Positions 1-64,000 of a stretch of DNA of 64,000 nucleotides are shown in pieces (positions within the stretch are counted from its first letter, which is position 1; every line of letters starts with the position of its first letter). A program made the position numbers and the translations under genes. The notes under the pieces were generated by a model. It worked only from the letters and a program-made list of their open reading frames with translations. It had not been told where the DNA came from and did no database searches. The DNA lies in the IMG/VR virus record IMGVR_UViG_2541047715_000004. One strand, written 5' to 3'. This DNA is from a virus. Its lineage: Duplodnaviria > Heunggongvirae > Uroviricota > Caudoviricetes.

Positions 1-1050
1 CAAAAATACCGTGATTTTGAAAAGTTGATTGAACGTCAATTGTCTTTCTTCTGGCGGCCGGAAGAAGTTGATATTTCGAGTGATCGTATCGACTTCAACA
101 CGAAGCTGCGGGACCACGAACGTCACATTTTTCTGAGCAATCTCCGTTATCAAACGTTACTCGATTCAGTTCAGGGACGTAGCCCAAATGCAACGCTTCT
201 GCCGCTTATCTCTATTCCTGAACTGGAAACGTGGGTTGAAACATGGTCTTTCTCTGAGACTATCCATAGCCGCAGCTACACCCACATTATTCGTGGCATG
301 GTGGACGATCCGAGTATTGTTTTTGACGGTATTGTTACGGATGAAGAAATCATCAACCGAGCGATCAGTATCTCTGCTGAATATGACAGGCTTTATGGGA
401 TGACCTGCGAGCGCCAGTCGTTAGGTGAGAAAGAGTTTGAACGTCTGTACGTAAATGAATATGGCTGGGAGCCATACCCTTTGCACCGTCAGCTTTTCCG
501 CACGTTGGTGTCCATTAATGCGCTTGAGGCGATCCGTTTCTATGTAAGTTTTGCATGTACGTTTGCCTTTGGCGAACGGAAGTTGCTTGAGGGTAACACC
601 AAAATTATGCGCTTTATTGCCCGTGATGAAGCTCTGCATTGCGAAGGAACTGAACGCATGATCCGCTTCATGCGTACCGGTCGCGAAGGCTTATTGTGGA
701 AAGAGATTGCTGCTGATGAAGAAAACGTCATTTACGACACCATGAAATCAGTCGCCGAACAAGAAATGAACTGGGCAGACTATCTCTTCAAAGACGGTTC
801 GATGATTGGTTTAAACGCGGATATTCTGAAGACCTATGTAAAATACCGCACCAATCTGGCTATGAATCGTCTTGGCCTGAAGGCTTTATTTCCAGAAGTT
901 ACCACAGATCCGCTGGTCTGGATGAACAAGTGGTTGTTAACCGACACACTGCAAATTGCACCACAAGAGGCAGAGCAAAGCACATATCTGGTAGGTCAGA
1001 TCGATTCTACCGTGGATAAGGCTTCTCTAAGCCAGTTTGCAGACCTGTAA
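1..1050 (+). CDS. nrdB: ribonucleotide reductase class Ia beta subunit, 5' end cut by window edge
   Basis: Frame open from nt 1; motifs [44 protein letters not shown] match NrdB along whole length. Confidence 0.9.
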
Positions 1051-1127
1051 ACCGATACAAAGCATTATGTGGCCTGGCAACGCTGGGCCACAATGGATCA
1101 CAAGAATTAAGAAGGAACAAAACTAGT

Positions 1128-1997
1128 ATGAACTTTACCAAACTGACTGACCACCTGAAACTTGCCACCGATCGACTCATTGGATTTAAGCCAGAACCAT
1201 ATGAGTTGCATGAAGGCCATGGTGTAGCCACTGAAAGTATTTACAAGATGGTCGATCAGTTTCATGAACTCTTCCAGCATCCGAGACGCGTTATGCCGAC
1301 ACCAGAGCTGCTTCGTCTCCGTGCAAGCCTGATTCATGAAGAAGCTGTAGTGGAAGGTATTCCAGCCGCAATGAATGGGGATATTGAGCAACTGCTGGAT
1401 GCAATGGCCGACTTTTTATACGTTGGTGTTGGTACGATGGTCGCCATCAAAGGTGGTATTTCTACCGGCATGACCTATTACACGCAGGAACAGAGCATTG
1501 ATCGCTTTATGCAGACAATTTTTGTGCCCGGTAACACTGTTTTCGATGATATGGCAATGCCATTTCAGGAAGCTCGTGAGGCGTCATGTATGCTCGAAGA
1601 GCTGGCAGATAAACTTGAGAACAAGACTGTTAAGGATTCTGAGCTGATTCAGGAACTGCGCCGTGTCATGAACAAAATCTATGTGGCGTGCATGATGACC
1701 TATCGACTGGCTGATTTCCTCGGTATCAATGTAGTCGAGCTGGTTGGCGAAATTCATCGGTCTAACATGACAAAATTATGGCCTGCTGATGTAGAGGAAC
1801 GTCGCCAGGCTGTGGCCAACTGCAAATACGACTCTTCAGACCTGGGATTTCGCCATGCTGATGGTACCGATAAGATGATCGGTTTTCGAATTTCCGATGG
1901 AAAGATTCTGAAGTCTCCAACCTATAGTGATGTCGATTTATCCTCCTTTGTTGAGCAAGCTAAAGCCTCAGCAATGTACGGAATGATCAAAAAATAA
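1128..1997 (+). CDS. hypothetical protein; possibly an all-alpha nucleotide pyrophosphohydrolase (MazG/HisE-like), uncertain
   Basis: 289-aa ORF with RBS; acidic helical EExxE-type segments; sits between nrdB and thyA. Confidence 0.45.
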   Translation: MNFTKLTDHLKLATDRLIGFKPEPYELHEGHGVATESIYKMVDQFHELFQHPRRVMPTPELLRLRASLIHEEAVVEGIPAAMNGDIEQLLDAMADFLYVGVGTMVAIKGGISTGMTYYTQEQSIDRFMQTIFVPGNTVFDDMAMPFQEAREASCMLEELADKLENKTVKDSELIQELRRVMNKIYVACMMTYRLADFLGINVVELVGEIHRSNMTKLWPADVEERRQAVANCKYDSSDLGFRHADGTDKMIGFRISDGKILKSPTYSDVDLSSFVEQAKASAMYGMIKK

Positions 1998-2167
1998 TTG
2001 TAGGTAGTTATCTATCTGTGTATATTTAACATGCGTAATAAAACTCTGGAATGACTATTCGTTTTGGTGGCCTATGGCCACCATTTTTTTATCTGTCTGG
2101 TCTTGTTCTCTCAATGAATGTAAACTCACACGATGAATAAGTAATTACTTATATTTGTGAGGTTTTT

Positions 2168-3271
2168 GTGTCACTCCTTTTGAATCGAGAGCATACGAAC
2201 GGTCAGGTAACAAACGCATCGTATGCAAAAGTTATTGAGACGGTGCTTAAAAGCGGCGTGCAGGCTGATGATCGCACAGGCACTGGTACTTTAAGCACCT
2301 GCTACGTTCCCTCTTACTACATGCTTACTGGTGGGACTGTGCCGCTTATTTCTGGAAAGGCGGTAAATCTTAAGCCACTACTTGTCGAACTTGAGTGGTA
2401 TCTGAAAGGCACGGGCAACATCCAATTTCTCAAGGATAACGGCGTTAAGATTTGGGATGCATGGGCCGATGAGAATGGCGATTTGGGGCCGGTTTACGGT
2501 AAGCAGTGGCGTCGATGGGAAGATACCCGCATCGTGAGCCATAGTGAATATCTGAGCAAGATCGCTACTTTCCGTGAACGCGGGTACAAAGTCGAGGGAT
2601 ACCTGGGTATCAGTGAAGATCGCGTAGTGCTGTCCCGTGAAATCGATCAGCTACAGCGTATTGTCGATACACTGCGCACGAACCCTACCGATCGTCGCAT
2701 CATGCTTAACGCATGGAACGTAGGCGAGCTTGAGGATATGAAACTGCCACCTTGCCACTTTGTCTTCTCTTTGTGGAGTCGTGAGCTGGATTTTGAAACC
2801 CGTTTAACGATGGCAACTGACATTGGTCTTCAACACAGTCGCCTCGGTTACGAGTCTATCTACACCAAGATGCTATACGATCTGGAGATGGACGGCAGTG
2901 TTACTGAAGCTGAACTGGATGAACTTGGAATCCCCAAACGCATCCTCAACTCCTGCCTCGTACAGCGTAGCGTAGACACTTTTGTTGGTATGCCATTCAA
3001 TATTGCTGGCTATGGCATTCTCACTCATTTTCTCGCGAAGATTACGGGTCACATGGCCGGTGCATTTGTGCATTTTGGCTTTGACGTGCATTTGTACAAC
3101 AACCACATGGAAGGTGTGTGTGAGCTAATGAAACGACAGGCTCCAGAGCATTCAGATCCGGTCGTTATTTTCCCTCATGAATGGTCAGAGTTGGATGATT
3201 TCAAATGGGACGAGGTTTTAATTCTTGGCTATGACCCTCTACCGTGGATCAAGGTTCCAGTGGCGGTGTGA
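2168..3271 (+). CDS. thyA: thymidylate synthase with two in-frame insertions
   Basis: GTG start with upstream GAGG; motifs DRTGTGT, GDLGPVYGKQWR, catalytic PPCHFVF, GMPFNIAGY, GYDPLPWIKVPVAV; 367 aa versus about 264 aa for E. coli ThyA. Confidence 0.9.
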   Translation: MSLLLNREHTNGQVTNASYAKVIETVLKSGVQADDRTGTGTLSTCYVPSYYMLTGGTVPLISGKAVNLKPLLVELEWYLKGTGNIQFLKDNGVKIWDAWADENGDLGPVYGKQWRRWEDTRIVSHSEYLSKIATFRERGYKVEGYLGISEDRVVLSREIDQLQRIVDTLRTNPTDRRIMLNAWNVGELEDMKLPPCHFVFSLWSRELDFETRLTMATDIGLQHSRLGYESIYTKMLYDLEMDGSVTEAELDELGIPKRILNSCLVQRSVDTFVGMPFNIAGYGILTHFLAKITGHMAGAFVHFGFDVHLYNNHMEGVCELMKRQAPEHSDPVVIFPHEWSELDDFKWDEVLILGYDPLPWIKVPVAV

Positions 3272-3272
3272 T

Positions 3273-3686
3273 ATGGCAAGAGGTATGTATGTCTTATGCG
3301 AAATTGAAGGTGTGCTGGCAAATGCCAGCCATCGTAAATCAGTATCTGACGCGGATGCAGGCCAGCTCATTGCCGGTGATGAACTCATTTTCCCCACCAG
3401 CCGTATGTTGCGTGGTTTTGCTCGCTCAGGGGCTGAAGTGGTGCTTATCAGTAGCCGCTCTGAAACTCTTGAAGCGCCAACTAAACGATGGCTGAAAGAT
3501 TTTGGCGTTGATTATGACTGGCTTCATCTTGTACCGAATGGCACCAGTTATGAGAAGCATATTAAGCGCACATTAGCGGAGCATAAAGGCGATCTGCTTA
3601 TCGCTGCGCTGGTGCACGATCCTCGACTCCGTGCCGCTTTAGCCGACTCTCACCATCGACCGGTCATCTATGAGGTGAGCAAATGA
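3273..3686 (+). CDS. hypothetical protein
   Basis: ATG 1 nt after thyA stop; ends overlapping DHFR start. Confidence 0.45.
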   Translation: MARGMYVLCEIEGVLANASHRKSVSDADAGQLIAGDELIFPTSRMLRGFARSGAEVVLISSRSETLEAPTKRWLKDFGVDYDWLHLVPNGTSYEKHIKRTLAEHKGDLLIAALVHDPRLRAALADSHHRPVIYEVSK

Positions 3687-4159
3687 AGATGATCGCTGCT
3701 GTTGGCCGTAACTATGAGATCGGCATAGCGAATGAACTCCCCTGGCGTTGTTCTACCGATCTGAAGCTATTTAAGAGACTCACCAAAAACGCCACTGTCG
3801 TTATGGGGCGTAAAACGATGGAAAGTCTCAAACGCCCTCTTCCAGAGCGTCATAACCTCGTTTTGACGCGCTCTCATGGCTTTGTACCAAATGGATTCTA
3901 CCCTGCTGGTGTGGATGATGTGTTGCGATTACCAGAGCCTGTGTGGGTGATTGGCGGGGAACAAATTTACTCGCTATTCATGCCGCATGTTGAAGAGATT
4001 TGGCTCTCCCACATCGGCGTTGATGTACCAAACGCCGATGCATTCTTCCCGGCAAGCATGATGCGTAACTTAGGCTTTGTGCCTGTTGAAACAGCTTATA
4101 CCCAACGAGCCAGCGAGGAAGAGCCTGGCTTTTCGCAGATCGTATACAGAAGGTCGTAA
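3683..4159 (+). CDS. folA: dihydrofolate reductase
   Basis: MIAAVGRNYEIGIANELPW, VVMGRKTMESL, VIGGEQIY typical of DHFR; 158 aa. Confidence 0.85.
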   Translation: MKMIAAVGRNYEIGIANELPWRCSTDLKLFKRLTKNATVVMGRKTMESLKRPLPERHNLVLTRSHGFVPNGFYPAGVDDVLRLPEPVWVIGGEQIYSLFMPHVEEIWLSHIGVDVPNADAFFPASMMRNLGFVPVETAYTQRASEEEPGFSQIVYRRS

Positions 4160-4803
4160 TGGATTACCGGATTGGGATCACTGGTGCTCAGGGCAGTGGG
4201 AAAACAACCCTGGCAAAATATATCGACAAACATTACGGAATCCCTTACGTGGATGCTGGTGTCGGAAGTTTGATGAGCCGCCTCGGTGTTCGAGTAGGTG
4301 AGTCTATGCCTCTATATGAGCGGCTTCAGATTCAAATGGAAATAGCAAAGCATATAGAGCTACTTACGCGTGGTGTTGAAGGCTTTGTTATCGATCGCAC
4401 ACCTGCTGATGTTATGGCCTACACGTTGGATTTGGTCGGCCATACCAATGAAGATCGATGTATTGAGTTAGCCCTCGATATCGAAAAGTTTTGCCACAAA
4501 ACTGCTATTTCAAACTTTAACGCCATTGCTGGCTTACGCCCGGGAGTCGCTCTCTCAGAGCGAGATTACTTGCGATCACAACGAGCATCATTAGACCGTC
4601 TGTATGTCGCTCGTATTGATGCGTTGATGTGCGGGGAACTGACAAAAATTCACCTGCATCCGCAAAGGGGGGATCTGCAAACCTTCGTCGTTTCCAACCG
4701 ATATCGCACGGTTGAAGCAAGAGCCAGATCAGTGATGAGAATGCTAGATAACGCTGTAGAAAAGATAGAAAACCGGTTCTGTGGCCGAGTGACCGTTCAT
4801 TAG
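4159..4803 (+). CDS. P-loop NTPase, putative nucleotide kinase
   Basis: Walker A GITGAQGSGKTT at N-terminus; ATGA overlap with DHFR stop. Confidence 0.5.
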   Translation: MDYRIGITGAQGSGKTTLAKYIDKHYGIPYVDAGVGSLMSRLGVRVGESMPLYERLQIQMEIAKHIELLTRGVEGFVIDRTPADVMAYTLDLVGHTNEDRCIELALDIEKFCHKTAISNFNAIAGLRPGVALSERDYLRSQRASLDRLYVARIDALMCGELTKIHLHPQRGDLQTFVVSNRYRTVEARARSVMRMLDNAVEKIENRFCGRVTVH

Positions 4804-4864
4804 AAATTGTTCGCCTCTTCGACATTGCGACAATAAAACTCTCAAAATGGGTTAAGGATAAAAA

Positions 4865-5284
4865 ATGTTTAGTGAAATGTTGCTTGAAGATGAACTGGAT
4901 CGGAAAACAACAGAGGCTTTGATTCGTGTAGCGGACGAACATTCCCGGTCGCTTATGAGCGATCGAGAGGCTCGTCTGGCTATTCGTGCCATATTCGAAA
5001 CTGCGCAGGGGCTTGTTGGCGCACAAGTAGGTGAAGCCATTAACATCGCCATGTCTCAGTTCAGTGAAGACAGTAAAAAGCCTCTGTTTCCTATGCATTT
5101 GATGCTGGCTGGTGGCACGGTGCTTTATATCTCTGTTTGTCTGGATAGCAACCAAATCAATATTCTCAACACTGCGTCAGGTAAGTGGAAAGATCCGATT
5201 GTCTGTGAAACCAGTGAAGAAACTTTGAAAAAAGCGGCTCAATTTGTACGTAGCGCACTACTTAAGGGCGCTAAGAAGTTGTAA
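4865..5284 (+). CDS. hypothetical protein
   Basis: 139-aa ORF with AAGGA RBS. Confidence 0.45.
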   Translation: MFSEMLLEDELDRKTTEALIRVADEHSRSLMSDREARLAIRAIFETAQGLVGAQVGEAINIAMSQFSEDSKKPLFPMHLMLAGGTVLYISVCLDSNQINILNTASGKWKDPIVCETSEETLKKAAQFVRSALLKGAKKL

Positions 5285-5293
5285 GGAGTTCTG

Positions 5294-5851
5294 ATGACAA
5301 CGATTGTTGCAGGCATCGATATCGAGTCTACGGGACTGGATTTCCTTGCTGGTCATAAAATTATTGAAATCGCAATTACCCGCTATGAACTGGAGACACA
5401 GAGACATATTGATAGTCTGGAGATGCGTTTTAACCCTCGCAGAAACATAGATCCGAAAGCTCAAGCCGTTCATGGCATTTCATTAGAACAGCTCGCAGCT
5501 GAACCTTTGTTGTCAAATCATGCCAGCGAAATTGGCGCTTATATGGGGGCATGTAGTGCGTGGATTGCTCATAACGGCGAAGCGTTTGATATACCATTTA
5601 TTCGACACGAGTTTTCAGGGTATGGAGTAAGACTGCCAGACGTTCCCGTTATAGATACTATGTTATCGGGATTGTGGGCCACAGAAGACGGTAAACGTCC
5701 TCGCCTTGAAGAGTTGGCCTTCTCTCTTGGCTTTATATACGATCATGCCAAAGCACATAGTGCCTTATATGACACAAACTTAATGATGCAATGCTTCTTT
5801 AAGGCACGTAATAAGTACGGATTTTTTAAATTACCCTCTGAAATTGTGTAA
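5294..5851 (+). CDS. DnaQ-like (DEDDh) 3'-5' exonuclease
   Basis: Exo I motif GIDIESTG, Exo III motif HSALYD; 185 aa. Confidence 0.7.
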   Translation: MTTIVAGIDIESTGLDFLAGHKIIEIAITRYELETQRHIDSLEMRFNPRRNIDPKAQAVHGISLEQLAAEPLLSNHASEIGAYMGACSAWIAHNGEAFDIPFIRHEFSGYGVRLPDVPVIDTMLSGLWATEDGKRPRLEELAFSLGFIYDHAKAHSALYDTNLMMQCFFKARNKYGFFKLPSEIV

Positions 5852-6011
5852 AACAAAAGCCTACTTTAAAGAGAGTTTAAAGTAGGCTTTCTTTTAAAGA
5901 ACAGCCGCCTTTCAATCATTTCCTGCCTGTATTTAATACTTTTCCGCCTGATAGGTTTAGTCAAAATGTAGCTATCGAAACGCAAATGTAACCAAGCAGA
6001 AGGAGACTTAC

Positions 6012-6821
6012 ATGAGTTCGGTTGAAAATGTAATGACAAATGATGATCTGGACGAGCTGACAGCCATGTTGCAATCACTTGATGAACCAGTAAAAAAAGC
6101 CGCACAGGTTGAAAATACTGATGATATTGACGATCTGCTGCTCGGCCTCGATGCTGGCGTAGCCATGAGTTCTGATGATGTTGCCGAAGAACTGTTCAAT
6201 GAAGAAAAAGCAGGTGATTTCAGCTCTGCTTTAAATGAGTTGGAGTTAGCGCATGAGCCTATAAACGTAATTAACGCTGAAAGTGTTGAATCTGCCGAAA
6301 ACGAGCCAGAACAATTGGGATTGATTGAGGTTGAAGAGTGTGTTGATGTTAATGATGAATTAAAAGTTCAACAGTCAAATGATAGCAACACAAATAAAAA
6401 AGCGCGTACTGCAAGAGGTCCTCGTTTTACTTTAAGTGATAAAGATGATTCGTTTTTCAATAAAGCAGGCTTAGAAACAGATATTTTCTTAGACGCTTAC
6501 GAAAACGCGCCTGTCAAAGCAAAGGATAAGATATTAAACCTTCTTAATTGGTTTAGCGGAGGTCCAGATATTAGTGTTTACACGGTAATTTCCATGAGAC
6601 ACCTTCTCACAGAAAAGAAGGCTACAAGTAATAGTATTAAGATTGCTTTAATGAGCAATCCAGAAAAACCGTATCCGCTTAACACTGCGTCAACTCAGGC
6701 TGGGCAAATGATGGCTGTATTTCCAGCGACAGGAATTGCCGTTAGAGACGGTGGAAATCTAACATTGAACGAAGAATCACCGATCGTTAAGAAGTTTGTA
6801 GCGGAGTACACTATTGGATGA
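6012..6821 (+). CDS. hypothetical protein with strongly acidic N-terminal half
   Basis: 269-aa ORF; first ~110 aa are D/E-rich. Confidence 0.5.
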   Translation: MSSVENVMTNDDLDELTAMLQSLDEPVKKAAQVENTDDIDDLLLGLDAGVAMSSDDVAEELFNEEKAGDFSSALNELELAHEPINVINAESVESAENEPEQLGLIEVEECVDVNDELKVQQSNDSNTNKKARTARGPRFTLSDKDDSFFNKAGLETDIFLDAYENAPVKAKDKILNLLNWFSGGPDISVYTVISMRHLLTEKKATSNSIKIALMSNPEKPYPLNTASTQAGQMMAVFPATGIAVRDGGNLTLNEESPIVKKFVAEYTIG

Positions 6822-7004
6822 CGTCCCCCTACTGAAAATAAAGCCCATAGAGAGCTTTATAGTGCTGGGTAAGCCAATCACATATCCAGCACCACAAAAA
6901 CGCGCCAGAGAGCTTCTCGTTTGCATTTCTGGCGCGTTTTATTTGATTGCCAGACATAAAATCAAATGCAAAAATAGGTAATCACTTACCTATCGAGAAA
7001 GACG

Positions 7005-7598
7005 ATGATTGCAGCCGAAAAAATCAAACAGCGAAAGCGCGACAACTCTCTTCGTGACCTCTGGAGAACACCTGACTGGCTGTTTTCTGCCATTCAACGT
7101 TATCTTGGAGTGACATTTGATGTTGACGTTGCCTGCAACAAGGACAATGCGAAGCTGCCTAATTTCATAGGCGTTGAGCGTGATGCTTTGAAATCTGAAT
7201 GGGGACAGCCAGGTACAATTGCCTTCCTCAATCCACCCTACTCCAAAATCTCCCCCTGGATTGATGCGGCTATACGTGAGCAGGCTCGCGGAGTTACAAC
7301 AGTGATGCTAATTCCTCAATCCCTCGATACAAAGTGGTATGAGCGTGCAACAGAGTGTGCGAATGAGACGATTATTCTGTCTGGTGGCCGCGTAGCGTTT
7401 GTCGAGCCTGACGTCAATTTGGGTCAGGTAGAAGTAAACATCAACCCCGGTGGCAGTATGCTCGTTGTTTTTCGAGGATTCTGTCAGGACGCTGGGCACT
7501 CTATAAGCAAGATCCCTTTGGACGTCATGAAAAGTCTGGGAGGGTATGATCCTGCGAATGTGATCAGGAAAAAAAGACAATCAAAGAAGGCTGCTTAG
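7005..7598 (+). CDS. dam: phage-type DNA N6-adenine methyltransferase
   Basis: FLNPPYS motif IV; ~200-aa size typical of small phage Dam enzymes. Confidence 0.7.
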   Translation: MIAAEKIKQRKRDNSLRDLWRTPDWLFSAIQRYLGVTFDVDVACNKDNAKLPNFIGVERDALKSEWGQPGTIAFLNPPYSKISPWIDAAIREQARGVTTVMLIPQSLDTKWYERATECANETIILSGGRVAFVEPDVNLGQVEVNINPGGSMLVVFRGFCQDAGHSISKIPLDVMKSLGGYDPANVIRKKRQSKKAA

Positions 7599-7619
7599 TT
7601 TGTTCTGGCGTCTGTAATT

Positions 7620-7685
7620 AGCCTGCTTCTGTATATATAAATAACTACATATTAATTATTAATATACGGAAGCAGGCTGTTTTAT
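7620..7685 (+). terminator. long hairpin (17-bp arms) followed by T-rich tract
   Basis: AGCCTGCTTCTGTATAT ... ATATACGGAAGCAGGCT then GTTTTAT; a second copy with the same arms is at 37341-37393. Confidence 0.5.
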
Positions 7686-7784
7686 ATCAGAGACTCCCAG
7701 ACCTGAACACCACTACAGAATCCACTAGAACCCCTTCCCAGACGCTTTAAAATCGATTTTATGAACCACTTTAAGGAAACCAAC

Positions 7785-8015
7785 ATGTCATACCCGACTA
7801 ATGTCGTTGCGCTCGTAGAGAGCGATTTTCTGGCCCAGGCTCGTGAAATGATGAAAGATCGTGAGCAGGCTTTCAACTTGTACGAATGGGCAATTAAGTG
7901 CTTGCATCTTGGGGAGCATCGCGAACTTGTTGAACAGCTTTTAGGTGAGTTGATCAACGAGGTGTTTGCCTTGAATGTTCAACTACATGGTCGAAAAAAT
8001 AATCAATCGAAATGA
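7785..8015 (+). CDS. hypothetical protein
   Basis: ATG at 7785 preceded by AAGGAAACC. Confidence 0.4.
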   Translation: MSYPTNVVALVESDFLAQAREMMKDREQAFNLYEWAIKCLHLGEHRELVEQLLGELINEVFALNVQLHGRKNNQSK

Positions 8016-8601
8016 TAGATAAGTACAAACTATTCATAAAGTGAATTGTAAGTGCTAAGATCTGATAGTTTCCAGTCGTAGACTGGAGGCTCGACCTGAT
8101 GGGTGGGGGTAAGCGTCACTGGCGTCAGGTTTAAAAAAGCTCACTACCAGCGTAGAACCGGCACCGTTTAGGGGTTGGGGAAGGGGGAACCAAAGTGAGC
8201 AGAGACAAGGGTCACTTTATGATTGTCGAGTCTGGGGTGTTTCGAGAGGTTGAATCCAGTACTCCCCTTCATAAAGTGTGGGAAGATCTCGGTTCTGGGG
8301 TGCTGTCATCCATAACTTCCCAAGCCTAAGCTGGCAGTAGACTTAGGTCATAACTTTTCAGGTTATGAAACGACCAGGTTGGTGAGGAAATTTTGTACTC
8401 ACCTCCCTGGGAGAGTATTACCTGAAAAGACAACCTCTCACTTCGTTCGAGGTGAACTTCACTCACTTCGTTCGTTCAGTTCAGGTTTATAAAAACCTGT
8501 TCTGGGAAGTAATTTGTTTATTTTAATAATTATTAACACGCACGCGTGTGCGCACGCGCGAGGAAAAAAAAATCGGCGCGGCGCTTGATTCAGGAGTTTA
8601 T

Positions 8602-9192
8602 ATGACGACGAAGACACCAGCCCGATCGCAAGCAAAAACTCGCAAAAATGACAAAAACAAAAATTCTCCCCGCACCAATTCCACAACGCCTGTCGTAGAG
8701 TTCAATCCCCAGCTTAAAACCGTGAAAATCTTCAGTGATGGCTCTTGCCTTAAAAATCCGGGTGGCCCGGGCGGTTACGGTATAGTTCTCCAGTATGGTG
8801 GTGAGGAACGCGAGTTCTCAGATGGTTTTCATAGCACCACCAATAACCGCATGGAGATGATGGGGGCACTTATCGGGCTGGAGCGTTTGAAATATCCATG
8901 CAACGTTATTTTGTACTCTGATAGCCAGTATCTGAAAAACGGCATGACACAGTGGATGAAATGGTGGAAACGCAATGGATGGATGACTTCTGACAAAAAA
9001 CCGGTAAAGAATGTTGATCTGTGGAAGCGTCTGGATGAGGCCGCAAGTCGACATAATGTTCGCTGGAAGTGGGTTAAAGGTCACGCCGGGCATCGTGAAA
9101 ATGAAATATGTGATCGACTCGCGAAGATCGCAGCTTTTTCAGCAGCAGATATGCCTCACAAGAAAGATATTGGTTTTGTTTATAACAAGTAG
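8602..9192 (+). CDS. rnhA: ribonuclease HI with basic N-terminal extension
   Basis: [21 protein letters not shown], catalytic core and [11 protein letters not shown]; AGGAG RBS before ATG 8602. Confidence 0.85.
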
Positions 9193-9340
9193 TAAGTAAG
9201 TGTTTACCTATCATTTTAAATCATGTATCTTATCAGCGTCAGGATGACAATGTGTCGGTAAGACACAGTTCCAGGATGGAACGAGAAAGGCGGCTGGCGA
9301 TCGCCAGCCGCAACTCTTTCTGACACTGGATGGAGTCCAC

Positions 9341-9835
9341 ATGGCACGTCAAACCTATTTCACTTCTGCAACTAAACGTCCTCGTTCTTTACGTCAAATT
9401 TTGGCCGAATTGTTTAGCGGTCGTGTTATGTCACGTCTTGATGAACTAGAGACTACCGTTCGGTTGCTGAATGAACGTTTAGATAATCAAGCGTCAGTTG
9501 TTGCGAACGTGGGGGCGATTGTTGCCTCTGGTTCTTCACGCGAAGCGAAAAGTACACGGCCTTTAGTGAAGGAGAAAAACAACAAGGACAGTTCGAATGG
9601 AAAATTTTCAAAGAAAGAGGCTGAAACCAATGGCCTACGTTCTCATTATAGTTTCACTGGCGACGGTAGCCGTTCCAGCCGGCCAGAGCCTTTTGATGCC
9701 GGGTTCATCCATCACCACACCTCCGTCGACGACAATTACCACCACTCCAGTAGAGCGTCCTGTCACTCTGGATGGGATGACGGTGGATGCGATACCTCAA
9801 GTTCATCCAGTTACTCAGGATCATGTTGTGACTAA
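9341..9835 (+). CDS. hypothetical protein (coiled-coil N-terminus; C-terminal part may be out-of-frame read-through)
   Basis: ORF overlaps 9630-9848 in another frame. Confidence 0.3.
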   Translation: MARQTYFTSATKRPRSLRQILAELFSGRVMSRLDELETTVRLLNERLDNQASVVANVGAIVASGSSREAKSTRPLVKEKNNKDSSNGKFSKKEAETNGLRSHYSFTGDGSRSSRPEPFDAGFIHHHTSVDDNYHHSSRASCHSGWDDGGCDTSSSSSYSGSCCD

Positions 9836-9848
9836 GGTGGTTGTATGA
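9630..9848 (+). CDS. hypothetical small membrane/secreted protein
   Basis: Hydrophobic N-terminus MAYVLIIVSLATVAVPA; ATGA overlap with next ORF. Confidence 0.35.
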   Translation: MAYVLIIVSLATVAVPAGQSLLMPGSSITTPPSTTITTTPVERPVTLDGMTVDAIPQVHPVTQDHVVTKVVV

Positions 9849-10033
9849 ACTGGCTTTCAAATCACTTTGGGAAAATTTGGCTGGCAATTCTGGCTCTCAT
9901 GGCCGCCGGTTGGGTATCCAACATTATAAAACTCGTTTGCTCAGGTGATCTCCAGTTTCAGGCTGGCATGACCTTGGCTCGTGTAGTTGGGATTTTTATT
10001 TTTCCAGTCGGTTCGGTACTTGGTTATTTCTGA
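9845..10033 (+). CDS. small membrane protein
   Basis: 62 aa with two hydrophobic helices; translationally coupled to upstream ORF. Confidence 0.4.
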   Translation: MNWLSNHFGKIWLAILALMAAGWVSNIIKLVCSGDLQFQAGMTLARVVGIFIFPVGSVLGYF

Positions 10034-10087
10034 CGGTTGTTAGTGCATATGCATTGACCGTCTTTGCGTAAGCAATTTATGTAACCA

Positions 10088-10104
10088 GAAAACAATTTGT
10101 TTTG
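10088..10104 (+). promoter_or_regulatory. conserved palindrome GAAAACAA-N-TTGTTTT (family 1)
   Basis: About 23-39 bp upstream of ATG 10127; recurs at 10817, 23557, 23608, 26416, 26900, 27804, 28568, 37428, 37455. Confidence 0.5.
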
Positions 10105-10126
10105 ACAAATAGCAAAAGGAAAACAC

Positions 10127-10552
10127 ATGTTAGGTTTCTTCAAAAAGAAAACTCGTAAAGCTGTTATCGAAGTCAAAAAAATGGAGAACCGTGATGCGGT
10201 TGAAGCCACCGTGTGGGGCGGGTACATGATCTCCTATGCCAACGGTACATGCGATGCAAAAGAAATTTCCATTCTTGAGAAAACAATTGCAGCTCTGCCT
10301 GCATTTTCTCCTTTTGCTGGTGAGATTGCCCAGATGAGCGCCAATATCCGCGCTCAATACGAAGCCTCACCGCGCCGTGCTAATGCCCAGGCTTTACGTG
10401 AGCTGGCGGATGTGGCCGGGACTGATGATGCAGTAGATGTACTGTGTCTGTGCCTTGATATTGCCGACCAGGACGGCATTGATGAACCAGAAGAGCAGGC
10501 GCTGAAAAAGATCGCCCAGGCGCTTCAGTTGTCACTGGATGCTTATCTCTAA
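10127..10552 (+). CDS. TerB-like domain protein
   Basis: Pattern resembles tellurite-resistance TerB; C-terminal DQDGIDEPEEQALKKIAQALQLS. Confidence 0.5.
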   Translation: MLGFFKKKTRKAVIEVKKMENRDAVEATVWGGYMISYANGTCDAKEISILEKTIAALPAFSPFAGEIAQMSANIRAQYEASPRRANAQALRELADVAGTDDAVDVLCLCLDIADQDGIDEPEEQALKKIAQALQLSLDAYL

Positions 10553-10710
10553 TGCTTGAGAGATTCCGGCTTGTGACCGTCATTGCTCTTCTGGTGATAG
10601 CGGTGTTGGTGGATTTTACGGGAAAGATGATGTCTGTCATTTCTGATGGCGTCCTCATTGGTCTGGCGATCTACTTCGCTTATCCGCTAGTCCGTAAAGC
10701 AACGTGTTAA
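10552..10710 (+). CDS. small hydrophobic protein (52 aa), coupled to TerB-like gene
   Basis: TAATG stop/start overlap; not in ORF track because shorter than 60 aa. Confidence 0.35.
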   Translation: MLERFRLVTVIALLVIAVLVDFTGKMMSVISDGVLIGLAIYFAYPLVRKATC

Positions 10711-10711
10711 T

Positions 10712-10745
10712 GACAAGGGCCAAATGGCCCTTGTGTTTCGTTGAC
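10712..10745 (+). terminator. rho-independent terminator
   Basis: CAAGGGCCAAATGGCCCTTG followed by TGTTTCGTT. Confidence 0.55.
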
Positions 10746-10816
10746 CGAAATAGAGAGTTTGCACCTTTACGTTTAGCTTGCTCCCCTTTTATGCCACATC
10801 ACAATAAAGCCAATAA

Positions 10817-10833
10817 GAAAACAACTTGTTTAA
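10817..10833 (+). promoter_or_regulatory. family 1 palindrome (GAAAACAACTTGTTTA)
   Basis: 17-33 bp upstream of ATG 10850. Confidence 0.45.
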
Positions 10834-10849
10834 GCATTAGGAAAAACAC

Positions 10850-11419
10850 ATGTGCAAGAAATGCAAAGCGATAGCTGATGAACAAAACGCCTTATTCGAA
10901 GAAATGGATGCTAATGAACTGGTCAAAATGTTAGCCATTCTTCGAGGAATAGAAGACGTTTCCATATTTGAGAGAGTGGTTACAGCACTTAATTTTGAGT
11001 CCACCTTTGAAGAGCCAACTCAGGTTGTAGCTTTAGCACATCATTTCGGTGTTCATTATCTTGCTGAAAAAGAGCGCGCTGATAAGTTGCAGGCGACTTT
11101 GGATATGGTGAGCGAGACTCAACGAACTGATGACACTAACAAGAGTGAGGCGATTATTGCCAGCAAAGATCGTGAAATTGCTGGGCTTAAATCCTCTCTA
11201 ACGATGTTGATGTCTGCGTTCAATCTTATGTCTTCTCAGGCGGGTTATAAAATGCCATCACTAAACAGCGATGATCCGATGGCCGTTCGTCAGCTTTTGG
11301 GAGCAATGGCCGACCAACTCGACGACACAAAGAGTCGCCTTGAAGACATGATGCGTGAGTTAAGCCATCGACATAACCTCGCAACACAACCACACAAAGT
11401 CTTTCAAAGCTCTAATTGA
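10850..11419 (+). CDS. hypothetical protein
   Basis: 189-aa ORF preceded by family 1 palindrome and AGGAAA RBS. Confidence 0.5.
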   Translation: MCKKCKAIADEQNALFEEMDANELVKMLAILRGIEDVSIFERVVTALNFESTFEEPTQVVALAHHFGVHYLAEKERADKLQATLDMVSETQRTDDTNKSEAIIASKDREIAGLKSSLTMLMSAFNLMSSQAGYKMPSLNSDDPMAVRQLLGAMADQLDDTKSRLEDMMRELSHRHNLATQPHKVFQSSN

Positions 11420-11473
11420 TCTGATATGGCCGCATGATCGGCCATATTGTGTTGATAAAAACAAGGGTGAAAA

Positions 11474-11755
11474 ATGGCATACGGTACAGGGATTTACAAC
11501 AATAAAGGAATTAACGTTACTGGCTTCCTTACACCTATTTTTTTTCTTGATCGATTTACGGCGTCATCAGGCTCTAAGACGTACTCTAATCCGCCACCGG
11601 GTAAATCACTACATGCCGTGTGGTCATTAATGCCTCTTAACAACGACAACTACATCAATTTACCTGTTCCAAATGTTACTATTAATGGAAATACGGTTAG
11701 TTGGTCAAATTTATATACGGGGCTTGGTTCTTACATATACACATACTGGGGATAA
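11474..11755 (+). CDS. hypothetical protein (N/G/T/Y-rich)
   Basis: AT-rich ORF. Confidence 0.35.
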   Translation: MAYGTGIYNNKGINVTGFLTPIFFLDRFTASSGSKTYSNPPPGKSLHAVWSLMPLNNDNYINLPVPNVTINGNTVSWSNLYTGLGSYIYTYWG

Positions 11756-11757
11756 TT

Positions 11758-12372
11758 ATGTTCGGGATGTCAATTACTCAATCAGATGGAAGTTTGTGGA
11801 TGAGTCCTGAATTTACTCCGCAAAATCTGATTAATAAAGGGACAATGTCTACATCTAAAGGTTCTGTTTTTCAAACATCAATCCCATCAAACAAATCATG
11901 CTTTTTCTTCATAAAAAGCAGCAATAAGGCGAACATGATGTTTATTCATGAACATAGTAACGGATACAATGCTCTCAGATTGCATCAGGTAAATGGTAGC
12001 CCCGGAACAATAACAGTTTATGCTTTTTCTGATATGGTGTTACCACATTCTGGCTATGGCATTGCCATGTATAACAGCGCAGGCGCAATGGTGTATCACG
12101 GTGAGATGATGCCCCTTGATGCAAAACTTATCACTATTACTGACCCACAATTTACAATAGATATGGGGTATCCGTGCGCAGTAATGCCTGCTATGGTTGG
12201 GGTTTATAACTATAGACGAACCGATTACGACAGACCTGTCTATGTAACTATGACCGGTGCAACTGGAAACCAAGTATATAACGGTCAATGGTATTCCGGT
12301 AATGTCACATGGGATATTAAGAAGATTTATACAAACAAAATCCTGGTTATAAATACCTCAAAGTATGATTAG
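11758..12372 (+). CDS. hypothetical protein (beta-rich, N/Y/G/T-rich)
   Basis: ATG 11758 directly after previous stop; AT-rich. Confidence 0.4.
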   Translation: MFGMSITQSDGSLWMSPEFTPQNLINKGTMSTSKGSVFQTSIPSNKSCFFFIKSSNKANMMFIHEHSNGYNALRLHQVNGSPGTITVYAFSDMVLPHSGYGIAMYNSAGAMVYHGEMMPLDAKLITITDPQFTIDMGYPCAVMPAMVGVYNYRRTDYDRPVYVTMTGATGNQVYNGQWYSGNVTWDIKKIYTNKILVINTSKYD

Positions 12373-12475
12373 CAAATACCTTTATTTAAAGGATTGCCTG
12401 TTAATTTCTATTTAGCACCTTTTCATTTTTGAAATAATTGCACTATTAAACAAATCTTTTCTTAATGGTGCAATT

Positions 12476-12952
12476 ATGAATACAGCTCTTTCCATCATCG
12501 ACGATACCAACTCAAACACTGCTATCGATTATCGTCAGGAAATGAACGTCATCCACGAAATCGTAGCCGAGTGCGAGAAAGAGATCGCCTTCATGTATCA
12601 GGTTCACGACTTCGTTTATGGCGACGAACGCCACAACATGATTAATCGCCTGCTGCAACTGAACCATCGACCAGATGAAGAACGCTCACGTTTGAATCGA
12701 GCTTGGCTGGATAAAGTCGATCTGGAATGGGTGAAACAGAATATTTGGGCCGAGTACTGGAGGAAGGTCACGGATATGACTAACGTTTTGCTGATCATGC
12801 CAGCTTCCCGTCGCGACGAGTGGCGTGAGCAGTTTATAGAGGGCAAACAGGAAGTCATCAAAACTGACAGAACCGGCTACCAGATGAAGGTTAAAGAGTT
12901 CGTTGGTGTACCTGAGTTCAAAGTGGATACAAACATCCCTACGATGGTTTGA
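12476..12952 (+). CDS. hypothetical protein
   Basis: 158-aa ORF convergent with hsdR. Confidence 0.45.
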   Translation: MNTALSIIDDTNSNTAIDYRQEMNVIHEIVAECEKEIAFMYQVHDFVYGDERHNMINRLLQLNHRPDEERSRLNRAWLDKVDLEWVKQNIWAEYWRKVTDMTNVLLIMPASRRDEWREQFIEGKQEVIKTDRTGYQMKVKEFVGVPEFKVDTNIPTMV

Positions 12953-13010
12953 TCTGACAGCTATCTGCAATTTGCACAGATGTCTGCCAGATCTGGTTCA
13001 GATTAATACA

Positions 13011-16000
13011 CTATATCTGCCCACCTACTCCTTTGAACTTTTCAATAAACGTGACGATTTTCTGGAAAACGGTCTGTTTTTTCGTTTTATATTGCGGGTT
13101 TAACGGACTAAGTTTTGGTAATGTCTCGTTTAATTCTGTGCCATTTTCGGTGGCGTATTCGCGTTTTAAAGACGTGCGAATATAGCGTTTCGCCGCCTCT
13201 TCATTGAGATTTTCTTCTTTTATCAATGCTTCTGCTTCACGTTGCTGTTCGCGTTGAGCAAACGTAAAGAATGCCTCAATGATACTGGCTTTGTCTGGTA
13301 AATCATCCAGGTTCGTTTGCTGAATAAAATCGACCACCAGGCCCTCTTTCGCCCGGTTCCCCAGGCTTGAACGAATTAAGCGTTTGACCTCTTCGATCAT
13401 TTCGCCCTTGCCTTTATTTTGTCTGTTGTGTTCGAAAATCAGTCCAAGGATATAATCCAGGTTTATTTCCTGAGACTTCAGCAAATCGACCTCAAAAACT
13501 ACGTCATCCCAGTCAGTGGTTGATTTCTCTTTTTTCTCAGCTTCTTTCTCACGGCGCTGCCAGTCGCGAATATCGTTATAGGCAGAACGATAATCCTGAA
13601 TCTTGCGTTCAGCAGGGAGACGAATTGTTTGCAATTCAGCGAACTTTTCATCATCCACATAATGTTCTGCTTTGAATTTTTCTACCGCAACAGGATCGCT
13701 AAGATCGATTTGTTGCAGGGCTTTCAGCGTGGCAAATTCATCATAGTTTTGCAGGATGTTCTCGGCACGCAGGTATTCACCAAACAGTTTTACGAAGTCT
13801 TTCTTCTCTTTTTCACTTTCAATACTGGCAGGGTCAGGGAACCGTTGTTCCAGTTCTGAAACTACTGCCATAAAGCCGCGTTTAGCTTCACCAGTGGCAG
13901 CATCTGTAAAGCCTTCCATATACTCAGCATAACTCTTTTCTAACACCACATTTTTAGTATTTTTATCACCAAACAGCGTTATGGCATCAATGGTTGAGCG
14001 TTCCAGATCCCGAAAAGTGACGATGTTACCGAAGGTTTTAGTAGCGTCATAAATGCGGTTGGTACGGGAGAATGCCTGCATCAGGCCGTGAAAACGCAAG
14101 TTTTTATCGACGAATAGCGTGTTCAATGTTGGAGCGTCGAAGCCGGTTAAAAACATCCCAACGACAATTAACAGATCGATATCCTGATTTTTAACCCGTT
14201 GGGCTAAATCACGATAGTAGTTCTGAAAACCGTTACTGTCGGTGCTGAAGTTAGTTTTAAAATAGCTGTTATACTCACGAATTGCAGCGTCAAGAAACTC
14301 TTTAGCACTGCTGTCCATTGCGCTGGTATCAAAAGTTTCATCGGAAATTTCACCAATGGCATTTTGTTCTTCATTGGCGGCAAAGGAGAAGATTGTTGCA
14401 ACACGCAGCGGTTTATAGGTAGCCGATTTATTAGCTGCTTCCTCTTGTAACCGTTTAAACGTCGCGTAATAGGCTTTCGCGGCATCCACGCTACTCACTG
14501 CCAGCATGGCATTAAAGCCTTTGGAACCTGGGAAAGTACGGTGGGTCTTCTGGCGGAAGTTATTCAGAATATATTGCGTAATTTCCTGTATACGCATGGG
14601 ATGAAGAAATGCCTGCTGATTTTCAGCCGCACTCAGTTTTTTCTCGTCGGTTTCTGTCTCTAAAGATTTAAACTGTGGCCGCACATCGTTGTAGTCCACC
14701 TTGAATTTGAGCACTTTTTCATCACGAATCGCATCGGTAATTACATACGAATGCAATTCACGACCAAATACGCTGGCGGTCGTTTCTGAGCCTAAGGCGT
14801 TTTCCGGGAAAATAGGTGTGCCGGTAAAACCAAACTGATAATAGCGTTTGAATTTCTTCTTCAGGTTTTTCTGCGCTTCTCCAAACTGGCTGCGGTGACA
14901 TTCATCAAATATAAACACCACTTGCTGATTGTATACAGGCAGGTCGCTTTCTGCTTTCATCAGGTTATTAAGTTTCTGAATAGTGGTGACGATAATTTTG
15001 TTATCGTCCTTATCCAGATTGCGTTTAAGACCTGCGGTATTTTCCGAGCCGTTGACGCTGTCTGGCGAAAAACGCTTATATTCATTCATGGTCTGGTAAT
15101 CGAGGTCTTTCCTGTCGACCACGAAGAAGACTTTATCAATAAAGTCCAGCTCTGTTGCCAGACGCGCGGCTTTAAAGCTGGTGAGGGTTTTACCTGAACC
15201 GGTAGTGTGCCAGATATACCCACCGCTTTCCGGTTTTGACCAGTTCTTCGCTGTAAAGGAACTCTTAATTTTCCACAGAATGCGCTCAGTGGCGGCAATC
15301 TGGTACGGTCGCATCACCAGTAGCGTTTGGCTAACATCGAATACGCTGTAGTTCACTAAGACATTAAGCAGGGTATGTTTCTGGAAAAAGGTGGCGGTAA
15401 AGTCTTTGAGGTCTTTAATCAGCGTGTTGTCTGATTTCGCCCAATTCATGGTGAAGTCAAAACTGTTTTTATCGCGCTTTGTCGTGTTGGCAAAGTAACG
15501 GGTATCGGTGCCGTTGGAAATGACAAACAGTTGCAGATACTTAAACAGAGAATTTTCGCTGTTAAAACTCTCTTTGCTGTAACGATGTATCTGGTTAAAG
15601 GCCTCACGAATCGCCACGCCGCGCTTTTTCAGTTCGATTTGTACCAGCGGTAAGCCATTAACCAGGATCGTGACGTCATAACGGTTAGCATGAGAACCCG
15701 TCTGTTCAAACTGCTGGATAATCTGCACCTTGTTGCGCATGAGATTCTTTTTATCTATCAAATAGATGTTCTCAAGACGCTCGTCATCAAAAATAAAGTC
15801 GCAAATATAGTCGATATGGATTTTACGGGTCTTATCCAGGATGCCATCGCTCGGGTTATCCAGATACTGCTCCGTGAAACGCCGCCATTCGCTGTCATTA
15901 AACACCACACCATTGAGGTTCTGAAGCTGTTCCCGAACGTTGGCCAGCATCGCCGACTGAGATTTTACGGAAATAAATTCATAGCCCTGATTCCGCAGAT

Positions 16001-16127
16001 CCTGAATCAGTTCACGTTCCAGGTCCGATTCGCTCTGGTAGCTGTCGCCTGTTTGCTCGGCTTTGATGTACTTATCAAGAACGATAAAGTTATTGGATTC
16101 AGCAATGGTGTGTGTCTGATGAGTCAT
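13011..16127 (-). CDS. hsdR: type I restriction enzyme R subunit, type IC (EcoR124-like)
   Basis: 1038 aa; Walker [13 protein letters not shown]-box FDECHRS, helicase motifs; N-terminus [20 protein letters not shown] matches my recollection of EcoR124 HsdR. Confidence 0.95.
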
Positions 16128-16248
16128 AGCGCATCCTTTGTGCCGTCTGGCAAGGGCCGGAAGGGCTTTAAGGGCGACTTCCGGCGTGTAAAAAATAGTC
16201 TCTATATAGACCGGATGTTAAGGTGATCCGGTCGGTAGCAATGGTCAA

Positions 16249-17496
16249 TTAGTTACTGATAGTTTCAGGTTTGGGAAAACTGAACAGTAAATCACGATAG
16301 TACTCGTATTGTTTCTGGCGCAACTCGATTTCACGCGGAAGACCTTCGGTGATGGAATTGGTCAAAGCATCAAATTTATCCAGTAATTTCACTATTTTTT
16401 GTTGTTCAACTAGCGATCTTTCAGGAGAATCAGGAAATGGTACTGGTATCATAAGTTTTCTTAAGTTATCATTATAAAGTCTTTTAATAGTTCCACCTTC
16501 AGATATTCCCCATTTTGCTATTTTATAGAAATAGAATAAATATTTATTTAAAACTATTTTTTCATTATTTTCAATCCAGACAATATTGCTATCCTGGAAA
16601 TATGATTCCCTACCATCAAATATAACAGTCCTGCCGATGGTCCCACTGGCAGAAATCAATACTTCGCCAACTTTAGGATAACTATATTTTTCTTTAAATT
16701 CATTAAATAGTTTTCTAGATATATAGGAATCGGGTTCCTTACCAAATGTCCCAATTTTATAAAATGGAATCTCTCCCTCAGAAGATGTTTGTGATTTTAG
16801 GATTCGTTTACACATACGAACTTCACCAATTTCCCCCAAAGCTTTCCACTCAACCTCACCCTCTTTAAAACTCAACAACTGGTCGCGATAGTAGTTGTAT
16901 TGTTTTTTACGCATGCTAAGCTCAGCGGTAAGCTCAGCGGTAAGTGCAGTAAATTTATCCAGAATCCTGACGATTTCAGACTGGATAGCCAGCGACTTTT
17001 CCGGGTTGTTGGGGCAAGGGATGGGGATAAGTAATTTACCTATATCTTTAGCATACAAATGATAAACAGTAGAACCTTTAACCATTTGCAATATCTTTTT
17101 TTTGTTATTTATTATGAAATTACTTAGATATCTACCATCAACACCAGAGCATCTAATAATCAAAATATCGCCGCCTAAAATAACGCCACTTTCTTGAATG
17201 CAACTAGCTGTAGCCAAACCTCTTGGTGTAACGTCTGACGTTGGCATTAGAACATCATTTTTTTCAGATAGAATTGACTCATTGATTGCTTGGTTTGTTT
17301 TTGAGCATACTTTGTCAATTATGGGACCATAATGAGTGAAAAGCTCACCGTAATGAATACAATATCTATTGCCATCTGGAGTTATTTTTTCTTTAGGTAA
17401 AGACTTCCCTTTTAAAAAAGTTGCTAATTTATTTAATGCTACCCACTCAACCTCAGCCCCATCCAGCAGTTTTTCCAGATAACTCAGCTCGCTCAT
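16249..17496 (-). CDS. hsdS: type I R-M specificity subunit, type IC with two divergent TRDs
   Basis: Conserved N-terminal, central ([29 protein letters not shown]) and C-terminal ([41 protein letters not shown]) regions; AT-rich variable TRDs. Confidence 0.95.
16918..16941 (-). repeat. 2 x 12-bp tandem repeat in hsdS central region, encoding TAEL-TAEL
   Basis: + strand AAGCTCAGCGGT twice, then a degenerate third copy. Confidence 0.85.
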
Positions 17497-19055
17497 GCCT
17501 GTACCTCGCTACCTTCAATCTCAGCAACAATCGCATCAATATCTTTACGCAACTGGTCGATTTTGCTGACCGTGGTTTTCAGCTCAGCATTCAGCTCAGC
17601 GATATCGATAATTTCGCGAGTATCTTTCGCTTCCACATAGCTGCTCACCGACAGGTTATAGTCATTCGCGACAACAGTCTCAAACGCAACAGATTTCGCC
17701 AGATGAGCAACATCTTCCTTGCTGGCAAATACCTGCATAATCTGTTCGATATGAGCATCGGTCAGAATGTTGTTGTTAGTCTCTTTTTTGAACAGTTCGC
17801 TGGCATCAATAAACTGAACTTTGGTATCCGTTTTATGTTTAGACAGCACCAGAATATTGACGGCAATAGTGGTGCCAAAGAACAGATTCGGTGCCAGTGA
17901 AATCACGGTTTCGACATAGTTATTGTCGACCAGATACTGACGGATTTTCTGCTCCGCGCCGCCACGGTAAAAAATGCCTGGGAAGCAGACAATCGCAGCG
18001 CGACCTTTGGCCGAAAGATAGTTCAGCGCATGTAATACAAACGCAAAGTCAGCTTTGGATTTGGGGGCCAGAACGCCAGCCGGGGCAAAACGTTCATCGT
18101 TAATCAGCGTCGGGTCATCGCTGCCAATCCATTTCACCGAATACGGCGGGTTAGAAACGATGGCATCAAACGGTTTTTCATCTCTGAAGTGCGGCTCAGT
18201 CAGTGTATTACCCAGCTTGATATCAAACTTGTCGTAGTTGATGTTGTGCAAAAACATGTTCATACGCGCCAGGTTATAGGTCGTATGGTTGATTTCCTGA
18301 CCAAAAAAACCTTCTTCGATGATATGGTCATCAAACTGTTTTTTCGCCTGCAACAACAGCGAACCGGAGCCTGCTGCCGGGTCGTAGATTTTGTTAACGT
18401 GGGTCTGCCCGTGCATAGCCAGTTGTGCAATCAGCTTAGAGACGTGCTGCGGTGTAAAGAACTCGCCGCCGGACTTACCGGCATTCGCCGCATAGTTAGA
18501 AATCAGGAACTCATAGGCGTCACCGAACAGGTCAATCTGATGTTCATGGAAGTCACCAAGTTTTAGCCCTTCAACCCCTTTCAGAACCGCAGCCAAGCGG
18601 GCATTTTTATCTTTAACGGTGTTACCCAGGCGGTTACTGGTGGTATCGAAATCAGCAAACAAACCTTTGATGTCAGCTTCTGAAGGATAACCGTAAGCAG
18701 AACTTTCGATAGCAACGAAGATGCTGTTTAAATCTGCATTCAGTCTGTCATTAGTATTTGCTTTCGCAGCTACGTTGCAGAAAAGCTGACTGGGGTAGAT
18801 GAAGTAGCCTTTAGTTTTGATGGCATCGTCTTTAATGTCATCAGTAATTACGCTGTCATCCAGTTTCGCATAACAGATACTGTCATCACCGGCTTCAATA
18901 TAACTGGAAAAATTTTCGCTGATAAAACGGTAAAAAAGCGCGCCCAAAACGTACTGCTTAAAATCCCATCCATCGACTGAACCCCTGACATCGTTAGCAA
19001 TTTGCCAGATCTGGCGATGAAGCTCTGCACGTTGTTGAATACTTGTCATTTTCAT
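17493..19055 (-). CDS. hsdM: type I R-M N6-adenine DNA methyltransferase subunit
   Basis: 520 aa; motif [14 protein letters not shown]; stop overlaps hsdS start (ATGA). Confidence 0.95.
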
Positions 19056-19407
19056 CCACTTATTTCAGGTTTAAGTAATTGGATGTGATTCTACAGCAAC
19101 TTGGATGCTTTAGCAGTTCGGACATTAGGTAACGAATGACCTAATTAGAGCTTTTTGGAAAAGCGGTATTGTCGGTGCGATTTTAGCTATGTCTGGGTGT
19201 GCGATGGTGCAATACAATGACGGTGAAAAGGTTAGCATCCAGTTCGATGGCTGGTATTGGCTTGGATAGCCTGCCAAAAAACGCAGATAAAGCCTGTCAG
19301 CAATACGGAAAGTCTAAAGCTGTATATCTGCATAGCGCGAACGCTAACCCTCATCTTGCGCCTGGTACGGGTGTTCAGAATACCATCTGGAAATGTGAGC
19401 CTTAAAC

Positions 19408-19659
19408 ATGAGCAACTGGAACATAGCAGCCAAAAGCCAGGAAGAAAGGAATAAAGTTAACGTTGACCTGGCTGCCAGGGGGGTTGCCTACAAAGAGCGA
19501 TTGAACATACCCGTCATAGCGGAACAGGTAGCCCGTGAGCAACCTGAGAACCTGCGCACCTATTTCATGGAACGGCTACGGCACTACCGGCAGTTAAGCC
19601 TCCTGCTGCCAAAAGGAAACGATCCGGTATATCAGAAAGAAGATATAGCCAAAAAATAA
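19408..19659 (+). CDS. hypothetical protein
   Basis: 83-aa ORF between hsdM promoter region and UmuD'-like gene. Confidence 0.4.
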
Positions 19660-19719
19660 CGCGCCACCAGACGAGCGCAAAGCATCGCGCTATTGCACAC
19701 TTCAAGCATCTTTAATGTA

Positions 19720-19739
19720 TACTGTATGGATAAACAGTA
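19720..19739 (+). promoter_or_regulatory. LexA operator (SOS box)
   Basis: TACTGTATGGATAAACAGTA fits CTGT-N8-ACAG; 19 bp upstream of ATG 19758. Confidence 0.65.
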
Positions 19740-19757
19740 CTCTGAGGTGAAAACGCT

Positions 19758-20147
19758 ATGGGCTTCCCTTCTCCTGCGGCGGATTATGCTGAGAGCCGTA
19801 TTTCTCTTGATCAGCAGATAATTAGACATCCTTCAGCGACCTACTTCATGAGGGCAGCTGATAGTCATCATCGTGAGGGAATATTACAGGGTGCATTGCT
19901 GGTGGTCGATTCCTCACTTACCCCGGTTGATGGTTCTCTGCTTGTATGCGCTCTGGATGGGGAATATCGCGTAAAAAGATACCGGAAGTACCCACGTCAG
20001 CATCTGGAGGATTTAAGAACCGGTAAGAAGGAAGCATTGCCAAAGGATGACGATGGATGCACGGGCAGCAATGCCGTGTTTGGTGTGATCACTCACATTA
20101 TCAACGACGCAAGAAGTGGCGAGTTTGATGATTGTCCCGTGATGTAG
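19758..20147 (+). CDS. UmuD'-like S24 peptidase-fold protein lacking the cleavable N-terminal arm (HumD-like)
   Basis: Starts MGFPSPAADY, equivalent to UmuD residue Gly25; Ser (ADS) and Lys (RVKRY) dyad positions conserved; GAGGTG RBS. Confidence 0.7.
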   Translation: MGFPSPAADYAESRISLDQQIIRHPSATYFMRAADSHHREGILQGALLVVDSSLTPVDGSLLVCALDGEYRVKRYRKYPRQHLEDLRTGKKEALPKDDDGCTGSNAVFGVITHIINDARSGEFDDCPVM

Positions 20148-20158
20148 GAGAACTGATT

Positions 20159-20184
20159 AGGCGGTGCAATGCACCGCCTTTTAT
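20159..20184. terminator. bidirectional terminator between convergent UmuD'-like gene and apbC
   Basis: AGGCGGTGCAATGCACCGCCT followed by TTTAT. Confidence 0.6.
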
Positions 20185-21284
20185 CACACTGCGCGGAATG
20201 CGATTTCGCCAGGTATTACTTCACCTTGCCAATACATTTGGGCGGCAACGCGATCTGCGAGGTCACGATAAATAGCCGTAAATTCGCTATCTGGACGACT
20301 AATAACGGTTGGTGTTCCGTTATCCAGATCTTCACGAAGAGAGATATGAAGTGGCATTTGGCCTAACAACTGCGTGTTGTATTTCTCGGCCAGTTTCTGT
20401 GCGCCACCGGTGCCAAAAATTGGCTCGTGATGACCGCAGTTACTGCAAATATGCACACTCATGTTTTCGACGATACCCAGTACCGGCACTTCGACTTTTT
20501 CGAACATCACAATGCCTTTCTTCGCATCGATCAGCGCGATGTCTTGCGGCGTAGTTACCACAACCGCACCAGTTACAGGAATGTTCTGCGCCAGCGTCAA
20601 CTGAATATCACCAGTGCCCGGCGGCATATCGAGAACGAGATAGTCCAGATCAGGCCATAGAGTTTCCTGCAACATCTGCATCAGCGCCTTGCTGGCCATC
20701 GGTCCACGCCACACCATTGCATTGTCGTCGGTGACCAGATAACCAATAGAGTTGGTTGCCAGGCCATGAGACATGATAGGTGCCATGTGAGTACCGTCAG
20801 GTGAGGTTGGACGTTGGTTTTCCGCGCCCAGCATGGTTGGAATTGATGGACCATAGATATCGGCATCCAAAATACCAACTTTCGCACCTTCAGCAGCCAA
20901 CGCCAGTGCCAGGTTTACCGCCGTGGAGGATTTACCCACGCCGCCCTTGCCTGAGCTGACGGCGATAATGTTCTTAACGCCATTAATGCCTGGTTGGTTT
21001 TTGACGCGCTTAAGCGTGGCAATGTTGTACGACAGCTTCCAGTCAATAGCCTTTGCGCCAGTGATACGGAGCAGATCACCACTACATTGCTCTTTCAGGT
21101 CTTCAAAAGGCTTATTCCACACGAAAGGCATGATTAGTTCGACATGCAGTGTGTCATCCATCAACGCAACATGGTGTAACGCTTTAAGCGTAGTCAGGTT
21201 GTGTTTCAGGGTTGGGTGCTGAAAATTAGCCAGCGTACCGGCTACCATTGCTCTCAGGGCATCCGGCGATTTGGACTCGCTCAT
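20184..21284 (-). CDS. apbC: Fe-S cluster carrier ATPase ApbC/Mrp
   Basis: 366 aa, GKGGVGKS P-loop; near-identical to E. coli Mrp as I recall it. Confidence 0.95.
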   Translation of the reverse strand: MSESKSPDALRAMVAGTLANFQHPTLKHNLTTLKALHHVALMDDTLHVELIMPFVWNKPFEDLKEQCSGDLLRITGAKAIDWKLSYNIATLKRVKNQPGINGVKNIIAVSSGKGGVGKSSTAVNLALALAAEGAKVGILDADIYGPSIPTMLGAENQRPTSPDGTHMAPIMSHGLATNSIGYLVTDDNAMVWRGPMASKALMQMLQETLWPDLDYLVLDMPPGTGDIQLTLAQNIPVTGAVVVTTPQDIALIDAKKGIVMFEKVEVPVLGIVENMSVHICSNCGHHEPIFGTGGAQKLAEKYNTQLLGQMPLHISLREDLDNGTPTVISRPDSEFTAIYRDLADRVAAQMYWQGEVIPGEIAFRAV

Positions 21285-21441
21285 CCCGTCTCCTTTATTT
21301 TAATTTGCGCAATTGTCGCCTTGTAGTGTACTCCAGCTACGACATTTAATCATTTATGAGAAATGCTGTTATCACATGGCAGACATAAGGCCATTTTGTT
21401 ACTATCAAGCCCCTTTTCACTACAAAGAAGTAATGCCTACT

Positions 21442-23475
21442 ATGACCCAAGTCGCGAAGAAAATTCTGGTGACGTGCGCGCTGCCGTACGCTAACGGCTC
21501 AATCCACCTCGGCCATATGCTGGAGCACATCCAGGCTGATGTCTGGGTTCGTTACCAGCGAATGCGCGGCCACGAGGTTAATTTCATCTGTGCCGACGAT
21601 GCCCACGGTACGCCGATCATGCTGAAAGCACAGCAGCTTGGTATCACACCGGAGCAGATGATTGGCGAAATGAGTCAGGAACACCAGACTGATTTCGCAG
21701 GCTTTAACATCAGCTATGACAACTATCACTCGACGCACAGCGAAGAGAACCGCCAGCTGTCTGAGCTTATCTATACTCGCCTGAAAGAGAACGGTTTTAT
21801 TAAAAACCGCACTATCTCTCAGTTGTACGACCCGGAAAAAGGCATGTTCCTGCCGGATCGTTTTGTGAAAGGCACCTGCCCGAAATGTAAAGCGCCAGAT
21901 CAATACGGCGATAACTGTGAAGTCTGCGGCGCAACATATAGCCCGACTGAATTGATCGAGCCGAAATCGGTGGTTTCTGGCGCTACCCCGGTAATGCGTG
22001 ATTCCGAACACTTCTTCTTTGATCTGCCTTCTTTCAGCGAAATGTTGCAGGCATGGACCCGCAGCGGCGCGTTGCAGGAGCAGGTGGCGAACAAAATGCA
22101 GGAATGGTTTGAATCCGGCCTGCAACAGTGGGATATCTCCCGAGATGCGCCTTACTTCGGTTTTGAAATTCCGAACGCGCCGGGCAAATATTTCTACGTC
22201 TGGCTGGACGCGCCGATTGGCTACATGGGTTCCTTCAAGAATCTGTGCGACAAACGCGGCGACACTACCAGCTTCGACGAATACTGGAAGAAAGACTCCA
22301 CCGCCGAGCTGTACCACTTCATCGGTAAAGATATCGTTTACTTCCACAGCCTGTTCTGGCCTGCCATGCTGGAAGGCAGCAACTTCCGCAAGCCGACCAA
22401 CCTGTTTGTTCACGGCTATGTGACGGTGAACGGCGCGAAGATGTCCAAGTCTCGCGGCACCTTTATTAAAGCCAGCACCTGGCTGAATCATTTTGACGCC
22501 GACAGCCTGCGTTACTACTACACTGCGAAACTCTCTTCGCGCATTGATGATATCGATCTCAACCTGGAAGATTTTGTTCAGCGCGTGAATGCCGATATCG
22601 TGAACAAAGTGGTTAACCTGGCCTCCCGTAATGCAGGTTTTATCAACAAACGTTTTGACGGCGTGCTGGCAAGCGAACTGGCTGACCCGCAACTGTACAA
22701 AACCTTCACTGATGCCGCTGAAGTGATTGGTGAAGCGTGGGAAAGCCGCGAATTTGGCAAAGCTATCCGTGAAATCATGTCACTGGCTGACCTGGCTAAC
22801 CGCTATGTTGATGAACAGGCTCCGTGGGTGGTGGCGAAGCAGGAAGGCCGCGATGCCGACCTGCAGGCGATTTGCTCTATGGGCATTAACCTGTTCCGCG
22901 TGCTGATGACGTACCTGAAACCGGTACTGCCGAAACTGACTGAACGTGCAGAAGCATTCCTGAATACAGAACTGACCTGGGATGGTATCCAGCAACCGCT
23001 GCTGGGCCATAAAGTGAATCCGTTCAAGGCACTGTATAACCGTATCGATATGAAACAGGTGGAAGCACTGGTGGAAGCATCCAAAGAAGAAGTGAAAGCC
23101 ACAGCTGCACAGGTAACTGGCCCACTGGCTGACGACCCGATTCAGGAAACCATCACCTTTGACGACTTCGCCAAAGTTGACCTGCGTGTGGCGCTGATTG
23201 AAAACGCGGAGTTTGTCGAAGGTTCTGACAAACTGCTGCGTCTGACACTGGATCTCGGTGGTGAAAAGCGTAATGTCTTCTCAGGCATCCGTTCTGCTTA
23301 TCCAGACCCACAGGCACTGATTGGTCGTCACACCATTATGGTGGCTAACCTGGCTCCGCGTAAAATGCGCTTCGGTATCTCCGAAGGCATGGTGATGGCT
23401 GCTGGCCCCGGCGGGAAAGATATCTTCCTGTTAAGCCCGGATGCTGGTGCTAAACCAGGCCACCAGGTTAAGTAA
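21442..23475 (+). CDS. metG: methionine--tRNA ligase
   Basis: 677 aa from ATG 21442; HLGH and KMSKS motifs; near-identical to E. coli MetG as I recall it; divergent from apbC as in E. coli. Confidence 0.95.
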
Positions 23476-23494
23476 TTAAACAACCTCTGTTCGC

Positions 23495-23521
23495 AATGCC
23501 CGGCAACACGCTGGGCATTTT
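23495..23521 (+). terminator. putative terminator after metG
   Basis: AATGCCC...GGGCATT hairpin followed by TTTT. Confidence 0.45.
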
Positions 23522-23556
23522 CATATAGACACAACCCCTTCTGACTTTAACAAACC

Positions 23557-23575
23557 CTAAAACAATTTGTTTTCT
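23557..23575 (+). promoter_or_regulatory. family 1 palindrome (AAAACAATTTGTTTT)
   Basis: First phage-type motif right of metG, about 80 bp after the metG stop. Confidence 0.5.
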
Positions 23576-23607
23576 ACCTTTTGTTGATTGAGATAATAAG
23601 CCACATA

Positions 23608-23626
23608 AGAAAACAAATTGTTTCGG
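23608..23626 (+). promoter_or_regulatory. family 1 palindrome (GAAAACAAATTGTTTC)
   Basis: Second copy, 11 bp before ATG 23637. Confidence 0.5.
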
Positions 23627-23636
23627 AGTTGTTGAA

Positions 23637-23936
23637 ATGTTGAACATTACCCAAGCCTACCAGGTGGCATTGATCAGTTCATCTCATACATCAGAGGAAG
23701 ATGCTCGCCGATTCATGATCGCAAGCAATGAGCTGGATTGGGTTTCACAAATTGATGGCGGTTGTATTGTCCACGCCGGGTTACAGGATGATGTCTGGAA
23801 AGATGACTTGCGTCGATATGGTATATCCGAAGGCGCGATTGCTAACATTCAGAAAGTACTTGATGTAGGCTTTGACTCTGTACATTTTGATTGTGGTGCA
23901 CCGGTCGTTGAAGGGCTAGAGTGCTGGCAATGGTAA
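23637..23936 (+). CDS. hypothetical protein
   Basis: 99-aa ORF after tandem family 1 palindromes. Confidence 0.45.
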   Translation: MLNITQAYQVALISSSHTSEEDARRFMIASNELDWVSQIDGGCIVHAGLQDDVWKDDLRRYGISEGAIANIQKVLDVGFDSVHFDCGAPVVEGLECWQW

Positions 23937-23972
23937 TCCGGCAATCGCTTCATACTAGATAACGGAGAATTT

Positions 23973-24158
23973 ATGCTTAAAGAAGACTCATATCTACTAA
24001 AGGCGCTTGAAATGCGTGGCGTTGAACCTACAGTGAAAAACGCTCACGATATCTACCTTCAGTTTTCACCGGAGCTGAAACGGCTCATAAATCAATACGG
24101 GGTTAATGACTCAAGTGTTAAAGCAATGATAGATGATGAATTAGACCATCTCATCTAA
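23973..24158 (+). CDS. hypothetical protein
   Basis: 61-aa ORF with GGAG RBS. Confidence 0.35.
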   Translation: MLKEDSYLLKALEMRGVEPTVKNAHDIYLQFSPELKRLINQYGVNDSSVKAMIDDELDHLI

Positions 24159-24310
24159 TCGTTTCCTATGATAATGGTTTTCACTTTGAGATTGTTATTT
24201 TTCATAGCTAAAGCTGATGTTTGTGGAAGGTGGATTGATAAACGGATGCGTATTTAGGTTATACAAGTGAGAAAATTGATAATATATAAACGCGATTTTT
24301 ATGTGATGGA

Positions 24311-24880
24311 ATGGATGTGATGGAAACCCAGAACCAACAAACAAAACCTCTGAATAACATTTATGCGTGGATTCTAGCGTTCATGCCTTTCTTCTTTGGA
24401 GTATCGCCGGAAGAGTATACCAATTACGCTATTATAATTGGGGGTGTAACTACCATCGGTTTGTTAGTAGCTGACAGAATGGCTCTATCGGAGTCTGGCT
24501 GTGAACCACCTTCAATTCTATGGGGGGTATTCCTCCTGCCTGTCTATCTCTGGAAGCGCGCGACTATTACAAAAGGCAGCAGAGTGCCATTTATCATAAT
24601 CGTTGCGTCGCTGGCTTGGATTATCTTCATCGGCATCCCACACAAGGACGAGGTTGCTCTTGAAGAAGCAGCCTGCCCTCTCGTGACAACTATTCTGAAA
24701 GAGAATAACGGTTCGACTGCACCAAAATGTATGAAGGTGACAATAGAGGACAAGGTGACGGATAAGTTCTATAGAGCAACGGCTACACTAGACAATGGTA
24801 ATGACATTAACATTACTCTGGAACTTACCGGCGACAGGAACTTCTACGTCCGTGTTCCAAATGTTTATCTGAACAACTAA
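24311..24880 (+). CDS. hypothetical integral membrane protein
   Basis: Several hydrophobic helices. Confidence 0.45.
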   Translation: MDVMETQNQQTKPLNNIYAWILAFMPFFFGVSPEEYTNYAIIIGGVTTIGLLVADRMALSESGCEPPSILWGVFLLPVYLWKRATITKGSRVPFIIIVASLAWIIFIGIPHKDEVALEEAACPLVTTILKENNGSTAPKCMKVTIEDKVTDKFYRATATLDNGNDINITLELTGDRNFYVRVPNVYLNN

Positions 24881-25949
24881 CGGTTGTAACTTATTGATAA
24901 TGGCGGTCACAATTTGATTCTTTTCTATAAGAATCCGTTGATCGCCACTACTCCCCTACCATGCCCGCAATCACATCCTTAAATATCAATAAGTTATAGT
25001 TGTTTATACAATCAAGAAAACAACTGAATAACAGATCAACGAAACATCAACGCTTTCACCCGATTTGGTCTAAAAAATTGACGTTTTCACACATCACTGC
25101 TTATACCCGTAATTCTACACAGCAGACAGCGCCACAGCGTCCAATTTTCACCACAGACGACCCAACACACTACCAACAAAAACACATGCTCAAAATCGTT
25201 CCCGTTGCGTTACATAACCATATAAACAACTTATTTTCAGGCATAACAAAACAACTAAATAACACATATGCCATTCCCAAAACAACCAACCTCGTTATGG
25301 CAGGCTACCGAAAAGACCCACCTCTTCTTCCCAGGCTACCGGACAACCAACCTAACTTTCACAGGCAATCCGAAAACATTCATACGCGCGATACCCACGA
25401 CACGCCATTACCCAAACAGCGAAGAAACACCAGAATCACTGAAACCCCAACGAAGCCTGTAACCGCAAGGTTTCTCTCAATCCCAAAAGACACGAAGCAT
25501 AACAATCACGGGAAACGCCATTACCCAATACACGAATAACTACAAAAGCCTTTCACACACTCCAGACAAACAACTCAAACACAATAACGAAAGGAATCGC
25601 CCACCTGCCATTACTCCATACACGGAGAAGAACAATCACCAAAACGACGAGAACACCCCATAGAAGAACCACCGCAAAACTAACGAAACCACATACACCG
25701 ACAGAGAAAACAACACACCCAATTCACCAACAGAAATAGTCGCCGTATAGAACGTTCTGGAAGGAGTGAGCATTAACGCCTATAGAGAGGTTGAGACAGA
25801 TAAAACACGAAGAAAACACAACATGTATAGCGAAGAAGCCAGGTATGTATAAGTGGGGAGGGAAGGAGGGGTGTCGCCTCCTTTTTCGTATTTATTCAAC
25901 TCCTGATTTTATCCCCCGTAAAACCCCTACGGTCAGCCTTCGGTCCATA

Positions 25950-26085
25950 CAGGGAAAAGGTTGCATCCCGCTACAGAAACGGCTGGGTTGCCTTCGGGGA
26001 ACGGCTGGAGGTTTTCAGGGAAACGGTCGAGTTGCCTGTGTGGATTTCGGGAGAAGGCTCGATGCCGGTTCAGGAACGGTGGAGT
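25950..26085 (+). repeat. iteron-like direct repeats (consensus about GGGAAACGGCTGG), 5-6 copies at about 22-bp spacing
   Basis: cagggaaaaggttgc, cagaaacggctgg, cggggaacggctgg, cagggaaacggtcga, cgggagaaggctcga, caggaacggtgga. Confidence 0.6.
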
Positions 26086-26415
26086 ACCGGTATAGCGAGA
26101 GGGAGAGTTGCGGCTATCCACCTGTAATCTGCGGGAAGAAGAGTGGCGCTCACGTGCAGGCGGACTAACTTACCGTTGGACTCCCTCTGAATGCCCAGTT
26201 ACAGCGTAATTGTGCCAGACAGCCAACGGGTCACAATCGATTTCAGTAGGTTTTCGGGGAGATGATTATTCTGCCCACCAGCCACCTTCGGCCACTAAAT
26301 CAGAATAATGTAAAAAGTGTTCTCGGTACTGAACCTGAAAACTCACTGCCAAAACCACATTCACCGGAATAAAATCCTTTTTCGCCTGTGCGTTATTGCG
26401 ATAATAACACCATCA

Positions 26416-26434
26416 AGAAAACATGTTGTTTAAG
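26416..26434 (+). promoter_or_regulatory. family 1 palindrome (GAAAACATGTTGTTT)
   Basis: Upstream of ATG 26444. Confidence 0.45.
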
Positions 26435-26443
26435 GATTGCTTT

Positions 26444-26773
26444 ATGTTTGCAAATATCGACATCAACCAAATCAAGAAATTGACTCAAAAAGAGTTTGAC
26501 CAGTTCTATGAGCTGGAAGGTTGGTCTTCCACTCTGATCAATTCGCGGTGGGTGCTTGAGCTGATGACTCGTGATGACGCACCTGCTTTGATGATTTGCG
26601 ACATGGGTGAAGATGCTGACTTTATGGATATGAGCGAATTTTGTGTGGACACATACAACCGCAGCCAGAAGTACTACTTCACATGCGATAGCGAGAATGA
26701 CGTGATTTCTAAGGTCTATCTTCACCTTGTCCAGCATTGGGACGTTCAGGAGTTTCTTGAAGTATTCGAGTAA
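26444..26773 (+). CDS. hypothetical protein
   Basis: ATG 26444 with AAGGA RBS; earlier ATG in track lies inside the palindrome. Confidence 0.45.
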   Translation: MFANIDINQIKKLTQKEFDQFYELEGWSSTLINSRWVLELMTRDDAPALMICDMGEDADFMDMSEFCVDTYNRSQKYYFTCDSENDVISKVYLHLVQHWDVQEFLEVFE

Positions 26774-26783
26774 ACCTAACCAA

Positions 26784-26806
26784 AGCCAGCATTGCTGGCT
26801 TAATTT
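26784..26806 (+). terminator. putative terminator
   Basis: AGCCAGCATTGCTGGCT followed by TAATTT. Confidence 0.4.
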
Positions 26807-26899
26807 CTCTATAGCCGCAGGGAAGAACCTGCATATCGCTCATGCACCTGATCATTATGCTTTGTAGCCGTTTTCTTACTGGTATTATTTACGCCATTG

Positions 26900-26916
26900 A
26901 GAAAACAAGTTGTTTA
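26900..26916 (+). promoter_or_regulatory. family 1 palindrome (GAAAACAAGTTGTTT)
   Basis: Upstream of ATG 26927. Confidence 0.45.
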
Positions 26917-26926
26917 CGGAGTTGTG

Positions 26927-27238
26927 ATGAAAAAATCATTGGTTCTTGGTCTGGACAAAGACCAGAAGAGAAAAGAGAAGCCTGCGCTGGTTGCTCAATT
27001 AACTTTGCTGGACATCGTTGCCAATGGAACCTCTATTCGTCTGTTCCGTGAAACAGCGGTGTCTTTCGATAAAAACACCTTTACTCGTTATGTAATGAAT
27101 GTTCGTCGCCAGCGTGGAAAAGGCTGGATGGCATTTCAAAGAATGTGGCCGGAACATCAGCTCGAACTGGCTTTGATGGAAGTTAACCGCGTGGCCCAGC
27201 AAGAAATTCAGAGAGCATCAGTGATGGCAATAGCCTGA
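26927..27238 (+). CDS. hypothetical protein
   Basis: ATG 26927; track start at 26897 is TTG inside the palindrome. Confidence 0.45.
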   Translation: MKKSLVLGLDKDQKRKEKPALVAQLTLLDIVANGTSIRLFRETAVSFDKNTFTRYVMNVRRQRGKGWMAFQRMWPEHQLELALMEVNRVAQQEIQRASVMAIA

Positions 27239-27271
27239 TAATGTGCAAGTGGTAATTAGTCGACAGTACGA

Positions 27272-27300
27272 CAGCCCCGCCATCCTTACGGGGCTTTTTT
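27272..27300 (+). terminator. rho-independent terminator
   Basis: AGCCCCGCCATCCTTACGGGGCT followed by TTTTTT. Confidence 0.65.
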
Positions 27301-27364
27301 GTATTGTAAGTACATACTTACGATCATAGAATATAAAAATAACCAATACACTACGGAGAGTGAA

Positions 27365-27760
27365 ATGACCGTTAAACGCGAAAAACTGACTGTTGATGTT
27401 TACTATGCCTCTGAAACCGCCGAAGGTAAGAATGTGGCAAAAATCACCGTTGTTACGTACAACACCGAAACTGGTGCCGAAGTACAGGCCAGTACGATCG
27501 TGCGTAAAGGTGATGCCTCCGGCGGCGAGTACGCGACTCAATACCAGTCCATTCTCGATGCAACTGACCCGCTGCTGCTGAAAATCGAGAACTACTTCCG
27601 CCAGGTTGATGAAGAGGTGTTTGAAACCATGATGAATATGGTTAACACCGTATTCGCCTCCAACCTGAATACCAACACTACCTGGATTGGTCAGTACGGC
27701 CTGCGCATTACCTCTGGCATTCCTGCCGACACCTTAATCCCTGAAAGCGTATTCGCTTAA
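27365..27760 (+). CDS. hypothetical protein
   Basis: ATG 27365 with GGAGAG RBS. Confidence 0.45.
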   Translation: MTVKREKLTVDVYYASETAEGKNVAKITVVTYNTETGAEVQASTIVRKGDASGGEYATQYQSILDATDPLLLKIENYFRQVDEEVFETMMNMVNTVFASNLNTNTTWIGQYGLRITSGIPADTLIPESVFA

Positions 27761-27769
27761 TCCTCTTTA

Positions 27770-27796
27770 AATGGCGCGTAAACCGCGCCATTTTAT
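27770..27796 (+). terminator. rho-independent terminator
   Basis: AATGGCGCGTAAACCGCGCCATT followed by TTATT. Confidence 0.6.
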
Positions 27797-27803
27797 TAAG
27801 CCC

Positions 27804-27820
27804 GATAACAATTTGTTTTC
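27804..27820 (+). promoter_or_regulatory. family 1 palindrome (AACAATTTGTTTTC)
   Basis: Upstream of ATG 27878. Confidence 0.45.
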
Positions 27821-27877
27821 TGCCTTATCTGATTTGTGAAAATGATTTCACTGAAGCAACTTAATAAGGAAACCATC

Positions 27878-28252
27878 ATGGGACTTGATATCTATATCGA
27901 GACACAGCCTAAAAACGATCTGAATAACGAGGCATCCAGAAAGCAGGTTGCTTACTTCCGTAAGTTCAATGCGCTCGTTGGGTGGATGGAGCGCAACGTA
28001 GGTGAAGTCGAAAATTGTGAGCTTTTAGAATTAACGATGAATGACATTTGTTTTCTGAAGGCTCATTTGATGCACATAAACGAAAGCAATTGCGAAGAGT
28101 ACTTGCCTACCCGGGAAGGTTTTTTCTTCGGCAGTCAGGAGTACGATGAAGGTTACTGGCATGACGTGGATAAGCTGAAAAAACTTGTGGAAGACCTGAT
28201 CAGGAACCACGACTTTCACAATAACAGACTGACCTTCTGCGCCTGGTGGTAA
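27878..28252 (+). CDS. hypothetical protein
   Basis: ATG 27878 with AAGGAAACC RBS. Confidence 0.45.
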   Translation: MGLDIYIETQPKNDLNNEASRKQVAYFRKFNALVGWMERNVGEVENCELLELTMNDICFLKAHLMHINESNCEEYLPTREGFFFGSQEYDEGYWHDVDKLKKLVEDLIRNHDFHNNRLTFCAWW

Positions 28253-28567
28253 ATATGGGCGATTTCAAGAAACGCCTGAAGGAAAGAGCCGAGATGGTCA
28301 GAAAGCAAAACGCCTCTTCTGTCATCAGATACGCAAGGCAGTTTAGTCGCAACAACAAATCAGTTGAGGAAAAGATCCTTAGCGTAATCGTGCGATAATT
28401 ATTAAGGCCATCAGCATTGGTGGCCTTAAATGACCATCTTGTTTCCCGCAGGCTAAAAACACCAACCTCTTACCTCCAGGCAACCGACAAACCCACCTGT
28501 TCCCGTCCGGCTACCGCAACTTTCCACTTTGACGCCTTATTCGTACAACGATAATTAACGCCAACAA

Positions 28568-28581
28568 GAAAACAATTTGTT
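28568..28581 (+). promoter_or_regulatory. family 1 palindrome (GAAAACAATTTGTT)
   Basis: 22 bp upstream of ATG 28603. Confidence 0.45.
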
Positions 28582-28602
28582 ATTTACGATAAGGAATTAA
28601 TC

Positions 28603-29085
28603 ATGAATTTTATCGCTACTGTAAACGCACCCGCACATGGCAATATCGCTGTAACGTTCTCTGACATTGAAAAACGAGTACTTGGTGCATGGCGCGACAA
28701 TGAGACGGTAGAACTGTCAGCACAAGAAAAATGCATTATTGCACGCGACATCATTGGCAATCGTCGTTACTCGCGGGTATTTGAGAAAGCGTATGTGGTA
28801 AATTCTGGATTCGGAACGTTCGTCTTTCCGGTGCGCTCCGGGCGATTCTGCCAGTCCAAGCTGATTGAGTTCGCTACGCAGATTTCTGTCTGGATTAAAA
28901 CTCAATCGTCGTTCAAATTTTCCGACGATGAAGCAGTATCGCAGGGGATGCGGATCGCCAACAATGCGATTAAATGCAAAAACATTACGTATACCGCTGG
29001 CGTTGATACATGGAAACTGTTTTGCGCTAACTTTATGCTGAATGTATACGCAAGCAACCGCATCCACATCCTTGATGGCGTGTAA
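28603..29085 (+). CDS. hypothetical protein
   Basis: 160-aa ORF with AAGGAA RBS. Confidence 0.5.
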   Translation: MNFIATVNAPAHGNIAVTFSDIEKRVLGAWRDNETVELSAQEKCIIARDIIGNRRYSRVFEKAYVVNSGFGTFVFPVRSGRFCQSKLIEFATQISVWIKTQSSFKFSDDEAVSQGMRIANNAIKCKNITYTAGVDTWKLFCANFMLNVYASNRIHILDGV

Positions 29086-29093
29086 CTGAGAAG

Positions 29094-29117
29094 AGGGCCA
29101 GAAACGGCCCTTTCTCT
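29094..29117 (+). terminator. putative terminator
   Basis: GGGCCAGAAACGGCCC followed by TTTCTCT. Confidence 0.5.
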
Positions 29118-29133
29118 ATAGCCACCAGCTGCC

Positions 29134-29214
29134 GCAGGGAAATTTTCAGAAACGGCGAGGAACGTATTCATGAGCCGACGGGGAACGGCCAGGATTTTTT
29201 CGGGAAACGGCTGC
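29134..29214 (+). repeat. second iteron-like cluster (GGGAAACGG family)
   Basis: cagggaaatttt, cagaaacggcgagg, gaggaacgtattc, cggggaacggccagg, cgggaaacggctgc. Confidence 0.55.
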
Positions 29215-29701
29215 ATTCGCCTTTATGTAGAAAAAACATCGGGAAGCTGGTGGAATCCAACCAGCGGTTGTCGGACAGGTGAGCGGGGAAAATTATGATG
29301 ACTTTCGTCGCCTGAGACATCCAGATTTCTTTCGTAGCGTAATCACATATGTGATTAAGTGGTGTGATTATGTGAAAAATCACGCGCACATAATACGAGA
29401 GCGGATACGGAACAAAACAAAATGCCGATCCGCGCCGACAATTAAACGCGGATCACATAGCAAGAATAAAAGCCAATGATTAACCATACACCATAACGCA
29501 ATATAACGCGATTTAAGCGCGTTAATGCGCTAAGTAATGGGTATGTACTGGTAAGGATATAAAAGCGCGTCTATGGCGTTATTTTGGCGCTTATTTTTAT
29601 GTTGTTGGTGTGAGTCAAAGACAATAAAAAAAGCGCCATCATTGGCGCGTTATGGTGGAAGTATTGGAAACGAAAAAAGCGCCCATAGTGGGCGCTCGAT
29701 T

Positions 29702-29932
29702 TTATTTATGTAAACTGATTTCAAATCCCATTTCTACAAACGCTTTTAACATTAAAAATATATCAGCGTCATTCATGTCTGCTTTTTTTCGCTCCTGGTC
29801 GCTCAATAAGTCAATTTTGCGCGTCGTTTCATCTATAAGCTCGACTGCGCGCCCAGCGTAACCAGCGATCCCAGCGATGCGATTAACAAAATATTCATTA
29901 CGTACGTTAACGCCAGCGATAAGAATAAACAT
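29702..29932 (-). CDS. hypothetical small protein
   Basis: AAGGAG RBS; minus-strand terminator GCGCCCACTATGGGCGC plus T6 right after stop. Confidence 0.45.
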   Translation of the reverse strand: MFILIAGVNVRNEYFVNRIAGIAGYAGRAVELIDETTRKIDLLSDQERKKADMNDADIFLMLKAFVEMGFEISLHK

Positions 29933-29979
29933 GATTAAGCTCCTTAAAAGCGCCCATAGTGGGCGCAAGATTCCATTAA

Positions 29980-30630
29980 TTACGCTTTGAAAGCATCAGC
30001 CAGATAGTTATAGAAATCATTTTTAATGAAGCGATATTGCTGCGTACCAGCTTTTGCGCTTCCCATTCCTTTGACTTTCTCAACAAGTCCAAGACGTTCG
30101 CAAAGATTGATCAACTGGTTGGCTTGAGTATAGCCAGCGTCCAATTTAATTTCGCACGCTTTTTTAGCTTCATTCATTAAATCGAAAACAGCGCCATTGG
30201 TGAACGTGTCGATCTCGTCGTTAATCATATCGATTAAAGCGAATACACGAGATCCTGACATATCAGCGATGGAATAAACGCATTTACCAGCTTTAATTGA
30301 TTTAACCAGATAGACCAGTTTTTCCAGTGAATAACTATTAGTCATTGCATCACGGAAAAATACTTCTGGCGCTTGTTTACTTGCTTTGATCGCATAGTAG
30401 AAAACAGAGCATAATTTTTCGTCTTCTACTGCGTTCACAACGTTGTTGATGAAGTAAGCAAGTTTAGTGGTCGCAGCTTGCATGTTTGCTTTGTCTGCTT
30501 TTGTGTGCGTACCATTTTTATAATGTTCGTTATATGTTTGAGTTGCCAGATCTGCTTTTTCGCGCAGCTCGTCGGATACAATGGCAGCAGCTTCAATGAT
30601 GGATTTTTTAGAAATGATAATGTTAGCCAT
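29980..30630 (-). CDS. hypothetical protein
   Basis: 216-aa ORF followed by the same GCGCCCACTATGGGCGC hairpin. Confidence 0.5.
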   Translation of the reverse strand: MANIIISKKSIIEAAAIVSDELREKADLATQTYNEHYKNGTHTKADKANMQAATTKLAYFINNVVNAVEDEKLCSVFYYAIKASKQAPEVFFRDAMTNSYSLEKLVYLVKSIKAGKCVYSIADMSGSRVFALIDMINDEIDTFTNGAVFDLMNEAKKACEIKLDAGYTQANQLINLCERLGLVEKVKGMGSAKAGTQQYRFIKNDFYNYLADAFKA

Positions 30631-30927
30631 GATTTTATTCCTTAGTATAAATATTAAAATTTAACTCAAGAAAGAAAGTGTTTTGCACTCGTTCCTGATG
30701 CGTTCAATTATCGATACGCGAAAAAAGATTGCAAGTGTTTTTTTAAGTTTTTTTGCAGGGATGAAAGTCTTAGAAATAAAAGCGAGATCGTCGAAGGTGT
30801 TCCCTAAATAAATAATAAATTCCGGCTTTTGACCTTATATATTTATACGGGGGAGAATTGAATGAGTGTTAAACGAATGGCATGTAAAATAATAACCGGA
30901 CTTAGCCGGTTATTACCCTTATAGAAA

Positions 30928-31449
30928 TTAAAACGGAAGGATTCGTTCAACCCAATCGAAGAAAATAAGTATTTTTCTACCGTCTTCCAACTTAAGTGTG
31001 ACTAGACAGGCGTCAACGCCATCTGACGTTCCCTCAATTTCGCGACCGTCTGCCATGTAGACCCTTATAGATTTGCCGTTTTGGTAAGCCTGACGACATA
31101 TCTTAAAAAAGTCACGACGTGATGGCTGATTAACCATCTGTTCATTGTTTAGCGTTAGTCGACCTGTGAATGAAGTGTCAACCTCTTCTATGCCCGACTC
31201 AATTGTGCTAATGCGCTCAAGAGGGAGCCTTATACGATTTGTGTTGCTAAGCGGATCTGGTGTGAGGTTCAGCTTATTTCTTGCGCTCAATAGCCCGTAG
31301 ACATACATGCAAAACACTTGGCCGTCTTCGAGAGTGACTCTTACAGGAAATTTTGCACTCCGCCAGAAGAGCAAGGTGCGCTCAGCATGTTCGTAGTCTC
31401 GCGGCCAGACTTCAGCCGGTATGCCGTAGGTGATGTCCAATGTTCTCAT
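30928..31449 (-). CDS. hypothetical protein
   Basis: 173-aa ORF, overlaps upstream gene by 4 nt. Confidence 0.45.
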   Translation of the reverse strand: MRTLDITYGIPAEVWPRDYEHAERTLLFWRSAKFPVRVTLEDGQVFCMYVYGLLSARNKLNLTPDPLSNTNRIRLPLERISTIESGIEEVDTSFTGRLTLNNEQMVNQPSRRDFFKICRQAYQNGKSIRVYMADGREIEGTSDGVDACLVTLKLEDGRKILIFFDWVERILPF

Positions 31450-32039
31450 TCTGATACTCTTAGAGGTGTTTTCAGCAACCCAAATTTAAATTCTTTGTTA
31501 CCAACGACAAAGAAGGGAACCTCAACATAGATTTTTTTATCGACGGATTTAGAGTTAGCTGTTTTATGTATGTCACGAACGATACGTTTTGAGATATTTT
31601 CATCGATAAACAATACCTTTCCACTTGTATTCCCTTCAGCCTTGGCGTAAGTAACGATAGGCTCTTCATTGCCAACCCTAATGTTTACTTGGCAACCTGT
31701 TGTAGCCATTTCATCACAGTAAAGTGTGCCGTCTTGAACTTCCAAAACAATTCCAGATGGCTTCATGGCTTCGTCAGAGCTTACATTAACGTTTTCTGGT
31801 ACAGCGGTCCCGTTAATTTGCAACCGTAATCTTTCTTTTCCTGCATTAAGTATTGTTTCTTCTGCGTTATCTGAGAATCTGAACCAGACTGGTTGAATCA
31901 GACCTCGTGATTCGTATTTTAGTACGTCTTCAGAAGTATACATGCTGTACGTTTTTTGCATGTCGGAGACGATATCTGACAACGCATTTGCGGAAAATGA
32001 CGAGAGGTATATACAAGCAAGAAGTAACGAACGTTTCAT
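31446..32039 (-). CDS. hypothetical secreted protein
   Basis: N-terminal signal-peptide-like MKRSLLLACIYLSSFSANA. Confidence 0.5.
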   Translation of the reverse strand: MKRSLLLACIYLSSFSANALSDIVSDMQKTYSMYTSEDVLKYESRGLIQPVWFRFSDNAEETILNAGKERLRLQINGTAVPENVNVSSDEAMKPSGIVLEVQDGTLYCDEMATTGCQVNIRVGNEEPIVTYAKAEGNTSGKVLFIDENISKRIVRDIHKTANSKSVDKKIYVEVPFFVVGNKEFKFGLLKTPLRVSE

Positions 32040-32219
32040 TTTTATACAGCGATTATTGCAAAGTAGAATTATAAATATCCAATAGTCTCAAACGATAAGT
32101 TTTCAACTGTAAATAGCAGACGTGTTTCTCTAAAAGCTGTGCGGCAAAGGCGTTGTTGCCGCACTCTGTCTATTAGCTCTTCAAGTCTGGCAATTCTGAA
32201 ATTGACTAAGAATCCAATA

Positions 32220-32498
32220 TTACGGCAGTTTGCTTAGAATTTGCTCTAAATCTTCCTTTGTCATATTAGAGTTCTCATAGATGCGCATGATTTTCTCACG
32301 AGCCTTAGCAGAGACTCCAACGGCAGATGAAACTTTGTCAAATTCAGCCATTGTCATCGCTTCCAGAATGGTATTGATAACTTCAGCCTTAGACATTTTG
32401 ATGTTTTTTTCTTTTAGTTTCATTTGAAACTTTCCAAGTTTGTCATTGGCCTTATCGGACAATGCCACCTGACAATAAGTTGTTTTCTTTTCGCTCAT
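32220..32498 (-). CDS. hypothetical protein
   Basis: 92-aa ORF immediately downstream of helicase. Confidence 0.4.
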   Translation of the reverse strand: MSEKKTTYCQVALSDKANDKLGKFQMKLKEKNIKMSKAEVINTILEAMTMAEFDKVSSAVGVSAKAREKIMRIYENSNMTKEDLEQILSKLP

Positions 32499-32500
32499 AA

Positions 32501-34060
32501 CTAATCTCGTTTCAGAACTCCAAAATCGAATGCGCCATCAATAGGCAATACACCTTCTGCAAAGCCAGGTGTGGTGTCGATGATGTGTTTTCGCTCATAA
32601 GAGTGAGACAACAGGTATTTGTTGCTAATGTCAATGAAATCAGTGATAAAACACACGTTTGCCTGATTTTTTTTGGCTCGTAAGCCACGACCGACACGCT
32701 GTCTCATTTCAACTTCTGCTTTCCCACCACCAGCAAGAATGACCGCACCAACGCTTGGCACATCAACACCGACATCCAGAATAGTCGAGCCTATTAAAAC
32801 ATCTATTTCTCCAGACGCTAAACTGTTCAGCTTTGCTTGCCTTGTCGCCTGGTTAGATTCCCCATAGATGAAGTCAACTCTAAGGCCGGACTCTTTCATC
32901 ATTTCCATCAGGATTTGCCCGTGGCGTTTAAGACGAACCAGAGTCATACAATTGAGAGAATGTTGCTTATAGAGCAATGCTTCGCGAACAATGGCCTCGT
33001 TACGTCCCAAATTATACACGATCCCCAACTGATAAGCCTTTTGGTAGGCGGTGCTCATACCAACTCTAAAATTGAGGTGTTTGTTGGCAAGTTCGGCCTT
33101 GATTCTGGCCTCGTCTGGCTTGTAGGCAACTTTATGATAAAGGAAGTACGGCTTTGCCAGAATGCCTCGATCAATCAGGTACTTTTCTGTGACTTTAATT
33201 TCAATTCGCCCGGCCACCGCCATCAGGCGCATGTTGGCTTCCGTCGAATCCTTCATGAACGGCGTGGCTGTAAGCGCCAGACGATAGTCTGCGTTCACAC
33301 ATAATCTGGCGATGTCATAGAAATTTGAGCCTGAAGACTCATGCGCCTCTTCCAGAATAAGAAGAGAGACACTTGAAAGGAAGCGTTTCACCAACTCCCG
33401 ACGTTTGAGGTGGTAGCTCTTTTTATCTGGTGTTGCATCGCGTGGTGGTTCTTCGAGGAAACTTGCAAGAGTTTGAACTGTAGCGACGTTGATATGTCGT
33501 GATACCTGGAACTCACCCGAGCCAATGACTCCAACCTTTTGGTCTTTTAACCACGGTTCGCCATTTTCGGCGCGGTAGTCGATGGATCTCTGGAAGTTTT
33601 CGGCCATTTGAAACATCAGAACAGAGCGGGTTGTTAAAAATAATGTCATTCGACCGATACGTGCAGCTGCTTTGCAGGCAACATTAGATTTCCCGCCACC
33701 AGTAGCGATCTGCGCAATCATCATTCCCTCTCGAACCAGTGTTTCCACAGTCTGATCCTGATACGCATAATCAGGATTGTATGGGAATGGGTTAACCGCC
33801 GGATTTGGTTTTCCAAGCGCCGGGGCTTTGTCTTTGCGGATATGAACACATTTGATGCCCGCCTTGTTCAAGTTCGCCGCTACAGGCTTGGCAAAGCCAG
33901 CAGGGAACGAGTTTTTACTCCAGTTGAACATCGTGCTTGTGCCCTTCCAGTCGCCAGTCTCGACTTCGTAGCTCAACATTTGCTGCACCAGTTGCTTTAC
34001 CTTGTCATCTGCGCCAGAAATAAGCGCATTTACTGCGTTAGATACAATCCGAACAGTCAT
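32501..34060 (-). CDS. superfamily 2 (DEAD/DEAH-like) helicase
   Basis: Walker A ATGGGKS, motif II LEEAH, motif III TATP, motif VI QRVGRGLR. Confidence 0.75.
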   Translation of the reverse strand: MTVRIVSNAVNALISGADDKVKQLVQQMLSYEVETGDWKGTSTMFNWSKNSFPAGFAKPVAANLNKAGIKCVHIRKDKAPALGKPNPAVNPFPYNPDYAYQDQTVETLVREGMMIAQIATGGGKSNVACKAAARIGRMTLFLTTRSVLMFQMAENFQRSIDYRAENGEPWLKDQKVGVIGSGEFQVSRHINVATVQTLASFLEEPPRDATPDKKSYHLKRRELVKRFLSSVSLLILEEAHESSGSNFYDIARLCVNADYRLALTATPFMKDSTEANMRLMAVAGRIEIKVTEKYLIDRGILAKPYFLYHKVAYKPDEARIKAELANKHLNFRVGMSTAYQKAYQLGIVYNLGRNEAIVREALLYKQHSLNCMTLVRLKRHGQILMEMMKESGLRVDFIYGESNQATRQAKLNSLASGEIDVLIGSTILDVGVDVPSVGAVILAGGGKAEVEMRQRVGRGLRAKKNQANVCFITDFIDISNKYLLSHSYERKHIIDTTPGFAEGVLPIDGAFDFGVLKRD

Positions 34061-34142
34061 AAACCTCTTTCCTTAGTGCCTTTTGTATGTTATTTGGCTA
34101 TTATAATAAGTAAGTGATTACTTAGTGGATTGTAGCAATAAA

Positions 34143-34823
34143 ATGGATGTAAAAATCACGATTTTGCAGGTTGATGTTGCCAACCTTCGCCCGAATACCT
34201 GGAACACCAATTCGGTTGGTGCGCAGAATTTTGAAAAACTGAAAGGTTCTATCGAAAAATTGGGCTTTTTTAAGCCAATTTTGGCTCGTGAACTTGAAGA
34301 TGGATTTTTTGAAATCCTAGGCGGCGAACATCGCTGGCGTGCTGCTATTGAGCAAGGAATTTCAACGGTTCCGGTGCTTTCTGTGGGCAAAATTAGCGAT
34401 GTCGTAGCTAAACAGATGTCACTGGTGGACAACGAGCGATACGGTGAAGACGACCAAATCGCATTGCAACGCTTCATTGAAGAAATTCAGTCAGAACTTG
34501 ACTATCAACTGTCTGAAATCGCCCCGTATGACGACGAAATCTCGATGGTTTTAGCAAAAGAGGCGGCAATCGACCTTGAAGCACTGGAGGCGTTGTCTCG
34601 TGGTAGTGATGAGCCTGTCGATACCGACAAACGAGAGAAAACCGAACGTGTGGGGGCGGAACATCAGACCATGCGCTTCAAAGTAACTTTCGATGCGTCA
34701 GATCGTGTTGCAGAAACCATAAAAAACATCATCAAAGAGCAGGCTATTAACACCGGTAATGAAATGGAGAACGCTGGTGAGGCTCTGGTGTGGCTGGTCG
34801 ACTACTACAAGGAGCGTATGTAA
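34143..34823 (+). CDS. ParB/Srx-like N-terminal domain protein
   Basis: ILGGEHRWRAA box; start set to ATG 34143 (track start is GTG 34125). Confidence 0.6.
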   Translation: MDVKITILQVDVANLRPNTWNTNSVGAQNFEKLKGSIEKLGFFKPILARELEDGFFEILGGEHRWRAAIEQGISTVPVLSVGKISDVVAKQMSLVDNERYGEDDQIALQRFIEEIQSELDYQLSEIAPYDDEISMVLAKEAAIDLEALEALSRGSDEPVDTDKREKTERVGAEHQTMRFKVTFDASDRVAETIKNIIKEQAINTGNEMENAGEALVWLVDYYKERM

Positions 34824-35491
34824 TGACCAAAAAGTTTGAAATCGTATATCGCGACCCGGCAGATCTTATTCCCTATGAGATGAATGCCAAAAAGCATGAT
34901 GAACAGCAGATCCGAGATCTGGCCGCAGCCATTAAAAAGCGCGGATTTGACCAGCCAATTACGGTCGATAAGAACGACGTAATTATTACTGGCCACGGCC
35001 GCCGTGAGGCTGCAATTTTTGCTGGACTTGAGCGCGTGCCGGTTATTGTTCGCGATGATCTGAGTGATGACGAGGTACGTGCAAAGCGCCTTGAAGATAA
35101 CCGACTTGCCAGCATTGATTACGATGCAATTAAGCTACAGAAAGAGCTTGAGTCGCTTGTTCTGGACGATATCGAGGTTTTCGGCTTCGAAGAGCGTGAG
35201 TTGAATGTTCTCGTTGGCAGTATGACAGAAGAAATGGACACCGACTCGCTAGTTATCGATCTTGGCGAAGAAACTAAACGACAGAAGGATGAACACACCG
35301 AGATCAGTCGTGAAGTTGCAGCGGAAGAAGTACGTGTTGTCGACGTATTGGGCTTTAAAACGCTCCCTGCTGGCTCTGCCATTGTTGTTGGTGATTTGCT
35401 TGCCCATATGGAAGAAATGACGGGAGAAAGCGGGGTAGACGCATTTGTGGCATATGCGGAGAAGATCTCTTCCGGGGAGATGGCTGCATGA
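34823..35491 (+). CDS. ParB/Srx-like N-terminal domain protein (second copy)
   Basis: ITGHGRREAA box; TAATG overlap with upstream gene. Confidence 0.6.
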   Translation: MTKKFEIVYRDPADLIPYEMNAKKHDEQQIRDLAAAIKKRGFDQPITVDKNDVIITGHGRREAAIFAGLERVPVIVRDDLSDDEVRAKRLEDNRLASIDYDAIKLQKELESLVLDDIEVFGFEERELNVLVGSMTEEMDTDSLVIDLGEETKRQKDEHTEISREVAAEEVRVVDVLGFKTLPAGSAIVVGDLLAHMEEMTGESGVDAFVAYAEKISSGEMAA

Positions 35492-36153
35492 GCAAATACA
35501 TCATCAACGTATCGTTTCAGACACGCGTAAATAAAACCACGCGCACGTTGGAAATCGCTGAGTCGTTCGGGCTTGGCCTGGACGAAAAAGAGTGGACGCT
35601 TTACGACAATCTGGAGCTGGAAGTGAAGCAGGGCGATGTGGTGTACATCACCGGCCAATCCGGTTCCGGCAAATCCGTTGTGCTGCGCGAGTTGCAACGA
35701 CAGATGAAGGATGAAGGGCTGTCTGTAGCCTCCATCGATGATTTTACCTTCGATAATGAGGTTAACGTCATCGATCAGTTGGGCAAAACGACCAGTGATG
35801 CGCTTGGGTTGTTATCTATGGCTGGTCTGAACGATGCATATCTGTTTGTTCGCAAGCCTTCTGAAATGTCAGACGGCCAGAAATATCGTCTCAAGATTGC
35901 CAAACTGATTGAGTCAGGCGCTAAAGTATGGGCTGCTGACGAGTTCGGCGCTGTTCTCGACCGTGTAACCGCTCAGGTTGTGGCGTCTAACCTCCAGCGT
36001 GCCGCTCGAAAGGTTGGTGCGACGGTAATGGTGGCGACGACTCACGAAGACCTGAAGAACGCGCTGCGCCCTGATATGCAGATCACCAAGCACTACAAAG
36101 AACGCGTGAAGGTGGAATATCACAATGGTAGTCATGATGAGGTCCATTCATGA
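35488..36153 (+). CDS. ABC-type ATPase without transmembrane domain
   Basis: Walker A GQSGSGKS, signature-like SDGQKYRL, Walker B VWAADEFGAVLD; ATGA overlap. Confidence 0.6.
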   Translation: MSKYIINVSFQTRVNKTTRTLEIAESFGLGLDEKEWTLYDNLELEVKQGDVVYITGQSGSGKSVVLRELQRQMKDEGLSVASIDDFTFDNEVNVIDQLGKTTSDALGLLSMAGLNDAYLFVRKPSEMSDGQKYRLKIAKLIESGAKVWAADEFGAVLDRVTAQVVASNLQRAARKVGATVMVATTHEDLKNALRPDMQITKHYKERVKVEYHNGSHDEVHS

Positions 36154-37040
36154 CGGACATCATCATTAAACGCTACCGCCCTGAAGAGTTTCCGCGTCAT
36201 CTGGACTTTCTGGAGCGAATGACTGTTACAAAGGGAACTGTAGAGGACTGGCACGCTCTTAAATCGCTTCACTACAAAACAGACGGCAAACCTTTCGCGC
36301 CAACATACTATCGCTGCGAACTGGATGACCGTCTGGTGGGCGTCGTGGTTATGGCTTACCCGAAACTTCTGCTGGCACCTCGCCATCGCATGTTTCCTAA
36401 GTTGAAACCAACTACCAATACCACCGTGGCTAACCAGTACTGGGGTCGGTACGTGAATAACAACTTTGCGGTGATCAGCCGCTCAGTTGTGGATACTCAG
36501 TACCGTGGCGTAGGCGTCTCTTATCGAATGATTAACCTGGTTAGCAGGATGCATGACCGGCCAATCATTGAGATCCAGTCATCGATGAGCAAATACAATC
36601 CCTTCGCCATGAAAGCAGGGTTTAAGTTCATCCGCCCTGAGCGACCGAAGAGCTATGAAAGTGCACTGCGTGTATTCCAGCGCCATTTCCGTTCCGACCC
36701 GGGTGATAACGAGGCGATCGTCAAAGAGTTGTTCGCAATGAGCGAGTCTCGTCGTCGCCGTGCACTGCGTGATCTGGTGGCGGACTACCACAAGAACAGT
36801 TCCCTGGCAAAAGCTGGGCGGAATCGTGGCACGACGATTCAGGACATTGCCGACAGTCTGGTGGACGAGGCCAGCATTGTGAAGCTGCTCAAGGACATTC
36901 ACAACCTGAGCTTTACGTCTCCGTTGTATGGTGTGTACCGAAACCCTGACTTTGGCCGTCGACTGCCTGACACGCTGCCACTGCTGGCATTCGACAAACA
37001 ACCTTTGGATAAACCGTTAGAAATTGCTTTACCGGCATAA
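36150..37040 (+). CDS. hypothetical protein with possible GNAT acyltransferase motif
   Basis: VISRSVVDTQYRGVGVSYRMINLV resembles GNAT motif A; ATGA overlap with ATPase gene. Confidence 0.4.
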   Translation: MTDIIIKRYRPEEFPRHLDFLERMTVTKGTVEDWHALKSLHYKTDGKPFAPTYYRCELDDRLVGVVVMAYPKLLLAPRHRMFPKLKPTTNTTVANQYWGRYVNNNFAVISRSVVDTQYRGVGVSYRMINLVSRMHDRPIIEIQSSMSKYNPFAMKAGFKFIRPERPKSYESALRVFQRHFRSDPGDNEAIVKELFAMSESRRRRALRDLVADYHKNSSLAKAGRNRGTTIQDIADSLVDEASIVKLLKDIHNLSFTSPLYGVYRNPDFGRRLPDTLPLLAFDKQPLDKPLEIALPA

Positions 37041-37049
37041 GGATTTGCC

Positions 37050-37316
37050 ATGACGTTAACCGATAAACAAAAGGACATCATCAAAACGCTCAATCTCGGT
37101 TATGAGCGAGGTCATCTACTTGACCTGGACGAATTGCTTGAAGTTTTGCCGTACAAGACAACCAAGCAAAGTATCCAGTTCTCAATTCGCGCTCTGATAA
37201 AAAAGGGGCTGGTGGAGAAAGGGCATACGCGCCAACGCAGTGACAATCGCTATCACCGCCGGACTCTTGGGTTAACCACTTTAGGTCGAGCCAAAGCGAA
37301 GTTACTGGTGATGTAA
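37050..37316 (+). CDS. small basic protein, putative DNA-binding
   Basis: 88 aa, basic C-terminus. Confidence 0.4.
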   Translation: MTLTDKQKDIIKTLNLGYERGHLLDLDELLEVLPYKTTKQSIQFSIRALIKKGLVEKGHTRQRSDNRYHRRTLGLTTLGRAKAKLLVM

Positions 37317-37340
37317 TCGGTCTGGGAGCTTATTTAAAGA

Positions 37341-37393
37341 CCTGCTTCTGTATATAAATAATAAGTAACTTATTAAATATATACGGAAGCAGG
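37341..37393 (+). repeat. second copy of long hairpin with same 16-17-bp arms as 7620-7678
   Basis: CCTGCTTCTGTATATA ... TATATACGGAAGCAGG, same arm mismatch as copy 1. Confidence 0.6.
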
Positions 37394-37454
37394 CTTCGTA
37401 AGACATGCCAGACCTAATTAAACACCCCAGAAAACAAGTTGGTTAGCAGATGCA

Positions 37455-37473
37455 GTAAACAAGTTGTTTTAGA
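37455..37473 (+). promoter_or_regulatory. family 1 palindrome (GTAAACAAGTTGTTTTA), plus half-site at 37428-37445
   Basis: Upstream of ATG 37510. Confidence 0.4.
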
Positions 37474-37509
37474 GCGCATGGACGCGCTCTGTGTGTTTTA
37501 GAGGGATCT

Positions 37510-38142
37510 ATGACGGTCGAAAAAGACGAGGTAAAAACTCGCCTGACACCAGCGGAGTGGGCCGAAGCTGAAGCCAAATGGACGTCAGGCGAATATACAC
37601 TCTCAAAGCTGGAGGAAGAGTACGGCATTCGTCGTGAAACACTCTCCAGACATTTCAAAAAGCGAGGATTAGAGAAAGGCGCGGACTCTGTTGGGAAGAT
37701 GGTTCGTGAGTCTCTTAAATCTGACGCAGAGCTTCGCGCTAAAGCCCGTGCGGAAAAGATAGAAGAACGTCGTACACGTTATGACGGCTGGGCGTATGCG
37801 TTGGGGCAGATGGTGATGGTCGAAGTCACTACGGCCAAACGTGAGGGTAAGCCTTTAGGGGCGATTGAGGATTCTCTCAAGAGCTTACAGAGAGCCAGTA
37901 ATACCCTTGCAAAATGCTTTGAAGTTTCGTCCAAAGCATTGGGCATGGATCATGCGGAAAATGACGAGGAAGAAATTCCGAACCTGGTATTTGGTGAGCT
38001 TACGCCTTCCCAGGTGGCGAAATTACGTCAGGAAGACGACGAGCCTGAAATCATCGATGACGAATTGCTTGAGACGTTGGAAGAAGAAGCTCTAAGCGAA
38101 TTTGATGCGACAGATGATGGAATTGAAGGGGAGGACGAATAA
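37510..38142 (+). CDS. putative terminase small subunit
   Basis: Directly upstream of and overlapping TerL (TAATG); helical N-terminus, acidic C-terminus. Confidence 0.5.
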   Translation: MTVEKDEVKTRLTPAEWAEAEAKWTSGEYTLSKLEEEYGIRRETLSRHFKKRGLEKGADSVGKMVRESLKSDAELRAKARAEKIEERRTRYDGWAYALGQMVMVEVTTAKREGKPLGAIEDSLKSLQRASNTLAKCFEVSSKALGMDHAENDEEEIPNLVFGELTPSQVAKLRQEDDEPEIIDDELLETLEEEALSEFDATDDGIEGEDE

Positions 38143-39398
38143 TGGCAATCCCGTCCTCGCTCAGTCTTGTGCAACTGCATTCTGGACAGATGAAAGTCTT
38201 CCAGTCTCCGCATCGATTTAAAGTTGTTTGTGCTGGTCGACGCTGGGGAAAATCCCGGTTGTCGATCTCCACTATTATTCGTGCGGCGGCAAAGGAAAAA
38301 AAGCAAAGAGTCTGGTATGTCGCTCCTACTTACCAGATGGCTCGCCAGATTTTGTGGGACGATCTACAGGAAGTTCTGCCTCGTAAGTGGGTTAGGAAAA
38401 AGAACGACACCACGATGACAATCGTGTTGAAGAACGGTTCGGAGATCGCCCTCAAAGGTGCTGATAAGCCTGACACTCTGCGCGGCGTAGCGTTGCATTT
38501 TGTAGTGCTTGATGAATTTCAGGATATGAAGGCTGACACCTGGTACAAGGTGTTACGACCTACTCTTTCATCGACACGCGGCGGTGCACTGATCATTGGT
38601 ACGCCAAAAGGCTTCTCGGAATTTCACAAACTGTGGACTATAGGCCAGAACGTAGAGCTGCAAAGAAAGGGACAGTGGAAGAGCTGGCAGTTTGTAACTG
38701 CCGATTCTCCGTTTGTACCTACGGCGGAAATTGAAGCTGCTAAGAACGATATGGACCCGAAATCGTTCGCTCAGGAGTACCTGGCGAGCTTTGAGAACAT
38801 GTCCGGGCGCGTTTACTACCCGTTCGATCGTAACGTGCATGTAAAACCGCTTCAGTTCAACCCTCGGTTGCCTATATGGGTAGGGCAGGACTTCAACATT
38901 GACCCGATGTCTTCAGTAATTTTGCAACCTCAGCCAAATGGTGAGCTATGGGCAATTGATGAATTGGTGCTCTTTTCCTCTAACACGGCAGAGGTTTGTG
39001 ATGAGCTTGAGAGACGCTTCTGGCGCTGGAAATCACAGATAACGGTATTTCCAGATCCGGCAGGTGCTTATCGCCAACATGCTCGCGGGGAGTCTGACGT
39101 CGACATATTCAAAGAGAAGGGATTCTTACGTGTCGATTATTCGAAAAAGCACCCGCCAATTGCGGATCGTGTTAATGCTGTTAACCGAATGCTGATGTCC
39201 GCATCTGGAGATATCCGGCTGTATATCGATCCGAAGTGCAAGCATTTGATTGATTCACTGGAAAAAGTCATCTACAAGCCTGGAACACGAGATATGGATA
39301 AGACAGGTGGCATTGAGCATAGTGCAGACGCATTGGGCTATCCAGTACATCGTAGGTATCCAGTCAAAAACCGTGTTATTCTTGGTGGTTCTCGATAG
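38142..39398 (+). CDS. terminase large subunit
   Basis: ATPase motif VCAGRRWGKS, Walker B VVLDEF, followed by nuclease-like region; precedes portal. Confidence 0.8.
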   Translation: MAIPSSLSLVQLHSGQMKVFQSPHRFKVVCAGRRWGKSRLSISTIIRAAAKEKKQRVWYVAPTYQMARQILWDDLQEVLPRKWVRKKNDTTMTIVLKNGSEIALKGADKPDTLRGVALHFVVLDEFQDMKADTWYKVLRPTLSSTRGGALIIGTPKGFSEFHKLWTIGQNVELQRKGQWKSWQFVTADSPFVPTAEIEAAKNDMDPKSFAQEYLASFENMSGRVYYPFDRNVHVKPLQFNPRLPIWVGQDFNIDPMSSVILQPQPNGELWAIDELVLFSSNTAEVCDELERRFWRWKSQITVFPDPAGAYRQHARGESDVDIFKEKGFLRVDYSKKHPPIADRVNAVNRMLMSASGDIRLYIDPKCKHLIDSLEKVIYKPGTRDMDKTGGIEHSADALGYPVHRRYPVKNRVILGGSR

Positions 39399-39424
39399 GT
39401 AAGTAATTATCTAAGGTTATTCAA

Positions 39425-40999
39425 ATGGAATTGAACGACAAACAAATTAAGGATCTGGTGGCGCGACGCCACCCGGAATACGAAAAGAAAAAAGAACATT
39501 GGGACTTCCTCGCCAGCACTTACGCTGGCGGGCGTGGTTGGTTTACAGACAATATCTTTCGTTACTTTAAAGAGGGAGATCAGGAGTTTAAGGAGCGAGT
39601 TGAACGTGCTTATCGCTTCAACCACACTCGTGAGGTGGTAAACCTCATCAACAAATATCTCTTTAAAGAAGACATTCATAGAAATATCGAAGAGGCACCA
39701 GAGCAGATCCGCAATTTCTGGAAACGTGCGACTCGCCAGAATGCCTCTATTGACTCATTTATGGCCGCTATTGATTTGCAGTCGTCTATTTACGGTCGCA
39801 TATGGGTTGTTGTCGATAGCACGATGAGTGGTGATGTTGAGTCAGTAGCTGACGAGAAAAAGAAAGATGCTCGCGCCTACGCCTACTGGATTTCACCTCA
39901 GCAAATGCTGGATGTGGCATGGGACGACGACGGGAATATGTTGTGGGCGTTAATTGTGGAAGTCGCTCGTGATGACGCAGATCCTTTTACTTCTACAGGT
40001 CAGGAATACCAACGTTATCGTCTGTGGACACAAAACGAGTGGTATCTGTTCCGTGAGGAAGTGAAGAAGGGCGCTGGTGGAGCAGGTCGCCGTCAGGCAA
40101 AAGTTATTTTAGAGGATAGCGGTGAGCATAATCTCGGCGTAGTTCCTGTGTTTCCTGTTGATTGTATTGGAGAAAGTGAATCACCGTATTTCAGCCCATC
40201 GTTGATCGATGATATCGCTTATCTTGATCGTGCGGTTGCAAACTATCTGTCAAACCTTGATGCCATTATTCAGGATCAGACATTTAGCCAGTTGGCTATA
40301 CCGGTACAGTCGCTTTTACCTGGTGATGAAAACCACACTAAAGTGCTTGAAATGGGCACAAAGCGAGTCTTCACCTACGATTCTGAAGGTGGAAACCAGC
40401 CGTTTTATCTGTCACCAGACCCGAAACAAGCTCAGATGATCATCACTACGATTAAGACGGTGATTAACGAAATCTACCATTCAGTTGGTGTAGCTGGTGA
40501 GCGAACGAAGCAGGACAACGCACAGGGAATCGATAACTCATCTGGTGCCGCAAAAATGTATGACTTCCAGCGTGTAAATAGCTTGCTTGTCACAAAAGCA
40601 GAGCGTCTGGAAAGGGCTGAACGCCAAATCATGCTACTGGTTGCGAAATGGATGGGGGTAGATCTGGACGAAGACCACTCATTAATTGCGTATCCAGAAA
40701 GTTTCGATATTCGTGGCCTTACTGATGAATTTTCTGTTGCCGAGAAACTGTCGTTACTTCAGGCACCGGACTCTGTACGTCGTCACCAGATGGAAATGCT
40801 GATTGAGAAGATTTTCCCGAACATCACTGAGGCGATGAAGAAGGAATTTGATAAAGATCTCTTGAATTTTCCGCCAAAAAATGATCTAAATACTCTTGAA
40901 AATAAGTCAGTACTTACTTATGATCAAGGCGCAGCCCAAGAAAGCGGGCAAGATCAACCCCGAGGGAATGGGGACTCATCTACTCAAGAGAACGAGTGA
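39425..40999 (+). CDS. portal protein
   Basis: 524 aa directly after TerL. Confidence 0.7.
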   Translation: MELNDKQIKDLVARRHPEYEKKKEHWDFLASTYAGGRGWFTDNIFRYFKEGDQEFKERVERAYRFNHTREVVNLINKYLFKEDIHRNIEEAPEQIRNFWKRATRQNASIDSFMAAIDLQSSIYGRIWVVVDSTMSGDVESVADEKKKDARAYAYWISPQQMLDVAWDDDGNMLWALIVEVARDDADPFTSTGQEYQRYRLWTQNEWYLFREEVKKGAGGAGRRQAKVILEDSGEHNLGVVPVFPVDCIGESESPYFSPSLIDDIAYLDRAVANYLSNLDAIIQDQTFSQLAIPVQSLLPGDENHTKVLEMGTKRVFTYDSEGGNQPFYLSPDPKQAQMIITTIKTVINEIYHSVGVAGERTKQDNAQGIDNSSGAAKMYDFQRVNSLLVTKAERLERAERQIMLLVAKWMGVDLDEDHSLIAYPESFDIRGLTDEFSVAEKLSLLQAPDSVRRHQMEMLIEKIFPNITEAMKKEFDKDLLNFPPKNDLNTLENKSVLTYDQGAAQESGQDQPRGNGDSSTQENE

Positions 41000-41020
41000 T
41001 AAGTAACAAAGGGAATTTTT

Positions 41021-41908
41021 ATGCAACTGTGGCAAATGCTTTTGGCCCGTCGTGGTCTGATGGGTGTTGCTGAAGCGCATGAGCGTGGAGGCGCTGGCGG
41101 TGTAGCTGCTGATAATGAGCAGAGTACACAAGATCCTGACAAACAGGGTGAACAAAAAGAGCAGCCGAAGGGCGATGACGAATACGCTGGCATGACTCAG
41201 GAAGAGTTACTGGCCGAACTTCGTAAAACCAAGAAAGCTGGTGCTGAACTGCTGAAGGAGAACATGAAGCGCAAAGAGAAAGAGCGCACATTGGCCGATC
41301 AGCTTGCTCAGTACGGTGATATCGATCCGGCTCGTGCTCGCCAGCTTTTAGAAGCTGAACAGGCCGCAGAAAACGCACGTCGTGAGGCGGAGCAAGCTGA
41401 ACTGGAGCGTCGTGGTGAGTTCGATGCTGTTAAAAAACAGATGATCGAAGCACACCAGGCAGAGCTGGCACAGCGTGACGAACGTTATGCAGCACTGGAA
41501 AGTGAAAACGCATCACTGAAATCTCAATTAGTCGAGATGACCGTGGGCGCTTCCTTCAGTAACTCTCTCTTCCTACGTGACAAAGTTCTGATGACCCCGG
41601 CAAAAGCCCGCGTGATCTACGGTTCTCATTTTGAAGTGGGTGAAGACGGTAGCGTAGTGGGTTATGACAAACCGGCAGGTCACAAAGAACGAGCTGTTCT
41701 GGTTGACGGTGAAGGTAAGCCGTTGCCGTTTGAATCCGCGATTGAACGCATTGTGCGGGCAGATCCGGAAGCTGACGCATTGATGCGTAGCGAAGCCAAG
41801 CAGGGTGTAGGCTCACATTCCAAATCGACCTACACAATATCCCAACCGAAGAACAAGTCGACTATGGATAAGTTGGCCTCCGGTCTGGGGAAAATTGGAC
41901 TTAAGTAA
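41021..41908 (+). CDS. putative scaffolding protein
   Basis: Charged coiled-coil-rich protein between portal and capsid genes. Confidence 0.45.
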   Translation: MQLWQMLLARRGLMGVAEAHERGGAGGVAADNEQSTQDPDKQGEQKEQPKGDDEYAGMTQEELLAELRKTKKAGAELLKENMKRKEKERTLADQLAQYGDIDPARARQLLEAEQAAENARREAEQAELERRGEFDAVKKQMIEAHQAELAQRDERYAALESENASLKSQLVEMTVGASFSNSLFLRDKVLMTPAKARVIYGSHFEVGEDGSVVGYDKPAGHKERAVLVDGEGKPLPFESAIERIVRADPEADALMRSEAKQGVGSHSKSTYTISQPKNKSTMDKLASGLGKIGLK

Positions 41909-41933
41909 CATCTAAATCAAAGGGAATTGATAG

Positions 41934-42809
41934 ATGCCATTACTGCGTGAAGAAGCTGAAAAGCTGTCTAACAACGAACTTGAACAGGGTGTGATCGAAA
42001 CTATCATCGATCGCGATGACCTGTTTGCCATCCTGCCTTTTATGAAAATTAATTCAAAGGCATATCTGTACAACCGTGAAAAAACGCTGAGTGAAGCTAC
42101 CTTCATCGACGTTAACGACACCATCCCTGAAGGTGCAGCAACCTTCGAAGAATGCGTTGCGAAACTGCGTATTCTGGCTGGTGACGTAGACGTTGATAAA
42201 TTCCTGGCGACCACTATGGCCGACACCAACAACCAGTTGGCTATTCAGGTTCGTCAGAAAGTTAAAGGTCTGGCTCGTGCGTTCCGTCGCAACCTGATTT
42301 TGGGTGACTCCAGCTCCAACAACAAGGCGTTTGACGGCATTCCACGCCTGATGCACGCAGATCAGAAGATCGATATCGCCGGTGCATCTATGACTTTCTC
42401 TATGTTCGACGAACTGGTCGATGCGGTGAAAGATCTTGGTGCTGACTGCATCATGATGCGTTCAGAGCACCTGCGTGCTTACCGTGCGCTGCTGCGTACA
42501 GTAAACGTAGGCCCGTCTGAAATCATGATGGAGAACTTCGGTCGTCCGATGCTGTGTCATAACGGCGTTCCGTTCATCATCAACGACTTCATCCCGACCG
42601 ATTCTGGCAAAGCAAGCATCTACTGCCTGCATCTGTCAGAAGAGAACGGCGTTACTGGTCTGTATGGCGGCGACAACGCAGGTATCGTTGTTGAAAACAT
42701 TGGCACTGTACAGAACAAAGACGCAGTACGTACCCGTGTGAAGTGGTACTGCTCTCTGGCGAATAAGCACGATAAGGCTATCGCTGCACTGACCAATGTA
42801 AAAATTTAA
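41934..42809 (+). CDS. putative major capsid protein
   Basis: Position after scaffold; followed by strong terminator. Confidence 0.55.
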   Translation: MPLLREEAEKLSNNELEQGVIETIIDRDDLFAILPFMKINSKAYLYNREKTLSEATFIDVNDTIPEGAATFEECVAKLRILAGDVDVDKFLATTMADTNNQLAIQVRQKVKGLARAFRRNLILGDSSSNNKAFDGIPRLMHADQKIDIAGASMTFSMFDELVDAVKDLGADCIMMRSEHLRAYRALLRTVNVGPSEIMMENFGRPMLCHNGVPFIINDFIPTDSGKASIYCLHLSEENGVTGLYGGDNAGIVVENIGTVQNKDAVRTRVKWYCSLANKHDKAIAALTNVKI

Positions 42810-42841
42810 TCAGTGCAGTAGATAAGTAATTATCTATGTTA

Positions 42842-42870
42842 AAGGGTGGGCTATACGCCCACCCTTTTTG
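42842..42870 (+). terminator. rho-independent terminator after capsid gene
   Basis: AGGGTGGGCTATACGCCCACCCT followed by TTTTTG. Confidence 0.7.
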
Positions 42871-42882
42871 TAGGAGCAAGAA

Positions 42883-43803
42883 ATGCCAGAACAAAAGATG
42901 AAGATTACGGAAGAAGCATTTTCGGATTTTACGGGGCATATGTGCCGCGCCGGATTTACCAATTCTATCTCCGATGAACCTTTAACCGAGCGGCAACAAA
43001 GTCAGCTATCTGCTTGTTTGCAGGCGGTTCCCCTCTCCCAATCCGTAAACATAACCCCGGCTTCACCGTCAGTTTTGGTTGGGAAAACTGTTCAACTTAG
43101 TGCAGGTATTAGTATGGGTAAGAGTGCCAGTTCATTCACCTGGAAGTCAGCGAATGATCAAATTGCAACCGTTAACGGCACTGGATTAGTAACTGGTGTA
43201 GCACCAGGCAAAGTAAAAATTACTGCAACTGATCAGGAAACCCAGCTTTCCGCGTCAGTGGAAGTCACCGTAAATCCGGTAGCCGTTCAATCCGTAACGG
43301 TAACGCCAGACTCAACCTCTGTTGAGAAAGGGAAATCAGTCAGTCTGAAAGCGAATGTTCAGCCGTCAAATGCGACGAATAAGGCTGTTACCTGGTCTTC
43401 AAAAAATGAAGATAAGGCAACGGTAGACCAGAGCGGGAACGTTACTGGTGTAGAAGTTGGCACTGCGACGATTGAGATCGTTTCCCAAGATGGCAGCAAA
43501 AAGGCAACTGCAACGGTGGAAGTAACTGCGCCTGTTGTGGCTGTTACCGCCGTCGAAATCGACCCAAATAGCACAACCGTTGAGGCAAACAAAACTGTTC
43601 AGCTGACCGCAAATGTCGAGCCGGCAGGAGCCACAAATAAAACCGTTACTTGGGAATCCAAAAATACCGAGTTTGCAACGGTTGACAGCGAAACCGGTGT
43701 TGTAACTGGTGTTGCGGCTGGTACTGCCACAATCGAGGTTACTACCCAAGATGGTAGCCACAAAGCGACAGCAACTGTAGAAGTTACTGCCGCACAGGAA
43801 TAA
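42883..43803 (+). CDS. Ig-like (Big_2-type) repeat protein, probable virion decoration
   Basis: Three repeats of the VTVTP...ATV(D/N)...G.VTGV..GTATI...DG..KATATVEVT pattern. Confidence 0.6.
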   Translation: MPEQKMKITEEAFSDFTGHMCRAGFTNSISDEPLTERQQSQLSACLQAVPLSQSVNITPASPSVLVGKTVQLSAGISMGKSASSFTWKSANDQIATVNGTGLVTGVAPGKVKITATDQETQLSASVEVTVNPVAVQSVTVTPDSTSVEKGKSVSLKANVQPSNATNKAVTWSSKNEDKATVDQSGNVTGVEVGTATIEIVSQDGSKKATATVEVTAPVVAVTAVEIDPNSTTVEANKTVQLTANVEPAGATNKTVTWESKNTEFATVDSETGVVTGVAAGTATIEVTTQDGSHKATATVEVTAAQE

Positions 43804-43847
43804 CCGATATTGGGCGGCTTTCGCCGCCAAAGTGGAGAGAAAGCGTT

Positions 43848-44282
43848 ATGAAACCAGCAAAAATTGTTTTATTAGAACCGCAATTTTCCGGTTATTCGGG
43901 AATGTTGTGCGGCGTTCAGTTCGAGAACGGGGTGTCCGTAGCGGAGTTGCCTTTTATCGATCAGCAAAGGATTTGTGCCTCAATGCGAGCATCAACAGTA
44001 GAGGGCAAAAATGTTTCTCCGTCTGCCGCATACAGTGATCGTGGTGGATTGACAGCAGACCTGATTACCGAGCCAGCAGCGCCTGACATTGTGCCAATGA
44101 AACGTGGGACACCAGATGAACCGGCCAAACAGATCCAGACTTTCACACGAGAAGAACTGGAGTCAATTGCAGACAACGAAGGTATTGCCGGTCTACGAGT
44201 TATTGGTAATCAGGTTGGTGTCAAAGCGAAAGGAATTGTCGAAATGATTGACGGCATCCTGAAAGCACAAGGTGGTGAGTAA
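43848..44282 (+). CDS. hypothetical virion-module protein
   Basis: 144-aa ORF. Confidence 0.45.
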   Translation: MKPAKIVLLEPQFSGYSGMLCGVQFENGVSVAELPFIDQQRICASMRASTVEGKNVSPSAAYSDRGGLTADLITEPAAPDIVPMKRGTPDEPAKQIQTFTREELESIADNEGIAGLRVIGNQVGVKAKGIVEMIDGILKAQGGE

Positions 44283-45115
44283 TGGCGCAGATCGACTCGT
44301 ATCGTAGCGGTGAAGCTGTTTCCCTTTCATTTGCCTTCAACGTGCTGGATATCGAATCTGCTACCTACACAGTAAAGGACAGCACCGGGGCTATTCTCGT
44401 TGATGGCGAGCCGCTAGAAATTACCAGCGGTCAAATGTCGATTCCGGTTGTCGTGTCGGCTGAATATAACCAGCTCTCTGAGAAAGAGCGAGATCTGCGG
44501 TACGTCATTGTGAAGGCTGTTGCATCGGGTCTGACGCATGAAGAGCGGCAAATGTATGTTCTGCTGAATAGTTTTGAACTGTCGATACCAGAACAGTCGT
44601 TTGCAACTGTCGCTGATGCTCAAATGCAGGCGATCGATATGCTGAATGGGGACACTTTGCTGTCGGATGGTGAAGGCTTAATGCGCAAGCGTCTCATTGA
44701 GGCTACCAGACGAATTAAAACTTTACCGTTCTCAATCCGCAAAATTCTACGTATCGACTTTGACCGATACGATCGCCCTCAAAATATGCTGAATGTGTAT
44801 GATATTCCGTGGGGAGCAGATGGAGCGTACCGGCATGATTTAGTCGATTGGGAAAAGATGACGCAGGAGAAGTTTGAAGAGTTCCCTGACTACTTCAAAG
44901 AAGCGTTGATGCTTGCCGTTGTCAACGAAGCGTGTGAGATCGCAAATGGCAATGATGTAGCCGCAGCACGAGAGGATGGCATTTTGTCAGAGTCCATCGG
45001 TGAAACAACCAACATGTACCGTACCGGTAAAGCTGCAAACGTGCATGTGGCTCGTAGCACCTGGCGCTTGCTGGTCAGTTACATCAACAACCGTATGATT
45101 GTTCGCCGTGCGTAA
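44282..45115 (+). CDS. hypothetical virion-module protein
   Basis: ATGA overlap with upstream gene. Confidence 0.45.
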   Translation: MAQIDSYRSGEAVSLSFAFNVLDIESATYTVKDSTGAILVDGEPLEITSGQMSIPVVVSAEYNQLSEKERDLRYVIVKAVASGLTHEERQMYVLLNSFELSIPEQSFATVADAQMQAIDMLNGDTLLSDGEGLMRKRLIEATRRIKTLPFSIRKILRIDFDRYDRPQNMLNVYDIPWGADGAYRHDLVDWEKMTQEKFEEFPDYFKEALMLAVVNEACEIANGNDVAAAREDGILSESIGETTNMYRTGKAANVHVARSTWRLLVSYINNRMIVRRA

Positions 45116-45194
45116 CGCCAGTCGCATTATTTACTTTTGGTCTAAAGGGTTTTTGGCCAGTAATGAGAGCGACCGACAACAACAGGGAGAGAGC

Positions 45195-45539
45195 ATGAAT
45201 ATTTCATGGCAAACAGAAATTGCGATCTACCGCTTTGGCGCAAAGAACGTTTACGGTGAGGCGCAATTACAATTCGTCAGGAAGACGAATGTCGGCGTGG
45301 TTAAGTTCGAACAGAGTAATGAGAAATCGTCAGTTCGTGCTGATAGCTCTGGTAGTCGTGGTAAGGCGAGTCTGGAGCTGTTTGATGCTGTGTTAGTTGT
45401 CCCTTTAGAAGCGGCTGTACAACTTGATGATGTACTGATCCTTGAAGGTCAAAAATTAAAGGTGTCCAGTGTTCATCGCCGCTGGGGGCTACGAGGAAGA
45501 CCTGGGCATCTTGAAGTAGGGGCGAATATATGGGTCTGA
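45195..45539 (+). CDS. hypothetical head-tail joining protein
   Basis: ATG 45195 with GGGAGAGAG RBS. Confidence 0.4.
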   Translation: MNISWQTEIAIYRFGAKNVYGEAQLQFVRKTNVGVVKFEQSNEKSSVRADSSGSRGKASLELFDAVLVVPLEAAVQLDDVLILEGQKLKVSSVHRRWGLRGRPGHLEVGANIWV

Positions 45540-46003
45540 AATACGATGCGCATCAGTTCAAACGTGCGGGGAATAGACTCAACAACAGCCAGAAAGCATT
45601 TAAGCGATATCTTATTCGGGACATGGAAAAGCTGGCGCGTTTGGTTGAGCGCCTCAGCCGTGCAATGGCCCCGCTGGAAACCGGATCTCTGGAGACAGCT
45701 ATCTTTGCCAGGGTGATTAAAGAAGGTTATTCAGGGCTGCGCATTGAGCTTTCTGTGTCTGGAGCAAAACCACGTCAGGGGCATCCGGGTGTAGAAGTAG
45801 GTGACTATGCTAAGTACATGGAGCTGGGTAAATACCGACTCGGTTATCTTTCTCGAATGAAGAACGTGACAAACCCACCAATTGCCGGTGTTAAACCCCG
45901 TGTTGGGCCACACTTTCTGGAAAGAGCGGTGGAAATTAGCGAGAAGCAGTTCTCAGAAGCGATTCTTGAGGCTGCCAGAAAAGCCGGATTTACGAGAGGT
46001 TAA
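45530..46003 (+). CDS. hypothetical head-tail joining / tail completion protein
   Basis: Overlaps upstream stop. Confidence 0.4.
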   Translation: MGLKYDAHQFKRAGNRLNNSQKAFKRYLIRDMEKLARLVERLSRAMAPLETGSLETAIFARVIKEGYSGLRIELSVSGAKPRQGHPGVEVGDYAKYMELGKYRLGYLSRMKNVTNPPIAGVKPRVGPHFLERAVEISEKQFSEAILEAARKAGFTRG

Positions 46004-46004
46004 T

Positions 46005-46388
46005 GTGTTTATTGAAGCGTTTGCAAGTTTGATGCAGAAGGCAAAGATTGGCACGGTCGGGACTGACATTTTCTGTCACTACTTGCCTGCCAATGTGAAA
46101 TCTGGCGTCCTGCTTATTAATCCAAATACCGGCATCAGCATCGATCATGAGCTACAGGGCTTTTATCACGAATCATTCACAATCATTGTGCGTGGTTCGT
46201 CAATTACTACGACGGTTGAGAAAGCCAATAAAATCATTGAGATGTTTCCAGTAGAGGAAACGGAATCTGGTGGTGTGTATTTTCGACTTGTACGACCGAT
46301 GGCGATGCCAATCATTTATCCCAAAAATGATGGGGCATTAATAGAAGCAGGCATTCCTGTTGAATTTGCTGGCTATTTATTGAATTAA
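46005..46388 (+). CDS. hypothetical tail completion protein
   Basis: GTG 46005 after GAGAGG RBS (ATG 46032 is alternative). Confidence 0.35.
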   Translation: MFIEAFASLMQKAKIGTVGTDIFCHYLPANVKSGVLLINPNTGISIDHELQGFYHESFTIIVRGSSITTTVEKANKIIEMFPVEETESGGVYFRLVRPMAMPIIYPKNDGALIEAGIPVEFAGYLLN

Positions 46389-46462
46389 CTCAATTGGTAA
46401 GTATATACTTACTATTAGCGCAATGAATGCGTAGAATTAACGGAAAAAGGAGTTTTCCATCA

Positions 46463-47209
46463 ATGTCTAATACCCATGTAAAAAACATCAAACTTGGTGC
46501 CTGTAAGGTGTCGTTTGGTGGTGTGGATTTGGGTTACACCAAAGGTGGTGTTCAGGTTGAAATCGCAACCGAAACGCTGAAAGTGACCGTAGACCAGCTG
46601 GGCCAGACCACGATCTCCGAGCTGATCCAGGGCCGCAACATCACCATTACTGCGCCGCTGGCTGAATCCGTGTTGAAAAACATGGTCGATCTGATGCCAG
46701 GTTCCACGCTGAGTTCTGGCGAAGATACCGTAACCATCACGTCTGCGCAGGGAGTGAACCTGATCGACGTTGCGAAAGAGTTGGTGCTGACCCCGCAGGA
46801 TGCGACGGATTATGTTCTGACCATCCCTAAAGCAGCAACCGCGGGTAACTTCACCATGACCTACCAGTCTGACGACGTTCGCGTGTTCTCAGTTGAGTTT
46901 TCCGCTTACCCGGACGACGCTGGCGTGTTGGGGAAAATGAGCCTCCCAAAGCCGGTTGAGAGCGTCACGCTGACCCCGTCTTCACCGACCGTAAAAGTGG
47001 GCACTAAAGTTCAATTGAGCGCAACCTTCACCCCGGCCGATGCAACCAATAAGACTGGCGTGTGGAGCTCTGATGCGACTGATAAAGCGACCGTAGATCA
47101 GAACGGACTGGTAACTGGTAAAGCTGTCGGTTCAGCCAATATCACCTTCACAACTAATGACGGTGCCAAGAAGGCGACCAAAGCCGTCTCTGTAACTGCC
47201 GCAAGCTAA
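46463..47209 (+). CDS. major tail tube protein with C-terminal Ig-like domain
   Basis: AAGGAG RBS; C-terminal Big_2-like VTLTPSSPTVKVGTKVQLSATFTPADATNK...; position before G/GT and tape measure. Confidence 0.7.
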   Translation: MSNTHVKNIKLGACKVSFGGVDLGYTKGGVQVEIATETLKVTVDQLGQTTISELIQGRNITITAPLAESVLKNMVDLMPGSTLSSGEDTVTITSAQGVNLIDVAKELVLTPQDATDYVLTIPKAATAGNFTMTYQSDDVRVFSVEFSAYPDDAGVLGKMSLPKPVESVTLTPSSPTVKVGTKVQLSATFTPADATNKTGVWSSDATDKATVDQNGLVTGKAVGSANITFTTNDGAKKATKAVSVTAAS

Positions 47210-47270
47210 ATTGTGATAACCCAAGAGGCCCATGGATGGGCCTCTGTATGAGTTTAAAAGGATTTAAACC

Positions 47271-47588
47271 ATGACCAAATTACTCGATCTCGACTCCATT
47301 CTGCCGCCGAAAAAAAGCATCAAATTTGGTGGCAAAGAATATCCCATCGTTGAAATGACCGTCGGCCTCTTTGTTTCCATCAAGCAGATGGAAGGCAAAG
47401 ATCTCATGAACATGTCTCCTGTTGAGCAAGTGACAGCTTATGCAGATCTGGTTCGTAAGGTTATCCCTTCAGTACCTGACGAAGTTCTTGAAAAACTGAC
47501 TGTTCCGCAACTCCAGCAGATCTTCACCTTCGCTATGGAAGTGATTGATGAAGAAAACGAAAAAGCGGCTGGCGAAGGGGCAAAGTAA
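47271..47588 (+). CDS. tail assembly chaperone (gpG-like)
   Basis: 105-aa acidic protein immediately upstream of tape measure, with overlapping -1 frame ORF. Confidence 0.6.
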   Translation: MTKLLDLDSILPPKKSIKFGGKEYPIVEMTVGLFVSIKQMEGKDLMNMSPVEQVTAYADLVRKVIPSVPDEVLEKLTVPQLQQIFTFAMEVIDEENEKAAGEGAK

Positions 47589-47938
47589 TTTCCCGCGATG
47601 AATCCGGGACAAGGACCGTCTCAATAGATCTCGGATTCTATTTCAGTCGTGTAGTTGCTCACTACGCCGTGTCGCCATTAGAGCTACTGAACGTTCCTCT
47701 CACGATGTTCTGGATGCTCAGTCGCAATATAGACCGTCTGCGTGCGGAAGAGGATGTCCGCAACTTACAAGTCGCTCGTGCGTCCCAGGCGGATGGCGAG
47801 GCTGTGAAGGCGTTCATGGAGGGTTTGCAACTCAGGATTGGAAGACCAGTCGTAACAGATAAAGTCTACGATCCAAGCCAGGATAAGGCAGACCCTGACG
47901 CCAAAGAGCAACTGATGCAAATATTTGGCAGAGGATGA
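47552..47938 (+). CDS. -1 frame extension (gpT-like part of putative G-T frameshift product)
   Basis: -1 frame open from 47552 to 47938, overlaps last 12 codons of G and start of tape measure; A-rich GAAAAAG at 47559-47565. Confidence 0.45.
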   Translation, partial: RKRKSGWRRGKVISRDESGTRTVSIDLGFYFSRVVAHYAVSPLELLNVPLTMFWMLSRNIDRLRAEEDVRNLQVARASQADGEAVKAFMEGLQLRIGRPVVTDKVYDPSQDKADPDAKEQLMQIFGRG

Positions 47939-50900
47939 CAAGGGAATGTCACAAAACGTAGAGTTTATCCTGTCGCTGGAAGACAAACAGTTTACAGCGT
48001 CAATCGATCGTGCGGGGAAACTGCTTACTCGATTTGGTGAGCAGGTAACAAAGCCTGCTCAAAAAATCCAAACCTTTGAACGCTCTTTGGGTTCGGTCGC
48101 CCGTATCATTGGCGTTCTGGAAAGCAAGCTCGATTCTACGGCAGATAAACTACAGGATGTAGCTGCCGGTTTTGAGCTTGCTTCAGATGCTACGCGTAAA
48201 ATGCGTGGCAACATCACCAGCCTCAATTCTGGTCTTAAAGCCCTGATTGAGCGCGTCGATACGACAGCTTCTTCAGTAGATAAACTCACCGCGTCATTAC
48301 GTAAAGTGCAATCAGAGCTAAATGATTTCTCTGATTGGGCGACCTATGCAAGCAAAAGCGCAAGCCGCTTTGGTACGGAGGTCAAAGAAGCCTCTGCGTC
48401 CGTGAGTGGCATGAATACGCGCCTTAATACCACGACGAAGCGACTCAGTAATTGGGGTGTCACAACGAGTCAGGCTGCCGAGGGACTGAAAAAGGTTCGT
48501 GAGCAGATGGACGAAGTTATCGGACGTCAGCAACTGATTAGCAAGCCGGTACGCGTTCGTACATCTGGAAGTGGCGATGGTGGTAGCGGGCGGCGTAGCG
48601 GCGCTTCTGGCCATAGCGGTAAAAGTAACGAAGGAGGTATGTTCTCTGGCCTTCGTGGCAACATTTTCCTGCTTGGCGAGATCGGAGATGCAGCCAGAAC
48701 GGTTACTGACATCATGTTTGGGTGGCAGAAGCCTATTGTTGAAGCTGCGGCCGAAATGGAACGTATGCGGGTGATGCTTCGAGGGTTGAATAAGGAGAAG
48801 TCCAACCCGGGCCAGGCTGCCGCTGATGATATGAAGTACATCGTAGACATGGCGCAAAATGCGCCGTTCGCGATGCAGGCGTTAACAGATTCCTTCGTGA
48901 AGTTTCGTTCTGCTGGCTTAGATCCAACCGATGGTTCTCTGAAGGCGCTGGTGGACTCCGTTGCTCGTTTTGGTGGTGATAGTGAGCTGTTGAAACGTGC
49001 GGCTGTGGCCGTTCAGCAGATGTCCGGTAAGGGCGTTGTGTCAATGGAAGAGCTACGTCAGCAATTAGGTGAAGCCGTTCCTAACGCGATGCAGGCAATG
49101 GCAGACGCCGCAGGCATCACTATGGGGGAACTGACTAAAGCCGTTGCCAGCGGTACGGTTGAGGCAAAACAGGCGTTGTCTCTGATGTTTGTTGGTCTGC
49201 GTGCGGAGAATGAGAACGCAGCGAAAGACATGATGCAAACCTACACAGGTGCGCTGGCGCAACTTCAGACGTCATTCACGTTATTTGCTGATCGGGTTGG
49301 TCAGGCCGGATATCTGGATTCTCTATCGAAGGGGATGAAAGAACTGGCTTCAATCATGAATAGCGCCGAAGGGATTTCGTTTGCCAATTCTTTAGGCTCG
49401 GGGTTAACGACGGCAATCGATGGGTTGCGTCAGCTTGCTCAATGGTTAGCAAAGAACCAAGAGCTGGTAATTAATCTCGGTAAGGTCGTGGCCGCGATGG
49501 TTGCGTTCAAACTGATGCGAGCAGGGATCATGGGGGTAGTTGGCGCAGGCAGCCAGATGGTTAGCACCTTTGCCACGATGGCGACCGCCATACAGACTCC
49601 ATTTAACCTCGGCGCTACAGCAGTAACCCGATTCAATCGTGCGGCACGTATGGGGCTGGCTCCGATCCCCTCTCTTATTTTCGCCATCCGTGGGGCGATT
49701 ACGGGGCTTAAAGGCGCTTTTGCTGGATTAACGGCGTTCATTGCAGCAAACCCTATAGGGGCAGCATTTACAGTTGCCACTGTAGCTGTTGCTGGCCTAA
49801 TCACGTACATGACCATGCTCCGCAGCGAAACTTCAAAGGTCGTTGACGAGATTAGGAAAATACCAGAAGCGATGACAGCGGCCAAACGTGCACAAATGGC
49901 CGACCGCGCAGAAAAGCTCGAAAAGCAGATTCTTGCTGATCAACGAGCATTAAAAACTGGTGAGGGTGTTAATTACGTATCTAACTCTGCCGGTGTTATT
50001 ACTCACAAAGAGTCGAAGGCTGACATCGAAGCACGCCTGAAAAAAAATCAGGAAGAGTATCAAAAGATAACCGGCACGATAGCTCTTGGTGACGGCGCTG
50101 TAGCAAAGCGTTTGGCTAAAGAGGCTGCCGAATCTCAGATTGAGAAAATTCGAGCGGAAAACCAGATTTTTGCGGCAACATTCGTGAAAGCCCGGCAGGA
50201 GGCTCTGGACAAGATCCAGAAAATCAATGATGACGGTTCACTTTCAGATGACGAAAAGAACAAGCTATTGGCACCGTTACGTGAAACGGTAAACAAAAGC
50301 TATCTGGAGCCTGCGCAAAAACTGGTTGATTCACTTTCTTCTCGTAAGAATGCGACCGAGAAGCAAATTGCGACTCTTAATGATCAGCTTGAAAAAGCCA
50401 AAAAGGATGGAAATACCGAGCAAATCCAGAAACTGCAAGGCAGTATCCGTGGTTATCAGGAGCATTTGGAAGCCGTTGCTCAGGAGCTGACTCAGGCAGA
50501 GTTCGAGAGAGATAACGCGGCCAAAACTGGTAAGGGCGTAATGTCAAACCAGGGGACTGTTCTTGGGTTAGGTACAACTGATAAAGCTGCTCAGAAGGCG
50601 CTGGCGCAATATATGCGAAACCAGATGGATTCTGCGACTTATCAACGTACTTTGCCTGACGGCACTCCGATGATGGACTTCGAAGGTAAGCCGATTATTG
50701 GGCCTAAACAACTCAAGACGCAGCTTAATTTGCAGAAAGCATCCAGCGCCAGCTCTCTGGAGAAAATGAGCGATGAAGAGCGTGCCGCAGCCATTGCTGC
50801 ACTGACTAAAGCTCGTGAACAGGATGCAGCAGCTGCCGAGAAAGCAGCCCAACGATCAGCTAACGCCTCGCAGCGTGCGGCAAAGAAGGAACAGGCAGCG

Positions 50901-52517
50901 CAACAGAAACTGGCAGCCGGATACCAGAAGGCTCTGGACAAAGCTGATCAGCTTATGGGGCAAATGGGTGAAAGCTCTAAGGCTACGGTATCGTTTGATC
51001 AGTCTCTTCGCGATACAACGAAATCGCTGACAGATTTGGCTAATGCGGTTCCTAACGAGTTCATCACTCAAGAGATGATCGACAAGGCGAAAAAACGTCT
51101 TGAAGACCTAAAAAATGCGACACCTGAATATCGCGAGATGTTTAATCGCCGCAATGTTGAGCAGATGATCTCCACTTGGGCACCGGAATCAGATTCCATT
51201 ATCAGTGCTGGCTATACGCCGTCTCGTGAAGAGAAAGTTGCTGATTTCGAAGACACCTACAACCGCAATCTCAAAGCGTTGATAGAACTTCGTGATAAGG
51301 CGTCTGATCCTAAAGTTGTGGCGCTTTATACAAAGAAAATCAATCAACTGATTGCTGCTGGCAATACCGCGCTTATTAAAGAGACGGGGACTGCGACGCA
51401 GAAGTTGGCACTGGAATACGAAAACTTGGCAGAGCAGATCGAAAGCACCTGGACTGATTTGTTTAGTGGCTTAACTGATGTCCTGACTGATTTCGTTATT
51501 AACGGGAAGATGAGCTTCTCCAGCCTATCTCAGTCCATTTTGAAAGATATCACCAATATGGTCGTGAAGTCGCAAATCACGCTGCCTCTAATGAACATGT
51601 TGGGGATGGGAACCACCGCAGCTGGTAGTTCACAGAGTGGCAATTTGCTCACTGGAGTTGCTTCTGCCGTTGCCAATCAAGGTGTACGAATGGGCAACAC
51701 TGTTAATGGCGACAAGTCGGTAGGAGAAGCCACGAAGGAGACGTCCAGTTCGGTAACTGGATTGGGGCAAACAACACAGCAGACCACCAGCGCAATTGGC
51801 ACTGCAACAAATGCGATTGGTAGCTGGGTATCAGGGCTATTTGATAGCACTGAAGCCAAAGATGCCGAGACAAAAGCCGTGAAGGACTCCATCTTCTCGA
51901 TGCAGAACCTCAGCTCTGTTACCGGCGCTCTGTCTGCCGCGTTTGCAATGCTTGGAGCTAATGCTTCCGGCTATGGTAATAAGTGGTTGAATTTCGGCGC
52001 GACAGTTGCATCTGGTTTGGTTTCAGTATGGGCTGGTGGTGGATTCGATGGATTGATGTCCGGTTCTTCTGGCTCAACTTCCGGGTTCAACAATCTGACC
52101 AGTTCTGCTGCCGATGGCACGAATGGTATTCCTGCAATTCCGAAGTTTGCAAATGGTGGCATATTCGGAAAAGACGGCGTGATCCCGCTCCGGGCATACC
52201 AGAAAGGCGGTATCGCCAACTCACCTCAATTGGCGTTGTTTGGGGAAGGCGATATGAATGAGGCGTATGTTCCATTGCCTGATGGTCGAACAATCCCTGT
52301 AACGCTCAGTACCGATGGTATGAGTGGAGGAGGAAATGTTCTTTCTCCGGTATCAATTGAGATCAACGTCCATAGTGACGGTAGCACAACTGAATCCGGC
52401 GATACAGAAAGCATATGGAACAATGCCGCTCAACGGATGAAAGCAATCGCGCTTGAGACTATCGCTCAAGAGAAACGCCCTGGCGGATCACTCAACCCAA
52501 ACACTCAACGTAACTAA
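47925..52517 (+). CDS. tail tape measure protein
   Basis: 1530 aa, coiled-coil-rich, Gly-rich hydrophobic central segment. Confidence 0.85.
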   Translation: MAEDDKGMSQNVEFILSLEDKQFTASIDRAGKLLTRFGEQVTKPAQKIQTFERSLGSVARIIGVLESKLDSTADKLQDVAAGFELASDATRKMRGNITSLNSGLKALIERVDTTASSVDKLTASLRKVQSELNDFSDWATYASKSASRFGTEVKEASASVSGMNTRLNTTTKRLSNWGVTTSQAAEGLKKVREQMDEVIGRQQLISKPVRVRTSGSGDGGSGRRSGASGHSGKSNEGGMFSGLRGNIFLLGEIGDAARTVTDIMFGWQKPIVEAAAEMERMRVMLRGLNKEKSNPGQAAADDMKYIVDMAQNAPFAMQALTDSFVKFRSAGLDPTDGSLKALVDSVARFGGDSELLKRAAVAVQQMSGKGVVSMEELRQQLGEAVPNAMQAMADAAGITMGELTKAVASGTVEAKQALSLMFVGLRAENENAAKDMMQTYTGALAQLQTSFTLFADRVGQAGYLDSLSKGMKELASIMNSAEGISFANSLGSGLTTAIDGLRQLAQWLAKNQELVINLGKVVAAMVAFKLMRAGIMGVVGAGSQMVSTFATMATAIQTPFNLGATAVTRFNRAARMGLAPIPSLIFAIRGAITGLKGAFAGLTAFIAANPIGAAFTVATVAVAGLITYMTMLRSETSKVVDEIRKIPEAMTAAKRAQMADRAEKLEKQILADQRALKTGEGVNYVSNSAGVITHKESKADIEARLKKNQEEYQKITGTIALGDGAVAKRLAKEAAESQIEKIRAENQIFAATFVKARQEALDKIQKINDDGSLSDDEKNKLLAPLRETVNKSYLEPAQKLVDSLSSRKNATEKQIATLNDQLEKAKKDGNTEQIQKLQGSIRGYQEHLEAVAQELTQAEFERDNAAKTGKGVMSNQGTVLGLGTTDKAAQKALAQYMRNQMDSATYQRTLPDGTPMMDFEGKPIIGPKQLKTQLNLQKASSASSLEKMSDEERAAAIAALTKAREQDAAAAEKAAQRSANASQRAAKKEQAAQQKLAAGYQKALDKADQLMGQMGESSKATVSFDQSLRDTTKSLTDLANAVPNEFITQEMIDKAKKRLEDLKNATPEYREMFNRRNVEQMISTWAPESDSIISAGYTPSREEKVADFEDTYNRNLKALIELRDKASDPKVVALYTKKINQLIAAGNTALIKETGTATQKLALEYENLAEQIESTWTDLFSGLTDVLTDFVINGKMSFSSLSQSILKDITNMVVKSQITLPLMNMLGMGTTAAGSSQSGNLLTGVASAVANQGVRMGNTVNGDKSVGEATKETSSSVTGLGQTTQQTTSAIGTATNAIGSWVSGLFDSTEAKDAETKAVKDSIFSMQNLSSVTGALSAAFAMLGANASGYGNKWLNFGATVASGLVSVWAGGGFDGLMSGSSGSTSGFNNLTSSAADGTNGIPAIPKFANGGIFGKDGVIPLRAYQKGGIANSPQLALFGEGDMNEAYVPLPDGRTIPVTLSTDGMSGGGNVLSPVSIEINVHSDGSTTESGDTESIWNNAAQRMKAIALETIAQEKRPGGSLNPNTQRN

Positions 52518-52559
52518 CTATCGACTGCCCCGACCGGGGCAGTCTCACAAGGATGTGAG

Positions 52560-52895
52560 ATGGAAAGACAAACGTTTAATTGGTATCCAGATTACGAATC
52601 TGAAAAGAGCGTAAAACCGAATGTAACGGTACTTAATTTTGGTGATGACTACGAGCAGAGACAGGCTCAAGGTCTTAATCGTATTAAAGAAGAATGGTCG
52701 TTAACCTTTACCAGATCATACAACGAAATTAATGCAATCGATGACTTCCTGACTGAGCGAGCAGGCGTTGAGTCGTTCTATTGGGTTAATCCAAGAGGAA
52801 AACGGATTGTAGTTGTATGTGACAGTCATACGGTCAAGCGATATCAGGGGTACTGTGTCTTAACTGCTACATTCAGACAAGTATTTGAGGCTTAA
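52560..52895 (+). CDS. minor tail protein (lambda gpM-like)
   Basis: 111 aa after tape measure. Confidence 0.6.
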   Translation: MERQTFNWYPDYESEKSVKPNVTVLNFGDDYEQRQAQGLNRIKEEWSLTFTRSYNEINAIDDFLTERAGVESFYWVNPRGKRIVVVCDSHTVKRYQGYCVLTATFRQVFEA

Positions 52896-52977
52896 GTATC
52901 TGGATAAGTAAGTACTAATTTACTATCATTGTGGCGCTGACAGGATGTTAGCGCCTACTTATTTTAAGGATGAAACA

Positions 52978-53676
52978 ATGGGAATTAAAGCTGATATTCA
53001 GAGCTTATCTCCCTCTGCACTCATTGAGTTGTTCGTATTGGATATGTCGAACACAACTTCAGGGGGGAAGCTATTCTTCCACGCCGGAACAAACGAACTG
53101 ATGCAACCGGTCGTCTGGCAAGGAGTGACATACGAGCCGTGGCCAATCAAAGCATCAGGCTTTGACAAAACTGGCCAGGGAACGTTGCCACGTCCAAAAA
53201 TTCAGGTATCGAACTTTGCCGGAACCGTCTCTGCGGAAGTTCAGGCGAACGACGATCTTGTTGGCTGCCGCATTATTCGCAAGATGACGCTGGCTCGCTT
53301 CCTCGATGCCGTTAATTTTAAAGACGGCAACCCAACAGCAGATCCAAACCAACATTTCCCGGATGAAATGTGGTTTATCGAACAGAAAACTCTCGAAACT
53401 CATCAGGTTGTCGAGTTTGAATTGTCCAGTGTGTTCGATTTGATGGGGGTGCAACTGCCGTATCGTCAGATCATTAAAAACACCTGCCCGTGGAAATACC
53501 GAGGGCCAGAATGCGGCTATACCGGTCCATATTTCGACAAAAATAACCAGCAGACGTCTATGTCTGGTGCGGATTACTGCACAAAACGTTATGACGCCTG
53601 TAATGCGCGTCGGAATTATTTTGCCGACGGTGTGATCCATTTTGGCGGATTTATTGGAGCTACGCGGTATGGGTAA
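52978..53676 (+). CDS. minor tail protein (lambda gpL-like)
   Basis: 232 aa from ATG 52978; CPWKYRGPECGY matches gpL Cys motif. Confidence 0.7.
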   Translation: MGIKADIQSLSPSALIELFVLDMSNTTSGGKLFFHAGTNELMQPVVWQGVTYEPWPIKASGFDKTGQGTLPRPKIQVSNFAGTVSAEVQANDDLVGCRIIRKMTLARFLDAVNFKDGNPTADPNQHFPDEMWFIEQKTLETHQVVEFELSSVFDLMGVQLPYRQIIKNTCPWKYRGPECGYTGPYFDKNNQQTSMSGADYCTKRYDACNARRNYFADGVIHFGGFIGATRYG

Positions 53677-54466
53677 TAAAGCAATCCCTGAGCTTGGCTC
53701 TGACGTTATGCAGCAAATCTATCTCTGCGCCATAAATCGCTACCCTAATGAAGCGTGTGGCTTTCTGGTTAGAACTAATGGCGACAAATATCGCTTTATG
53801 GAAGCGCGGAATGTTTCGGAGAACCCGCAGAACACTTTTGTAATGCACGTTGACGACATTATGGCGGCAGAGGATGCGGGTGATGTTATCGCAATCTGGC
53901 ATTCACATACTGATGAATCAGCAGAAGCATCTGATGCCGATCGTGCAGGCTGCGAAGCGACGGAAGTTCCGTGGATGATTCTGGCTATTCGCAAGAATGT
54001 TGAGGGAGATGCCCCTTTCCATTTTAGCGAGATGAATGTGATCACACCTGATGGTTTCGAAATGCCATACCTGGGCAGACCGTATGTATTTGGCGTATTC
54101 GATTGCTGGATGTTGTGTCGGGACTATTTGAAGCGTGAGTTTAACGTCGAACTAAACCCGAACGCACACCTGCATATTCCATCGTGGTACACCGGCGATA
54201 ACGACATTCTCGATCAGAACTACCGTAACGAGGGATTGGTGCGTCTTGCGCCCGGAACAGAGCCTCAACGTGGGGACATCTTCTTTATCCAATACGGGAA
54301 AATGCCTGACCACTGCGCGGTTTATATCGGCGATGGAATGATTCTTCATCACCAGATCGACCGCCTTAGTTGTCGTGCTTATTACGGCGGAATGTATCAG
54401 AAACATACGACGCATCACTTGCGTCACAGAGACTTGCTCAAGGGAGATGAGACGTGTCTGAGTTAG
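53669..54466 (+). CDS. tail tip protein (lambda gpK-like) with MPN/JAMM and NlpC/P60 domains
   Basis: JAMM motif HSHTDESAEASDAD; C-terminal Cys...His...His (FDCWMLCRDY, DHCAVYIG, ILHH). Confidence 0.8.
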   Translation: MGNKAIPELGSDVMQQIYLCAINRYPNEACGFLVRTNGDKYRFMEARNVSENPQNTFVMHVDDIMAAEDAGDVIAIWHSHTDESAEASDADRAGCEATEVPWMILAIRKNVEGDAPFHFSEMNVITPDGFEMPYLGRPYVFGVFDCWMLCRDYLKREFNVELNPNAHLHIPSWYTGDNDILDQNYRNEGLVRLAPGTEPQRGDIFFIQYGKMPDHCAVYIGDGMILHHQIDRLSCRAYYGGMYQKHTTHHLRHRDLLKGDETCLS

Positions 54467-55047
54467 TTCATGTGCAGCTTGGCGGCCCTATGGCCAAACA
54501 TTTTGGCCGCCACTGGCATCTAAAGGTGCGCAATACAAAACAGGCTCTGGATTTAATTGAGGCCAACAAGCCTGGGTTTAAAGCATGGATGAAGCGCAAT
54601 ATCAAAACCTATGACCGTTACCACATCCAGATCACCAATAAACAGGGCCACAAGTGGTCTGTTGACGAAAGTGAATATCAGATGATGGGGCAGTCTGACA
54701 ACATTGCCAAAATCCGCATTACACCTGTTCCGCGAGGAAGCGGTGGATCTGCTTTTGGGTGGTTTCAGACGGTAGTAGGGGCCGCTTTGTTGGTTGTATC
54801 GGCGGTAGTGATGCCTGCTTTAGCACCTCTCGGTTTGTCACTGATGATGGGCGGCATATCACAAATCATATCGCCGCAAGCCACTAACGAAAGTGTGAGA
54901 CAGGCAGATAACTCGAACTCTTATTATTTCGACGGCCCTCAAAATACAGAAAACCAGGGCAACCCAGTACAACTTATCTATGGCGAGGAAATTCTGGTTG
55001 GCTCACAGGTTGTGAGTTCTTCAATCACGATTGACCAGCTAATGTAA
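54454..55047 (+). CDS. tail assembly protein (lambda gpI-like)
   Basis: GTG start after GGAGA; hydrophobic C-terminal region. Confidence 0.65.
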   Translation: MSELVHVQLGGPMAKHFGRHWHLKVRNTKQALDLIEANKPGFKAWMKRNIKTYDRYHIQITNKQGHKWSVDESEYQMMGQSDNIAKIRITPVPRGSGGSAFGWFQTVVGAALLVVSAVVMPALAPLGLSLMMGGISQIISPQATNESVRQADNSNSYYFDGPQNTENQGNPVQLIYGEEILVGSQVVSSSITIDQLM

Positions 55048-55065
55048 ACAAGGATTTTTTTGAAC

Positions 55066-58000
55066 ATGGAACAGTTCAAGAAGAAAAAGTTACCGCTGTT
55101 TATTGCAGGTGCGGGTGGTAAAAAAAGCAGCAAAAGCTCTAGCCGTACACCGGTTGAAGCCGACGATACCGTAAATTCTCGTGCAATGGCCGCTATCCTC
55201 GATCTTCTTGGGGAAGGGGTAATTGGCGGCTTGGTAAATGGCGCAAGATCTATTTTTGTCGACGATCTGCCGATTGTAAATGAAGACGGTTCCTCCAACT
55301 TCAGCGGAATCACATGGGATTTTCGCGACGGTTCGCAAGACCAGACTCCAATGTCTGGCTTTGATTTCGTTGAAACGCCTAAATCCGTCAATATCCAGTT
55401 AAAAAAAACACATTATGTAACGGTTTCAATCGATAACGATGAAGCTGATCGGGTTCGTGTCATCATGAAGTTTCCTTCTTTGCGAAGCATAGATAAAAAA
55501 ACTGGTGACACGAACGGTACAACCGTTGAGTACAAGTTCCAGATAGCAAATGGCGACTCAACATTTGTAGATGTGGTCGCAGAAGGTGAAAAAAGCGTTG
55601 GCATTAAGCTAACAGCAAAGAAGACAGGTGTTTATTACCGTAGCTATGAGCTGAAGCTGCCTAAGCCTGGACGCGCGTACAAGGTTCGTGTAGTCCGTAT
55701 TACCGATGATAACAGCAGCCAGTATCTCTATAACGATACATGGGTGGACTCAATAGGTGAGATTGTAGATACACCGATGAACTACCCAAACTCTGTGCTG
55801 GTGGGTCTGAAGGTTAATTCTGAGCAGTTTGGTAGCACCATGCCATCTCGTTCGTATTTGGTACGTGGATTAAAAATTCGCGTGCCGTCAAACTACAACG
55901 AGGCCAGCAACACTTATGATGGTGTATGGGATGGCACTTTTAAGCTGTTGTCTTCTTCAAACCCCGCGTGGATTCTCTTTGATTTGCTTACCAATGCTCG
56001 ATATGGCCTTGGTCAGTATGTGTCGGAATCTATGATTGACCTCGGCCAGCTATACCAGATCGGTCGATATTGTGACGAAGAGGTTGATGATGGCTTTGGT
56101 GGTAAAGAGAAACGCTTTGCAATCAATACGCAGATCACCAGTCGACAGGACGCATACCGATTAATTCAGGATATTGCCGGTGCATTCCGCGGTATGGTGT
56201 TTTGGGCTGGTGGCATGGTTAACATCATGCAGGATAGCCCATCAGATCCGGTAATGATGTTTACCAACTCTAACGTCAAAGATGGATTGTTTACCTATAA
56301 AGGTTCTGCGCGTAAAGATCGCCCATCCGTTGCGCTCGTAACCTACAACAACAAGGAGGACGGTTATAAGCAAAACATCGAGTACGTTGAAGATCAGGAC
56401 GCAATGCGCCGTTATGGTGAGCGTAAGACAGAAGTCGTAGCATTTGGCTGTACAAGCCGAGGGCAGGCTCACCGAGTTGGTTTGTGGCTTTTATATACCG
56501 CCAGAATGGAGTCGGATGTAATTACATTTACTGCCGGCTTAGACGCGTCATTTCTGATGCCTGGTGAAACCGTTCTGATTCAGAACAAATATCGCGCAGG
56601 CAAACGTAACTCAGGTCGAATTGTGGCGTTTACCAAAAACAGCGTCACACTCGATGCGCCGGTGTCGTTAGCCAAAGGCGGCTGCTTTATTCGAATACTG
56701 AATCATGAAGGCAAAATCGTTGAACGCGATGTTCTTGAAACTGGCGAAAATATAACAAAAGTTACGTTTTCAAAATCCCTGTCTTCGGCTGAAACGCCTG
56801 TTTTGAACGGCGTCTGGACTATTACAGAACCAGACCTCGAACCTATGCGCGTTCGCATCGTTAACATCGCGCAGGGGGAAACGCCGGGTAGCTTTGACAT
56901 CACCGCTGTTGAGAACAATCCGTCTAAATATGAGGCGATCGACAATGGTGCAACGCTTATCCCGCAGAATACGACGGTATTGGACCCGACTTACTCCAAG
57001 CCGTCTAATTTGCAAATCACTGAAGGAACTTACCTCTCAAGCCCGGGCAACCTGTCAGTAAAACTGACTGCAACATGGGAAGGGAAATCTCCAGAGTATT
57101 GGATCAGTTGGCGACGTTCTGATGAAAACAATGTATCGAACTGGCAATCGGCGCGTGTAACCGAAGAGCAATACGAAATCGTTAATGTCGCGGAGAATGG
57201 ACGCTACGACTTCCAACTGTATGCGGTTTCATTCAACGGTAAAAAAACAGAGATTATCAGTGCCGTTTATCAGGTGTTGGGCACAATGACACCGCCGGAT
57301 TCCCCAACGTCATTAACGGCCGTTGGAGACTATCGTAATGTAATACTGAATTGGGTTAATCCAGATTCGGTAGACCTTGATCACATTAATGTTTACGCAT
57401 CCCAGACCAACAATCTGGATACGGCGAAACTGATCGCAGAGTCTGCAAGCACCACCTTTACACATGCTGGTCTTGGGGATAGCGAAACGTGGTATTACTG
57501 GGTTCGAGCATCGAACAAGCGAGGTATGTTAAGTCCTCCGAACTCAAACTTGGGTACAGAGGCGACAACTCGCGATGTACTGTCGTTCCTGACTGGCAAA
57601 ATTACATCTTCCGAGCTTGGTCAGGCTCTGCTTGAGGACATCAACAGCAAAGCCTCTCAAGAAGCAGTTGACGAGTTAAATGAGCATATCAACCAGAGCG
57701 TCGAATCTTTGGAGGGGGCGGTAAACGACGTTAAGGAAGATATAGCTGAATTAGATAAGCAGTTCAGCGATAACCTCGCGGATTTTGAAATAAAATTCAA
57801 CGAGCGTAGCGATGCTTTGGAGAACGCACAAACCGAGCTTAAAGGTGAGGTTTCGGCAACGATTGACAAGGTCAATGAAGCGTTTGAAAAAATTGATGCT
57901 ACTGATGCTGCAATTGTTGAAATCGAAAACACCGTATCTGAACACGATAAAGCTCTCGCTAATACAGTCGAGGCAATAAAGGCTGCAAGAGATGAAGCGG

Positions 58001-59793
58001 CGGCTCTTATTGCTAAGGAAAGCGAGGCTCGTGTTGAAGGCGATGCTGCAAACGCTAAACAACTGGAAGTGTTGCAGTCAACGGTAGAGGAAAGCTCCGC
58101 TGCCGTTGAAGAAATGAAAAAGACGGTTGCAGAGGTCGATCGTGCCAGTGCAGAACTGACTACGAACATTGAGGCGTTAGCCAAAACAAATATTGACCTG
58201 GCTCTTCGTCAAGATGAAGACCAGCACAAGCAGATGGTCAATAACGCGAAGATCGCAACAACACAGAAAACCTTTGCTGATGATATGTCTGCAATGGCCA
58301 CGAAGGTTGAGGAAATTCGCGTAGAAATTGGCGAAGACATTAAGGCCAGTATTCTGGAAGAGTCCACCGCGCGTGCCGATGGCGATGAAGCGTTGGCAAA
58401 GCGTGTCACTCAGCTGCAATCTAAGTTTGAAGGAGATATCAGCGCGGCGATTAGTACAGAGCAGGAGGCTCGTACATCTGCCGATGAAGCTCTGACGACA
58501 CAGATCACTCAGCTTGAGTCGAAAGTAAGCAACGATATCGTCGCAGCTATTAAGGAAGAGCAAGAAGCCCGAGCAACGGAAGATTCGGCTCTGGCAAGCC
58601 AGATCACCCAACTTCAGGCAAAGGTTGATGATGATATTTCTGCTGCAATACGTAGTGAGCAGGAGGCTCGAGCAAGCGGGGACTCTGCGTTAGCCAAACA
58701 AATAAACCAGCTTCAGTCAAAGGTTGACGGTGATATATCCGCTGCCATCACTCAGGAGCAGGAGGCCAGGGCAAGTGCTGACCAGGCGCTCTCACGAGAA
58801 ATTAACAGCCTGCGAGCACAAACCGGAACTGATATTGCCGCAGCGGTTGCTGTAGAGACAAAAGCAAGGACTGATGCCGATAGTGCATTGTCTACCCAGA
58901 TTACGTCTCTTACAGCAAAAGCTAATGATCTCGAGGCGTCTCTTGCCAGAGAAACAACGGCTCGTGCAGATGGTGATACCGCTTTAACAAAAGAGGTTTC
59001 AAGTTTAAAAGCACAGACAGCGAAAGATATTAGTGCGGCCGTTGCAGTTGAAACGCAGGCTCGAACTGATGCTGACTCGGCGTTGTCGTCTCAGATCACC
59101 AAGCTGACCTCTCAATACAAAGAGGATATTAAAGCGGCTGTAGCAACCGAAACGAAAACGCGTACAGAGCAAGATGCTGCATTGGCGACTCAAATCACAA
59201 ACTTAGAGTCTCAAACGGCAGCCAACATTTCCGCGGCGGTAACAACTGAAACGACAGCGAGAATGCAGGCAGATAATGCTCTGAGTGGGCGAATCGATAC
59301 TCTGAAAGCAGAGGTGGATGGAAATACCGCGACAATTCAACAGCAGGCAACAGCTATTGCTGATACCAACAAAAAAGTGTCAACCGCGTGGACGTTGAAA
59401 ATGGAAACTTCAACGAGCGGAGGGCAGAAGTATGTTGCTGGTATTGCGCTTGGTATCGACACCACTGGCCTTTCTCAGTTTTTGGTGCAGGCTGACAGGT
59501 TTGGTTTGGTCAACTCTGTTAACGGGAAGATCACAACGCCATTTGTTATCGAAAACAGTATCGCCTATATGAATGGAGCGTATATCAAGGATGGCACAAT
59601 CACCAATGCAAAAGTAGGCGATCTGCAATCTACCAATTTTGTTAGCGGTAGATCTGGATGGCGATTCGGCAAAAATGGAACGCTTGAGATCAACGGTAAT
59701 AGCGGCGGCAATGGGCGATTGGTTATAAATGGTCAGCGGATTGACGTTTATGACGATAACAACGTCTTACGAGTAAGAATTGGCCGTCTGTGA
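55066..59793 (+). CDS. central tail fiber / host specificity protein (lambda gpJ-like) with C-terminal coiled-coil repeats
   Basis: 1575 aa after K/I; about 10 tandem 33-aa repeats near C-terminus. Confidence 0.85.
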   Translation: MEQFKKKKLPLFIAGAGGKKSSKSSSRTPVEADDTVNSRAMAAILDLLGEGVIGGLVNGARSIFVDDLPIVNEDGSSNFSGITWDFRDGSQDQTPMSGFDFVETPKSVNIQLKKTHYVTVSIDNDEADRVRVIMKFPSLRSIDKKTGDTNGTTVEYKFQIANGDSTFVDVVAEGEKSVGIKLTAKKTGVYYRSYELKLPKPGRAYKVRVVRITDDNSSQYLYNDTWVDSIGEIVDTPMNYPNSVLVGLKVNSEQFGSTMPSRSYLVRGLKIRVPSNYNEASNTYDGVWDGTFKLLSSSNPAWILFDLLTNARYGLGQYVSESMIDLGQLYQIGRYCDEEVDDGFGGKEKRFAINTQITSRQDAYRLIQDIAGAFRGMVFWAGGMVNIMQDSPSDPVMMFTNSNVKDGLFTYKGSARKDRPSVALVTYNNKEDGYKQNIEYVEDQDAMRRYGERKTEVVAFGCTSRGQAHRVGLWLLYTARMESDVITFTAGLDASFLMPGETVLIQNKYRAGKRNSGRIVAFTKNSVTLDAPVSLAKGGCFIRILNHEGKIVERDVLETGENITKVTFSKSLSSAETPVLNGVWTITEPDLEPMRVRIVNIAQGETPGSFDITAVENNPSKYEAIDNGATLIPQNTTVLDPTYSKPSNLQITEGTYLSSPGNLSVKLTATWEGKSPEYWISWRRSDENNVSNWQSARVTEEQYEIVNVAENGRYDFQLYAVSFNGKKTEIISAVYQVLGTMTPPDSPTSLTAVGDYRNVILNWVNPDSVDLDHINVYASQTNNLDTAKLIAESASTTFTHAGLGDSETWYYWVRASNKRGMLSPPNSNLGTEATTRDVLSFLTGKITSSELGQALLEDINSKASQEAVDELNEHINQSVESLEGAVNDVKEDIAELDKQFSDNLADFEIKFNERSDALENAQTELKGEVSATIDKVNEAFEKIDATDAAIVEIENTVSEHDKALANTVEAIKAARDEAAALIAKESEARVEGDAANAKQLEVLQSTVEESSAAVEEMKKTVAEVDRASAELTTNIEALAKTNIDLALRQDEDQHKQMVNNAKIATTQKTFADDMSAMATKVEEIRVEIGEDIKASILEESTARADGDEALAKRVTQLQSKFEGDISAAISTEQEARTSADEALTTQITQLESKVSNDIVAAIKEEQEARATEDSALASQITQLQAKVDDDISAAIRSEQEARASGDSALAKQINQLQSKVDGDISAAITQEQEARASADQALSREINSLRAQTGTDIAAAVAVETKARTDADSALSTQITSLTAKANDLEASLARETTARADGDTALTKEVSSLKAQTAKDISAAVAVETQARTDADSALSSQITKLTSQYKEDIKAAVATETKTRTEQDAALATQITNLESQTAANISAAVTTETTARMQADNALSGRIDTLKAEVDGNTATIQQQATAIADTNKKVSTAWTLKMETSTSGGQKYVAGIALGIDTTGLSQFLVQADRFGLVNSVNGKITTPFVIENSIAYMNGAYIKDGTITNAKVGDLQSTNFVSGRSGWRFGKNGTLEINGNSGGNGRLVINGQRIDVYDDNNVLRVRIGRL

Positions 59794-59886
59794 TGGTGGA
59801 AAAAAATTTTTATATCGGTAAAAATAGGTGAGTATCTACTTAATGGCGGGCAAGGATAGCCCGCCAAATCAAGGAGCATATTCAAC

Positions 59887-62800
59887 ATGTGGTACAGGGA
59901 AGGTACTATCACATTTACACAGGGCAGCAATACTCTGGTTGGGGCAGGGACAGCCTGGAACGTAACAGCTAATGGTGTGTTGCCGGGGATGATCGTCATT
60001 GGCCCCGACAATAAGCTGTATGAGATCAAGCGCGTAACCAGTGATACGAACATTGTTCTCTCAGAACCTTATACCGGCGAAACTCAGTCTGAAGTTCCGT
60101 GCCGAATCATTACGACCTATGAAGGCGACTTAACACAGTTTAGCGCGCGCTTTACTGCGCTAATGTCGCGTATGTCGGCTGATTCCAAGTCCATACGCAG
60201 TTGGTTGACTGCGCTGGATGAGGTGACAATCGAGCGTGAAGACGGTACAGAAGTGACCGTTAAGCCGCTAATGCAGATCGTCAACGAGCACAACGAAAAC
60301 GTTGAGTGGTATAAAAATAACACTGACGCGATTGATGCTGCTGGCGACAAAGCTCGTGAGGCGGCGGCCAGTGCTGCCGCAGCAGCAAAAAGCGCCAATG
60401 CCGCTGGAGAAAAAGCCTCTCAAGCGTCTCAAAGTGCATCCGCTGCGGCATCCTCACAAAGTGCCGCAAGTGCGAGTGCAACTGCTGCGAAAAAATCTGA
60501 AACGAATGCTGCAGCGTCACAAAAATCTGCAGCCACTTCTGCATCCACCGCGACCACGAAGGCGTCAGAAGCTGCCACCTCAGCCCGGGATGCGGCGGCC
60601 TCAAAAGAGGCAGCGAAATCATCAGAAACGAGCGCAGCCTCGAGCGCCAGTAATGCCGCTTCCTCGGCAACGGCGGCAGGAAATTCCGCGAAGGCGGCAA
60701 AAACGTCCGAGACGAACGCCAGGTCTTCTGAAACGGCAGCGGGACAGAGCGCCTCGGCTGCGGCAGGCTCAAAAACAGCGGCTGCGTCGTCTGCCAGTGC
60801 CGCGTCAACAAGTGCCGGGCAGGCCTCAGCCAGTGCCACCGCCGCCGGAAAATCGGCAGAAAGTGCCGCATCGTCTGCTTCAACTGCCACAACGAAGGCT
60901 GGCCAAGCCACTGAACAGGCCAGCGCAGCAGCGAGGTCTGCTTCCGCAGCGAAGACATCCGAAACGAACGCGAAAGCGTCGGAAACCCGTGCAGAATCCT
61001 CAAAAACGGCAGCCGCATCGTCCGCCAGTTCGGCGGCGTCATCGGCATCATCGGCGTCTGCTTCAAAAGATGAGGCGACCAGACAGGCGTCAGCAGCGAA
61101 GGGCAGCGCCACGACGGCATCCACGAAAGCAACAGAGGCGGCAGGCAGTGCGACGGCAGCATCTCAGAGCAAAACTGCTGCTGAATCCGCTGCGACCCGT
61201 GCGGAAGCTGCTGCTGATCGTGCTGAAGAGATTGCCGGTGCAGTTGCGATGGAAGACGCAAGCCTTACAACTAAAGGTGTTGTGAAACTTAGCAGTGCTG
61301 TCGACAGCACCAGTGAATCGCTGGCCGCAACGCCAAAAGCAGTTAAAGCAGCCAATGACAATGCGAATAGCAGGGTGCCATCTAACCGAAAAGTTAACGG
61401 TAAAGCACTGACTGCGGATATCAAATTAACGCCGAAAGATATTGGTACTTTAAATTCAGTAACGATGTCTTTCTCTGGCGGGGCAGGGTGGTTCAAACTG
61501 GCTACGGTTACCATGCCACAAGCGAGTTCCATCGTTTACATCGCATTGATTGGTGGCGCTGGTTACAACGTCGGCTCCCCACATCAGGCAGGCATTTCAG
61601 AACTGGTTCTACGAGCAGGCAATGGAAACCCCAAAGGGATTACAGGTGCTTTGTGGAAGCGTACAGCTGTCGGATTAACGAATTTCGCCTGGATCAACAC
61701 ATCCGGCGATACATATGATATTTACGTTGAGATTGGCAATTATGCGACTCGTGTAAATATCCATTGGGATTGTACTGCAAATGCGACAGTTTCTATTTAT
61801 ACCTCGCCAACATATTCAGCGAGTAAGCCTTCCAGCGTTACCGATGGTGTTGTTTATACGATGTATAGCACACATCAGAAACCGACGCCGTTAGATATTG
61901 GAGCACTGCCAACAACCGGAGGAACAGTTTCAGGTCCGTTGTCTGTTACAGGTGGATTAACTGGTTCATTGAATGGTAATGCAAGTACAGCCACGAAATT
62001 GCAGACGGCAAGATCTATCGGTGGAGTTGTTTTCGACGGTTCTGCAAATATTAACCTTCCAGGTGTAAACACTACGGGTAATCAGAACACCACTGGTAAT
62101 GCTGCAACTGCTACAAAACTTCAGACTGCAAGAAAAATATCCGGTGTTCCATTTGATGGTTCTACTGATATCACTTTAACCGCTGCGCATGTTGCCGCTT
62201 TCGCAAGAAGGGCAACAGGGTCATATGCGGATGCTGATGGTGGCGTGCCGTGGAATGCTGAATCTGGTGCTTACAATGTAACTAGAACAGGCGACAGTTA
62301 TATTCTTGCCAACTTTTATACCGGTGTAGGTAGTTGCCGGACCCTGCAGATGAAGGCGCATTACAGAAATGGAGGTCTGTTCTACCGTTCCTCAAGAGAT
62401 GGCTATGGTTTTGAAAGTGGTTGGGAGCAGGTTTACACGACTGGATTTATGCCTCAGCCGGCTGATATAAACGCGCCAACCGCTGCCGCTGGATGGTTAA
62501 ATAGTGGTAACGGAACGGCATTTACGACTGCTCAATTTATAACTTGGCTAAATAATCAGGGGGCATTTACAAACAAACATTGGATCGCACGGTGCTCATG
62601 GGCTTACGCCAACAATAATTATATAGACGACACTGGTTGCGGTAGGATCGATCTATCTGGTTCCGTGATTGAGGTGTTTAGTAATAAGGCAACAAGCCAC
62701 TACACTATTCGTGTTACAACGACAACAACATCGGGTCATGGTGGTGTTAACAATGCGGAATTTATTTATGTGTACAATGGAAGTGATTATGCACCAGGCT

Positions 62801-64000
62801 GGCGTCGTTCTTATAACACTAGAAACAAACCAACAGCTTCTGATGTAGGAGCATTATCGCTTTCTGGAGGAGCGTTAACTGGCGGATTAACTGCTGCTGG
62901 CGAGATTATTTCAAAATCGGCGAATGGTCTGCGCATTGCCTACGGAAACTACGGATTCTTTATCCGAAACGATGGTTCAAGCACATACTTCATGTTGACC
63001 GATTCGGGTAACAGCCTGGGAACCTATAATAGGTTAAGGCCGCTTATCATTAACAATGCCAATGGTGCTGTTACGATCGGTAATGGACTCAATGTTACTG
63101 GCGGCATCAATGGTAGTTTGAACGGTAATGCTGCAACTGCAACAAAACTGCAAACAGCACGCACAATAGGCGGCGTGTCATTCGATGGCTCCGCCAATAT
63201 CAACCTGCCGGGTGTAAACATTGCTGGTAACCAGAACACAACCGGTAATGCAGCGACAGCGACCAAGTTGCAGACAGCATGTACTATCAACGGCGTCTCG
63301 TTTGATGGTTCTAAAAATATTGAGCTAACGGCGGAAGATTTAAATCTACAGGAATTTATTAATAAAGCAAATAATGCCGTTCAGCGTTCAGGCGATATCT
63401 TGTCCGGCGGACTTACTTTTGAAAACGACTCAATCCTTGCCTGGATTCGAAATACTGACTGGGCAAAGATTGGATTTAAAAATGATGCCGATGGTGACAC
63501 TGATTCATACATGTGGTTTGAAACAGGCGACAACGGCAATGAATATTTCAAATGGAGAAGCCGCCGGAGCACCACAACAAAAGACCTGATGACGCTGAAA
63601 TGGGATGCGCTAAATATTCTGGTAAATGCCGTCATTAATGGCAGTCTTGGAGTTGGTACGACGAATGCGTTAGGTGGTAGCTCTATTGTTCTTGGTGATA
63701 ATGACACCGGATTCAAACAGAATGGTGATGGTATTCTGGATGTTTACGCTAATAGTCAGCGAGTATTCCGCTTTCAGAATGGAGTTGCTATTGCTTTTAA
63801 AAACATTCAGGCTGGTGATAGTAAAAAGTTCTCGCTATCCAGCTCCAACACCTCCACAAAGAATGCAACGTTTAATTTATGGGGTGCTTCAACCCGTCCA
63901 GTAGTTGCAGAGTTAGGCGATGAGGCAGGATGGCATTTCTATAGCCAGCGAAATACAGATAACTCGGTAATATTTTCTGTTAACGGTCAGATACAGCCCA
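59887..64000 (+). CDS. side tail fiber protein, 3' end beyond window
   Basis: ATG 59887 after AAGGAG; frame appears open to window end; Ala/Ser-rich segment then repeated GNAATATKLQTAR...FDGS fibre motifs. Confidence 0.75.
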   Translation, partial: MWYREGTITFTQGSNTLVGAGTAWNVTANGVLPGMIVIGPDNKLYEIKRVTSDTNIVLSEPYTGETQSEVPCRIITTYEGDLTQFSARFTALMSRMSADSKSIRSWLTALDEVTIEREDGTEVTVKPLMQIVNEHNENVEWYKNNTDAIDAAGDKAREAAASAAAAAKSANAAGEKASQASQSASAAASSQSAASASATAAKKSETNAAASQKSAATSASTATTKASEAATSARDAAASKEAAKSSETSAASSASNAASSATAAGNSAKAAKTSETNARSSETAAGQSASAAAGSKTAAASSASAASTSAGQASASATAAGKSAESAASSASTATTKAGQATEQASAAARSASAAKTSETNAKASETRAESSKTAAASSASSAASSASSASASKDEATRQASAAKGSATTASTKATEAAGSATAASQSKTAAESAATRAEAAADRAEEIAGAVAMEDASLTTKGVVKLSSAVDSTSESLAATPKAVKAANDNANSRVPSNRKVNGKALTADIKLTPKDIGTLNSVTMSFSGGAGWFKLATVTMPQASSIVYIALIGGAGYNVGSPHQAGISELVLRAGNGNPKGITGALWKRTAVGLTNFAWINTSGDTYDIYVEIGNYATRVNIHWDCTANATVSIYTSPTYSASKPSSVTDGVVYTMYSTHQKPTPLDIGALPTTGGTVSGPLSVTGGLTGSLNGNASTATKLQTARSIGGVVFDGSANINLPGVNTTGNQNTTGNAATATKLQTARKISGVPFDGSTDITLTAAHVAAFARRATGSYADADGGVPWNAESGAYNVTRTGDSYILANFYTGVGSCRTLQMKAHYRNGGLFYRSSRDGYGFESGWEQVYTTGFMPQPADINAPTAAAGWLNSGNGTAFTTAQFITWLNNQGAFTNKHWIARCSWAYANNNYIDDTGCGRIDLSGSVIEVFSNKATSHYTIRVTTTTTSGHGGVNNAEFIYVYNGSDYAPGWRRSYNTRNKPTASDVGALSLSGGALTGGLTAAGEIISKSANGLRIAYGNYGFFIRNDGSSTYFMLTDSGNSLGTYNRLRPLIINNANGAVTIGNGLNVTGGINGSLNGNAATATKLQTARTIGGVSFDGSANINLPGVNIAGNQNTTGNAATATKLQTACTINGVSFDGSKNIELTAEDLNLQEFINKANNAVQRSGDILSGGLTFENDSILAWIRNTDWAKIGFKNDADGDTDSYMWFETGDNGNEYFKWRSRRSTTTKDLMTLKWDALNILVNAVINGSLGVGTTNALGGSSIVLGDNDTGFKQNGDGILDVYANSQRVFRFQNGVAIAFKNIQAGDSKKFSLSSSNTSTKNATFNLWGASTRPVVAELGDEAGWHFYSQRNTDNSVIFSVNGQIQP

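Follow-up and report, generated by a model that had tools for sequence, protein, structure and literature searches.

Short palindromes recur in the gene spacers of a 64,000-nucleotide stretch of phage DNA (hereafter the window), which belongs to an SSU5-like phage-plasmid and matches Escherichia phage Cyrano at 98%, and they raise the question of what reads them. Late promoters, RNA processing sites and binding sites for a phage factor have all been considered in the original prediction. We have found that about 20 conserved palindromes of 18-22 bp per genome in SSU5-type phage-plasmids look like operators for a DNA-binding protein.

The Motif and Its Copies

The palindrome consensus has been determined as (R-A)-T-A-R-G-T-A-A-G-T / A-C-T-T-A-Y-C-T-A-(T-Y), with the slash at the centre, a universal core of TARGTA-N6-TACYTA, and arms that each consist of a tandem TARG-TAAG repeat. 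With at most one mismatch, TAAGTA-NN-TACTTA has 8 matches in the window (0.12 expected) and the core has 9 (0.2 expected), and complete relatives of ~105 kb carry 18-21 copies of the core each, against 0.2-0.4 expected, mostly within the ~9% of their DNA that is non-coding (71 of 88 copies, ~80%). The most over-represented intergenic 8-mer is ATAAGTAA, in the window and Cyrano alike, with 13 intergenic copies versus 1 coding copy in the latter. A position weight matrix trained only on sites of other genomes, namely Salmonella phage SSU5 and Klebsiella phage pJN2-26, has retrieved ten window sites at a threshold of at least 16 bits, with 0 expected, which bears out the enrichment of the motif. 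These comprise all eight intergenic palindromes originally listed, each confirmed at its given coordinates, and two that had been missed (9191-9212 and 40901-40922); a further proposed copy, in the loop of the 37341-37393 hairpin, falls below the threshold and is not a member, and with 13.7 bits the loop of a sister hairpin near 7632 is a borderline case. The ten sites, given without strand, are:

2132-2153: gaTGAATAAGTAATTACTTAta, 18.2 bits; 14 nt 5' of a thyX-like ORF (2168-3271); orthologues at Cyrano 72596 and SSU5 72512 (shifted)
6973-6994: aaTAGGTAATCACTTACCTAtc, 28.6 bits; perfect palindrome with 7+7 arms, 10 nt 5' of a dam-like methyltransferase ORF (7005-7598); orthologues at Cyrano 77437, SSU5 77652, Kpn 14622 and type ii pCP102 9847
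9191-9212: agTAAGTAAGTGTTTACCTAtc, 27.8 bits; immediately 3' of the stop of an RNase H-like ORF (8548-9192); orthologues at Cyrano 79652, SSU5 79905 and Kpn 16843
34105-34126: aaTAAGTAAGTGATTACTTAgt, 21.5 bits; divergent region between a UvsW-like helicase operon (- strand, start 34060) and a ParB-like operon (+ strand)
39394-39415: gaTAGGTAAGTAATTATCTAag, 19.7 bits; fills the 26-nt spacer between large terminase (stop TAG 39396-39398) and portal (start 39425)
40901-40922: aaTAAGTCAGTACTTACTTAtg, 25.9 bits; within the 3' end of the portal gene
42817-42838: agTAGATAAGTAATTATCTAtg, 18.0 bits; 3' of the major capsid gene stop (42809), with a terminator-like GC hairpin (42844-42860) and T run 3' of it; kept in 71 loci
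46392-46413: aaTTGGTAAGTATATACTTAct, 21.3 bits; between the tail-completion stop (46388) and the tail tube gene; kept in 60 loci
52903-52924: gaTAAGTAAGTACTAATTTAct, 23.8 bits; between the gpM-like stop (52895) and the gpL-like gene (52945); orthologues at Cyrano 15530, SSU5 15590 and Kpn 53622
59823-59844: aaTAGGTGAGTATCTACTTAat, 18.9 bits; between the gpJ-like stop (59793) and the tail fibre gene, with the GC hairpin GGCGGGCaaggataGCCCGCC 3' of it; orthologues at Cyrano 22449 (TAGGTAAGTATTTACTTA) and SSU5 21938

Conservation, Lineage-Specific Variants and Symmetry

Comparison with relatives has shown the motif conserved at syntenic positions, not lost, in up to 78 related loci with diverging flanks. 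The 39394 copy is kept in 78 loci, the sequence between motif and ATG diverges, and variants of types ii, iii and iv are found at this same place; the 40901 copy and its promoter-like hexamers are both retained in 75 loci, and in type ii loci these hexamers flank a motif variant particular to that type. The site retained across the widest range of clades is the 34105 copy, which has been found in 66 related loci and even in the distant clades L069, L079, L080 and L084. In sister clades the inner sequence is altered on both arms at the same positions: the type ii variant reads TAGGTAGTT/AACTACCTA, with 21 copies versus 0.2 expected, and types iii and iv are also present among these clades. The motif type tracks the phage lineage and not the host genus, Enterobacter hormaechei having type i and Enterobacter sp. 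CP102 type ii, which favours a phage-encoded binder. The specificity determinant is thus most likely encoded by the phage and would co-evolve with its ~20 sites.

Covariation between the arms has been analysed over seven variable pairs in 63 sites, where Watson-Crick cells number 200 versus 203 ± 8.5 in permutations, and G.T (55) and A.C (64) combinations reveal no sense-strand G.U bias; at the polymorphic pair (3,16), for instance, GC, AT, GT and AC occur 12, 12, 9 and 10 times. Furthermore, the consensus centre is palindromic in two clades of differing sequence (AGT/ACT and GTT/AAC). Since the arms vary independently, a G.U bias is absent and the centre is palindromic, the motif is a symmetric element of the DNA, a duplex site suited to a symmetric protein, and neither a hairpin nor a processing site in RNA. 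The symmetric behaviour at the duplex level and the clade-wise variation of the inner sequence along the phage lineage support binding sites for a phage factor, as had been proposed, and the absence of compensatory pairing and G.U bias together with the self-complementary centre speaks against the proposed RNA processing sites.

Proposed Operators on Core Promoters

A sigma-70-like promoter is overlapped by 65% of 60 motif sites versus 16% of 275 motif-free intergenic gaps (cut-off at the genome's 99.9th percentile of the sigma-70-like score; Mann-Whitney p = 1.6e-14), scores to which the AT-rich motif sequence itself adds. The top promoter-like site (10/12) of the 19-kb late region, scanned over window positions 33900-53200, is TTGAAA-N17-TATGAT within the portal gene (40896-40924, + strand), and the 40901 copy lies exactly in its spacer. 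Similarly, the 46392 copy overlaps TTGAAT-18-TATACT (46380-46409), the 52903 copy, with a GC hairpin (52933-52955) 3' of it, overlaps TGGATA-17-TATCAT (52901-52929), the right arm of the 9191 copy offers TTTACC as a usable -35 with a TATCTT -10 located 17 nt downstream, and -10-like TATTAT/TAGAAT sequences stand immediately 5' of the 34105 copy. Some sites, e.g., the 26-nt terL/portal spacer, lack a convincing promoter, which counts against an operator role. The -10 register relative to the motif ranges from about -18 to +35, and such variability is expected of repressor operators and matches the annotated C1 operators of phage P1.

The motif is not confined to the late operon, as it precedes the genes for portal, scaffold, Ig-like head protein, tail tube, gpL, fibre and holin and also helicase/primase, ssb, sbcD, nrdA, thyX and dam; it has not been found upstream of parA, repA, the toxin-antitoxin genes or the FljA-like gene. 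We give about an even chance to the reading that the palindromes are dispersed operators, i.e., double-stranded DNA sites for a two-fold symmetric protein. This protein would act as one dimer or as a pair of dimers, in line with the tandem repeat in each arm, and would occupy the core promoters of nearly all lytic-cycle transcription units and a few very short gene spacers, where it would occlude or block RNA polymerase, so that the sign of regulation would be repression.

Comparable arrangements are known from other temperate systems. About twenty short C1 operators are distributed over the roughly 95-kb P1 plasmid prophage, each on the sigma-70 promoter of a lytic function and in varying register (some between the -35 and -10 hexamers, others covering the -35 or immediately 3' of the -10), and many scattered units are likewise placed under one regulator. 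Unlike the motif, however, the C1 operators are asymmetric 17-bp sites of a monomer-binding repressor, and late operons of P1 are controlled indirectly via Lpa, whereas the motif also occurs within structural and lysis operons; the two kinds of site do not resemble each other in sequence, with 0 motif matches in P1, and no C1 homologue is annotated in SSU5-type genomes. The stoperators of cluster A mycobacteriophages (L5 gp71), twenty to thirty in number, are sites of a repressor and occupy short intergenic spacers genome-wide, also between co-directional late genes; their consensus and specificity shift together between related phages, and the placement of the motif in 26-nt gene spacers and its clade-specific types resemble this pattern. 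Stoperators are asymmetric 13-bp sequences in fixed orientation to transcription that block elongation, whereas the motif has two-fold symmetry and in most cases falls on promoter-like sequences.

Candidate Readers of the Palindromes

Among the conserved phage proteins of these genomes, none with a clear signature of a repressor has been found. The sole annotated transcriptional regulator conserved in all of them is a FljA-family protein; its structure model shows Hfq-like domains in tandem, and it probably binds RNA. The ParB-like operon, which begins at the 34105 site, ends with a gene for a candidate reader:

37050-37316, + strand: putative binder, 88-aa winged-helix-like protein

It gives weak NCBIfam matches to Lrs14/Sta1 HTH regulators, its AF2 model consists of three helices and a beta wing, and Foldseek aligns it with the winged-helix domains of LexA, MecI and DtxR (probability 0.9-0.99, E about 0.1, rmsd 1.4-2.0 A). 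The recognition-helix segment TTKQSxQFSxRxLIKK is nearly identical across all clades, with one further substitution (A to I) in L084, as are likewise the outer hexamers of the motif, and the protein has shown no substitutions that track the motif type.

A host protein is suggested by the type i consensus, whose close match to the SlmA-binding site (SBS) counts against a phage-encoded binder. The published E. coli site is the 12-bp palindrome GTGAGTACTCAC, in which G1, T2, A4 and G5 are essential, position 3 takes any purine (G to A retains a Kd near 60 nM) and position 6 any pyrimidine (PMC3020112). Motif positions 4-15, GTAAGT/ACTTAC, obey all of these rules, with Y and R at positions 9 and 10 in 46 of 46 sites, and at the sequence level the likeness extends to a roughly 20-bp tandem-repeat architecture, TAAG-TRAG-Y/R-CTYA-CTTA, which the motif has in common with two sequences given in PMC4423959, the SBS consensus oligonucleotide of 24 nt, AAGTAAGTGAGCGCTCACTTACGT, and the natural site SBS17. 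SlmA binds as a dimer-of-dimers (PMC5519180), which the repeat in each arm would suit, and with at most one mismatch GTRAGYRCTYAC occurs 14-18 times per type i genome versus 2.0-2.7 expected (six exact matches in pJN2-26) and once in P1. A search for SlmA homologues has found none encoded by the phages, and an SBS placed inside a promoter is known to repress a reporter (PMC5519180). The ~20 sites of the type i clade could hence function as SBSs, with bound SlmA silencing the prophage at the overlapped promoters, or with plasmid or replicating phage DNA strongly activating nucleoid occlusion; we consider this rather unlikely. The orthologous type ii sites, equally enriched, deviate on both arms from the essential A4 and G5 and are not SBS-like (3 SBS-like matches versus 1.9 expected), and as both types occur in the genus Enterobacter, divergence of the host SlmA offers no explanation, its recognition helix moreover being reported as conserved among gamma-proteobacteria (PMC3020112). 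Chromosomal SBSs number about one per 90-190 kb, are mostly intragenic (2 of 24 intergenic in E. coli) and are reported to lie outside promoter regions (PMC3020112, PMC5519180), whereas the motif is present ~20 times per 105 kb, nearly always intergenic and on promoters. None of the ten window sites holds an exact SBS, key positions carry 0-3 mismatches, with frequent degeneracy of the right half, and the motif is constrained at the flanking T1, A2 and A-1, outside the published 12-bp core.

Positive control, in which the motif would bind an activator encoded by the phage or belong to a phage-specific promoter and so turn on middle and late units, seems improbable. The location directly 5' of many genes, overlapping promoter-like hexamers whose -35 is weak or absent at several sites, would be in agreement with it, and the copies before structural and lysis genes would fit a late activator. 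A fixed register is required of activators and promoter elements, however, and the spacing of motif and best -10 differs by more than 50 nt among sites, several of which cover the start site or the stretch separating a good -35 from its -10, where a bound protein would exclude polymerase. The element is also two-fold symmetric and inconsistently oriented (at dam, e.g., window 6975 and SSU5 77652 have the centre in opposite orientations), and early-type genes (thyX, dam, nrdA, ssb, helicase/primase) are preceded as often as late genes. Of the late promoters originally proposed, the overlap with sigma-70-like promoters has therefore held and the late-promoter element has not: from the variable register, the symmetry and the early-type targets it follows that the motif is an operator on promoters.

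Still less probable is that the sites are centromere-like or organise the DNA, with the two ParB-like proteins acting on them in partition, condensation or long-range silencing, an arrangement that would resemble the dispersed sopC sites of N15 or the KorB operators (OB) of RK2 (IncP), where a palindrome is repeated about a dozen times around the plasmid and its one global regulator is encoded beside one of its own sites. Dispersed palindromic sites are indeed typical of ParB/KorB systems, the most widely kept copy (34105) lies immediately upstream of the ParB-like operon, and ParB1 has only 44-46% identity, versus 68-80% for its neighbours, in clades with altered motifs. OB, however, is a 13-bp site, often far from promoters, whose ParB-family binder carries a helix-turn-helix domain, whereas both proteins here match the ParB N-terminal domain only, are acidic and have no recognisable helix-turn-helix segment or other DNA-binding domain. 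The motif sites exceed known parS or OB sites in length and sit on core promoters, and the genome has a separate ParA-type partition locus elsewhere.

A hairpin acting in RNA (in processing, stabilisation, termination or translational control, and read, for example, by the FljA-like Hfq-fold protein) is hardly credible given the arm statistics and the centre described above, self-complementarity that a loop would not require, a stem conserved in sequence beyond mere pairing, and several sites between -35 and -10, i.e., 5' of the likely transcription start; in its favour stand the short spacers just 5' of ribosome-binding sites, A-rich 5' and T-rich 3' flanks at some sites that recall weak bidirectional terminators, the GNRA-type loop sequence (GTAA or GTGA) frequent at the centre in the E. 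coli clade, and the FljA-family protein that the phage-plasmid encodes, as FljA blocks fliC mRNA translation (PMC2652032).

Implications for the Phage-Plasmid Life Cycle

If the palindromes are dispersed operators, a single regulator would silence the DNA-metabolism, replication, recombination, structural and lysis operons during plasmid maintenance, and induction would release these lytic operons together. Should SlmA be involved, as the sequence likeness may suggest, and the phage-plasmid DNA activate nucleoid occlusion, septation would be delayed over unsegregated plasmid copies, or host division would be blocked during lytic replication.

Window Identity and Genomes Compared

The window shares 98% identity with Escherichia phage Cyrano (the pLF82 phage-plasmid) and ∼80% with Salmonella phage SSU5, and base 1 of both records corresponds to window position 37377. 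Five genomes have been used for comparison, namely Cyrano, SSU5, Klebsiella phage pJN2-26, the Enterobacter plasmid pCP102 and, as a control, phage P1, together with a set of 80 loci of 21 kb each with the portal gene at the centre. SSU5-type phage-plasmids are common in clinical Enterobacteriaceae, and a single 6-kb probe of this type matches 664 plasmid records. The following gene regions of the window are referred to here or have been recorded in passing.

Gene regions of the window
13011–19055 (−), complete type I restriction-modification system (hsdR, 1038 aa; hsdS, 415 aa; hsdM, 520 aa), without counterpart at the same position in Cyrano and SSU5
20184–23475, Mrp/NUBPL-type P-loop ATPase (annotated as MinD-like in Cyrano) and full-length methionyl-tRNA synthetase, in divergent arrangement
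30928–31449 (−), FljA-family protein
37050–37316 (+), 88-aa protein at the end of the ParB-like operon

A Conserved Dispersed Palindrome

The dispersed palindrome of 18–22 bp is real and conserved. All intergenic copies listed in the original prediction have been found in place, and the copy that it put into the loop of the 37341–37393 hairpin has turned out not to belong to the family. Two of the ten window sites, 9191–9212 and 40901–40922 (the latter within the portal gene), are new. A position weight matrix built from the SSU5 and Klebsiella sites only returns ten sites in the window that score 16 bits or more, where chance would give none. For type i, the form found in the main clade (the window, Cyrano, SSU5 and pJN2-26), the consensus has been refined to (R-A)-TARGTAAGT|ACTTAYCTA-(T-Y), and all relatives share the core TARGTA-N6-TACYTA. 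Enrichment, which had been proposed as a check, is pronounced, the core standing far above expectation in the window and in the complete relatives: with at most one mismatch it occurs 9 times in the window (0.2 expected) and 18–21 times per complete genome (0.2–0.4 expected). In the complete genomes, 71 of 88 core copies (∼80%) lie mostly within non-coding DNA, which makes up ∼9% of the sequence, and the top over-represented intergenic 8-mer is ATAAGTAA. Loss of the motif at syntenic positions in relatives, named beforehand as an observation that would speak against the family, is not seen; the motif is kept there while the spacers diverge. The five sites covered by the 21-kb loci recur at the same positions in 60–78 loci amid diverged spacer sequence, and whole-genome site lists give the same positional conservation for the remaining sites.

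Sister clades carry variants of the inner sequence, in which both arms shift jointly across the genome and the outer hexamers are unchanged. Type ii, TAGGTAGTT|AACTACCTA, occupies the same positions in loci with 81% portal identity and in plasmid pCP102 (21 copies against 0.2 expected), and more distant loci carry TAGGTATTT|AAATACCTA or TATGTA..TACATA. Enterobacter hormaechei has type i and Enterobacter sp. CP102 type ii; as both types thus occur within one genus, the motif type tracks the element and not the host genus. Clade-specific types of this kind would be expected if a phage-encoded regulator and its operators had co-evolved.

Promoter Overlap and Proposed Operator Logic

Of 60 sites, 65% overlap a sigma-70-like promoter that scores above the 99.9th percentile of the genome, as against 16% of 275 intergenic gaps lacking the motif and 3% of positions in coding sequence (p = 1.6e-14). 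An independent promoter scan of the 19-kb late region has ranked the portal-internal site best (TTGAAA-17-TATGAT, 40896–40924), with promoter-like pairs also over the sites at 46392 and 52903. The register varies, the motif filling the spacer, providing the −35 or sitting just 3′ of the −10, a variability that speaks against an activator site as well as against a promoter element. A fixed sigma-70 layout (−35 at −7..−2, −10 at 17..22) holds for a subset only and has been rejected, and the flank logo shows A/T-rich, symmetric flanks with no TTGACA. The proposal that the palindromes are late promoters therefore survives in the promoter-like overlap, and fails in the variable register and in the range of genes downstream, which comprises DNA-metabolism, replication and recombination genes besides structural and lysis genes. 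In the annotated genomes compared, no motif lies upstream of parA, repA, the toxin-antitoxin genes or the FljA-like gene.

With many scattered copies, overlapped lytic promoters and variable register, the motif is most plausibly interpreted as dispersed operators on the lytic-gene promoters of the SSU5-type phage-plasmid. Its regulatory logic is closest to that of the P1 C1 operators, which per the P1 annotation likewise sit on promoters in variable register, and of the mycobacteriophage stoperators; its palindromic form and its identity in sequence to the SlmA site set it apart from both. Stoperators of the L5 type occupy short intergenic spacers, late operons included, with a consensus that differs among related phages, and in each of these respects the motif resembles them. 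Stoperators are, however, asymmetric and held in a single orientation relative to transcription, whereas the motif consensus is two-fold symmetric and the orientation of its weakly asymmetric centre varies between orthologues. A phage-encoded maintenance repressor is a candidate for the protein that binds these proposed operators, which would be derepressed on induction. For the lysogeny control of SSU5-type phage-plasmids, we have found no operator, repressor or promoter map in the literature, and nothing on the motif in the literature on SSU5, pHCM2 and Cyrano.

The Match to the SlmA-Binding Site

The binding site (SBS) of SlmA, the host cell-division and nucleoid-occlusion factor, is a 12-bp palindrome, GTGAGTACTCAC, in which G1, T2, A4 and G5 are essential, position 3 tolerates either purine and position 6 either pyrimidine (PMC3020112). 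Positions 4–15 of type i, GTAAGT|ACTTAC, satisfy all published SBS rules; among 46 type i sites, position 7 is A in 34, position 8 is G in 34, and positions 9 and 10 are pyrimidine and purine, respectively, in all 46. The extended SBS spans ∼20 bp, each arm holding GTRAG pentamers in tandem (SBScons, AAGTAAGTGAGCGCTCACTTACGT), and both the SBScons oligonucleotide and the natural SBS17 share the flanking TAAG repeat with the motif (PMC4423959). The fit extends over this length as well, since only tolerated transitions separate TARG-TAAG-T|A-CTTA-CYTA from SBScons, TAAG-TGAG-C|G-CTCA-CTTA. With at most one mismatch, the SBS 12-mer occurs 14–18 times per type i genome against 2.0–2.7 expected, pJN2-26 holding six exact copies; P1 has one SBS-like match and type ii three (1.9 expected). 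A SlmA/TetR homologue encoded by the phages has not been found by tblastn. From the rule fit, the SBS excess in type i and the lack of a phage homologue, host SlmA is predicted to bind many type i sites.

These matches are also what favours the main rival to repressor operators, namely that host SlmA is the selected partner of type i sites. We regard this as improbable, because SBS character is not kept at orthologous sites in SlmA-containing hosts: type ii loses the essential A4 and G5 on both arms, and types i and ii both occur in Enterobacter. The window's own sites match the SBS in part only: none is exact, eight of the ten have a perfect left half, and the right half is often degenerate. 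Chromosomal SBSs are reported to avoid promoters (PMC3020112, PMC5519180). Our literature search has returned no report of SlmA binding to SSU5-type elements.

A Duplex DNA Site Rather Than an RNA Hairpin

RNA processing sites had been a further proposal for the palindromes, and a hairpin with a GNRA loop was suggested by the GTAA/GTGA centres and the apparent GG/CC, AG/CT and GA/TC arm pairs of the first few sites. Counts over 63 sites reject this reading. The polymorphic pair (3,16) is GC in 12, AT in 12, GT in 9 and AC in 10 of 46 type i sites, i.e., 24 Watson-Crick pairs against 21.5 expected under independent arms, and over all seven variable pairs of the 63 sites the Watson-Crick cells sum to 200, with 203 ± 8.5 in permutations. 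On the sense strand there is no excess of G.T (55) over A.C (64). The 63 sites thus show neither compensatory pairing nor G.U tolerance restricted to the transcribed strand, and the RNA processing proposal is not upheld. The four central bases, which would form the loop, are self-complementary in the consensus of two clades that differ in sequence there (AGT|ACT and GTT|AAC). Because the arm pairs show no covariation and the centre is self-complementary, each half-site fits the consensus independently, as is characteristic of duplex DNA read by a symmetric protein. Both arms consist of a 4-bp unit repeated in tandem (TARG-TAAG), a pattern that suggests four reading heads.

The type ii consensus contains stop codons in all six frames; a reading as stops in all frames has been rejected, as it leaves the invariant G4/T5, the flanks and the promoter overlap unexplained. 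NarL heptamers, the TrpR operator core (for type ii) and the Arc operator resemble the motif in ways that we take to be coincidental.

Other Palindromes and Hairpins

Further symmetric elements have been observed in the window and its relatives.

Additional palindromes and hairpins
Window 10088, 10818, 23558, 23610, 26418, 26902, 27805, 28569, 37431 and 37456, AAAACAA-N-TTGTTTT palindromes of 15–16 bp each
Window 7622–7676 and 37341–37393, ∼53-bp hairpin CCTGCTTCTGTATATA...TATATACGGAAGCAGG with AT-rich centre
Cyrano about 31160 and SSU5 about 33460, third copy of the ∼53-bp hairpin, near the parA region
Window 42844–42860, 52933–52955 and about 59846–59866, GC-rich hairpins 5–10 nt after three late-region motif copies

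The AAAACAA-N-TTGTTTT copies form a second dispersed family that marks another gene set than the main motif, lying 15–30 nt 5′ of small-ORF start codons in the 10–12 kb and 23–29 kb regions, with two copies upstream of the small terminase gene; they could represent a second regulon or an RNA-level operator beside the ribosome-binding site. The ∼53-bp hairpin at 37341–37393 sits where the Cyrano and SSU5 records start, and this element could serve in packaging, replication or termination. Among the GC-rich hairpins, that at 42844–42860, after the capsid gene, resembles an intrinsic terminator, with a T run; the remaining pair, without a good T run, could be 5′ stabilisers of transcripts from motif-overlapping promoters. 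Palindromes of the form (TAAG)n-TAC-(TTAC)n have been seen in 28 viral contigs without blastn match to SSU5-type reference genomes (among them L095, L097, L104, L109, L129, L132, L140, L153, L161 and L164; L104 has two copies, 55 bp apart). They contain stops in several frames on both strands and could represent a bidirectional stop or hairpin element that recurs among other phages.

Candidate Binders

As regards the protein that would occupy the proposed operators, the 88-aa protein is winged-helix-like, with weak statistics, and the helix that would serve in recognition hardly varies from clade to clade; it is a candidate binder and nothing more. Ten other conserved unknown proteins have given no regulator-like match in Pfam and PHROGs scans. 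Sites of the parS or KorB type are palindromes bound by a ParB-family protein with a helix-turn-helix domain; the motif palindrome adjoins the ParB-like operon, yet both ParB-like proteins match the N-terminal ParB domain (ParB_N) only, with no helix-turn-helix segment evident.

The FljA-family protein (full-length match to PF03614, E = 1e-68), annotated in relatives as "transcriptional regulator / repressor of phase-1 flagellin", has been rejected as binder. Its model comprises two tandem Hfq/Sm-like domains (a helix and five strands, twice) with Foldseek TM of 0.7–0.85 to Hfq hexamer subunits, and the PDB copy searched holds no FljA-family structure. FljA acts on fliC mRNA (PMC2652032), and the modelled Hfq-like fold fits such an action and not duplex DNA binding. 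No motif lies at its own promoter in Cyrano or Klebsiella; the protein evolves faster than its neighbours, and its divergence (66–69% within type i) does not track motif type.

An XRE repressor beside the integrase has likewise been rejected, as the gene is absent from SSU5, which keeps 19 sites; the whole XRE/integrase pair is missing there. The divergent upstream region of the XRE gene holds a 12-mer of exact SBS-like sequence, GGTAAGTGCTTACC or GGTAAGTACTTACC, that lacks the outer TAR/YTA arms.

SBS-like 12-mers by the XRE gene, outside the window
Cyrano 42607 (about 13026 in the related locus L005)
Klebsiella phage pJN2-26 90503

Implications

One conserved putative operator before almost every lytic unit offers a direct experimental handle on the switch of these phage-plasmids, usable as pull-down bait, reporter target and immunity marker, and from the clade variants one can predict groups defined by immunity or incompatibility. 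Should the true regulator be encoded by the phage, SlmA would still be predicted to compete at the motif sites. That type i genomes are loaded with ∼20 high-affinity host-SlmA sites on lytic promoters, with SlmA co-opted as silencer or division signal, is suggested by the site sequences, and we entertain it with considerable doubt. If true, the hosts concerned would be E. coli, Salmonella, Klebsiella and E. hormaechei, and a single element would carry about as many SlmA sites as some counts give for the entire E. coli chromosome. SlmA might then serve as a prophage silencer, or the element DNA might act as a division checkpoint signal, by which septation would be delayed over unsegregated plasmid copies and division blocked once the phage genome amplifies. 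As the type i consensus fits the SlmA site exactly, standard assays could test whether the silencing or segregation of a mobile element, or the division of its host, is tied to nucleoid occlusion.

Follow-up and report, generated by a model that had tools for sequence, protein, structure and literature searches.

Introduction

The closest described counterparts of a highly acidic phage protein are the anti-restriction DNA mimics T7 Ocr (gp0.3) and ArdA. These form compact, fully folded dimers in which carboxylates are placed like the phosphates of B-DNA, and they carry no DNA-binding domain. Polyanionic disordered segments also occur on nucleic-acid-binding modules, as in region 1.1 of sigma-70, the delta subunit (RpoE) of Firmicute RNA polymerase, in which a long acidic tail accompanies a winged-helix-like domain, and the tails of SSB, T4 gp32 and T7 gp2.5; such segments autoinhibit or compete with DNA, and recruit partners. 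Orphan phage enzymes of the Dam family are a standard self-protection device, and in the phage-plasmid P1 the operators of the C1 repressor are dispersed over the genome. Gp44 of the Bacillus phage SPO1 combines a DNA-binding domain with a flexible, repeat-containing, acidic disordered region that mimics DNA and binds the beta and beta' subunits of RNA polymerase (PMC8208478).

Here we compare with these systems a locus on a 64,000-nucleotide stretch of viral DNA (IMG/VR record IMGVR_UViG_2541047715_000004), the whole of which we call the window. An earlier note had read positions 6012-7598 as a candidate anti-restriction pair, formed by an Ocr/ArdA-like acidic protein and a solitary N6-adenine methylase on an element that itself carries a type I system. 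If borne out, this claim would place an Ocr-like anti-restriction protein in SSU5/pHCM2/pLF82, a clinically common group of phage-plasmids. The evidence points instead to an ordinary orphan methylase and to an uncharacterised, very widespread core protein of DnaE-type phages.

Results

Element and gene content of the locus

Sequence comparison identifies the window as an SSU5/pHCM2-like phage-plasmid. The region around positions 6012-7598 is 98.6% identical to Escherichia phage Cyrano (about 98% for the window as a whole), which is the SSU5-like phage-plasmid pLF82 of E. coli LF82, and in its aligned part it is about 79% identical to Salmonella phage SSU5. The acidic gene corresponds to CYRAN_78 in Cyrano, where it is annotated as 'hypothetical protein', and the methylase gene to CYRAN_79 ('adenine methyltransferase'). 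On the 5' side of the acidic gene lie genes for RNR beta, a MazG-like pyrophosphohydrolase, thymidylate synthase, PNK, DHFR, a P-loop kinase, a 139-aa hypothetical protein and a DnaQ-like 3'-5' exonuclease; the methylase gene is followed on its 3' side by genes for an 84-aa hypothetical protein and RNase H. Scans of the window against Rfam and for tRNAs gave no matches. The genes referred to below are as follows.

5294-5851: DnaQ-like exonuclease gene
6012-6821, plus strand: coding sequence of the acidic winged-helix protein, 269 aa (CYRAN_78 / SSU5_087; PHROG 5235)
7005-7598, plus strand: coding sequence of the orphan N6-adenine DNA methyltransferase, 197 aa (CYRAN_79 / SSU5_088; PF05869 / TIGR01712; NPPY at aa 76-79)
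13011-16127, minus strand: hsdR
16249-17496, minus strand: hsdS-like gene
17493-19055, minus strand: hsdM

The last three, spanning 13011-19055, are the type I restriction-modification (R-M) system that the element had been said to carry.

Predicted architecture of the acidic protein

The acidic open reading frame begins with ATG and is preceded by AAGGAGA at 6000-6006. Its N-terminal part had been described as D/E-rich over about 110 aa, and counting bears this out, with 31 D/E and 3 K/R in residues 1-110. Over residues 1-125 the count is 35 D/E against 4 K/R (net charge -31, acid density 28%), and residues 126-269 are near neutral, with a pI of 9.1. Among open reading frames of at least 100 aa in the window, this protein holds the most acidic 110-aa stretch (net -30; runner-up -23). 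Alignments of 22, 43 and 66 relatives and two AlphaFold runs agree on a four-part anatomy, the elements of which are listed here.

6012-6386, plus strand: acidic N-terminal region, aa 1-125, net -31, with loose helices at residues 11-31, 37-51, 57-62 and 70-80
6045-6071, plus strand: amphipathic acidic motif, copy 1, DLDELTAML, aa 12-20; conserved family-wide and part of DNA repeat D1
6123-6149, plus strand: amphipathic acidic motif, copy 2, DIDDLLLGL, aa 38-46
6396-6425, plus strand: basic patch KKARTARGPR, aa 129-138, directly before the folded domain and K/R-rich in most relatives
6429-6818, plus strand: C-terminal domain, aa 140-269, three helices followed by a canonical winged helix

A third, degenerate copy of the acidic motif (DDVAEELF) occupies residues 54-61, and in the window protein the repetition is detectable at the DNA level too. 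Disorder is predicted from about residue 85 to 130, roughly 45 residues ahead of the folded domain. The C-terminal domain itself (about 130 residues) is predicted with pLDDT values of 96-99, and its winged helix has the a1-b1-a2-a3-b2-b3 topology with a beta-hairpin wing that defines the winged helix-turn-helix superfamily. Residues K169, K173, N176, T225, Q229 and Q232 are invariant in this domain, and the polar helix GTAxxQxxQ is almost invariant among relatives. Together with a conserved basic residue in the wing and the basic patch before the domain, this polar helix (T225, Q229, Q232) is suggestive of DNA binding.

Two more specific assignments were considered and dropped: a beta-clamp-binding motif in the N terminus, where the conserved spacing is that of a helical LxxLLxxL and not of QL[SD]LF, and a kleisin-like or helicase-loader role, for which the support was generic winged-helix similarity alone.

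The charge pattern had been likened to that of Ocr and ArdA. What holds of that comparison is the origin in a phage or mobile element, the net charge of about -30 and the charge density, which equal those of Ocr (-31 over 125 aa here, about -28 over 117 aa in Ocr). The likeness does not extend to sequence or fold. Structure prediction, which the earlier note had proposed as a check, returned loose helices, the long disordered segment and the winged-helix domain, with no compact helical DNA-mimic scaffold. Unlike Ocr and ArdA, the acidic part is loosely helical or disordered, of low complexity, poorly conserved apart from its short motif, furnished with only 2 aromatic residues, and fused to a winged helix. 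The models thus describe the acidic protein not as a compact DNA mimic but as an N-terminal motif, a disordered linker, a basic patch and a winged helix. The anti-restriction reading would have the acidic region act as a DNA mimic that blocks type I or other restriction enzymes, or BREX, working with the methylase in the protection of incoming DNA. It draws on the mutual non-homology of DNA mimics and on the precedent for a disordered acidic mimic, but it leaves the conserved winged-helix domain unexplained, and together with the genomic evidence below this makes it, in our judgement, quite unlikely. A polyanionic, DNA-competing role of the acidic region is plausible; an anti-restriction role of the protein is disfavoured.

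Distribution and conservation of the acidic protein family

With the C-terminal domain as query, an exhaustive HMMER scan recovered 250 representatives at 50% identity, nearly all of them 220-300 aa long with the domain at the C terminus. The net charge of the N-terminal region has a median of -20 in 182 relatives and is -10 or lower in 85% of them, and a strict version of the N-terminal motif, with a median position of 12, is present in 78 of 179 family members, against 4.5 expected from shuffled N-terminal regions. Because acidity, motif and domain are shared across the family, the combination of an acidic arm with a winged helix is an old and conserved architecture, not a peculiarity of one element.

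The window protein matches phrog_5235 over its full length (E 9.9e-150) and phrog_3932 over its C-terminal domain (E 3.8e-15). All 66 diverse relatives match both PHROGs, which carry no function annotation, and no Pfam domain was found in any of the 66. The acidic protein itself matched neither the Ocr nor the ArdA family sequence model, and Pfam, with these two models included, yielded no family at E <=0.01; NCBIfam and PADLOC gave no match. Searches of PDB sequences, whether by the single sequence or by the family profile, gave chance matches only, and Foldseek searches of the PDB and BFVD gave no significant specific match. A profile search with distant relatives returned 6 unnamed proteins, in a result dominated by low-complexity words. 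No source names a member of the family, and the literature searched contained nothing on it. Homology to a known unrelated function, which the earlier note had seen as the finding that would overturn its reading, was likewise not found, since no characterised homologue exists. The acidic proteins thus make up a large and uncharacterised family in phages, clean in its architecture and, as shown below, fixed in its genomic position; at 250 clusters, it is a concrete and testable candidate.

Genomic context of the acidic gene in related phages

To place the gene pair in context, we compared two sets of IMG/VR loci, 79 close and 39 more distant, retrieved with two narrow alignments and searched with the proteins that neighbour the pair in the window. 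Dam lies next to the acidic gene in every one of the 79 close, SSU5-like loci. In the distant set it is present at 8 of 39 loci, all of which are SSU5-like themselves (RNR beta 77-79% identical), and at none of the 29 truly distant loci with a member of the acidic family. Insertions of about 1.5 kb part the acidic gene from Dam in three loci (L019, L023 and L031). The DnaQ-like exonuclease, by contrast with Dam, lies upstream of the acidic gene in 38 of the 39 distant loci, the exception being a locus without upstream flank.

The conserved context extends well beyond DnaQ. In Pseudomonas phage nickie, the homologue gp063 closes a module that is colinear with that of Cyrano, in the order DnaB, DnaG, ligase, CobT/S, DnaE (Pol III alpha), SSB, exonuclease and RecA, followed by SbcD/C, RuvC, NrdA/B, ThyA, DHFR, kinase, DnaQ and the acidic gene. 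Throughout the distant relatives the acidic gene ends such a colinear DnaE-type replication and nucleotide module, downstream of the DnaQ-like exonuclease, and clustering of all open reading frames of the distant loci showed conserved genes upstream of it and none downstream. By this synteny, the acidic gene behaves as a core gene of the replication module and not as variable anti-defence cargo, which sets it apart from Ocr and ArdA; reports of ArdA-like genes in the SSU5 supergroup place them in its variable shell genome.

The sequence downstream of the acidic gene has a different character. Measured from the acidic gene, SSU5-like elements carry Dam at +184 bp and, farther on at about +5.6 kb, a DUF4942-type methylase. 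In the window, 5.9 kb of Cyrano sequence has given way to a type I R-M cassette of 6.8 kb (12924-19717), which truncates the DUF4942 gene at 12476-12952 and is about 95% identical to cassettes of P1-like phages. At distant loci, the stretch 0.8-3 kb downstream holds DUF4942 homologues (L018, L025) or a type I HsdM (the L009 group). Comparison of these loci indicates that the downstream side is a variable hotspot that has repeatedly gained methylases and type I R-M cassettes, and the acidic gene would adjoin Dam because it borders this hotspot of DNA-modification and R-M cargo. Proximity to such a hotspot can be counted in favour of the anti-restriction reading; independence of the acidic gene from Dam in distant phages, where it is core and syntenic with DnaQ, counts against it, as does the consideration that an inhibitor acting on type I enzymes in general would also shut down the system that the element itself carries.

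Separate transcription units

The intergenic sequences around the acidic gene contain the following signals.

5856-5890, plus strand: intrinsic-terminator hairpin after the DnaQ-like exonuclease gene, followed by a U-run (-19.2 kcal/mol, z -3.7)
5923-5967, plus strand: conserved non-coding block CTGCCTG...CTTTTCCGCCTGATAGGTTTnGTCAAAAT upstream of the acidic gene, a phylogenetic footprint in SSU5-like loci
6897-6940, plus strand: terminator hairpin in the gap between the acidic and methylase genes, followed by TTTTATTT (-27.6 kcal/mol, z -4.9)
6947-6975, plus strand: sigma-70-like methylase promoter, TTGCCA-17-AAAAAT with TG upstream, conserved in SSU5-like loci

The acidic gene is therefore bracketed by two hairpins with U-runs. 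For the first, none of 200 shuffles folds equally well, and other SSU5-like loci have a hairpin of different sequence at the same site (GAAAGCGCC-TGAT-GGCGCTTTT). The stem of the second is preserved in relatives by compensatory changes (GCGCCAGA/TCTGGCGC, GCGTCAGA/TCTGACGC, GCACCAGA/TCTGGTGC and CACGCCAGA/TCTGGCGTG). The block at 5923-5967 holds one ATAGGT half-site and no sigma-70-like site above the scan threshold, and probably acts as a promoter that is weak or factor-dependent. The acidic gene and the methylase gene are separate transcription units. A terminator between the acidic gene and Dam, and the lack of a detectable strong early sigma-70 promoter upstream of the former, both weigh against the anti-restriction reading.

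The published transcriptome of the LF82 lysogen lists 14 Cyrano genes whose expression exceeds local background, and both CYRAN_78 and CYRAN_79 are absent from that list (PMC9928086). Both genes thus seem to be silent in the lysogen and to belong to the lytic cycle; silence in the lysogen of a phage-encoded gene would also suit an anti-restriction protein.

The pair does not show the conserved co-occurrence and co-transcription expected of co-functional genes or an operon. Since Dam is missing from the distant loci, the acidic gene is syntenic with DnaQ and the two genes are transcribed separately, the claim of an anti-restriction pair finds little support; the methylase half of that reading is supported, and the half concerning the acidic protein is not. 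We give about even chances to the account that the two genes serve the lytic cycle of an SSU5-like phage-plasmid independently, with no functional pairing. The case also cautions that acidity and a methylase neighbour are insufficient for an anti-restriction call.

Proposed role of the acidic protein

Our preferred explanation for the acidic protein, which we regard as having roughly one chance in two, is that it is a replication- or transcription-associated tethered polyanion and not an anti-restriction protein. In DnaE/DnaQ-type phages it would be a core protein of the early or middle phase, encoded at the 3' edge of the module for replication, recombination and nucleotide metabolism as one of its core components. 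The winged helix and basic patch of the protein may anchor it to DNA or to a lineage-conserved target. The putative recognition helix is near-invariant across phages of very different hosts, which argues for a conserved target and against variable operators. The acidic arm could then work in either of two ways, competing with nucleic acid in cis or in trans as an autoinhibitory or DNA-mimic tail, or recruiting a partner protein through its amphipathic LxxLLxxL-type helix, present in one to three copies. In both cases the protein would serve phage DNA replication or its transcriptional control, and not the blocking of type I restriction. The nearest analogues in design, sigma-70 region 1.1, RNA polymerase delta and the SSB, gp32 and gp2.5 tails, show no detectable homology to it (no Pfam HARE-HTH or sigma match), and it differs from them in that its arm is N-terminal and bears the LxxLLxxL-type motif.

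A rival proposal is that the protein is a host-takeover factor of the SPO1 Gp44 or RNA polymerase delta type, whose winged helix docks on DNA or RNA polymerase and whose acidic arm fills nucleic-acid sites of host RNA polymerase or nucleoid proteins, thereby redirecting or shutting off host transcription. The parts are combined as in Gp44, with a DNA-binding domain joined to an acidic disordered region that bears repeats; the amphipathic acidic motif is reminiscent of activation-domain-like helices; and the acidic gene is apparently a lytic-cycle gene. Gp44, however, has its domains in reversed order and is not homologous, nor is there homology to delta (HARE-HTH) or sigma. Its DNA-binding fold is a different, 55-aa N-terminal domain, against the winged-helix domain of roughly 130 aa here, and its acidic region is 57% D/E, compared with the 28% found here. 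Gp44 is moreover a host-takeover gene of a Gram-positive phage, whereas the acidic gene is embedded in a replication module and not in an early host-takeover cluster. We regard this proposal as unlikely.

A bolder reading would make the family an unrecognised, lineage-defining accessory factor of phage Pol III-type (DnaE + DnaQ) replisomes or of their transcription. We see only an outside chance of this. Such a factor might take the form of a delta- or sigma-1.1-like, nucleic-acid-mimicking subunit, supplied by phages to Gram-negative RNA polymerase or to a replicase of their own, or that of a trans-acting partner of palindromic start-site operators in this phage lineage.

A dispersed palindrome at phage promoters

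The promoter of the methylase gene overlaps a further element.

6974-6993, plus strand: perfect 20-bp palindrome ATAGGTAA-TCAC-TTACCTAT, overlapping the -10 and the predicted start site of the methylase promoter; operator-like

It sits between the Dam promoter and the start codon, and is conserved in SSU5-like loci.

The palindrome recurs throughout the window, with 9 matches at up to 3 mismatches against 0.12 expected. Allowing for R/Y degeneracy, about 11 intergenic copies lie 11-170 nt upstream of plus-strand genes, in early and structural regions alike. The replication region of Cyrano contains 7 copies (0.86 expected), and in the 29 truly distant loci the core AGT(A/C)AG-N2-CT(T/G)ACT is found 85 times, where 3.1 would be expected. 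Of 53 sites in 13 non-redundant loci, 48 are intergenic, and a typical site follows a TATAAT-like hexamer by 1-6 nt and precedes a start codon by 13-60 nt. The palindrome is thus centred on the start of transcription, where a repressor operator would lie. An RNA hairpin is incompatible with this placement and was rejected as an interpretation, as transcripts would lack the left arm.

These sites raise the question of whether the acidic protein is their binder, that is, a sequence-specific regulator acting on the palindrome AGT[A/C]AG-N2-CT[T/G]ACT at phage promoter start sites, Dam's included. A winged helix with an almost invariant polar helix would suit such a role, and so would the conservation of the palindrome in distant family-bearing phages; moreover, palindrome-bearing groups have Q[A/S][G/S]Q in this helix, and palindrome-less nickie-like phages QTTQ or QATQ. 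Against it, the AAG and CAG half-site variants show no covariation with the helix of the acidic family, which is identical in L009 and L036, and in L027 and L021, despite their different half-sites. The nickie-like phages keep the protein with no recurrent dyad in 50 kb. One copy of the palindrome, in addition, lies 30 bp upstream of CYRAN_45, a putative master repressor gene whose product has a weak HTH_19 match. The start-site position and this copy make the repressor the more likely binder, and we consider regulation by the acidic protein very unlikely. A search for co-occurrence of CYRAN_45 with the palindrome in distant phages reached relatives all at least 66% identical.

By analogy with P1, we favour a reading in which the palindromes form a dispersed operator network of a lysogeny repressor. 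As with the C1 operators, many copies are spread over a plasmid-prophage genome, each overlapping a lytic promoter, that of the methylase gene included. The P1 operators differ in being asymmetric 17-mers; the site in the window's lineage is a perfect palindrome of 14-20 bp, and its binder is putative. The literature searched contained nothing on regulation in the SSU5 group and no description of the palindrome network, which offers a handle on how these phage-plasmids keep dozens of lytic promoters silent.

The orphan methylase

The claim that a solitary N6-adenine methylase adjoins the acidic gene was confirmed. Its product matches Pfam Dam, PF05869 (E 2.4e-38; 131.9 bits, cutoff 28.1), and NCBIfam TIGR01712, 'phage N-6-adenine-methyltransferase' (114 bits, cutoff 97.05), and contains the catalytic (D/N)PP(Y/F) motif in the form NPPY. 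No restriction-enzyme open reading frame lies beside it, its neighbours being the acidic gene and the genes for the 84-aa hypothetical protein and RNase H, and its best PADLOC matches are 'orphan methyltransferase' models. Homologues were found in 1,299 phage records, with identities of about 39% to Stx-phage enzymes and 25% to T1 Dam. In its curated-cutoff scores, its NPPY motif and its solitary state the enzyme resembles the phage orphan Dam methylases with no notable difference, and is an ordinary member of the very common T1/Stx-phage-type orphan Dam family.

With its own promoter, gated by the operator-like palindrome over the start site, the methylase would be made in lytic growth, presumably methylating progeny DNA. 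GATC occurs in the window at 0.80 of expectation, which is unremarkable among palindromes and shows no specific avoidance. One more element follows the gene.

7619-7678, plus strand: long terminator-like hairpin after the methylase gene (-35.7 kcal/mol, z -6.7)

The arms of this hairpin recur in the window at about 37341-37393.

A probable palindromic operator network

A palindrome with window consensus approximately ATAAGTAAGTACTTACTTAT and core AGT[A/C]AG-N2-CT[T/G]ACT recurs throughout the window (9 occurrences versus 0.12 expected) and in 29 distant IMG/VR loci carrying the acidic-protein family (85 versus 3.1 expected). The sites lie 1-6 nt 3' of -10-like hexamers and 13-60 nt 5' of start codons, upstream of both early and late genes.

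Palindrome copies in the window and in locus L122
6974-6993, window, at the promoter of the orphan Dam-family methylase gene
2133, 9192, 34106, 37361, 39395, 40902, 42818, 46393, 52904, 59824, further window copies
17393, 19125, weak window copies
7605, 17661, 28201, 32885, copies in L122

Many sites were also found in the compared loci L007, L009-L014, L018, L021, L025, L027, L033-L037 and L039-L042, and none in nickie-like phages. The palindrome set looks like a lineage-wide operator network, dispersed and lying over transcription start sites, and the product of CYRAN_45, the putative master repressor gene of phage Cyrano, is the suspected binder.

A long hairpin follows the methylase gene (7619-7678), with arms AGCCTGCTTCTGTATAT ... 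ATATACGGAAGCAGGCT, and a second copy of these arms occupies approximately 37341-37393 in the structural-gene region. Both copies have AT-rich loops, that of the second holding a palindrome-like site, and together they constitute a repeated terminator-like element. A separate exact dyad, AAACAA-N1-TTGTTT, occurs six times in the window (10090, 10819, 23560, 23611, 26903 and 37457), compared to a maximum of two for any dyad in shuffled sequence.

Modification and restriction cargo

Comparison with Cyrano reveals that the type I restriction-modification system of the window is a cassette swap displacing approximately 5.9 kb of Cyrano sequence, which comprises Ea22/Eaa/Eae-like genes together with two-thirds of the DUF4942 methyltransferase gene, from its 3' side.

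Type I cassette and adjoining stump in the window
12924-19717, minus strand, type I restriction-modification cassette
13011-16127, minus strand, hsdR
16249-17496, minus strand, hsdS-like gene
17493-19055, minus strand, hsdM
12476-12952, truncated DUF4942 methyltransferase ORF (158-aa stump)

Because the P1-like phages vB_EcoM-673R5 and phi456 carry cassettes approximately 95% identical to it, sequence comparison suggests that this cassette moved between unrelated phage-plasmids by exchange.

Type I HsdM or DUF4942-type methyltransferases are also encoded a short way downstream of the acidic winged-helix gene in distant phages. A type I HsdM gene is present approximately 0.8 kb downstream of that gene in L009, L012, L013 and L014, and DUF4942 homologues are at 13101-14660 in L018 and 12845-14506 in L025. 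Cargo for DNA modification and restriction-modification appears to collect repeatedly at this site, a likely hotspot on the edge of the replication module.

Host-like cargo was also located in the window.

Host-like cargo
19758-20147, plus strand, HumD/UmuD-like autoproteolytic subunit
20184-21284, minus strand, Fe-S carrier ATPase of the ApbC/Mrp type (the Cyrano annotation is MinD)
21313-23475, plus strand, full-length methionyl-tRNA synthetase

The minus-strand ORF 30928-31449 has a strong Pfam match (E 1.4e-68) to PF03614, the FljA-like family named 'Repressor of phase-1 flagellin', and on a phage-plasmid it is possibly a lysogenic-conversion gene acting on host flagellar expression.

Non-coding stretches

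Upstream of the acidic gene, the non-coding block CTTTTCCGCCTGATAGGTTTnGTCAAAAT (5923-5967) is conserved across SSU5-supergroup loci. It scored below the pass mark in a sigma-70 consensus scan, and may be a factor-dependent promoter.

Between an 84-aa gene and RNase H, 530 bp (8016-8547) contain no sizeable ORF and no Rfam match. Short sequences are directly repeated within this stretch: CTCACTTCGTTCG (8437, 8462) and a TCGAGTCTGGGGTG-like sequence (8226, 8289). Its position is that of CYRAN_81, a small gene of Cyrano for which the LF82 study (PMC9928086) lists 12-fold expression over background in the lysogen.

Follow-up and report, generated by a model that had tools for sequence, protein, structure and literature searches.

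A three-copy conserved palindromic spacer between the main gene blocks of an SSU5-type phage-plasmid

In an SSU5-type phage-plasmid, the main gene blocks are set apart by a conserved palindromic spacer that is present in three copies, an arrangement that calls for no new kind of biology. Two of these copies (A and B) are located within the 64,000 nt stretch of DNA analysed here (hereafter the window), and the third (C) lies in the part of the element beyond it. We give about an even chance to the interpretation that these hairpins work as RNA, forming long stem-loops that terminate transcription intrinsically or insulate the blocks at their boundaries and that possibly serve as RNase III sites on read-through transcripts. 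The flanks of copies A and B share 97-99% identity with Escherichia phage Cyrano (pLF82), CMS-2020a and PhiR41_1, and 70-78% identity with Klebsiella pJN2-26-type elements and Salmonella phage SSU5, and the window is 99% identical to Cyrano. These flank identities place the window within an E. coli phage-plasmid of the SSU5/pHCM2 type, of which it covers 64 kb, the whole element being ~108 kb in size.

Copy A (7620-7678, + strand) consists of 17-nt arms, AGCCTGCTTCTGTATAT (7620-7636) and ATATACGGAAGCAGGCT (7662-7678), with 94% complementarity across a 25-nt A/T loop, and starts 22 nt past the stop codon of an ORF for a dam-like adenine methyltransferase (7005-7598). Copy B (37341-37393, + strand) is a 53-bp near-palindrome with 88% complementary arms, CCTGCTTCTGTATATAAATAATAAGT (37341-37366) and ACTTATTAAATATATACGGAAGCAGG (37368-37393), followed by the tail CTTCGTAAG, which lacks a T-run. 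It is located 24 nt past an 88-aa ORF (37050-37316) and 116 nt ahead of terS (37510), so that the gene context given in the first-pass annotation, after the dam-like gene and after a small ORF just before the terminase genes, stands. The identical arms reported there are found only in part: the left arm CCTGCTTCTGTATATA is the same in both copies, but a single base separates the two right arms (AATATACGGAAGCAGG in A versus TATATACGGAAGCAGG in B; starting AATATACGG and TATATACGG, respectively), which had been overlooked. When the arms were searched for with up to three mismatches, only four half-sites were found in the 64 kb, namely those of A and B (chance expectation: 0.25-0.31; four or more matches in 0/100 shuffles), and the resemblance of the two hairpins is thus real, as no shuffle reproduced it. 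Folded as + strand RNA, copies A and B have free energies of -29.6 kcal/mol (z-score: -7.1) and -30.3 kcal/mol (z-score: -9.1), respectively, and both were recovered by nhmmer in the window (A, + strand, e-value: 4.8e-16; B, e-value: 3.5e-17).

With Cyrano standing in for the part of the element beyond the window, a third copy was located at 31157-31213 of that genome, between the parA operon and the gene heading the helicase-primase block. The arms of copy C pair perfectly (-33.2 kcal/mol), and the z-scores of all three copies range from -7 to -9. A profile built from 87 distinct hairpin-plus-flank sequences detected exactly three copies each in Cyrano, SSU5 and pJN2-26 and two in the window, with no other significant match in these four sequences, and every copy found scored higher on the + strand. 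The search of the rest of the element for further copies therefore yielded copy C and none beyond it, and the hairpins constitute one specific conserved sequence family with shared synteny rather than two unrelated structures. Among IMG/VR loci collected via neighbouring proteins, and thus independently of the hairpin itself, the element is present in 68/80 A sites, 74/76 B sites and 78/80 C sites. The loci without a hairpin include two whose contigs start inside copy C (L173 and L186) and two whose contigs end just upstream of copy A (L117 and L152). The same three syntenic sites, all intergenic, are occupied in E. coli, Salmonella, Klebsiella, Kluyvera and Yersinia relatives, always in one orientation, which is that of the co-directional genes at all three positions. 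The shared architecture comprises a core of ~55 bp in which G+C-rich arms (CCTGCTTCYGTATATA) enclose a near-pure A/T interior of ~35 bp, with the arm centres about 38 bp apart, and as the A/T spacer is variable the total hairpin length across relatives is 49-57 bp.

Outside this family the element is rare. A degenerate two-arm pattern run on 596 Gb of species-representative genomes matched ten loci, all with SSU5-type flanks. Kluyvera and Buttiauxella contributed loci, as did a Yersinia pestis contig of pMT1 size and a metagenome-assembled genome labelled as Bacillota (two contigs); the only named isolates among the ten are thus those of Kluyvera, Buttiauxella and Yersinia. The element occurs in 260 of 5426 complete E. 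coli genomes, where 1020/1022 of its places are plasmid-borne (the listed plasmids being mostly ~100-120 kb in size) and 2/1022 are chromosomal. Many unrelated hairpins of similar sequence in the host genome, which the first-pass annotation had named as grounds for regarding this as a generic repeat, were looked for, and the element proved to be nearly absent from chromosomes. A REP- or MITE-like mobile or dispersed host repeat is ruled out by this distribution.

The minimum-energy folds contain 16-18 paired arm positions and a further five to seven inner pairs, which amounts to the roughly 20 bp or more of interrupted double-stranded RNA that marks an RNase III site, and the CCUGC/GCAGG base of the stem closes a stable stem-loop of the kind found in intrinsic terminators. 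Furthermore, the consensus structure at sites A and B includes an outer helix of 7-8 bp (GTCTGGGA/TCCCAGAC), bringing the whole element to ~100 nt. At copy A, where it is based on the RNAalifold consensus of nine diverse site-A sequences, its left strand is TTCTGGCG (7603-7610, + strand), of which TCTGG pairs with CCAGA at 7697-7701, and its right strand is CTCCCAGACC (7694-7703, + strand), the reverse complement of GGTCTGGGAG. The latter sequence forms the left strand at copy B (37319-37328, + strand), opposite CCAGACC (37408-37414, + strand). In one lineage the outer helix has changed to AACTG/CAGTT at B only, with site A on the same contig keeping GTCTG/CAGAC, and the constraint therefore acts in cis and not via a shared trans-acting reader. 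Similarly, distant versions of site A carry altered yet complementary arms (GCCTTGCTCCCATA/TATGGGAGCAAGGC and GCCGTGTTCCCATA/TATCGGAGCACGGC), and a Klebsiella copy A carries a compensated CTTTCG/CGAAAG. Because of these compensatory changes in both arms and outer helix, pairing of the two is, on comparative sequence evidence, under selection. The U-run of copies A and C falls inside the outer helix, and the latter can therefore form only in read-through RNA. A strand test by wobble pairs and folding energy gave outcomes that differ among the sites, with the - strand being more stable at A and the + strand at B and C, and it leaves RNA and DNA roles unseparated; given this inconsistent energy asymmetry, the wobble pairs fail to single out the + strand RNA.

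A divergent arrangement is found in the Klebsiella plasmid NZ_CP032196 (AR_0097), where the left arm is gone from sites A and C and only a remnant of the right arm is left, beside which there is an ordinary terminator made up of a G+C hairpin plus T-run. The hairpin of copy B is still present in imperfect form and is followed here by a T-rich tail, and an altered right arm, TATAGGAGCCAGGC, is common to all three sites. These ordinary terminators beside the remnants suggest that termination is the function that was kept in this lineage. Pattern scans of the two most divergent site-A lineages (L167 and L168) gave the A site only, with no matching plasmid record, and as such concerted and independent evolution of the sites can be judged only in the AR_0097 plasmid.

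The sequence-specific function proposed in the first-pass annotation rested on a mismatch shared by A and B, namely a T opposite a G at arm position 9, which would be a G-U wobble in + strand RNA. This argument fails, since position 9 varies freely in both arms: among 69 distinct hairpins the pair is C-G in 19, T.G in 30, T-A in 10 and C.A in 10, counts which fit independent Y/R variation of the two arms, and there is no mismatch at this position in Cyrano copy C or SSU5 copy B. The T.G pair common to A and B is, by these counts, the commonest state of a polymorphic site and a neutral polymorphism. In the same 69 hairpins, positions 1-4, 7 and 10-14 are nearly invariant, while positions 5, 6 and 9 vary in both arms, mostly one-sidedly, with one-sided changes outnumbering compensated ones at positions 5 and 6. 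Judged from this alignment, the primary sequence of the arms is conserved far beyond what pairing alone needs. The arm also contains CTGTATATA, which is half of the SOS-box consensus recognized by LexA. A LexA box is nonetheless ruled out, as the T of its CTG is polymorphic (C in 29/69 left arms) and the ACAG partner is absent at the right spacing.

Several lines of evidence favour a terminator-type role, against the earlier view of the hairpins as something other than generic terminators. The stem of copy A is directly followed by a T-run (GTTTTATA; 7679-7686, + strand), and the site-A tails of nearly all relatives read CTGTTTT, CTTTTT or CTTTTCC. Taking sites A and C together, four to seven T residues follow the stem in almost all relatives (CTGTTTT, CTTTTT, TCTTTT). 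The tails of copy B (CTTCG, CTCTC, TTCTG) are without a T-run, the divergent Klebsiella lineage being the sole exception. A simple terminator scan (threshold: 5 T in 8 bases, with loop limits) calls none of these hairpins, their stems being longer and their loops larger than it allows, and their T-runs falling short. In RNA-seq data for the LF82 lysogen (PMC9928086, S1 table), CYRAN_28, CYRAN_29 and CYRAN_30 upstream of copy C have 50, 89 and 55 normalised reads, respectively, as against 6.2 for CYRAN_31, 193 nt further on past C, where the background is 9.8; in one condition the log2 value falls from 10.4 to 2.6 across the hairpin (PMC9928086, S1 table). Expression thus drops 9- to about 230-fold across C, as measured by RNA-seq at the level of whole genes, and the simple scan of the intergenic region at C found no other terminator-like structure. 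Across copy B the same per-gene data show only a two- to four-fold fall, close to background, and at copy A there is no upstream signal to lose. Termination at a block boundary therefore has gene-level support at C, and we infer it for A. The first-pass interpretation is thus supported in part, in that the hairpins are one specific conserved family and copy B, without a T-run, may do something other than simply terminate; the mismatch argument fails, and the T-runs at A and C, the drop across C and the canonical terminators of the divergent lineage lean towards termination.

A canonical intrinsic terminator outside the repeat is located at 37470-37499 (+ strand), 77 nt downstream of copy B and just before the ribosome-binding site of terS, with an 8-bp G+C stem followed by TGTGTGTTTT. 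The stem covaries among relatives (GCGC/GCGC to GCAC/GTGC). Its position ahead of terS suggests that transcription reaches the late operon either through antitermination or by starting at a regulated promoter immediately upstream of it.

We envisage that a gene block transcribed on the + strand would end in a stem-loop of approximately -30 kcal/mol. The copies that carry a U-run, A downstream of dam and C downstream of the parA operon, would serve as factor-independent terminators or insulators between blocks, with C barring transcription of the plasmid-maintenance genes from entering the lytic replication genes during lysogeny. Copy B would guard entry to the terminase/late operon. Lacking a U-run it is probably weak on its own, and hence a weak terminator, pause site or RNA-end structure, which the canonical terminator 77 nt downstream would back up. 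In read-through RNA, as at lambda sib/tI, the outer helix could complete an extended, interrupted duplex of the sort that RNase III processes. As copy B is kept without a T-run, the same hairpin is conserved where simple termination is not expected, and this copy may do something other than terminate.

The near invariance of the arms at three sites across genera, with variation falling at the same positions of both arms and mostly uncompensated, is also the pattern of conserved half-sites seen in operators and centromeres. The hairpins could, as such, be double-stranded DNA sites at which a protein of the phage-plasmid binds both arms, either as an operator or roadblock or as a dispersed centromere-like site comparable to those of N15, although we consider this rather unlikely. 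Conservation of copy B without a T-run would be in keeping with such a site, a roadblock would also account for the expression drop across C, and the single altered right arm at all sites of the divergent Klebsiella plasmid is what co-evolution with a reader, or gene conversion, would give. As candidate binders, with the same low probability, we consider the winged-helix protein of 88 aa, a ParB-like protein and a repressor. The genes for two of these are close at hand, as the winged-helix ORF ends 24 nt upstream of B and two ParB_N proteins are encoded 2-3 kb upstream. The AlphaFold model of the 88-aa protein (pLDDT: 81.5, fair confidence) is a minimal winged helix, and a fold search matched it best to regulators of the MarR family and to small winged-helix proteins of archaea (TM: 0.69-0.76). 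Its sequence has no significant match in the PDB and belongs to no Pfam family, and homologues outside SSU5-type elements were not found. The DNA-binding-like character earlier ascribed to this ORF is consistent with the predicted fold, which makes it a candidate DNA-binding-type protein. A binding site fits less well with other features, however. The ~38 bp between arm centres and the variable A/T spacer would be awkward for a single MarR-type dimer, the compensation of the outer helix at one site only points to pairing in cis, the orientation is conserved with T-runs on one side only, and in one lineage ordinary terminators adjoin the degraded remnants of A and C.

Moreover, a different and far more abundant sequence, the 13-bp palindrome AAACAANTTGTTT, looks like the dispersed operator of a dimeric regulator in this element. 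Eleven copies (13 nt each) are found in the window, at 10090, 10819, 23560, 23611, 25224, 26419, 26903, 27806, 28570, 37432 and 37457, where 0.65 would be expected, a number reached in 0/100 shuffles. At least seven of them are situated within about 55 nt upstream of + strand start codons, mostly of small genes, and two lie between hairpin B and terS. The longest inverted repeat of the window (23546-23637; 30-nt arms, 80% complementary, 32 nt apart) holds two of these palindromes and is located just upstream of an ORF at 23637. The region upstream of copy B (34125-37040) is an operon encoding the two ParB_N-domain proteins and two ABC-type ATPase-like proteins, of which just the first has an ABC Pfam domain; for the second, the sole match is a PHROG whose annotation is ABC ATP-binding subunit. 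In this element, parA (Cyrano 29307) is located ~30 kb from the operon.

In a further reading, to which we assign a lower probability still, the three hairpins would be conditional, sequence-specific control points which are opened or closed together at the switch from maintenance to lytic growth. The reader would be a factor encoded by the phage-plasmid that recognizes the conserved arms together with the upstream GGTCTGGGAG box, whether at the RNA level, as with lambda nut/sib, or as a roadblock on the DNA, and copy B would be a loading site that lets transcription pass the terminator before terS.

It is very unlikely, in our assessment, that the hairpins function as DNA structures, that is as cruciforms or single-strand hairpins in packaging, lytic replication or recombination, with B being a cos or pac site by the terminase genes, or the copies being A/T-cored sites at which the helicase-primase and T4-like recombination machinery of the element unwinds or primes the DNA. 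The locations would suit such roles, B being directly upstream of terS/terL and C directly upstream of the helicase-primase block, and so would the ~35-bp A/T stretch between G+C clamps and a folding energy without consistent strand preference. The GenBank records of SSU5 and Cyrano furthermore begin in the loop of copy B, and joining the two ends of each restores the full 55-bp element. A cos site must be unique, however, which three near-identical copies are not. The N-terminal domain of TerL is T4-type, and among characterised proteins those closest to it, at about 25% identity, are Jersey-, HK578- and T5-like rather than cos terminases of the lambda, HK97 or P2 type, and other virion-derived or plasmid records start away from B. 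As the unrelated contigs L173 and L186 start inside copy C, breaks in the repeat look like artefacts of assembly or linearisation. Many copies of the 88-aa gene in draft E. coli assemblies are likewise annotated as 'partial', which indicates that contigs often end near copy B. A cos site at B was rejected on the grounds of copy number, TerL type, record starts and the breaks inside C. The papers searched report no SSU5 termini and gave no match for SSU5 with cohesive ends, PhageTerm or a cos site; four of them mention SSU5 together with 'headful'. A protelomerase target (telRL) was also rejected, since the palindrome is imperfect and present three times and the related plasmid records are circular; no protelomerase is annotated in Cyrano, SSU5 or pJN2-26.

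There is, finally, a small probability that the element does little by itself and arose by duplication, an ancestral spacer made up of terminator and promoter having been copied to three sites, homogenized by gene conversion and used mainly as a junction for module swapping. In many E. coli elements C equals B over all 55 bp, although it differs in Cyrano, Salmonella and Klebsiella, and upstream of C there are 24 unrelated contexts among 56 distinct entries, with the hairpin and its downstream flank remaining constant. A passive origin is difficult to reconcile with the retention of all three positions in nearly every relative over 70-99% nucleotide divergence, with a hairpin that is better conserved than its flanks, with compensatory changes that show selection on pairing, and with complete genomes that have neither extra nor missing copies. 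The terminator or insulator role remains our preferred interpretation.

Additional features can be observed around the hairpins. The 45 nt immediately upstream of C, which make up these differing contexts (Cyrano L006 31100-31160; IMG/VR loci L171-L250), mark a cargo-exchange hotspot, and a TCTGG motif ~15 nt before hairpin C is kept in most of these contexts. A conserved promoter-like stretch is located 70-90 nt downstream of copies A and C (7736-7753 in the window; about 31270-31295 in Cyrano L006), in which CTCCAG(A/T)CGCT is followed by a -10-like hexamer (TAAAAT, TAGAAT, TATCAT or TATGAT) and a good -35 is absent. It may represent an activator-dependent promoter that starts the next gene block. 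The window also harbors, at 13011-19055 on the - strand, a complete type I restriction-modification system of the EcoR124 type (HsdR, 1038 aa; HsdS, 415 aa; HsdM, 520 aa). As such genes are absent from the annotation of the otherwise near-identical Cyrano, the system is probably strain-specific defence cargo.

Phage-plasmids of the SSU5/pHCM2 type are common in clinical and animal Enterobacteriaceae, and three insulator-type hairpins provide a simple map of their transcription blocks which aids annotation. The hairpin at site C marks the junction of cargo-gene exchange, and the repeated hairpins explain why draft assemblies and some database records break there. They also represent three defined targets for studying how the element silences its lytic genes while living as a plasmid, and if a specific factor does read them, they would offer a handle on the plasmid-to-phage switch.

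Among the known systems that come closest, the hairpins resemble intrinsic terminators in their stable stem-loop with a G+C-rich base, the U-run at A and C, their position at the 3′ end of co-directional gene blocks and the expression drop across C. Unlike these, they have a far longer stem (about 25 interrupted pairs) with an A/T-only interior, one sequence recurs at three sites and in several genera, copy B has no U-run and the standard scan misses them. A search of the window against Rfam gave no family at the gathering score, the hairpins matching only sub-threshold to microRNA-precursor and other long-hairpin models, and a literature search for the arm sequences gave no match. In lambda sib/tI, the U-run lies within an outer helix that forms only in read-through RNA, and the elements described here likewise combine a terminator-type hairpin with flanking complementarity that can extend it to a long interrupted duplex only in read-through RNA. 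The RNase III hairpins of T7 are alike in that several similar hairpins lie between the gene blocks of one phage genome. There is, however, no sequence similarity to either, and the likeness to RNase III sites rests on the predicted fold. The plasmid prophage N15 carries dispersed inverted-repeat centromere sites, and is likewise a phage-plasmid in which a single palindrome recurs a few times at distant places in the genome. The present element differs in that its arms are split by a long A/T spacer, its T-runs and orientation are conserved and cis-compensatory changes favour pairing. The PeSL (promoter-early stem-loop) cassettes of T4-type phages, which Arbiol et al. reportedly described in 2010 as occurring in dozens of copies and being excised as mini-circles, also consist of a repeated stem-loop with a conserved promoter-like stretch downstream, situated at junctions where neighbouring cargo genes differ between relatives, as is the case at site C. 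The SSU5-type element differs from these in having three fixed copies instead of dozens and a promoter-like stretch that is putative.

Follow-up and report, generated by a model that had tools for sequence, protein, structure and literature searches.

What is encoded by the gap between a small gene and rnhA in an SSU5/pHCM2-type phage-plasmid? Such phage-plasmids are among the commonest large extrachromosomal elements in clinical Klebsiella, E. coli, Enterobacter and Salmonella. We analyzed a 64-kb stretch of one of them from E. coli, typed as an IncFIB plasmid (the window). The gap (8016–8601) extends from the stop codon of a 76-aa gene up to the rnhA ATG at 8602, surrounded by replication and nucleotide-metabolism genes. 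The original prediction had described a non-coding region of about 520 bp that could encode a structured RNA. The non-coding character is borne out: on the + strand no ORF within the gap reaches 60 aa, and the sole ORF of at least that length touching it (75 aa, TTG start, minus strand, 8459–8686) overlaps the start of rnhA. Comparative sequence analysis makes it very probable that this region constitutes a gene of its own, encoding a ∼450-nt structured, pseudoknotted non-coding RNA specific to SSU5/pHCM2-type phage-plasmids. The RNA matches no catalogued RNA family, and literature searches turned up nothing on the region, the motif sequence or a non-coding RNA in SSU5 or pHCM2.

Conservation and coding potential of the gap

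In the collections searched, 687 plasmids and 12 phages from Enterobacteriaceae carry the element, always as a single copy, and it also occurs in gut-metagenome contigs (n=54). Window ∼8090–8512 is 86–100% identical in relatives with flanking genes of only 70–80% identity; in a set of ten divergent relatives the block ∼8100–8520 retains 86–100% identity, where flanking coding DNA retains 60–85%; the RNase H protein is 77–100% identical in the same plasmids. At the level of sequence, the predicted RNA is thus better conserved than the surrounding proteins. Searches of the phage and plasmid collections with blastn in distant mode and one metagenome scan returned nothing below 87% identity, and nhmmer found no RNA homologue in the distant RNase H phages (L073–L081, L064, L065). 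Divergent homologues could be reached only via the neighbouring small protein; the divergent set used for covariation consists of one clade of ∼68% identity and two intermediates. A further sequence, L268, was left out as a bisulfite-converted assembly.

The 76-aa gene lies directly 5′ of the RNA at every locus whose upstream flank was inspected, and homologues of its product are confined to the SSU5/pHCM2-type group. The idea that this protein is a Rop-like RNA binder was rejected: its three-helix model (pLDDT 79) has a best PDB match of only E = 4.7.

The original prediction would have fallen if a conserved small protein gene had emerged here by homology, or if relatives lacked the region; no such gene was found, and essentially all relatives carry the region. 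The sole annotated ORF within it (8195–8329) has no Pfam or PHROG match and carries 1-nt and 2-nt indels in several clades, which argues against a small protein gene. Substitutions in the alignment that includes the divergent homologues (A3) track base-pairing, not codons. Two of the checks proposed at the outset, an Rfam scan and ARAGORN, recovered no known family and no tRNA or tmRNA gene in the window. Rfam 15 gave no match at gathering thresholds over the entire window; at permissive thresholds the best matches (HCV stem-loop, STnc40, SpF22, mir-375) scored 15–21 bits, far below threshold, and were confined to the GC-rich and AT-rich stretch 8436–8587. None of the families tested, including ROOL, GOLLD, OLE, raiA, RNAI, CopA, 6S, RNase P, tmRNA, group I and II introns and ribozymes, was matched.

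Structure, promoter and ends of the predicted RNA

The features of the locus, in window coordinates, are as follows.

7785–8015, + strand: small gene, 76 aa, PHROG 5343 (function unassigned), three helices predicted
8018–8031, no strand assigned: operator-like site GATAAGTACAAACT, a degenerate version of the palindrome GGTAAGTACTTACC, directly adjoining the −35 hexamer
8033–8061, + strand: predicted sigma-70 extended −10 promoter, conserved in all clades
8068–8512, + strand: putative structured non-coding RNA core, ∼445 nt, P1–P15 and pseudoknot; the 3′ end would lie at the following U-rich tract
8069–8089, + strand: P1, 5′-terminal hairpin; sequence wholly swapped between clades with self-complementarity kept
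8093–8200, + strand: 5′ domain, P2–P4, with covariation in A1 and A3
8093–8106 with 8116–8131, + strand: P2
8139–8144 with 8195–8200, + strand: P3
8158–8165 with 8171–8178, + strand: P4
8213–8348, + strand: central domain, P5–P10, with covariation in A3
8349–8354 with 8362–8367, + strand: P11 hairpin, part of 8349–8428
8355–8361 with 8422–8428, + strand: pseudoknot formed by the P11 loop, enclosing P12 (8374–8410)
8433–8478, + strand: twin-hairpin module, P13 and P14, invariant in the main clades; the direct repeat of the original prediction
8482–8512, + strand: P15 hairpin, then the conserved tail UUCUGGGAAGUAA; sequence varies, pairing kept in most clades
8513–8535, + strand: U/A-rich tract of variable sequence, with a U-run in nearly every clade
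8536–8560, no strand assigned: perfectly alternating purine–pyrimidine tract ACACGCACGCGTGTGCGCACGCGCG, 25 nt, Z-DNA-prone (CACG/CACACG-type)
8561–8575, + strand: AGG, poly(A) (A9 at 8564–8572) and TCG
8602–9192, + strand: rnhA, RNase HI with a basic N-terminal extension of ∼40 aa, outside the RNA element

The + strand folds at −172 kcal/mol (z −4.7), compared with −138 kcal/mol (z −3.6) for the − strand. Covariation was scored on a MAFFT alignment not fitted to any structure. In alignment A1, 99.6% of cells are paired, and 116 cells are changed on both sides while 29.6 ± 5.7 are expected from shuffles. Addition of the divergent homologues (A3) leaves 92.3% of cells paired, compared with 33–48% when the pairing is slid. 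Both-side changes with pairing kept occur in 42 of the 118 proposed pairs, P13, P14 and several further helices being invariant and so outside the reach of the test; shuffles yield 23 ± 2.9 such pairs (0 of 500 reach 42) and slid controls 8–13. Compensatory substitutions thus exceed the controls. Many invariant pairs are G-U, which on the opposite strand would be A-C mismatches; this places the RNA on the + strand. Covariation, the conserved promoter and the lack of a coding signal agree in supporting a structured RNA, the possibility raised by the original prediction.

The model comprises fifteen helices and one pseudoknot. Long-range closing helices proposed by RNAalifold varied between alignments, and we retained only locally supported helices. 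Both sides are changed in 3 of 7 pairs of P1 in A1 and in 7 of 8 in A3; in the central domain the corresponding A3 counts are 7/10 for P5, 3/7 for P8 and 5/7 for P10. The 5′ domain contains an invariant purine-rich junction, GGGGAAGGGGGAACCAAAG, and the terminal loop of P4 is GUUUA here and GAAA or UUCG in the divergent clade. Invariant loops of the central domain are AGAGGUUG, GAUCUCGGUUCU and CUGGCAGUAGA. P11 changes from CAUAAC/GUUAUG to CAUAG/CUAUG. The pseudoknot is based on two sequence events read by eye, its helix being mis-registered by the automatic alignment: L267 loses one entire base pair (CUUUUAGGU with ACCUAAAAG), and L259 and L261 share an A-U to U-A swap (UUCUGG with CCAGAA). 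P13 is ACCUC[UCACUUCGUUC]GAGGU and P14 is GAAC[UUCACUCACUUCGUUC]GUUC. The direct repeat that underlies them, CTCACTTCGTTCG, is located at 8437–8449 and 8462–8474, a small shift from its first description, and these are its only two matches in the 64 kb with up to 2 mismatches allowed.

The G-tracts noted earlier are present (GGGTGGGGG at 8100–8108 and GGGGTTGGGGAAGGGGG at 8171–8187), and their reading as a G-quadruplex-like element did not hold. Only three adjacent G-tracts occur at 8171–8187, where four are needed. The first G-tract of GGGGTTGGGG forms one strand of P4 and covaries with CCGGCACC (GGTGTCGG with CCGGTGCC); it reads GGTGTC in many E. coli copies. In the divergent clade only two G-runs remain, GGGGAGAGGGAG. 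Compared across clades, the G-tracts appear as helix strands and junctions and not as a conserved G-quadruplex.

The predicted promoter consists of a −35 hexamer TTCATA (8033–8038), a 17-nt spacer ending in TGc and a −10 hexamer TAAGAT (8056–8061). Its counterpart in the 68%-identity clade reads TTTACC/TTTACG, TGc and TAACAT. Across clades the hexamers, the TGn motif and the 17–18-nt spacing are kept while the spacer sequence diverges. The start of the RNA is predicted from the sequence at about 8067–8069, at the covarying 5′ hairpin. The palindrome GGTAAGTACTTACC next to the promoter is perfect in Klebsiella/Enterobacter-type relatives, and 10 related sites are found in the window where 1.3 are expected. 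At the other end, the U/A-rich tract 8513–8535 is probably where the RNA ends, judging by its position and composition. A terminator scan found no canonical intrinsic terminator 3′ of the core, and read-through into the downstream gene is therefore possible.

Downstream tracts, gene replacement and possible functions

The alternating purine–pyrimidine tract is also present, at 8536–8560 rather than 8538–8562; by simple arithmetic, chance would give a perfectly alternating 25-nt run ∼0.004 times in 64 kb. It measures 20–30 nt in all main clades with differing repeat number, and only 6–9 nt in the divergent clade. The overlapping palindromes described within it, CACGCGTG and GTGCGCAC, exist as stated; they are absent from one clade, and the architecture is conserved but lies outside the structured core. 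The alternating tract and the length-variable poly(A) are conserved as well, but 3′ of the core; poly(A) length ranges from 5 to 9 among near-identical copies.

Directly 3′ of the TCG lies the breakpoint of a downstream gene replacement. The RNA is retained where rnhA gives way to betT, to hypothetical genes, to an unrelated 200-aa gene or to an opposite-strand helicase, the last in Buttiauxella. The alternating tract, too, is kept when rnhA is replaced. In the divergent clade rnhA is absent and the RNA retained, while a close relative of rnhA in another phage occurs without the RNA. We conclude that rnhA is the usual yet dispensable neighbour 3′ of the RNA. Because the RNA stays where other genes replace rnhA, it is not merely an rnhA leader, and the original framing of the region as an element upstream of rnhA is not supported. 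The genes downstream do not form the constant, functionally related set that characterizes leaders and riboswitches.

Comparative evidence indicates that the RNA is read on the + strand, with a start near 8068 set by a sigma-70 extended −10 promoter belonging to the RNA itself, that a protective hairpin stands at its 5′ end, and that it folds into about fifteen helices with at least one pseudoknot. It would end at the U-rich tract after 8512 and presumably works in its own right instead of as a leader of rnhA. As to what it does, we tentatively suggest, while thinking it more apt to be wrong than right, that it is a trans-acting scaffold or decoy whose invariant loops, chiefly the two UCACUUCGUUC hairpins, would engage a conserved cellular or phage factor. 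This would take place early, while the phage-plasmid is engaged in replication and nucleotide metabolism; the binding partner is wholly hypothetical.

An arguable but unlikely alternative is a ColE1-like RNA-primed (R-loop) origin serving lytic-phase replication. The structured transcript would be a pre-primer that stays hybridised in the AT-rich, Z-DNA-prone, polypurine (AGGAAAAAAAAA) stretch, where RNase H would cut it and DNA polymerase extend it. The succession of promoter, ∼500 nt of structured RNA, AT-rich stretch, GC-rich tract and A-run resembles the layout from ColE1 RNA II to its origin (GCGCAGAAAAAAAGGATC). The AT-rich/alternating/AGG/poly(A) module moreover stays with the RNA when rnhA is replaced, with the breakpoint exactly after the A-run and TCG; rnhA adjoins the RNA in the great majority of copies; and the location among replication and nucleotide-metabolism genes would suit an origin. 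Yersinia plasmids, which presumably would include the related pMT1 group, are missing from the match lists of both the RNA and rnhA. However, GC skew does not switch at 8.5 kb, the nearby sequence lacks DnaA boxes, iterons and GATC clusters, and Rfam plasmid-replication RNAs gave no match even at E = 10. An antisense promoter like that of RNA I is also lacking, the only minus-strand promoter-like site (8074–8045) pointing away from the RNA. The divergent clade keeps only a vestigial purine–pyrimidine tract and A-run and does without rnhA, and a pre-primer has no obvious need for a 15-helix pseudoknotted fold conserved beyond the proteins.

We consider it quite improbable that the RNA is a cis-acting 5′ leader (riboswitch, attenuator or thermosensor) for whichever gene lies downstream, with the poly(A) as a phase-variable spacer. 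No clear promoter is seen between the RNA and rnhA, the poly(A) variation sits ∼30 nt before the ribosome-binding site, the core lacks a canonical terminator, and GAGGUGA can pair with either repeat copy, allowing alternative pairings. Yet several lineages keep the RNA next to an unrelated downstream gene, which in Buttiauxella lies on the opposite strand; nearly all clades have a U-rich tract after the core; a closely related rnhA in another phage is not preceded by a leader of this kind; and size and complexity are far above those of known leaders. Very little probability attaches to an immunity or regulatory locus like P4 CI, N15 CB or P1 c4, whose processed RNA would pair with repeated targets in the lysis–lysogeny choice. 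Its attractions are a host element that is a phage-plasmid, as are P1 and N15, an operator-like palindrome abutting the promoter, and two 13-nt direct repeats 25 nt apart with the partly complementary GAGGUGA between them. Yet neither the 13-nt repeat nor the 3′ tail recurs elsewhere in the 64-kb window, in sense or antisense; the divergent clade has not kept the second copy of the repeat; known immunity RNAs have 70–80 nt, not 450; and the locus sits in a block of genes for replication and nucleotide metabolism, with no repressor or antirepressor alongside. A DNA-level element (packaging site, recombination hotspot or protein-binding array), its conservation unrelated to RNA, would account for the hypermutable alternating tract and A-run with the replacement breakpoint beside them. 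It would likewise suit the 11-nt core of the twin hairpins, which elsewhere forms tandem arrays without strand bias to genes. We nevertheless hold it to be hardly credible, as 42 compensated pairs, G-U intermediates and strand asymmetry are unexpected for duplex DNA sites, and a conserved promoter sits exactly at the first helix.

The twin-hairpin module elsewhere and comparison with known systems

At least 119 unrelated genome stretches, together with ∼17 viral contigs, carry the twin-hairpin module, compared with 1 for the reversed-sequence control, and hairpins with the UCACUUCGUUC loop recur across many bacteria, archaea and phages. One unrelated copy has 25 nt identical with the first stem compensated. 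The tandem arrays of the widespread 11-nt core have periods of 15–27 nt. No neighbouring gene recurs beside the module and no strand bias relative to genes is seen, so the module could act at the DNA level elsewhere. It was assigned to no Rfam family at the 18 loci tested. A role as a general terminator was rejected, since a downstream T-run is not enriched.

The occurrence of the module between genes in many bacterial phyla, in archaea and in unrelated phages, with stems compensated and loops unchanged, is the ground for a bolder proposal, which we think rather unlikely. The phage-plasmid RNA may be the founder of a class with a portable UCACUUCGUUC-loop module, the ligand of a near-universal factor that the RNA would capture or mimic, for example in priming or licensing lytic replication with RNase H, or in blunting host defence. 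If the module does bind a universal factor, it would open up a motif spanning bacteria, archaea and phages, without an Rfam match in the sample tested; a link of the RNA to replication priming with RNase H, should it exist, would identify the family's lytic origin. Large bacterial non-coding RNAs come mostly from Firmicutes or metagenomes. A 450-nt pseudoknotted RNA with a predicted promoter of its own, conserved beyond the proteins of its element, is unexpected in such well-studied hosts, and cultivable systems are at hand in phage Cyrano in E. coli LF82, phage SSU5 and pHCM2.

Among known systems, P4 CI, N15 CB and P1 c4 are likewise encoded by phage-plasmids and combine short direct repeats with a complementary segment, but the RNA described here is about six times longer, its repeat pair is not conserved in all clades, and no distant target copies were found in the window. 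ColE1 RNA II shares the order of promoter, ∼0.5-kb structured RNA and GC-rich tract with A-run, the association with RNase H and G-rich segments in the RNA. It differs in that our locus lacks antisense RNA I and Rom, shows no detectable homology, resides on an IncFIB-typed plasmid and keeps the RNA without the RNase H gene. The cabRNA of staphylococcal phages, a structured RNA of ∼400 nt sensed by CBASS (bioRxiv 10.1101/2023.03.07.531596), is similarly phage-borne, of roughly this length and highly structured, and is reported to act through protein binding; it belongs to another host clade and, compared by description, has no evident homology, and the present RNA lies in a non-coding gap with its own conserved promoter.

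ROOL, GOLLD, OLE and raiA differ from the present RNA in sequence and structure, with no match at E up to 10. The RNA also occurs in Enterobacteriaceae instead of Firmicutes or lake and rumen metagenomes, and its range is narrow, one phage-plasmid group. It resembles them in extending over hundreds of nucleotides with many helices and a pseudoknot, in having a sequence more conserved than adjacent proteins, in sharing with ROOL and GOLLD a mobile-element or prophage context, and in being recognised through comparative genomics ahead of function.

Conserved non-coding region of the phage-plasmid

Over the 701 bases around the finding, identity is 100% to ∼110 kb E. coli plasmids, 98% to Escherichia phage Cyrano and 88.6% to Salmonella phage SSU5; because of these sequence identities we classify the window as an SSU5/pHCM2-type phage-plasmid. 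The non-coding region sits among replication and nucleotide-metabolism genes that form a long block on the same strand, with ribonucleotide reductase, ThyX, DHFR, a Pol III epsilon-like exonuclease and Dam around the RNA. Every feature described in the original prediction was found, at slightly shifted coordinates: the alternating 25-mer is present, at 8536-8560 and not at 8538-8562.

Features of the region and cargo of the plasmid (window coordinates)
7785-8015: upstream neighbour, 76-aa gene, PHROG 5343, function unknown
8033-8038: −35 hexamer (TTCATA, TTCAAA, TTTAAA or TTTACG across copies)
Spacer: 17-18 nt, ending in TGn in all clades compared
8056-8061: −10 hexamer (TAAGAT, TACAAT, TAAAAT, TAGAAT in the main clades; TAACAT in the divergent clade)
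8068-8512, + strand: proposed structured RNA (core)
8100-8108: G-tract GGGTGGGGG
8171-8187: G-tract GGGGTTGGGGAAGGGGG
8437-8449 and 8462-8474: direct repeat CTCACTTCGTTCG
8536-8560: alternating purine-pyrimidine 25-mer
8564-8572: A9 run
8602-9192: downstream neighbour, RNase HI (rnhA), Pfam RNase_H E = 2e-45
13011-19055 and 20184-21284, − strand: type I restriction-modification genes (cargo) and a ParA/Mrp-like ATPase

The 13-nt repeat has no copies in the 64 kb beyond these two, with two mismatches allowed. As predicted, the gap holds no + strand ORF of at least 60 aa; on the minus strand, a TTG-started ORF of 75 aa (8459-8686) extends over the 3' end of the gap and the start of rnhA. One ORF alone is annotated in the region (8195-8329, 44 aa); in several clades indels of 1 nt and 2 nt fall within it, and it has no match in Pfam or PHROG. 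The region does not code for protein.

Sliding identity to ten divergent relatives is 86-100% over ∼8100-8520 versus 60-85% for the coding DNA on either side (Dam, the small gene and rnhA): the region is a conservation island. It occurs as one copy per plasmid, each at least 87% identical, in 687 PLSDB plasmids (Klebsiella 310, Escherichia 195, Enterobacter 88, Salmonella 49, Citrobacter 24, Cronobacter 10, others), and also in 12 phage records and 54 gut-metagenome contigs. The RNA is restricted to SSU5/pHCM2/pKpn-type phage-plasmids and present in nearly all of them. The pMT1 group has been named as related (PMC7969092); because no Yersinia plasmid appears in the RNA or rnhA match lists, this group probably lacks both, as judged from those lists. 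Rfam 15 gave no matches at gathering thresholds, with chance-level ones only at E up to 10, and ARAGORN found no gene in the window; these scans, named with the original prediction, return no known RNA family and no tRNA or tmRNA. We consider the large structured RNA gene to be real; neither Rfam 15 nor the literature open to searching describes it.

Just past the Dam gene lies a long hairpin (7608-7680; GCCTGCTTC ... GAAGCAGGC, AT-rich loop of ∼45 nt, then TGTTTTAT), likely a terminator that sets the operon upstream apart from the unit of small gene and RNA. Ahead of the Pfam RNase_H domain, which begins at residue 40, the RNase HI has a basic, low-complexity N-terminal extension (∼40 aa, encoded at 8602-8725) that E. 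coli RNase HI is not known to have. This extension is the least conserved part of rnhA, with 50-61% DNA identity in 9 of the 10 relatives compared. The cargo of this plasmid is a complete type I restriction-modification system (hsdR, hsdS and hsdM by Pfam), and the plasmid also encodes the ParA/Mrp-like ATPase; the related phage PhiR41_1 has an annotated methionyl-tRNA synthetase gene in the same general region.

Proposed structure, strand and promoter of the RNA

The + strand folds at −172.4 kcal/mol (z −4.7) and the − strand at −138.4 (z −3.6). Fifty distinct close relatives were aligned with MAFFT; under the RNAalifold structure 99.6% of cells are paired, and both-side changes occur in 116 cells versus 29.6 ± 5.7 in column shuffles (0/500 reach 116). 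Numerous G-U pairs never vary; read on the opposite strand, they would become A-C mismatches. The 5' hairpin P1 has wholly different yet self-complementary sequences among clades.

Divergent homologues were sought because the close relatives left most helices untested. DNA searches found none; the route to them was the small upstream protein, which has 58-70%-identical relatives. The divergent clade (L259-L263) has a ∼68%-identical non-coding copy in the same slot (nhmmer E about 1e-50), and intermediate copies occur in L271 (Buttiauxella, 90%) and L267 (82%). In a 14-sequence alignment including the divergent homologues, with 17 helical segments drawn (P1-P15 and a pseudoknot), 42 of 118 pairs are changed on both sides, versus 23 ± 2.9 in column shuffles (0/500 reach 42) and 8-13 when partners are slid by 1-3 columns. 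Standard pairs form in 92.3% of cells, versus 85.1% in column shuffles and 33-48% after the same slides. In the contig L268 (Logan, SRR8137545), which spans this locus too, almost all C positions appear as T; the reads assembled there were bisulfite-converted, and the contig was therefore left out of the alignments.

The P4 terminal loop alternates between GUUUA, GAAA and UUCG, which is what a hairpin with a purely structural role should show. The 3' strand of P4 is formed by GGGG (8171-8174), and in this helix CCGGCACC with GGGGTTGG covaries to CCGGTGCC with GGTGTCGG; the rest of the purine run is an invariant junction. The predicted G-quadruplex is unsupported as a conserved element, since this first tract pairs in P4 and the divergent clade keeps only GGGGAGAGGGAG. 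In the pseudoknot, the P11 loop (8355-8361) pairs with 8422-8428. Its evidence was read from the sequences and not from the count table, because automatic alignment mis-registers its columns: L267 loses exactly one base pair (CUUUUAGGU with ACCUAAAAG), and L259 and L261 carry an A-U to U-A swap (UUCUGG with CCAGAA). Each copy of the direct repeat forms the loop of one of two neighbouring hairpins, P13 and P14 (the twin-hairpin module, 8433-8478). P13, ACCUC-UCACUUCGUUC-GAGGU, holds the first copy in its loop; P14 stems are GAAC/GUUC in the window, GAAAC/GUUUC in the divergent clade, where the exact second copy is lost, and AGAGC/GCUCU in L267.

The RNA appears to have its own promoter, with three elements at fixed spacing upstream of the core that are common to otherwise divergent sequences; the predicted start (∼8067-8069) is the first base of the covarying P1 hairpin. 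Covariation, fold energy, the + strand promoter and the absence of coding signal bear out the suggestion of a structured RNA, and the region is well supported as an RNA gene on the + strand.

The palindrome GGTAAGTACTTACC abuts the −35 hexamer, perfect in Klebsiella/Enterobacter-type copies and degenerate in the window (8018-8031). Related sites are frequent: at up to 3 mismatches, the palindrome GGTAAGTAnTTACC has 10 window sites (6977, 9195, 14736, 17396, 27305, 39398, 40905, 42821, 46396, 58770) versus 1.3 expected (0/100 shuffles reach 10); the site at 8018 is more degenerate. The sites fall at gene junctions in 7 of 11 cases, in early and structural gene blocks, and those at 8018 and 46396 are directly followed by −35-like and −10-like hexamers. 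The same palindrome also stands ahead of rnhA in L064 (2315-2330), a phage contig unrelated to the window, and could be an operator or processing signal.

Downstream module and independence from rnhA

The alternating tract lies outside the structured core, in a module of conserved architecture across the main clades: a U/A-rich stretch (25-40 nt), (CACG/CACACG)n (20-30 nt, variable repeat number), AGG(G), poly(A) and TCG. Poly(A) runs of 5, 6, 7, 8 and 9 occur even among otherwise near-identical E. coli copies, and both tracts are length-polymorphic at 8536-8575 and at the same place in L002-L072, L257 and L258. The predicted palindromes CACGCGTG and GTGCGCAC are present in the window and missing in one clade (L067-L069); the module is vestigial in the divergent clade.

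The original placement upstream of rnhA is correct for the window, but elsewhere the downstream gene differs and the RNA is kept. The RNA is followed by betT or hypothetical genes in Enterobacter pE70-A and a Citrobacter plasmid, by an unrelated 200-aa protein in the divergent clade, and by an rnhA remnant and an opposite-strand helicase in Buttiauxella. Where betT or others replace rnhA, the module stays with the RNA and the breakpoint falls exactly after TCG (AAAAATCG). Another phage type has an 88%-identical rnhA without any such RNA. By these comparisons, the RNA is not merely an rnhA leader.

L264, L265 and L266 belong to a lineage with a ∼70%-identical small upstream protein. Between the small gene and the RNase H genes, in the slot of the RNA, they carry another ∼450-nt non-coding sequence (∼1745-2200), with no detectable similarity to this RNA. 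It folds at −163 kcal/mol (z −5.2) on the + strand and weakly, at −121 (z −2.5), on the − strand, and may be a second RNA type at this position.

Twin hairpins elsewhere and possible functions

One genome per species was scanned for two copies of CACTTCGTTCG spaced 8-20 nt apart. At least 120 stretches match (L082-L201), with ∼1 expected by chance from base composition alone, a figure that tandem repeats could push higher; hosts among the matches listed are Bacteroidia, Planctomycetota, Acidimicrobiia, Neisseriaceae, Helicobacter, Halobacteria, Altarchaeum and others. Among these listed matches, T stands at −1 in 83% of instances and C at −2 in 68%, and flanks are self-complementary with at least 3 closing pairs in 81/256 instances versus 12/256 in a shifted control. 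Viral contigs yielded 93 matches to the pair, ∼17 of them outside SSU5 relatives by our own count, versus one for the reversed-sequence control, and the hairpin loop motif is ∼17 times commoner there than its reversed control. The viral-contig loci are L273, L278, L284, L288, L294, L307, L314, L317, L321, L327, L328, L331, L332, L337 and L341. Three of them (L284, L288, L294) have 25 identical nt in common (AACTTCACTCACTTCGTTCGTTCAG, window 8455-8479), the first hairpin having a compensated stem CATC/GATG instead of CCTC/GAGG. Loop variants CTCGCTTCGCTCG and CTCATTTCATTCG (A4:U10 to G4:C10, C5:G9 to U5:A9) look like covariation in a mini-stem. Only the module is common elsewhere; the rest of the RNA was not found alongside. 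No neighbouring gene recurs next to the module. It matched no Rfam family in the loci sampled, shows no strand preference with respect to genes and is not followed by a T-run.

Hairpins with the loop (C)UCACUUCGUUC(G) turn up between genes across many bacterial phyla, in archaea and in unrelated phages. They often come in pairs or as tandem arrays (period 15-41 nt), and their stems are variable and self-complementary. We found no literature on this motif.

We tentatively favour a role for the RNA as a trans-acting scaffold or decoy, because its primary-sequence conservation is above that of the proteins, its loops are invariant, it is independent of the downstream gene and the twin-hairpin module is portable; the odds of this reading nevertheless stay short of even. 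A cis-regulatory leader is contradicted by the change of downstream genes, and an immunity RNA like those of P4 or P1 by size, location and the lack of targets. By analogy, a ColE1-like R-loop origin is also suggested, with rnhA as the usual neighbour; however, GC skew, DnaA boxes and antisense RNA lend it no support, and the divergent clade weakens it. The likeness to ColE1 is in the layout of this locus: promoter, 0.5 kb structured RNA, AT-rich stretch, then a GC-rich tract with a polypurine A-run.
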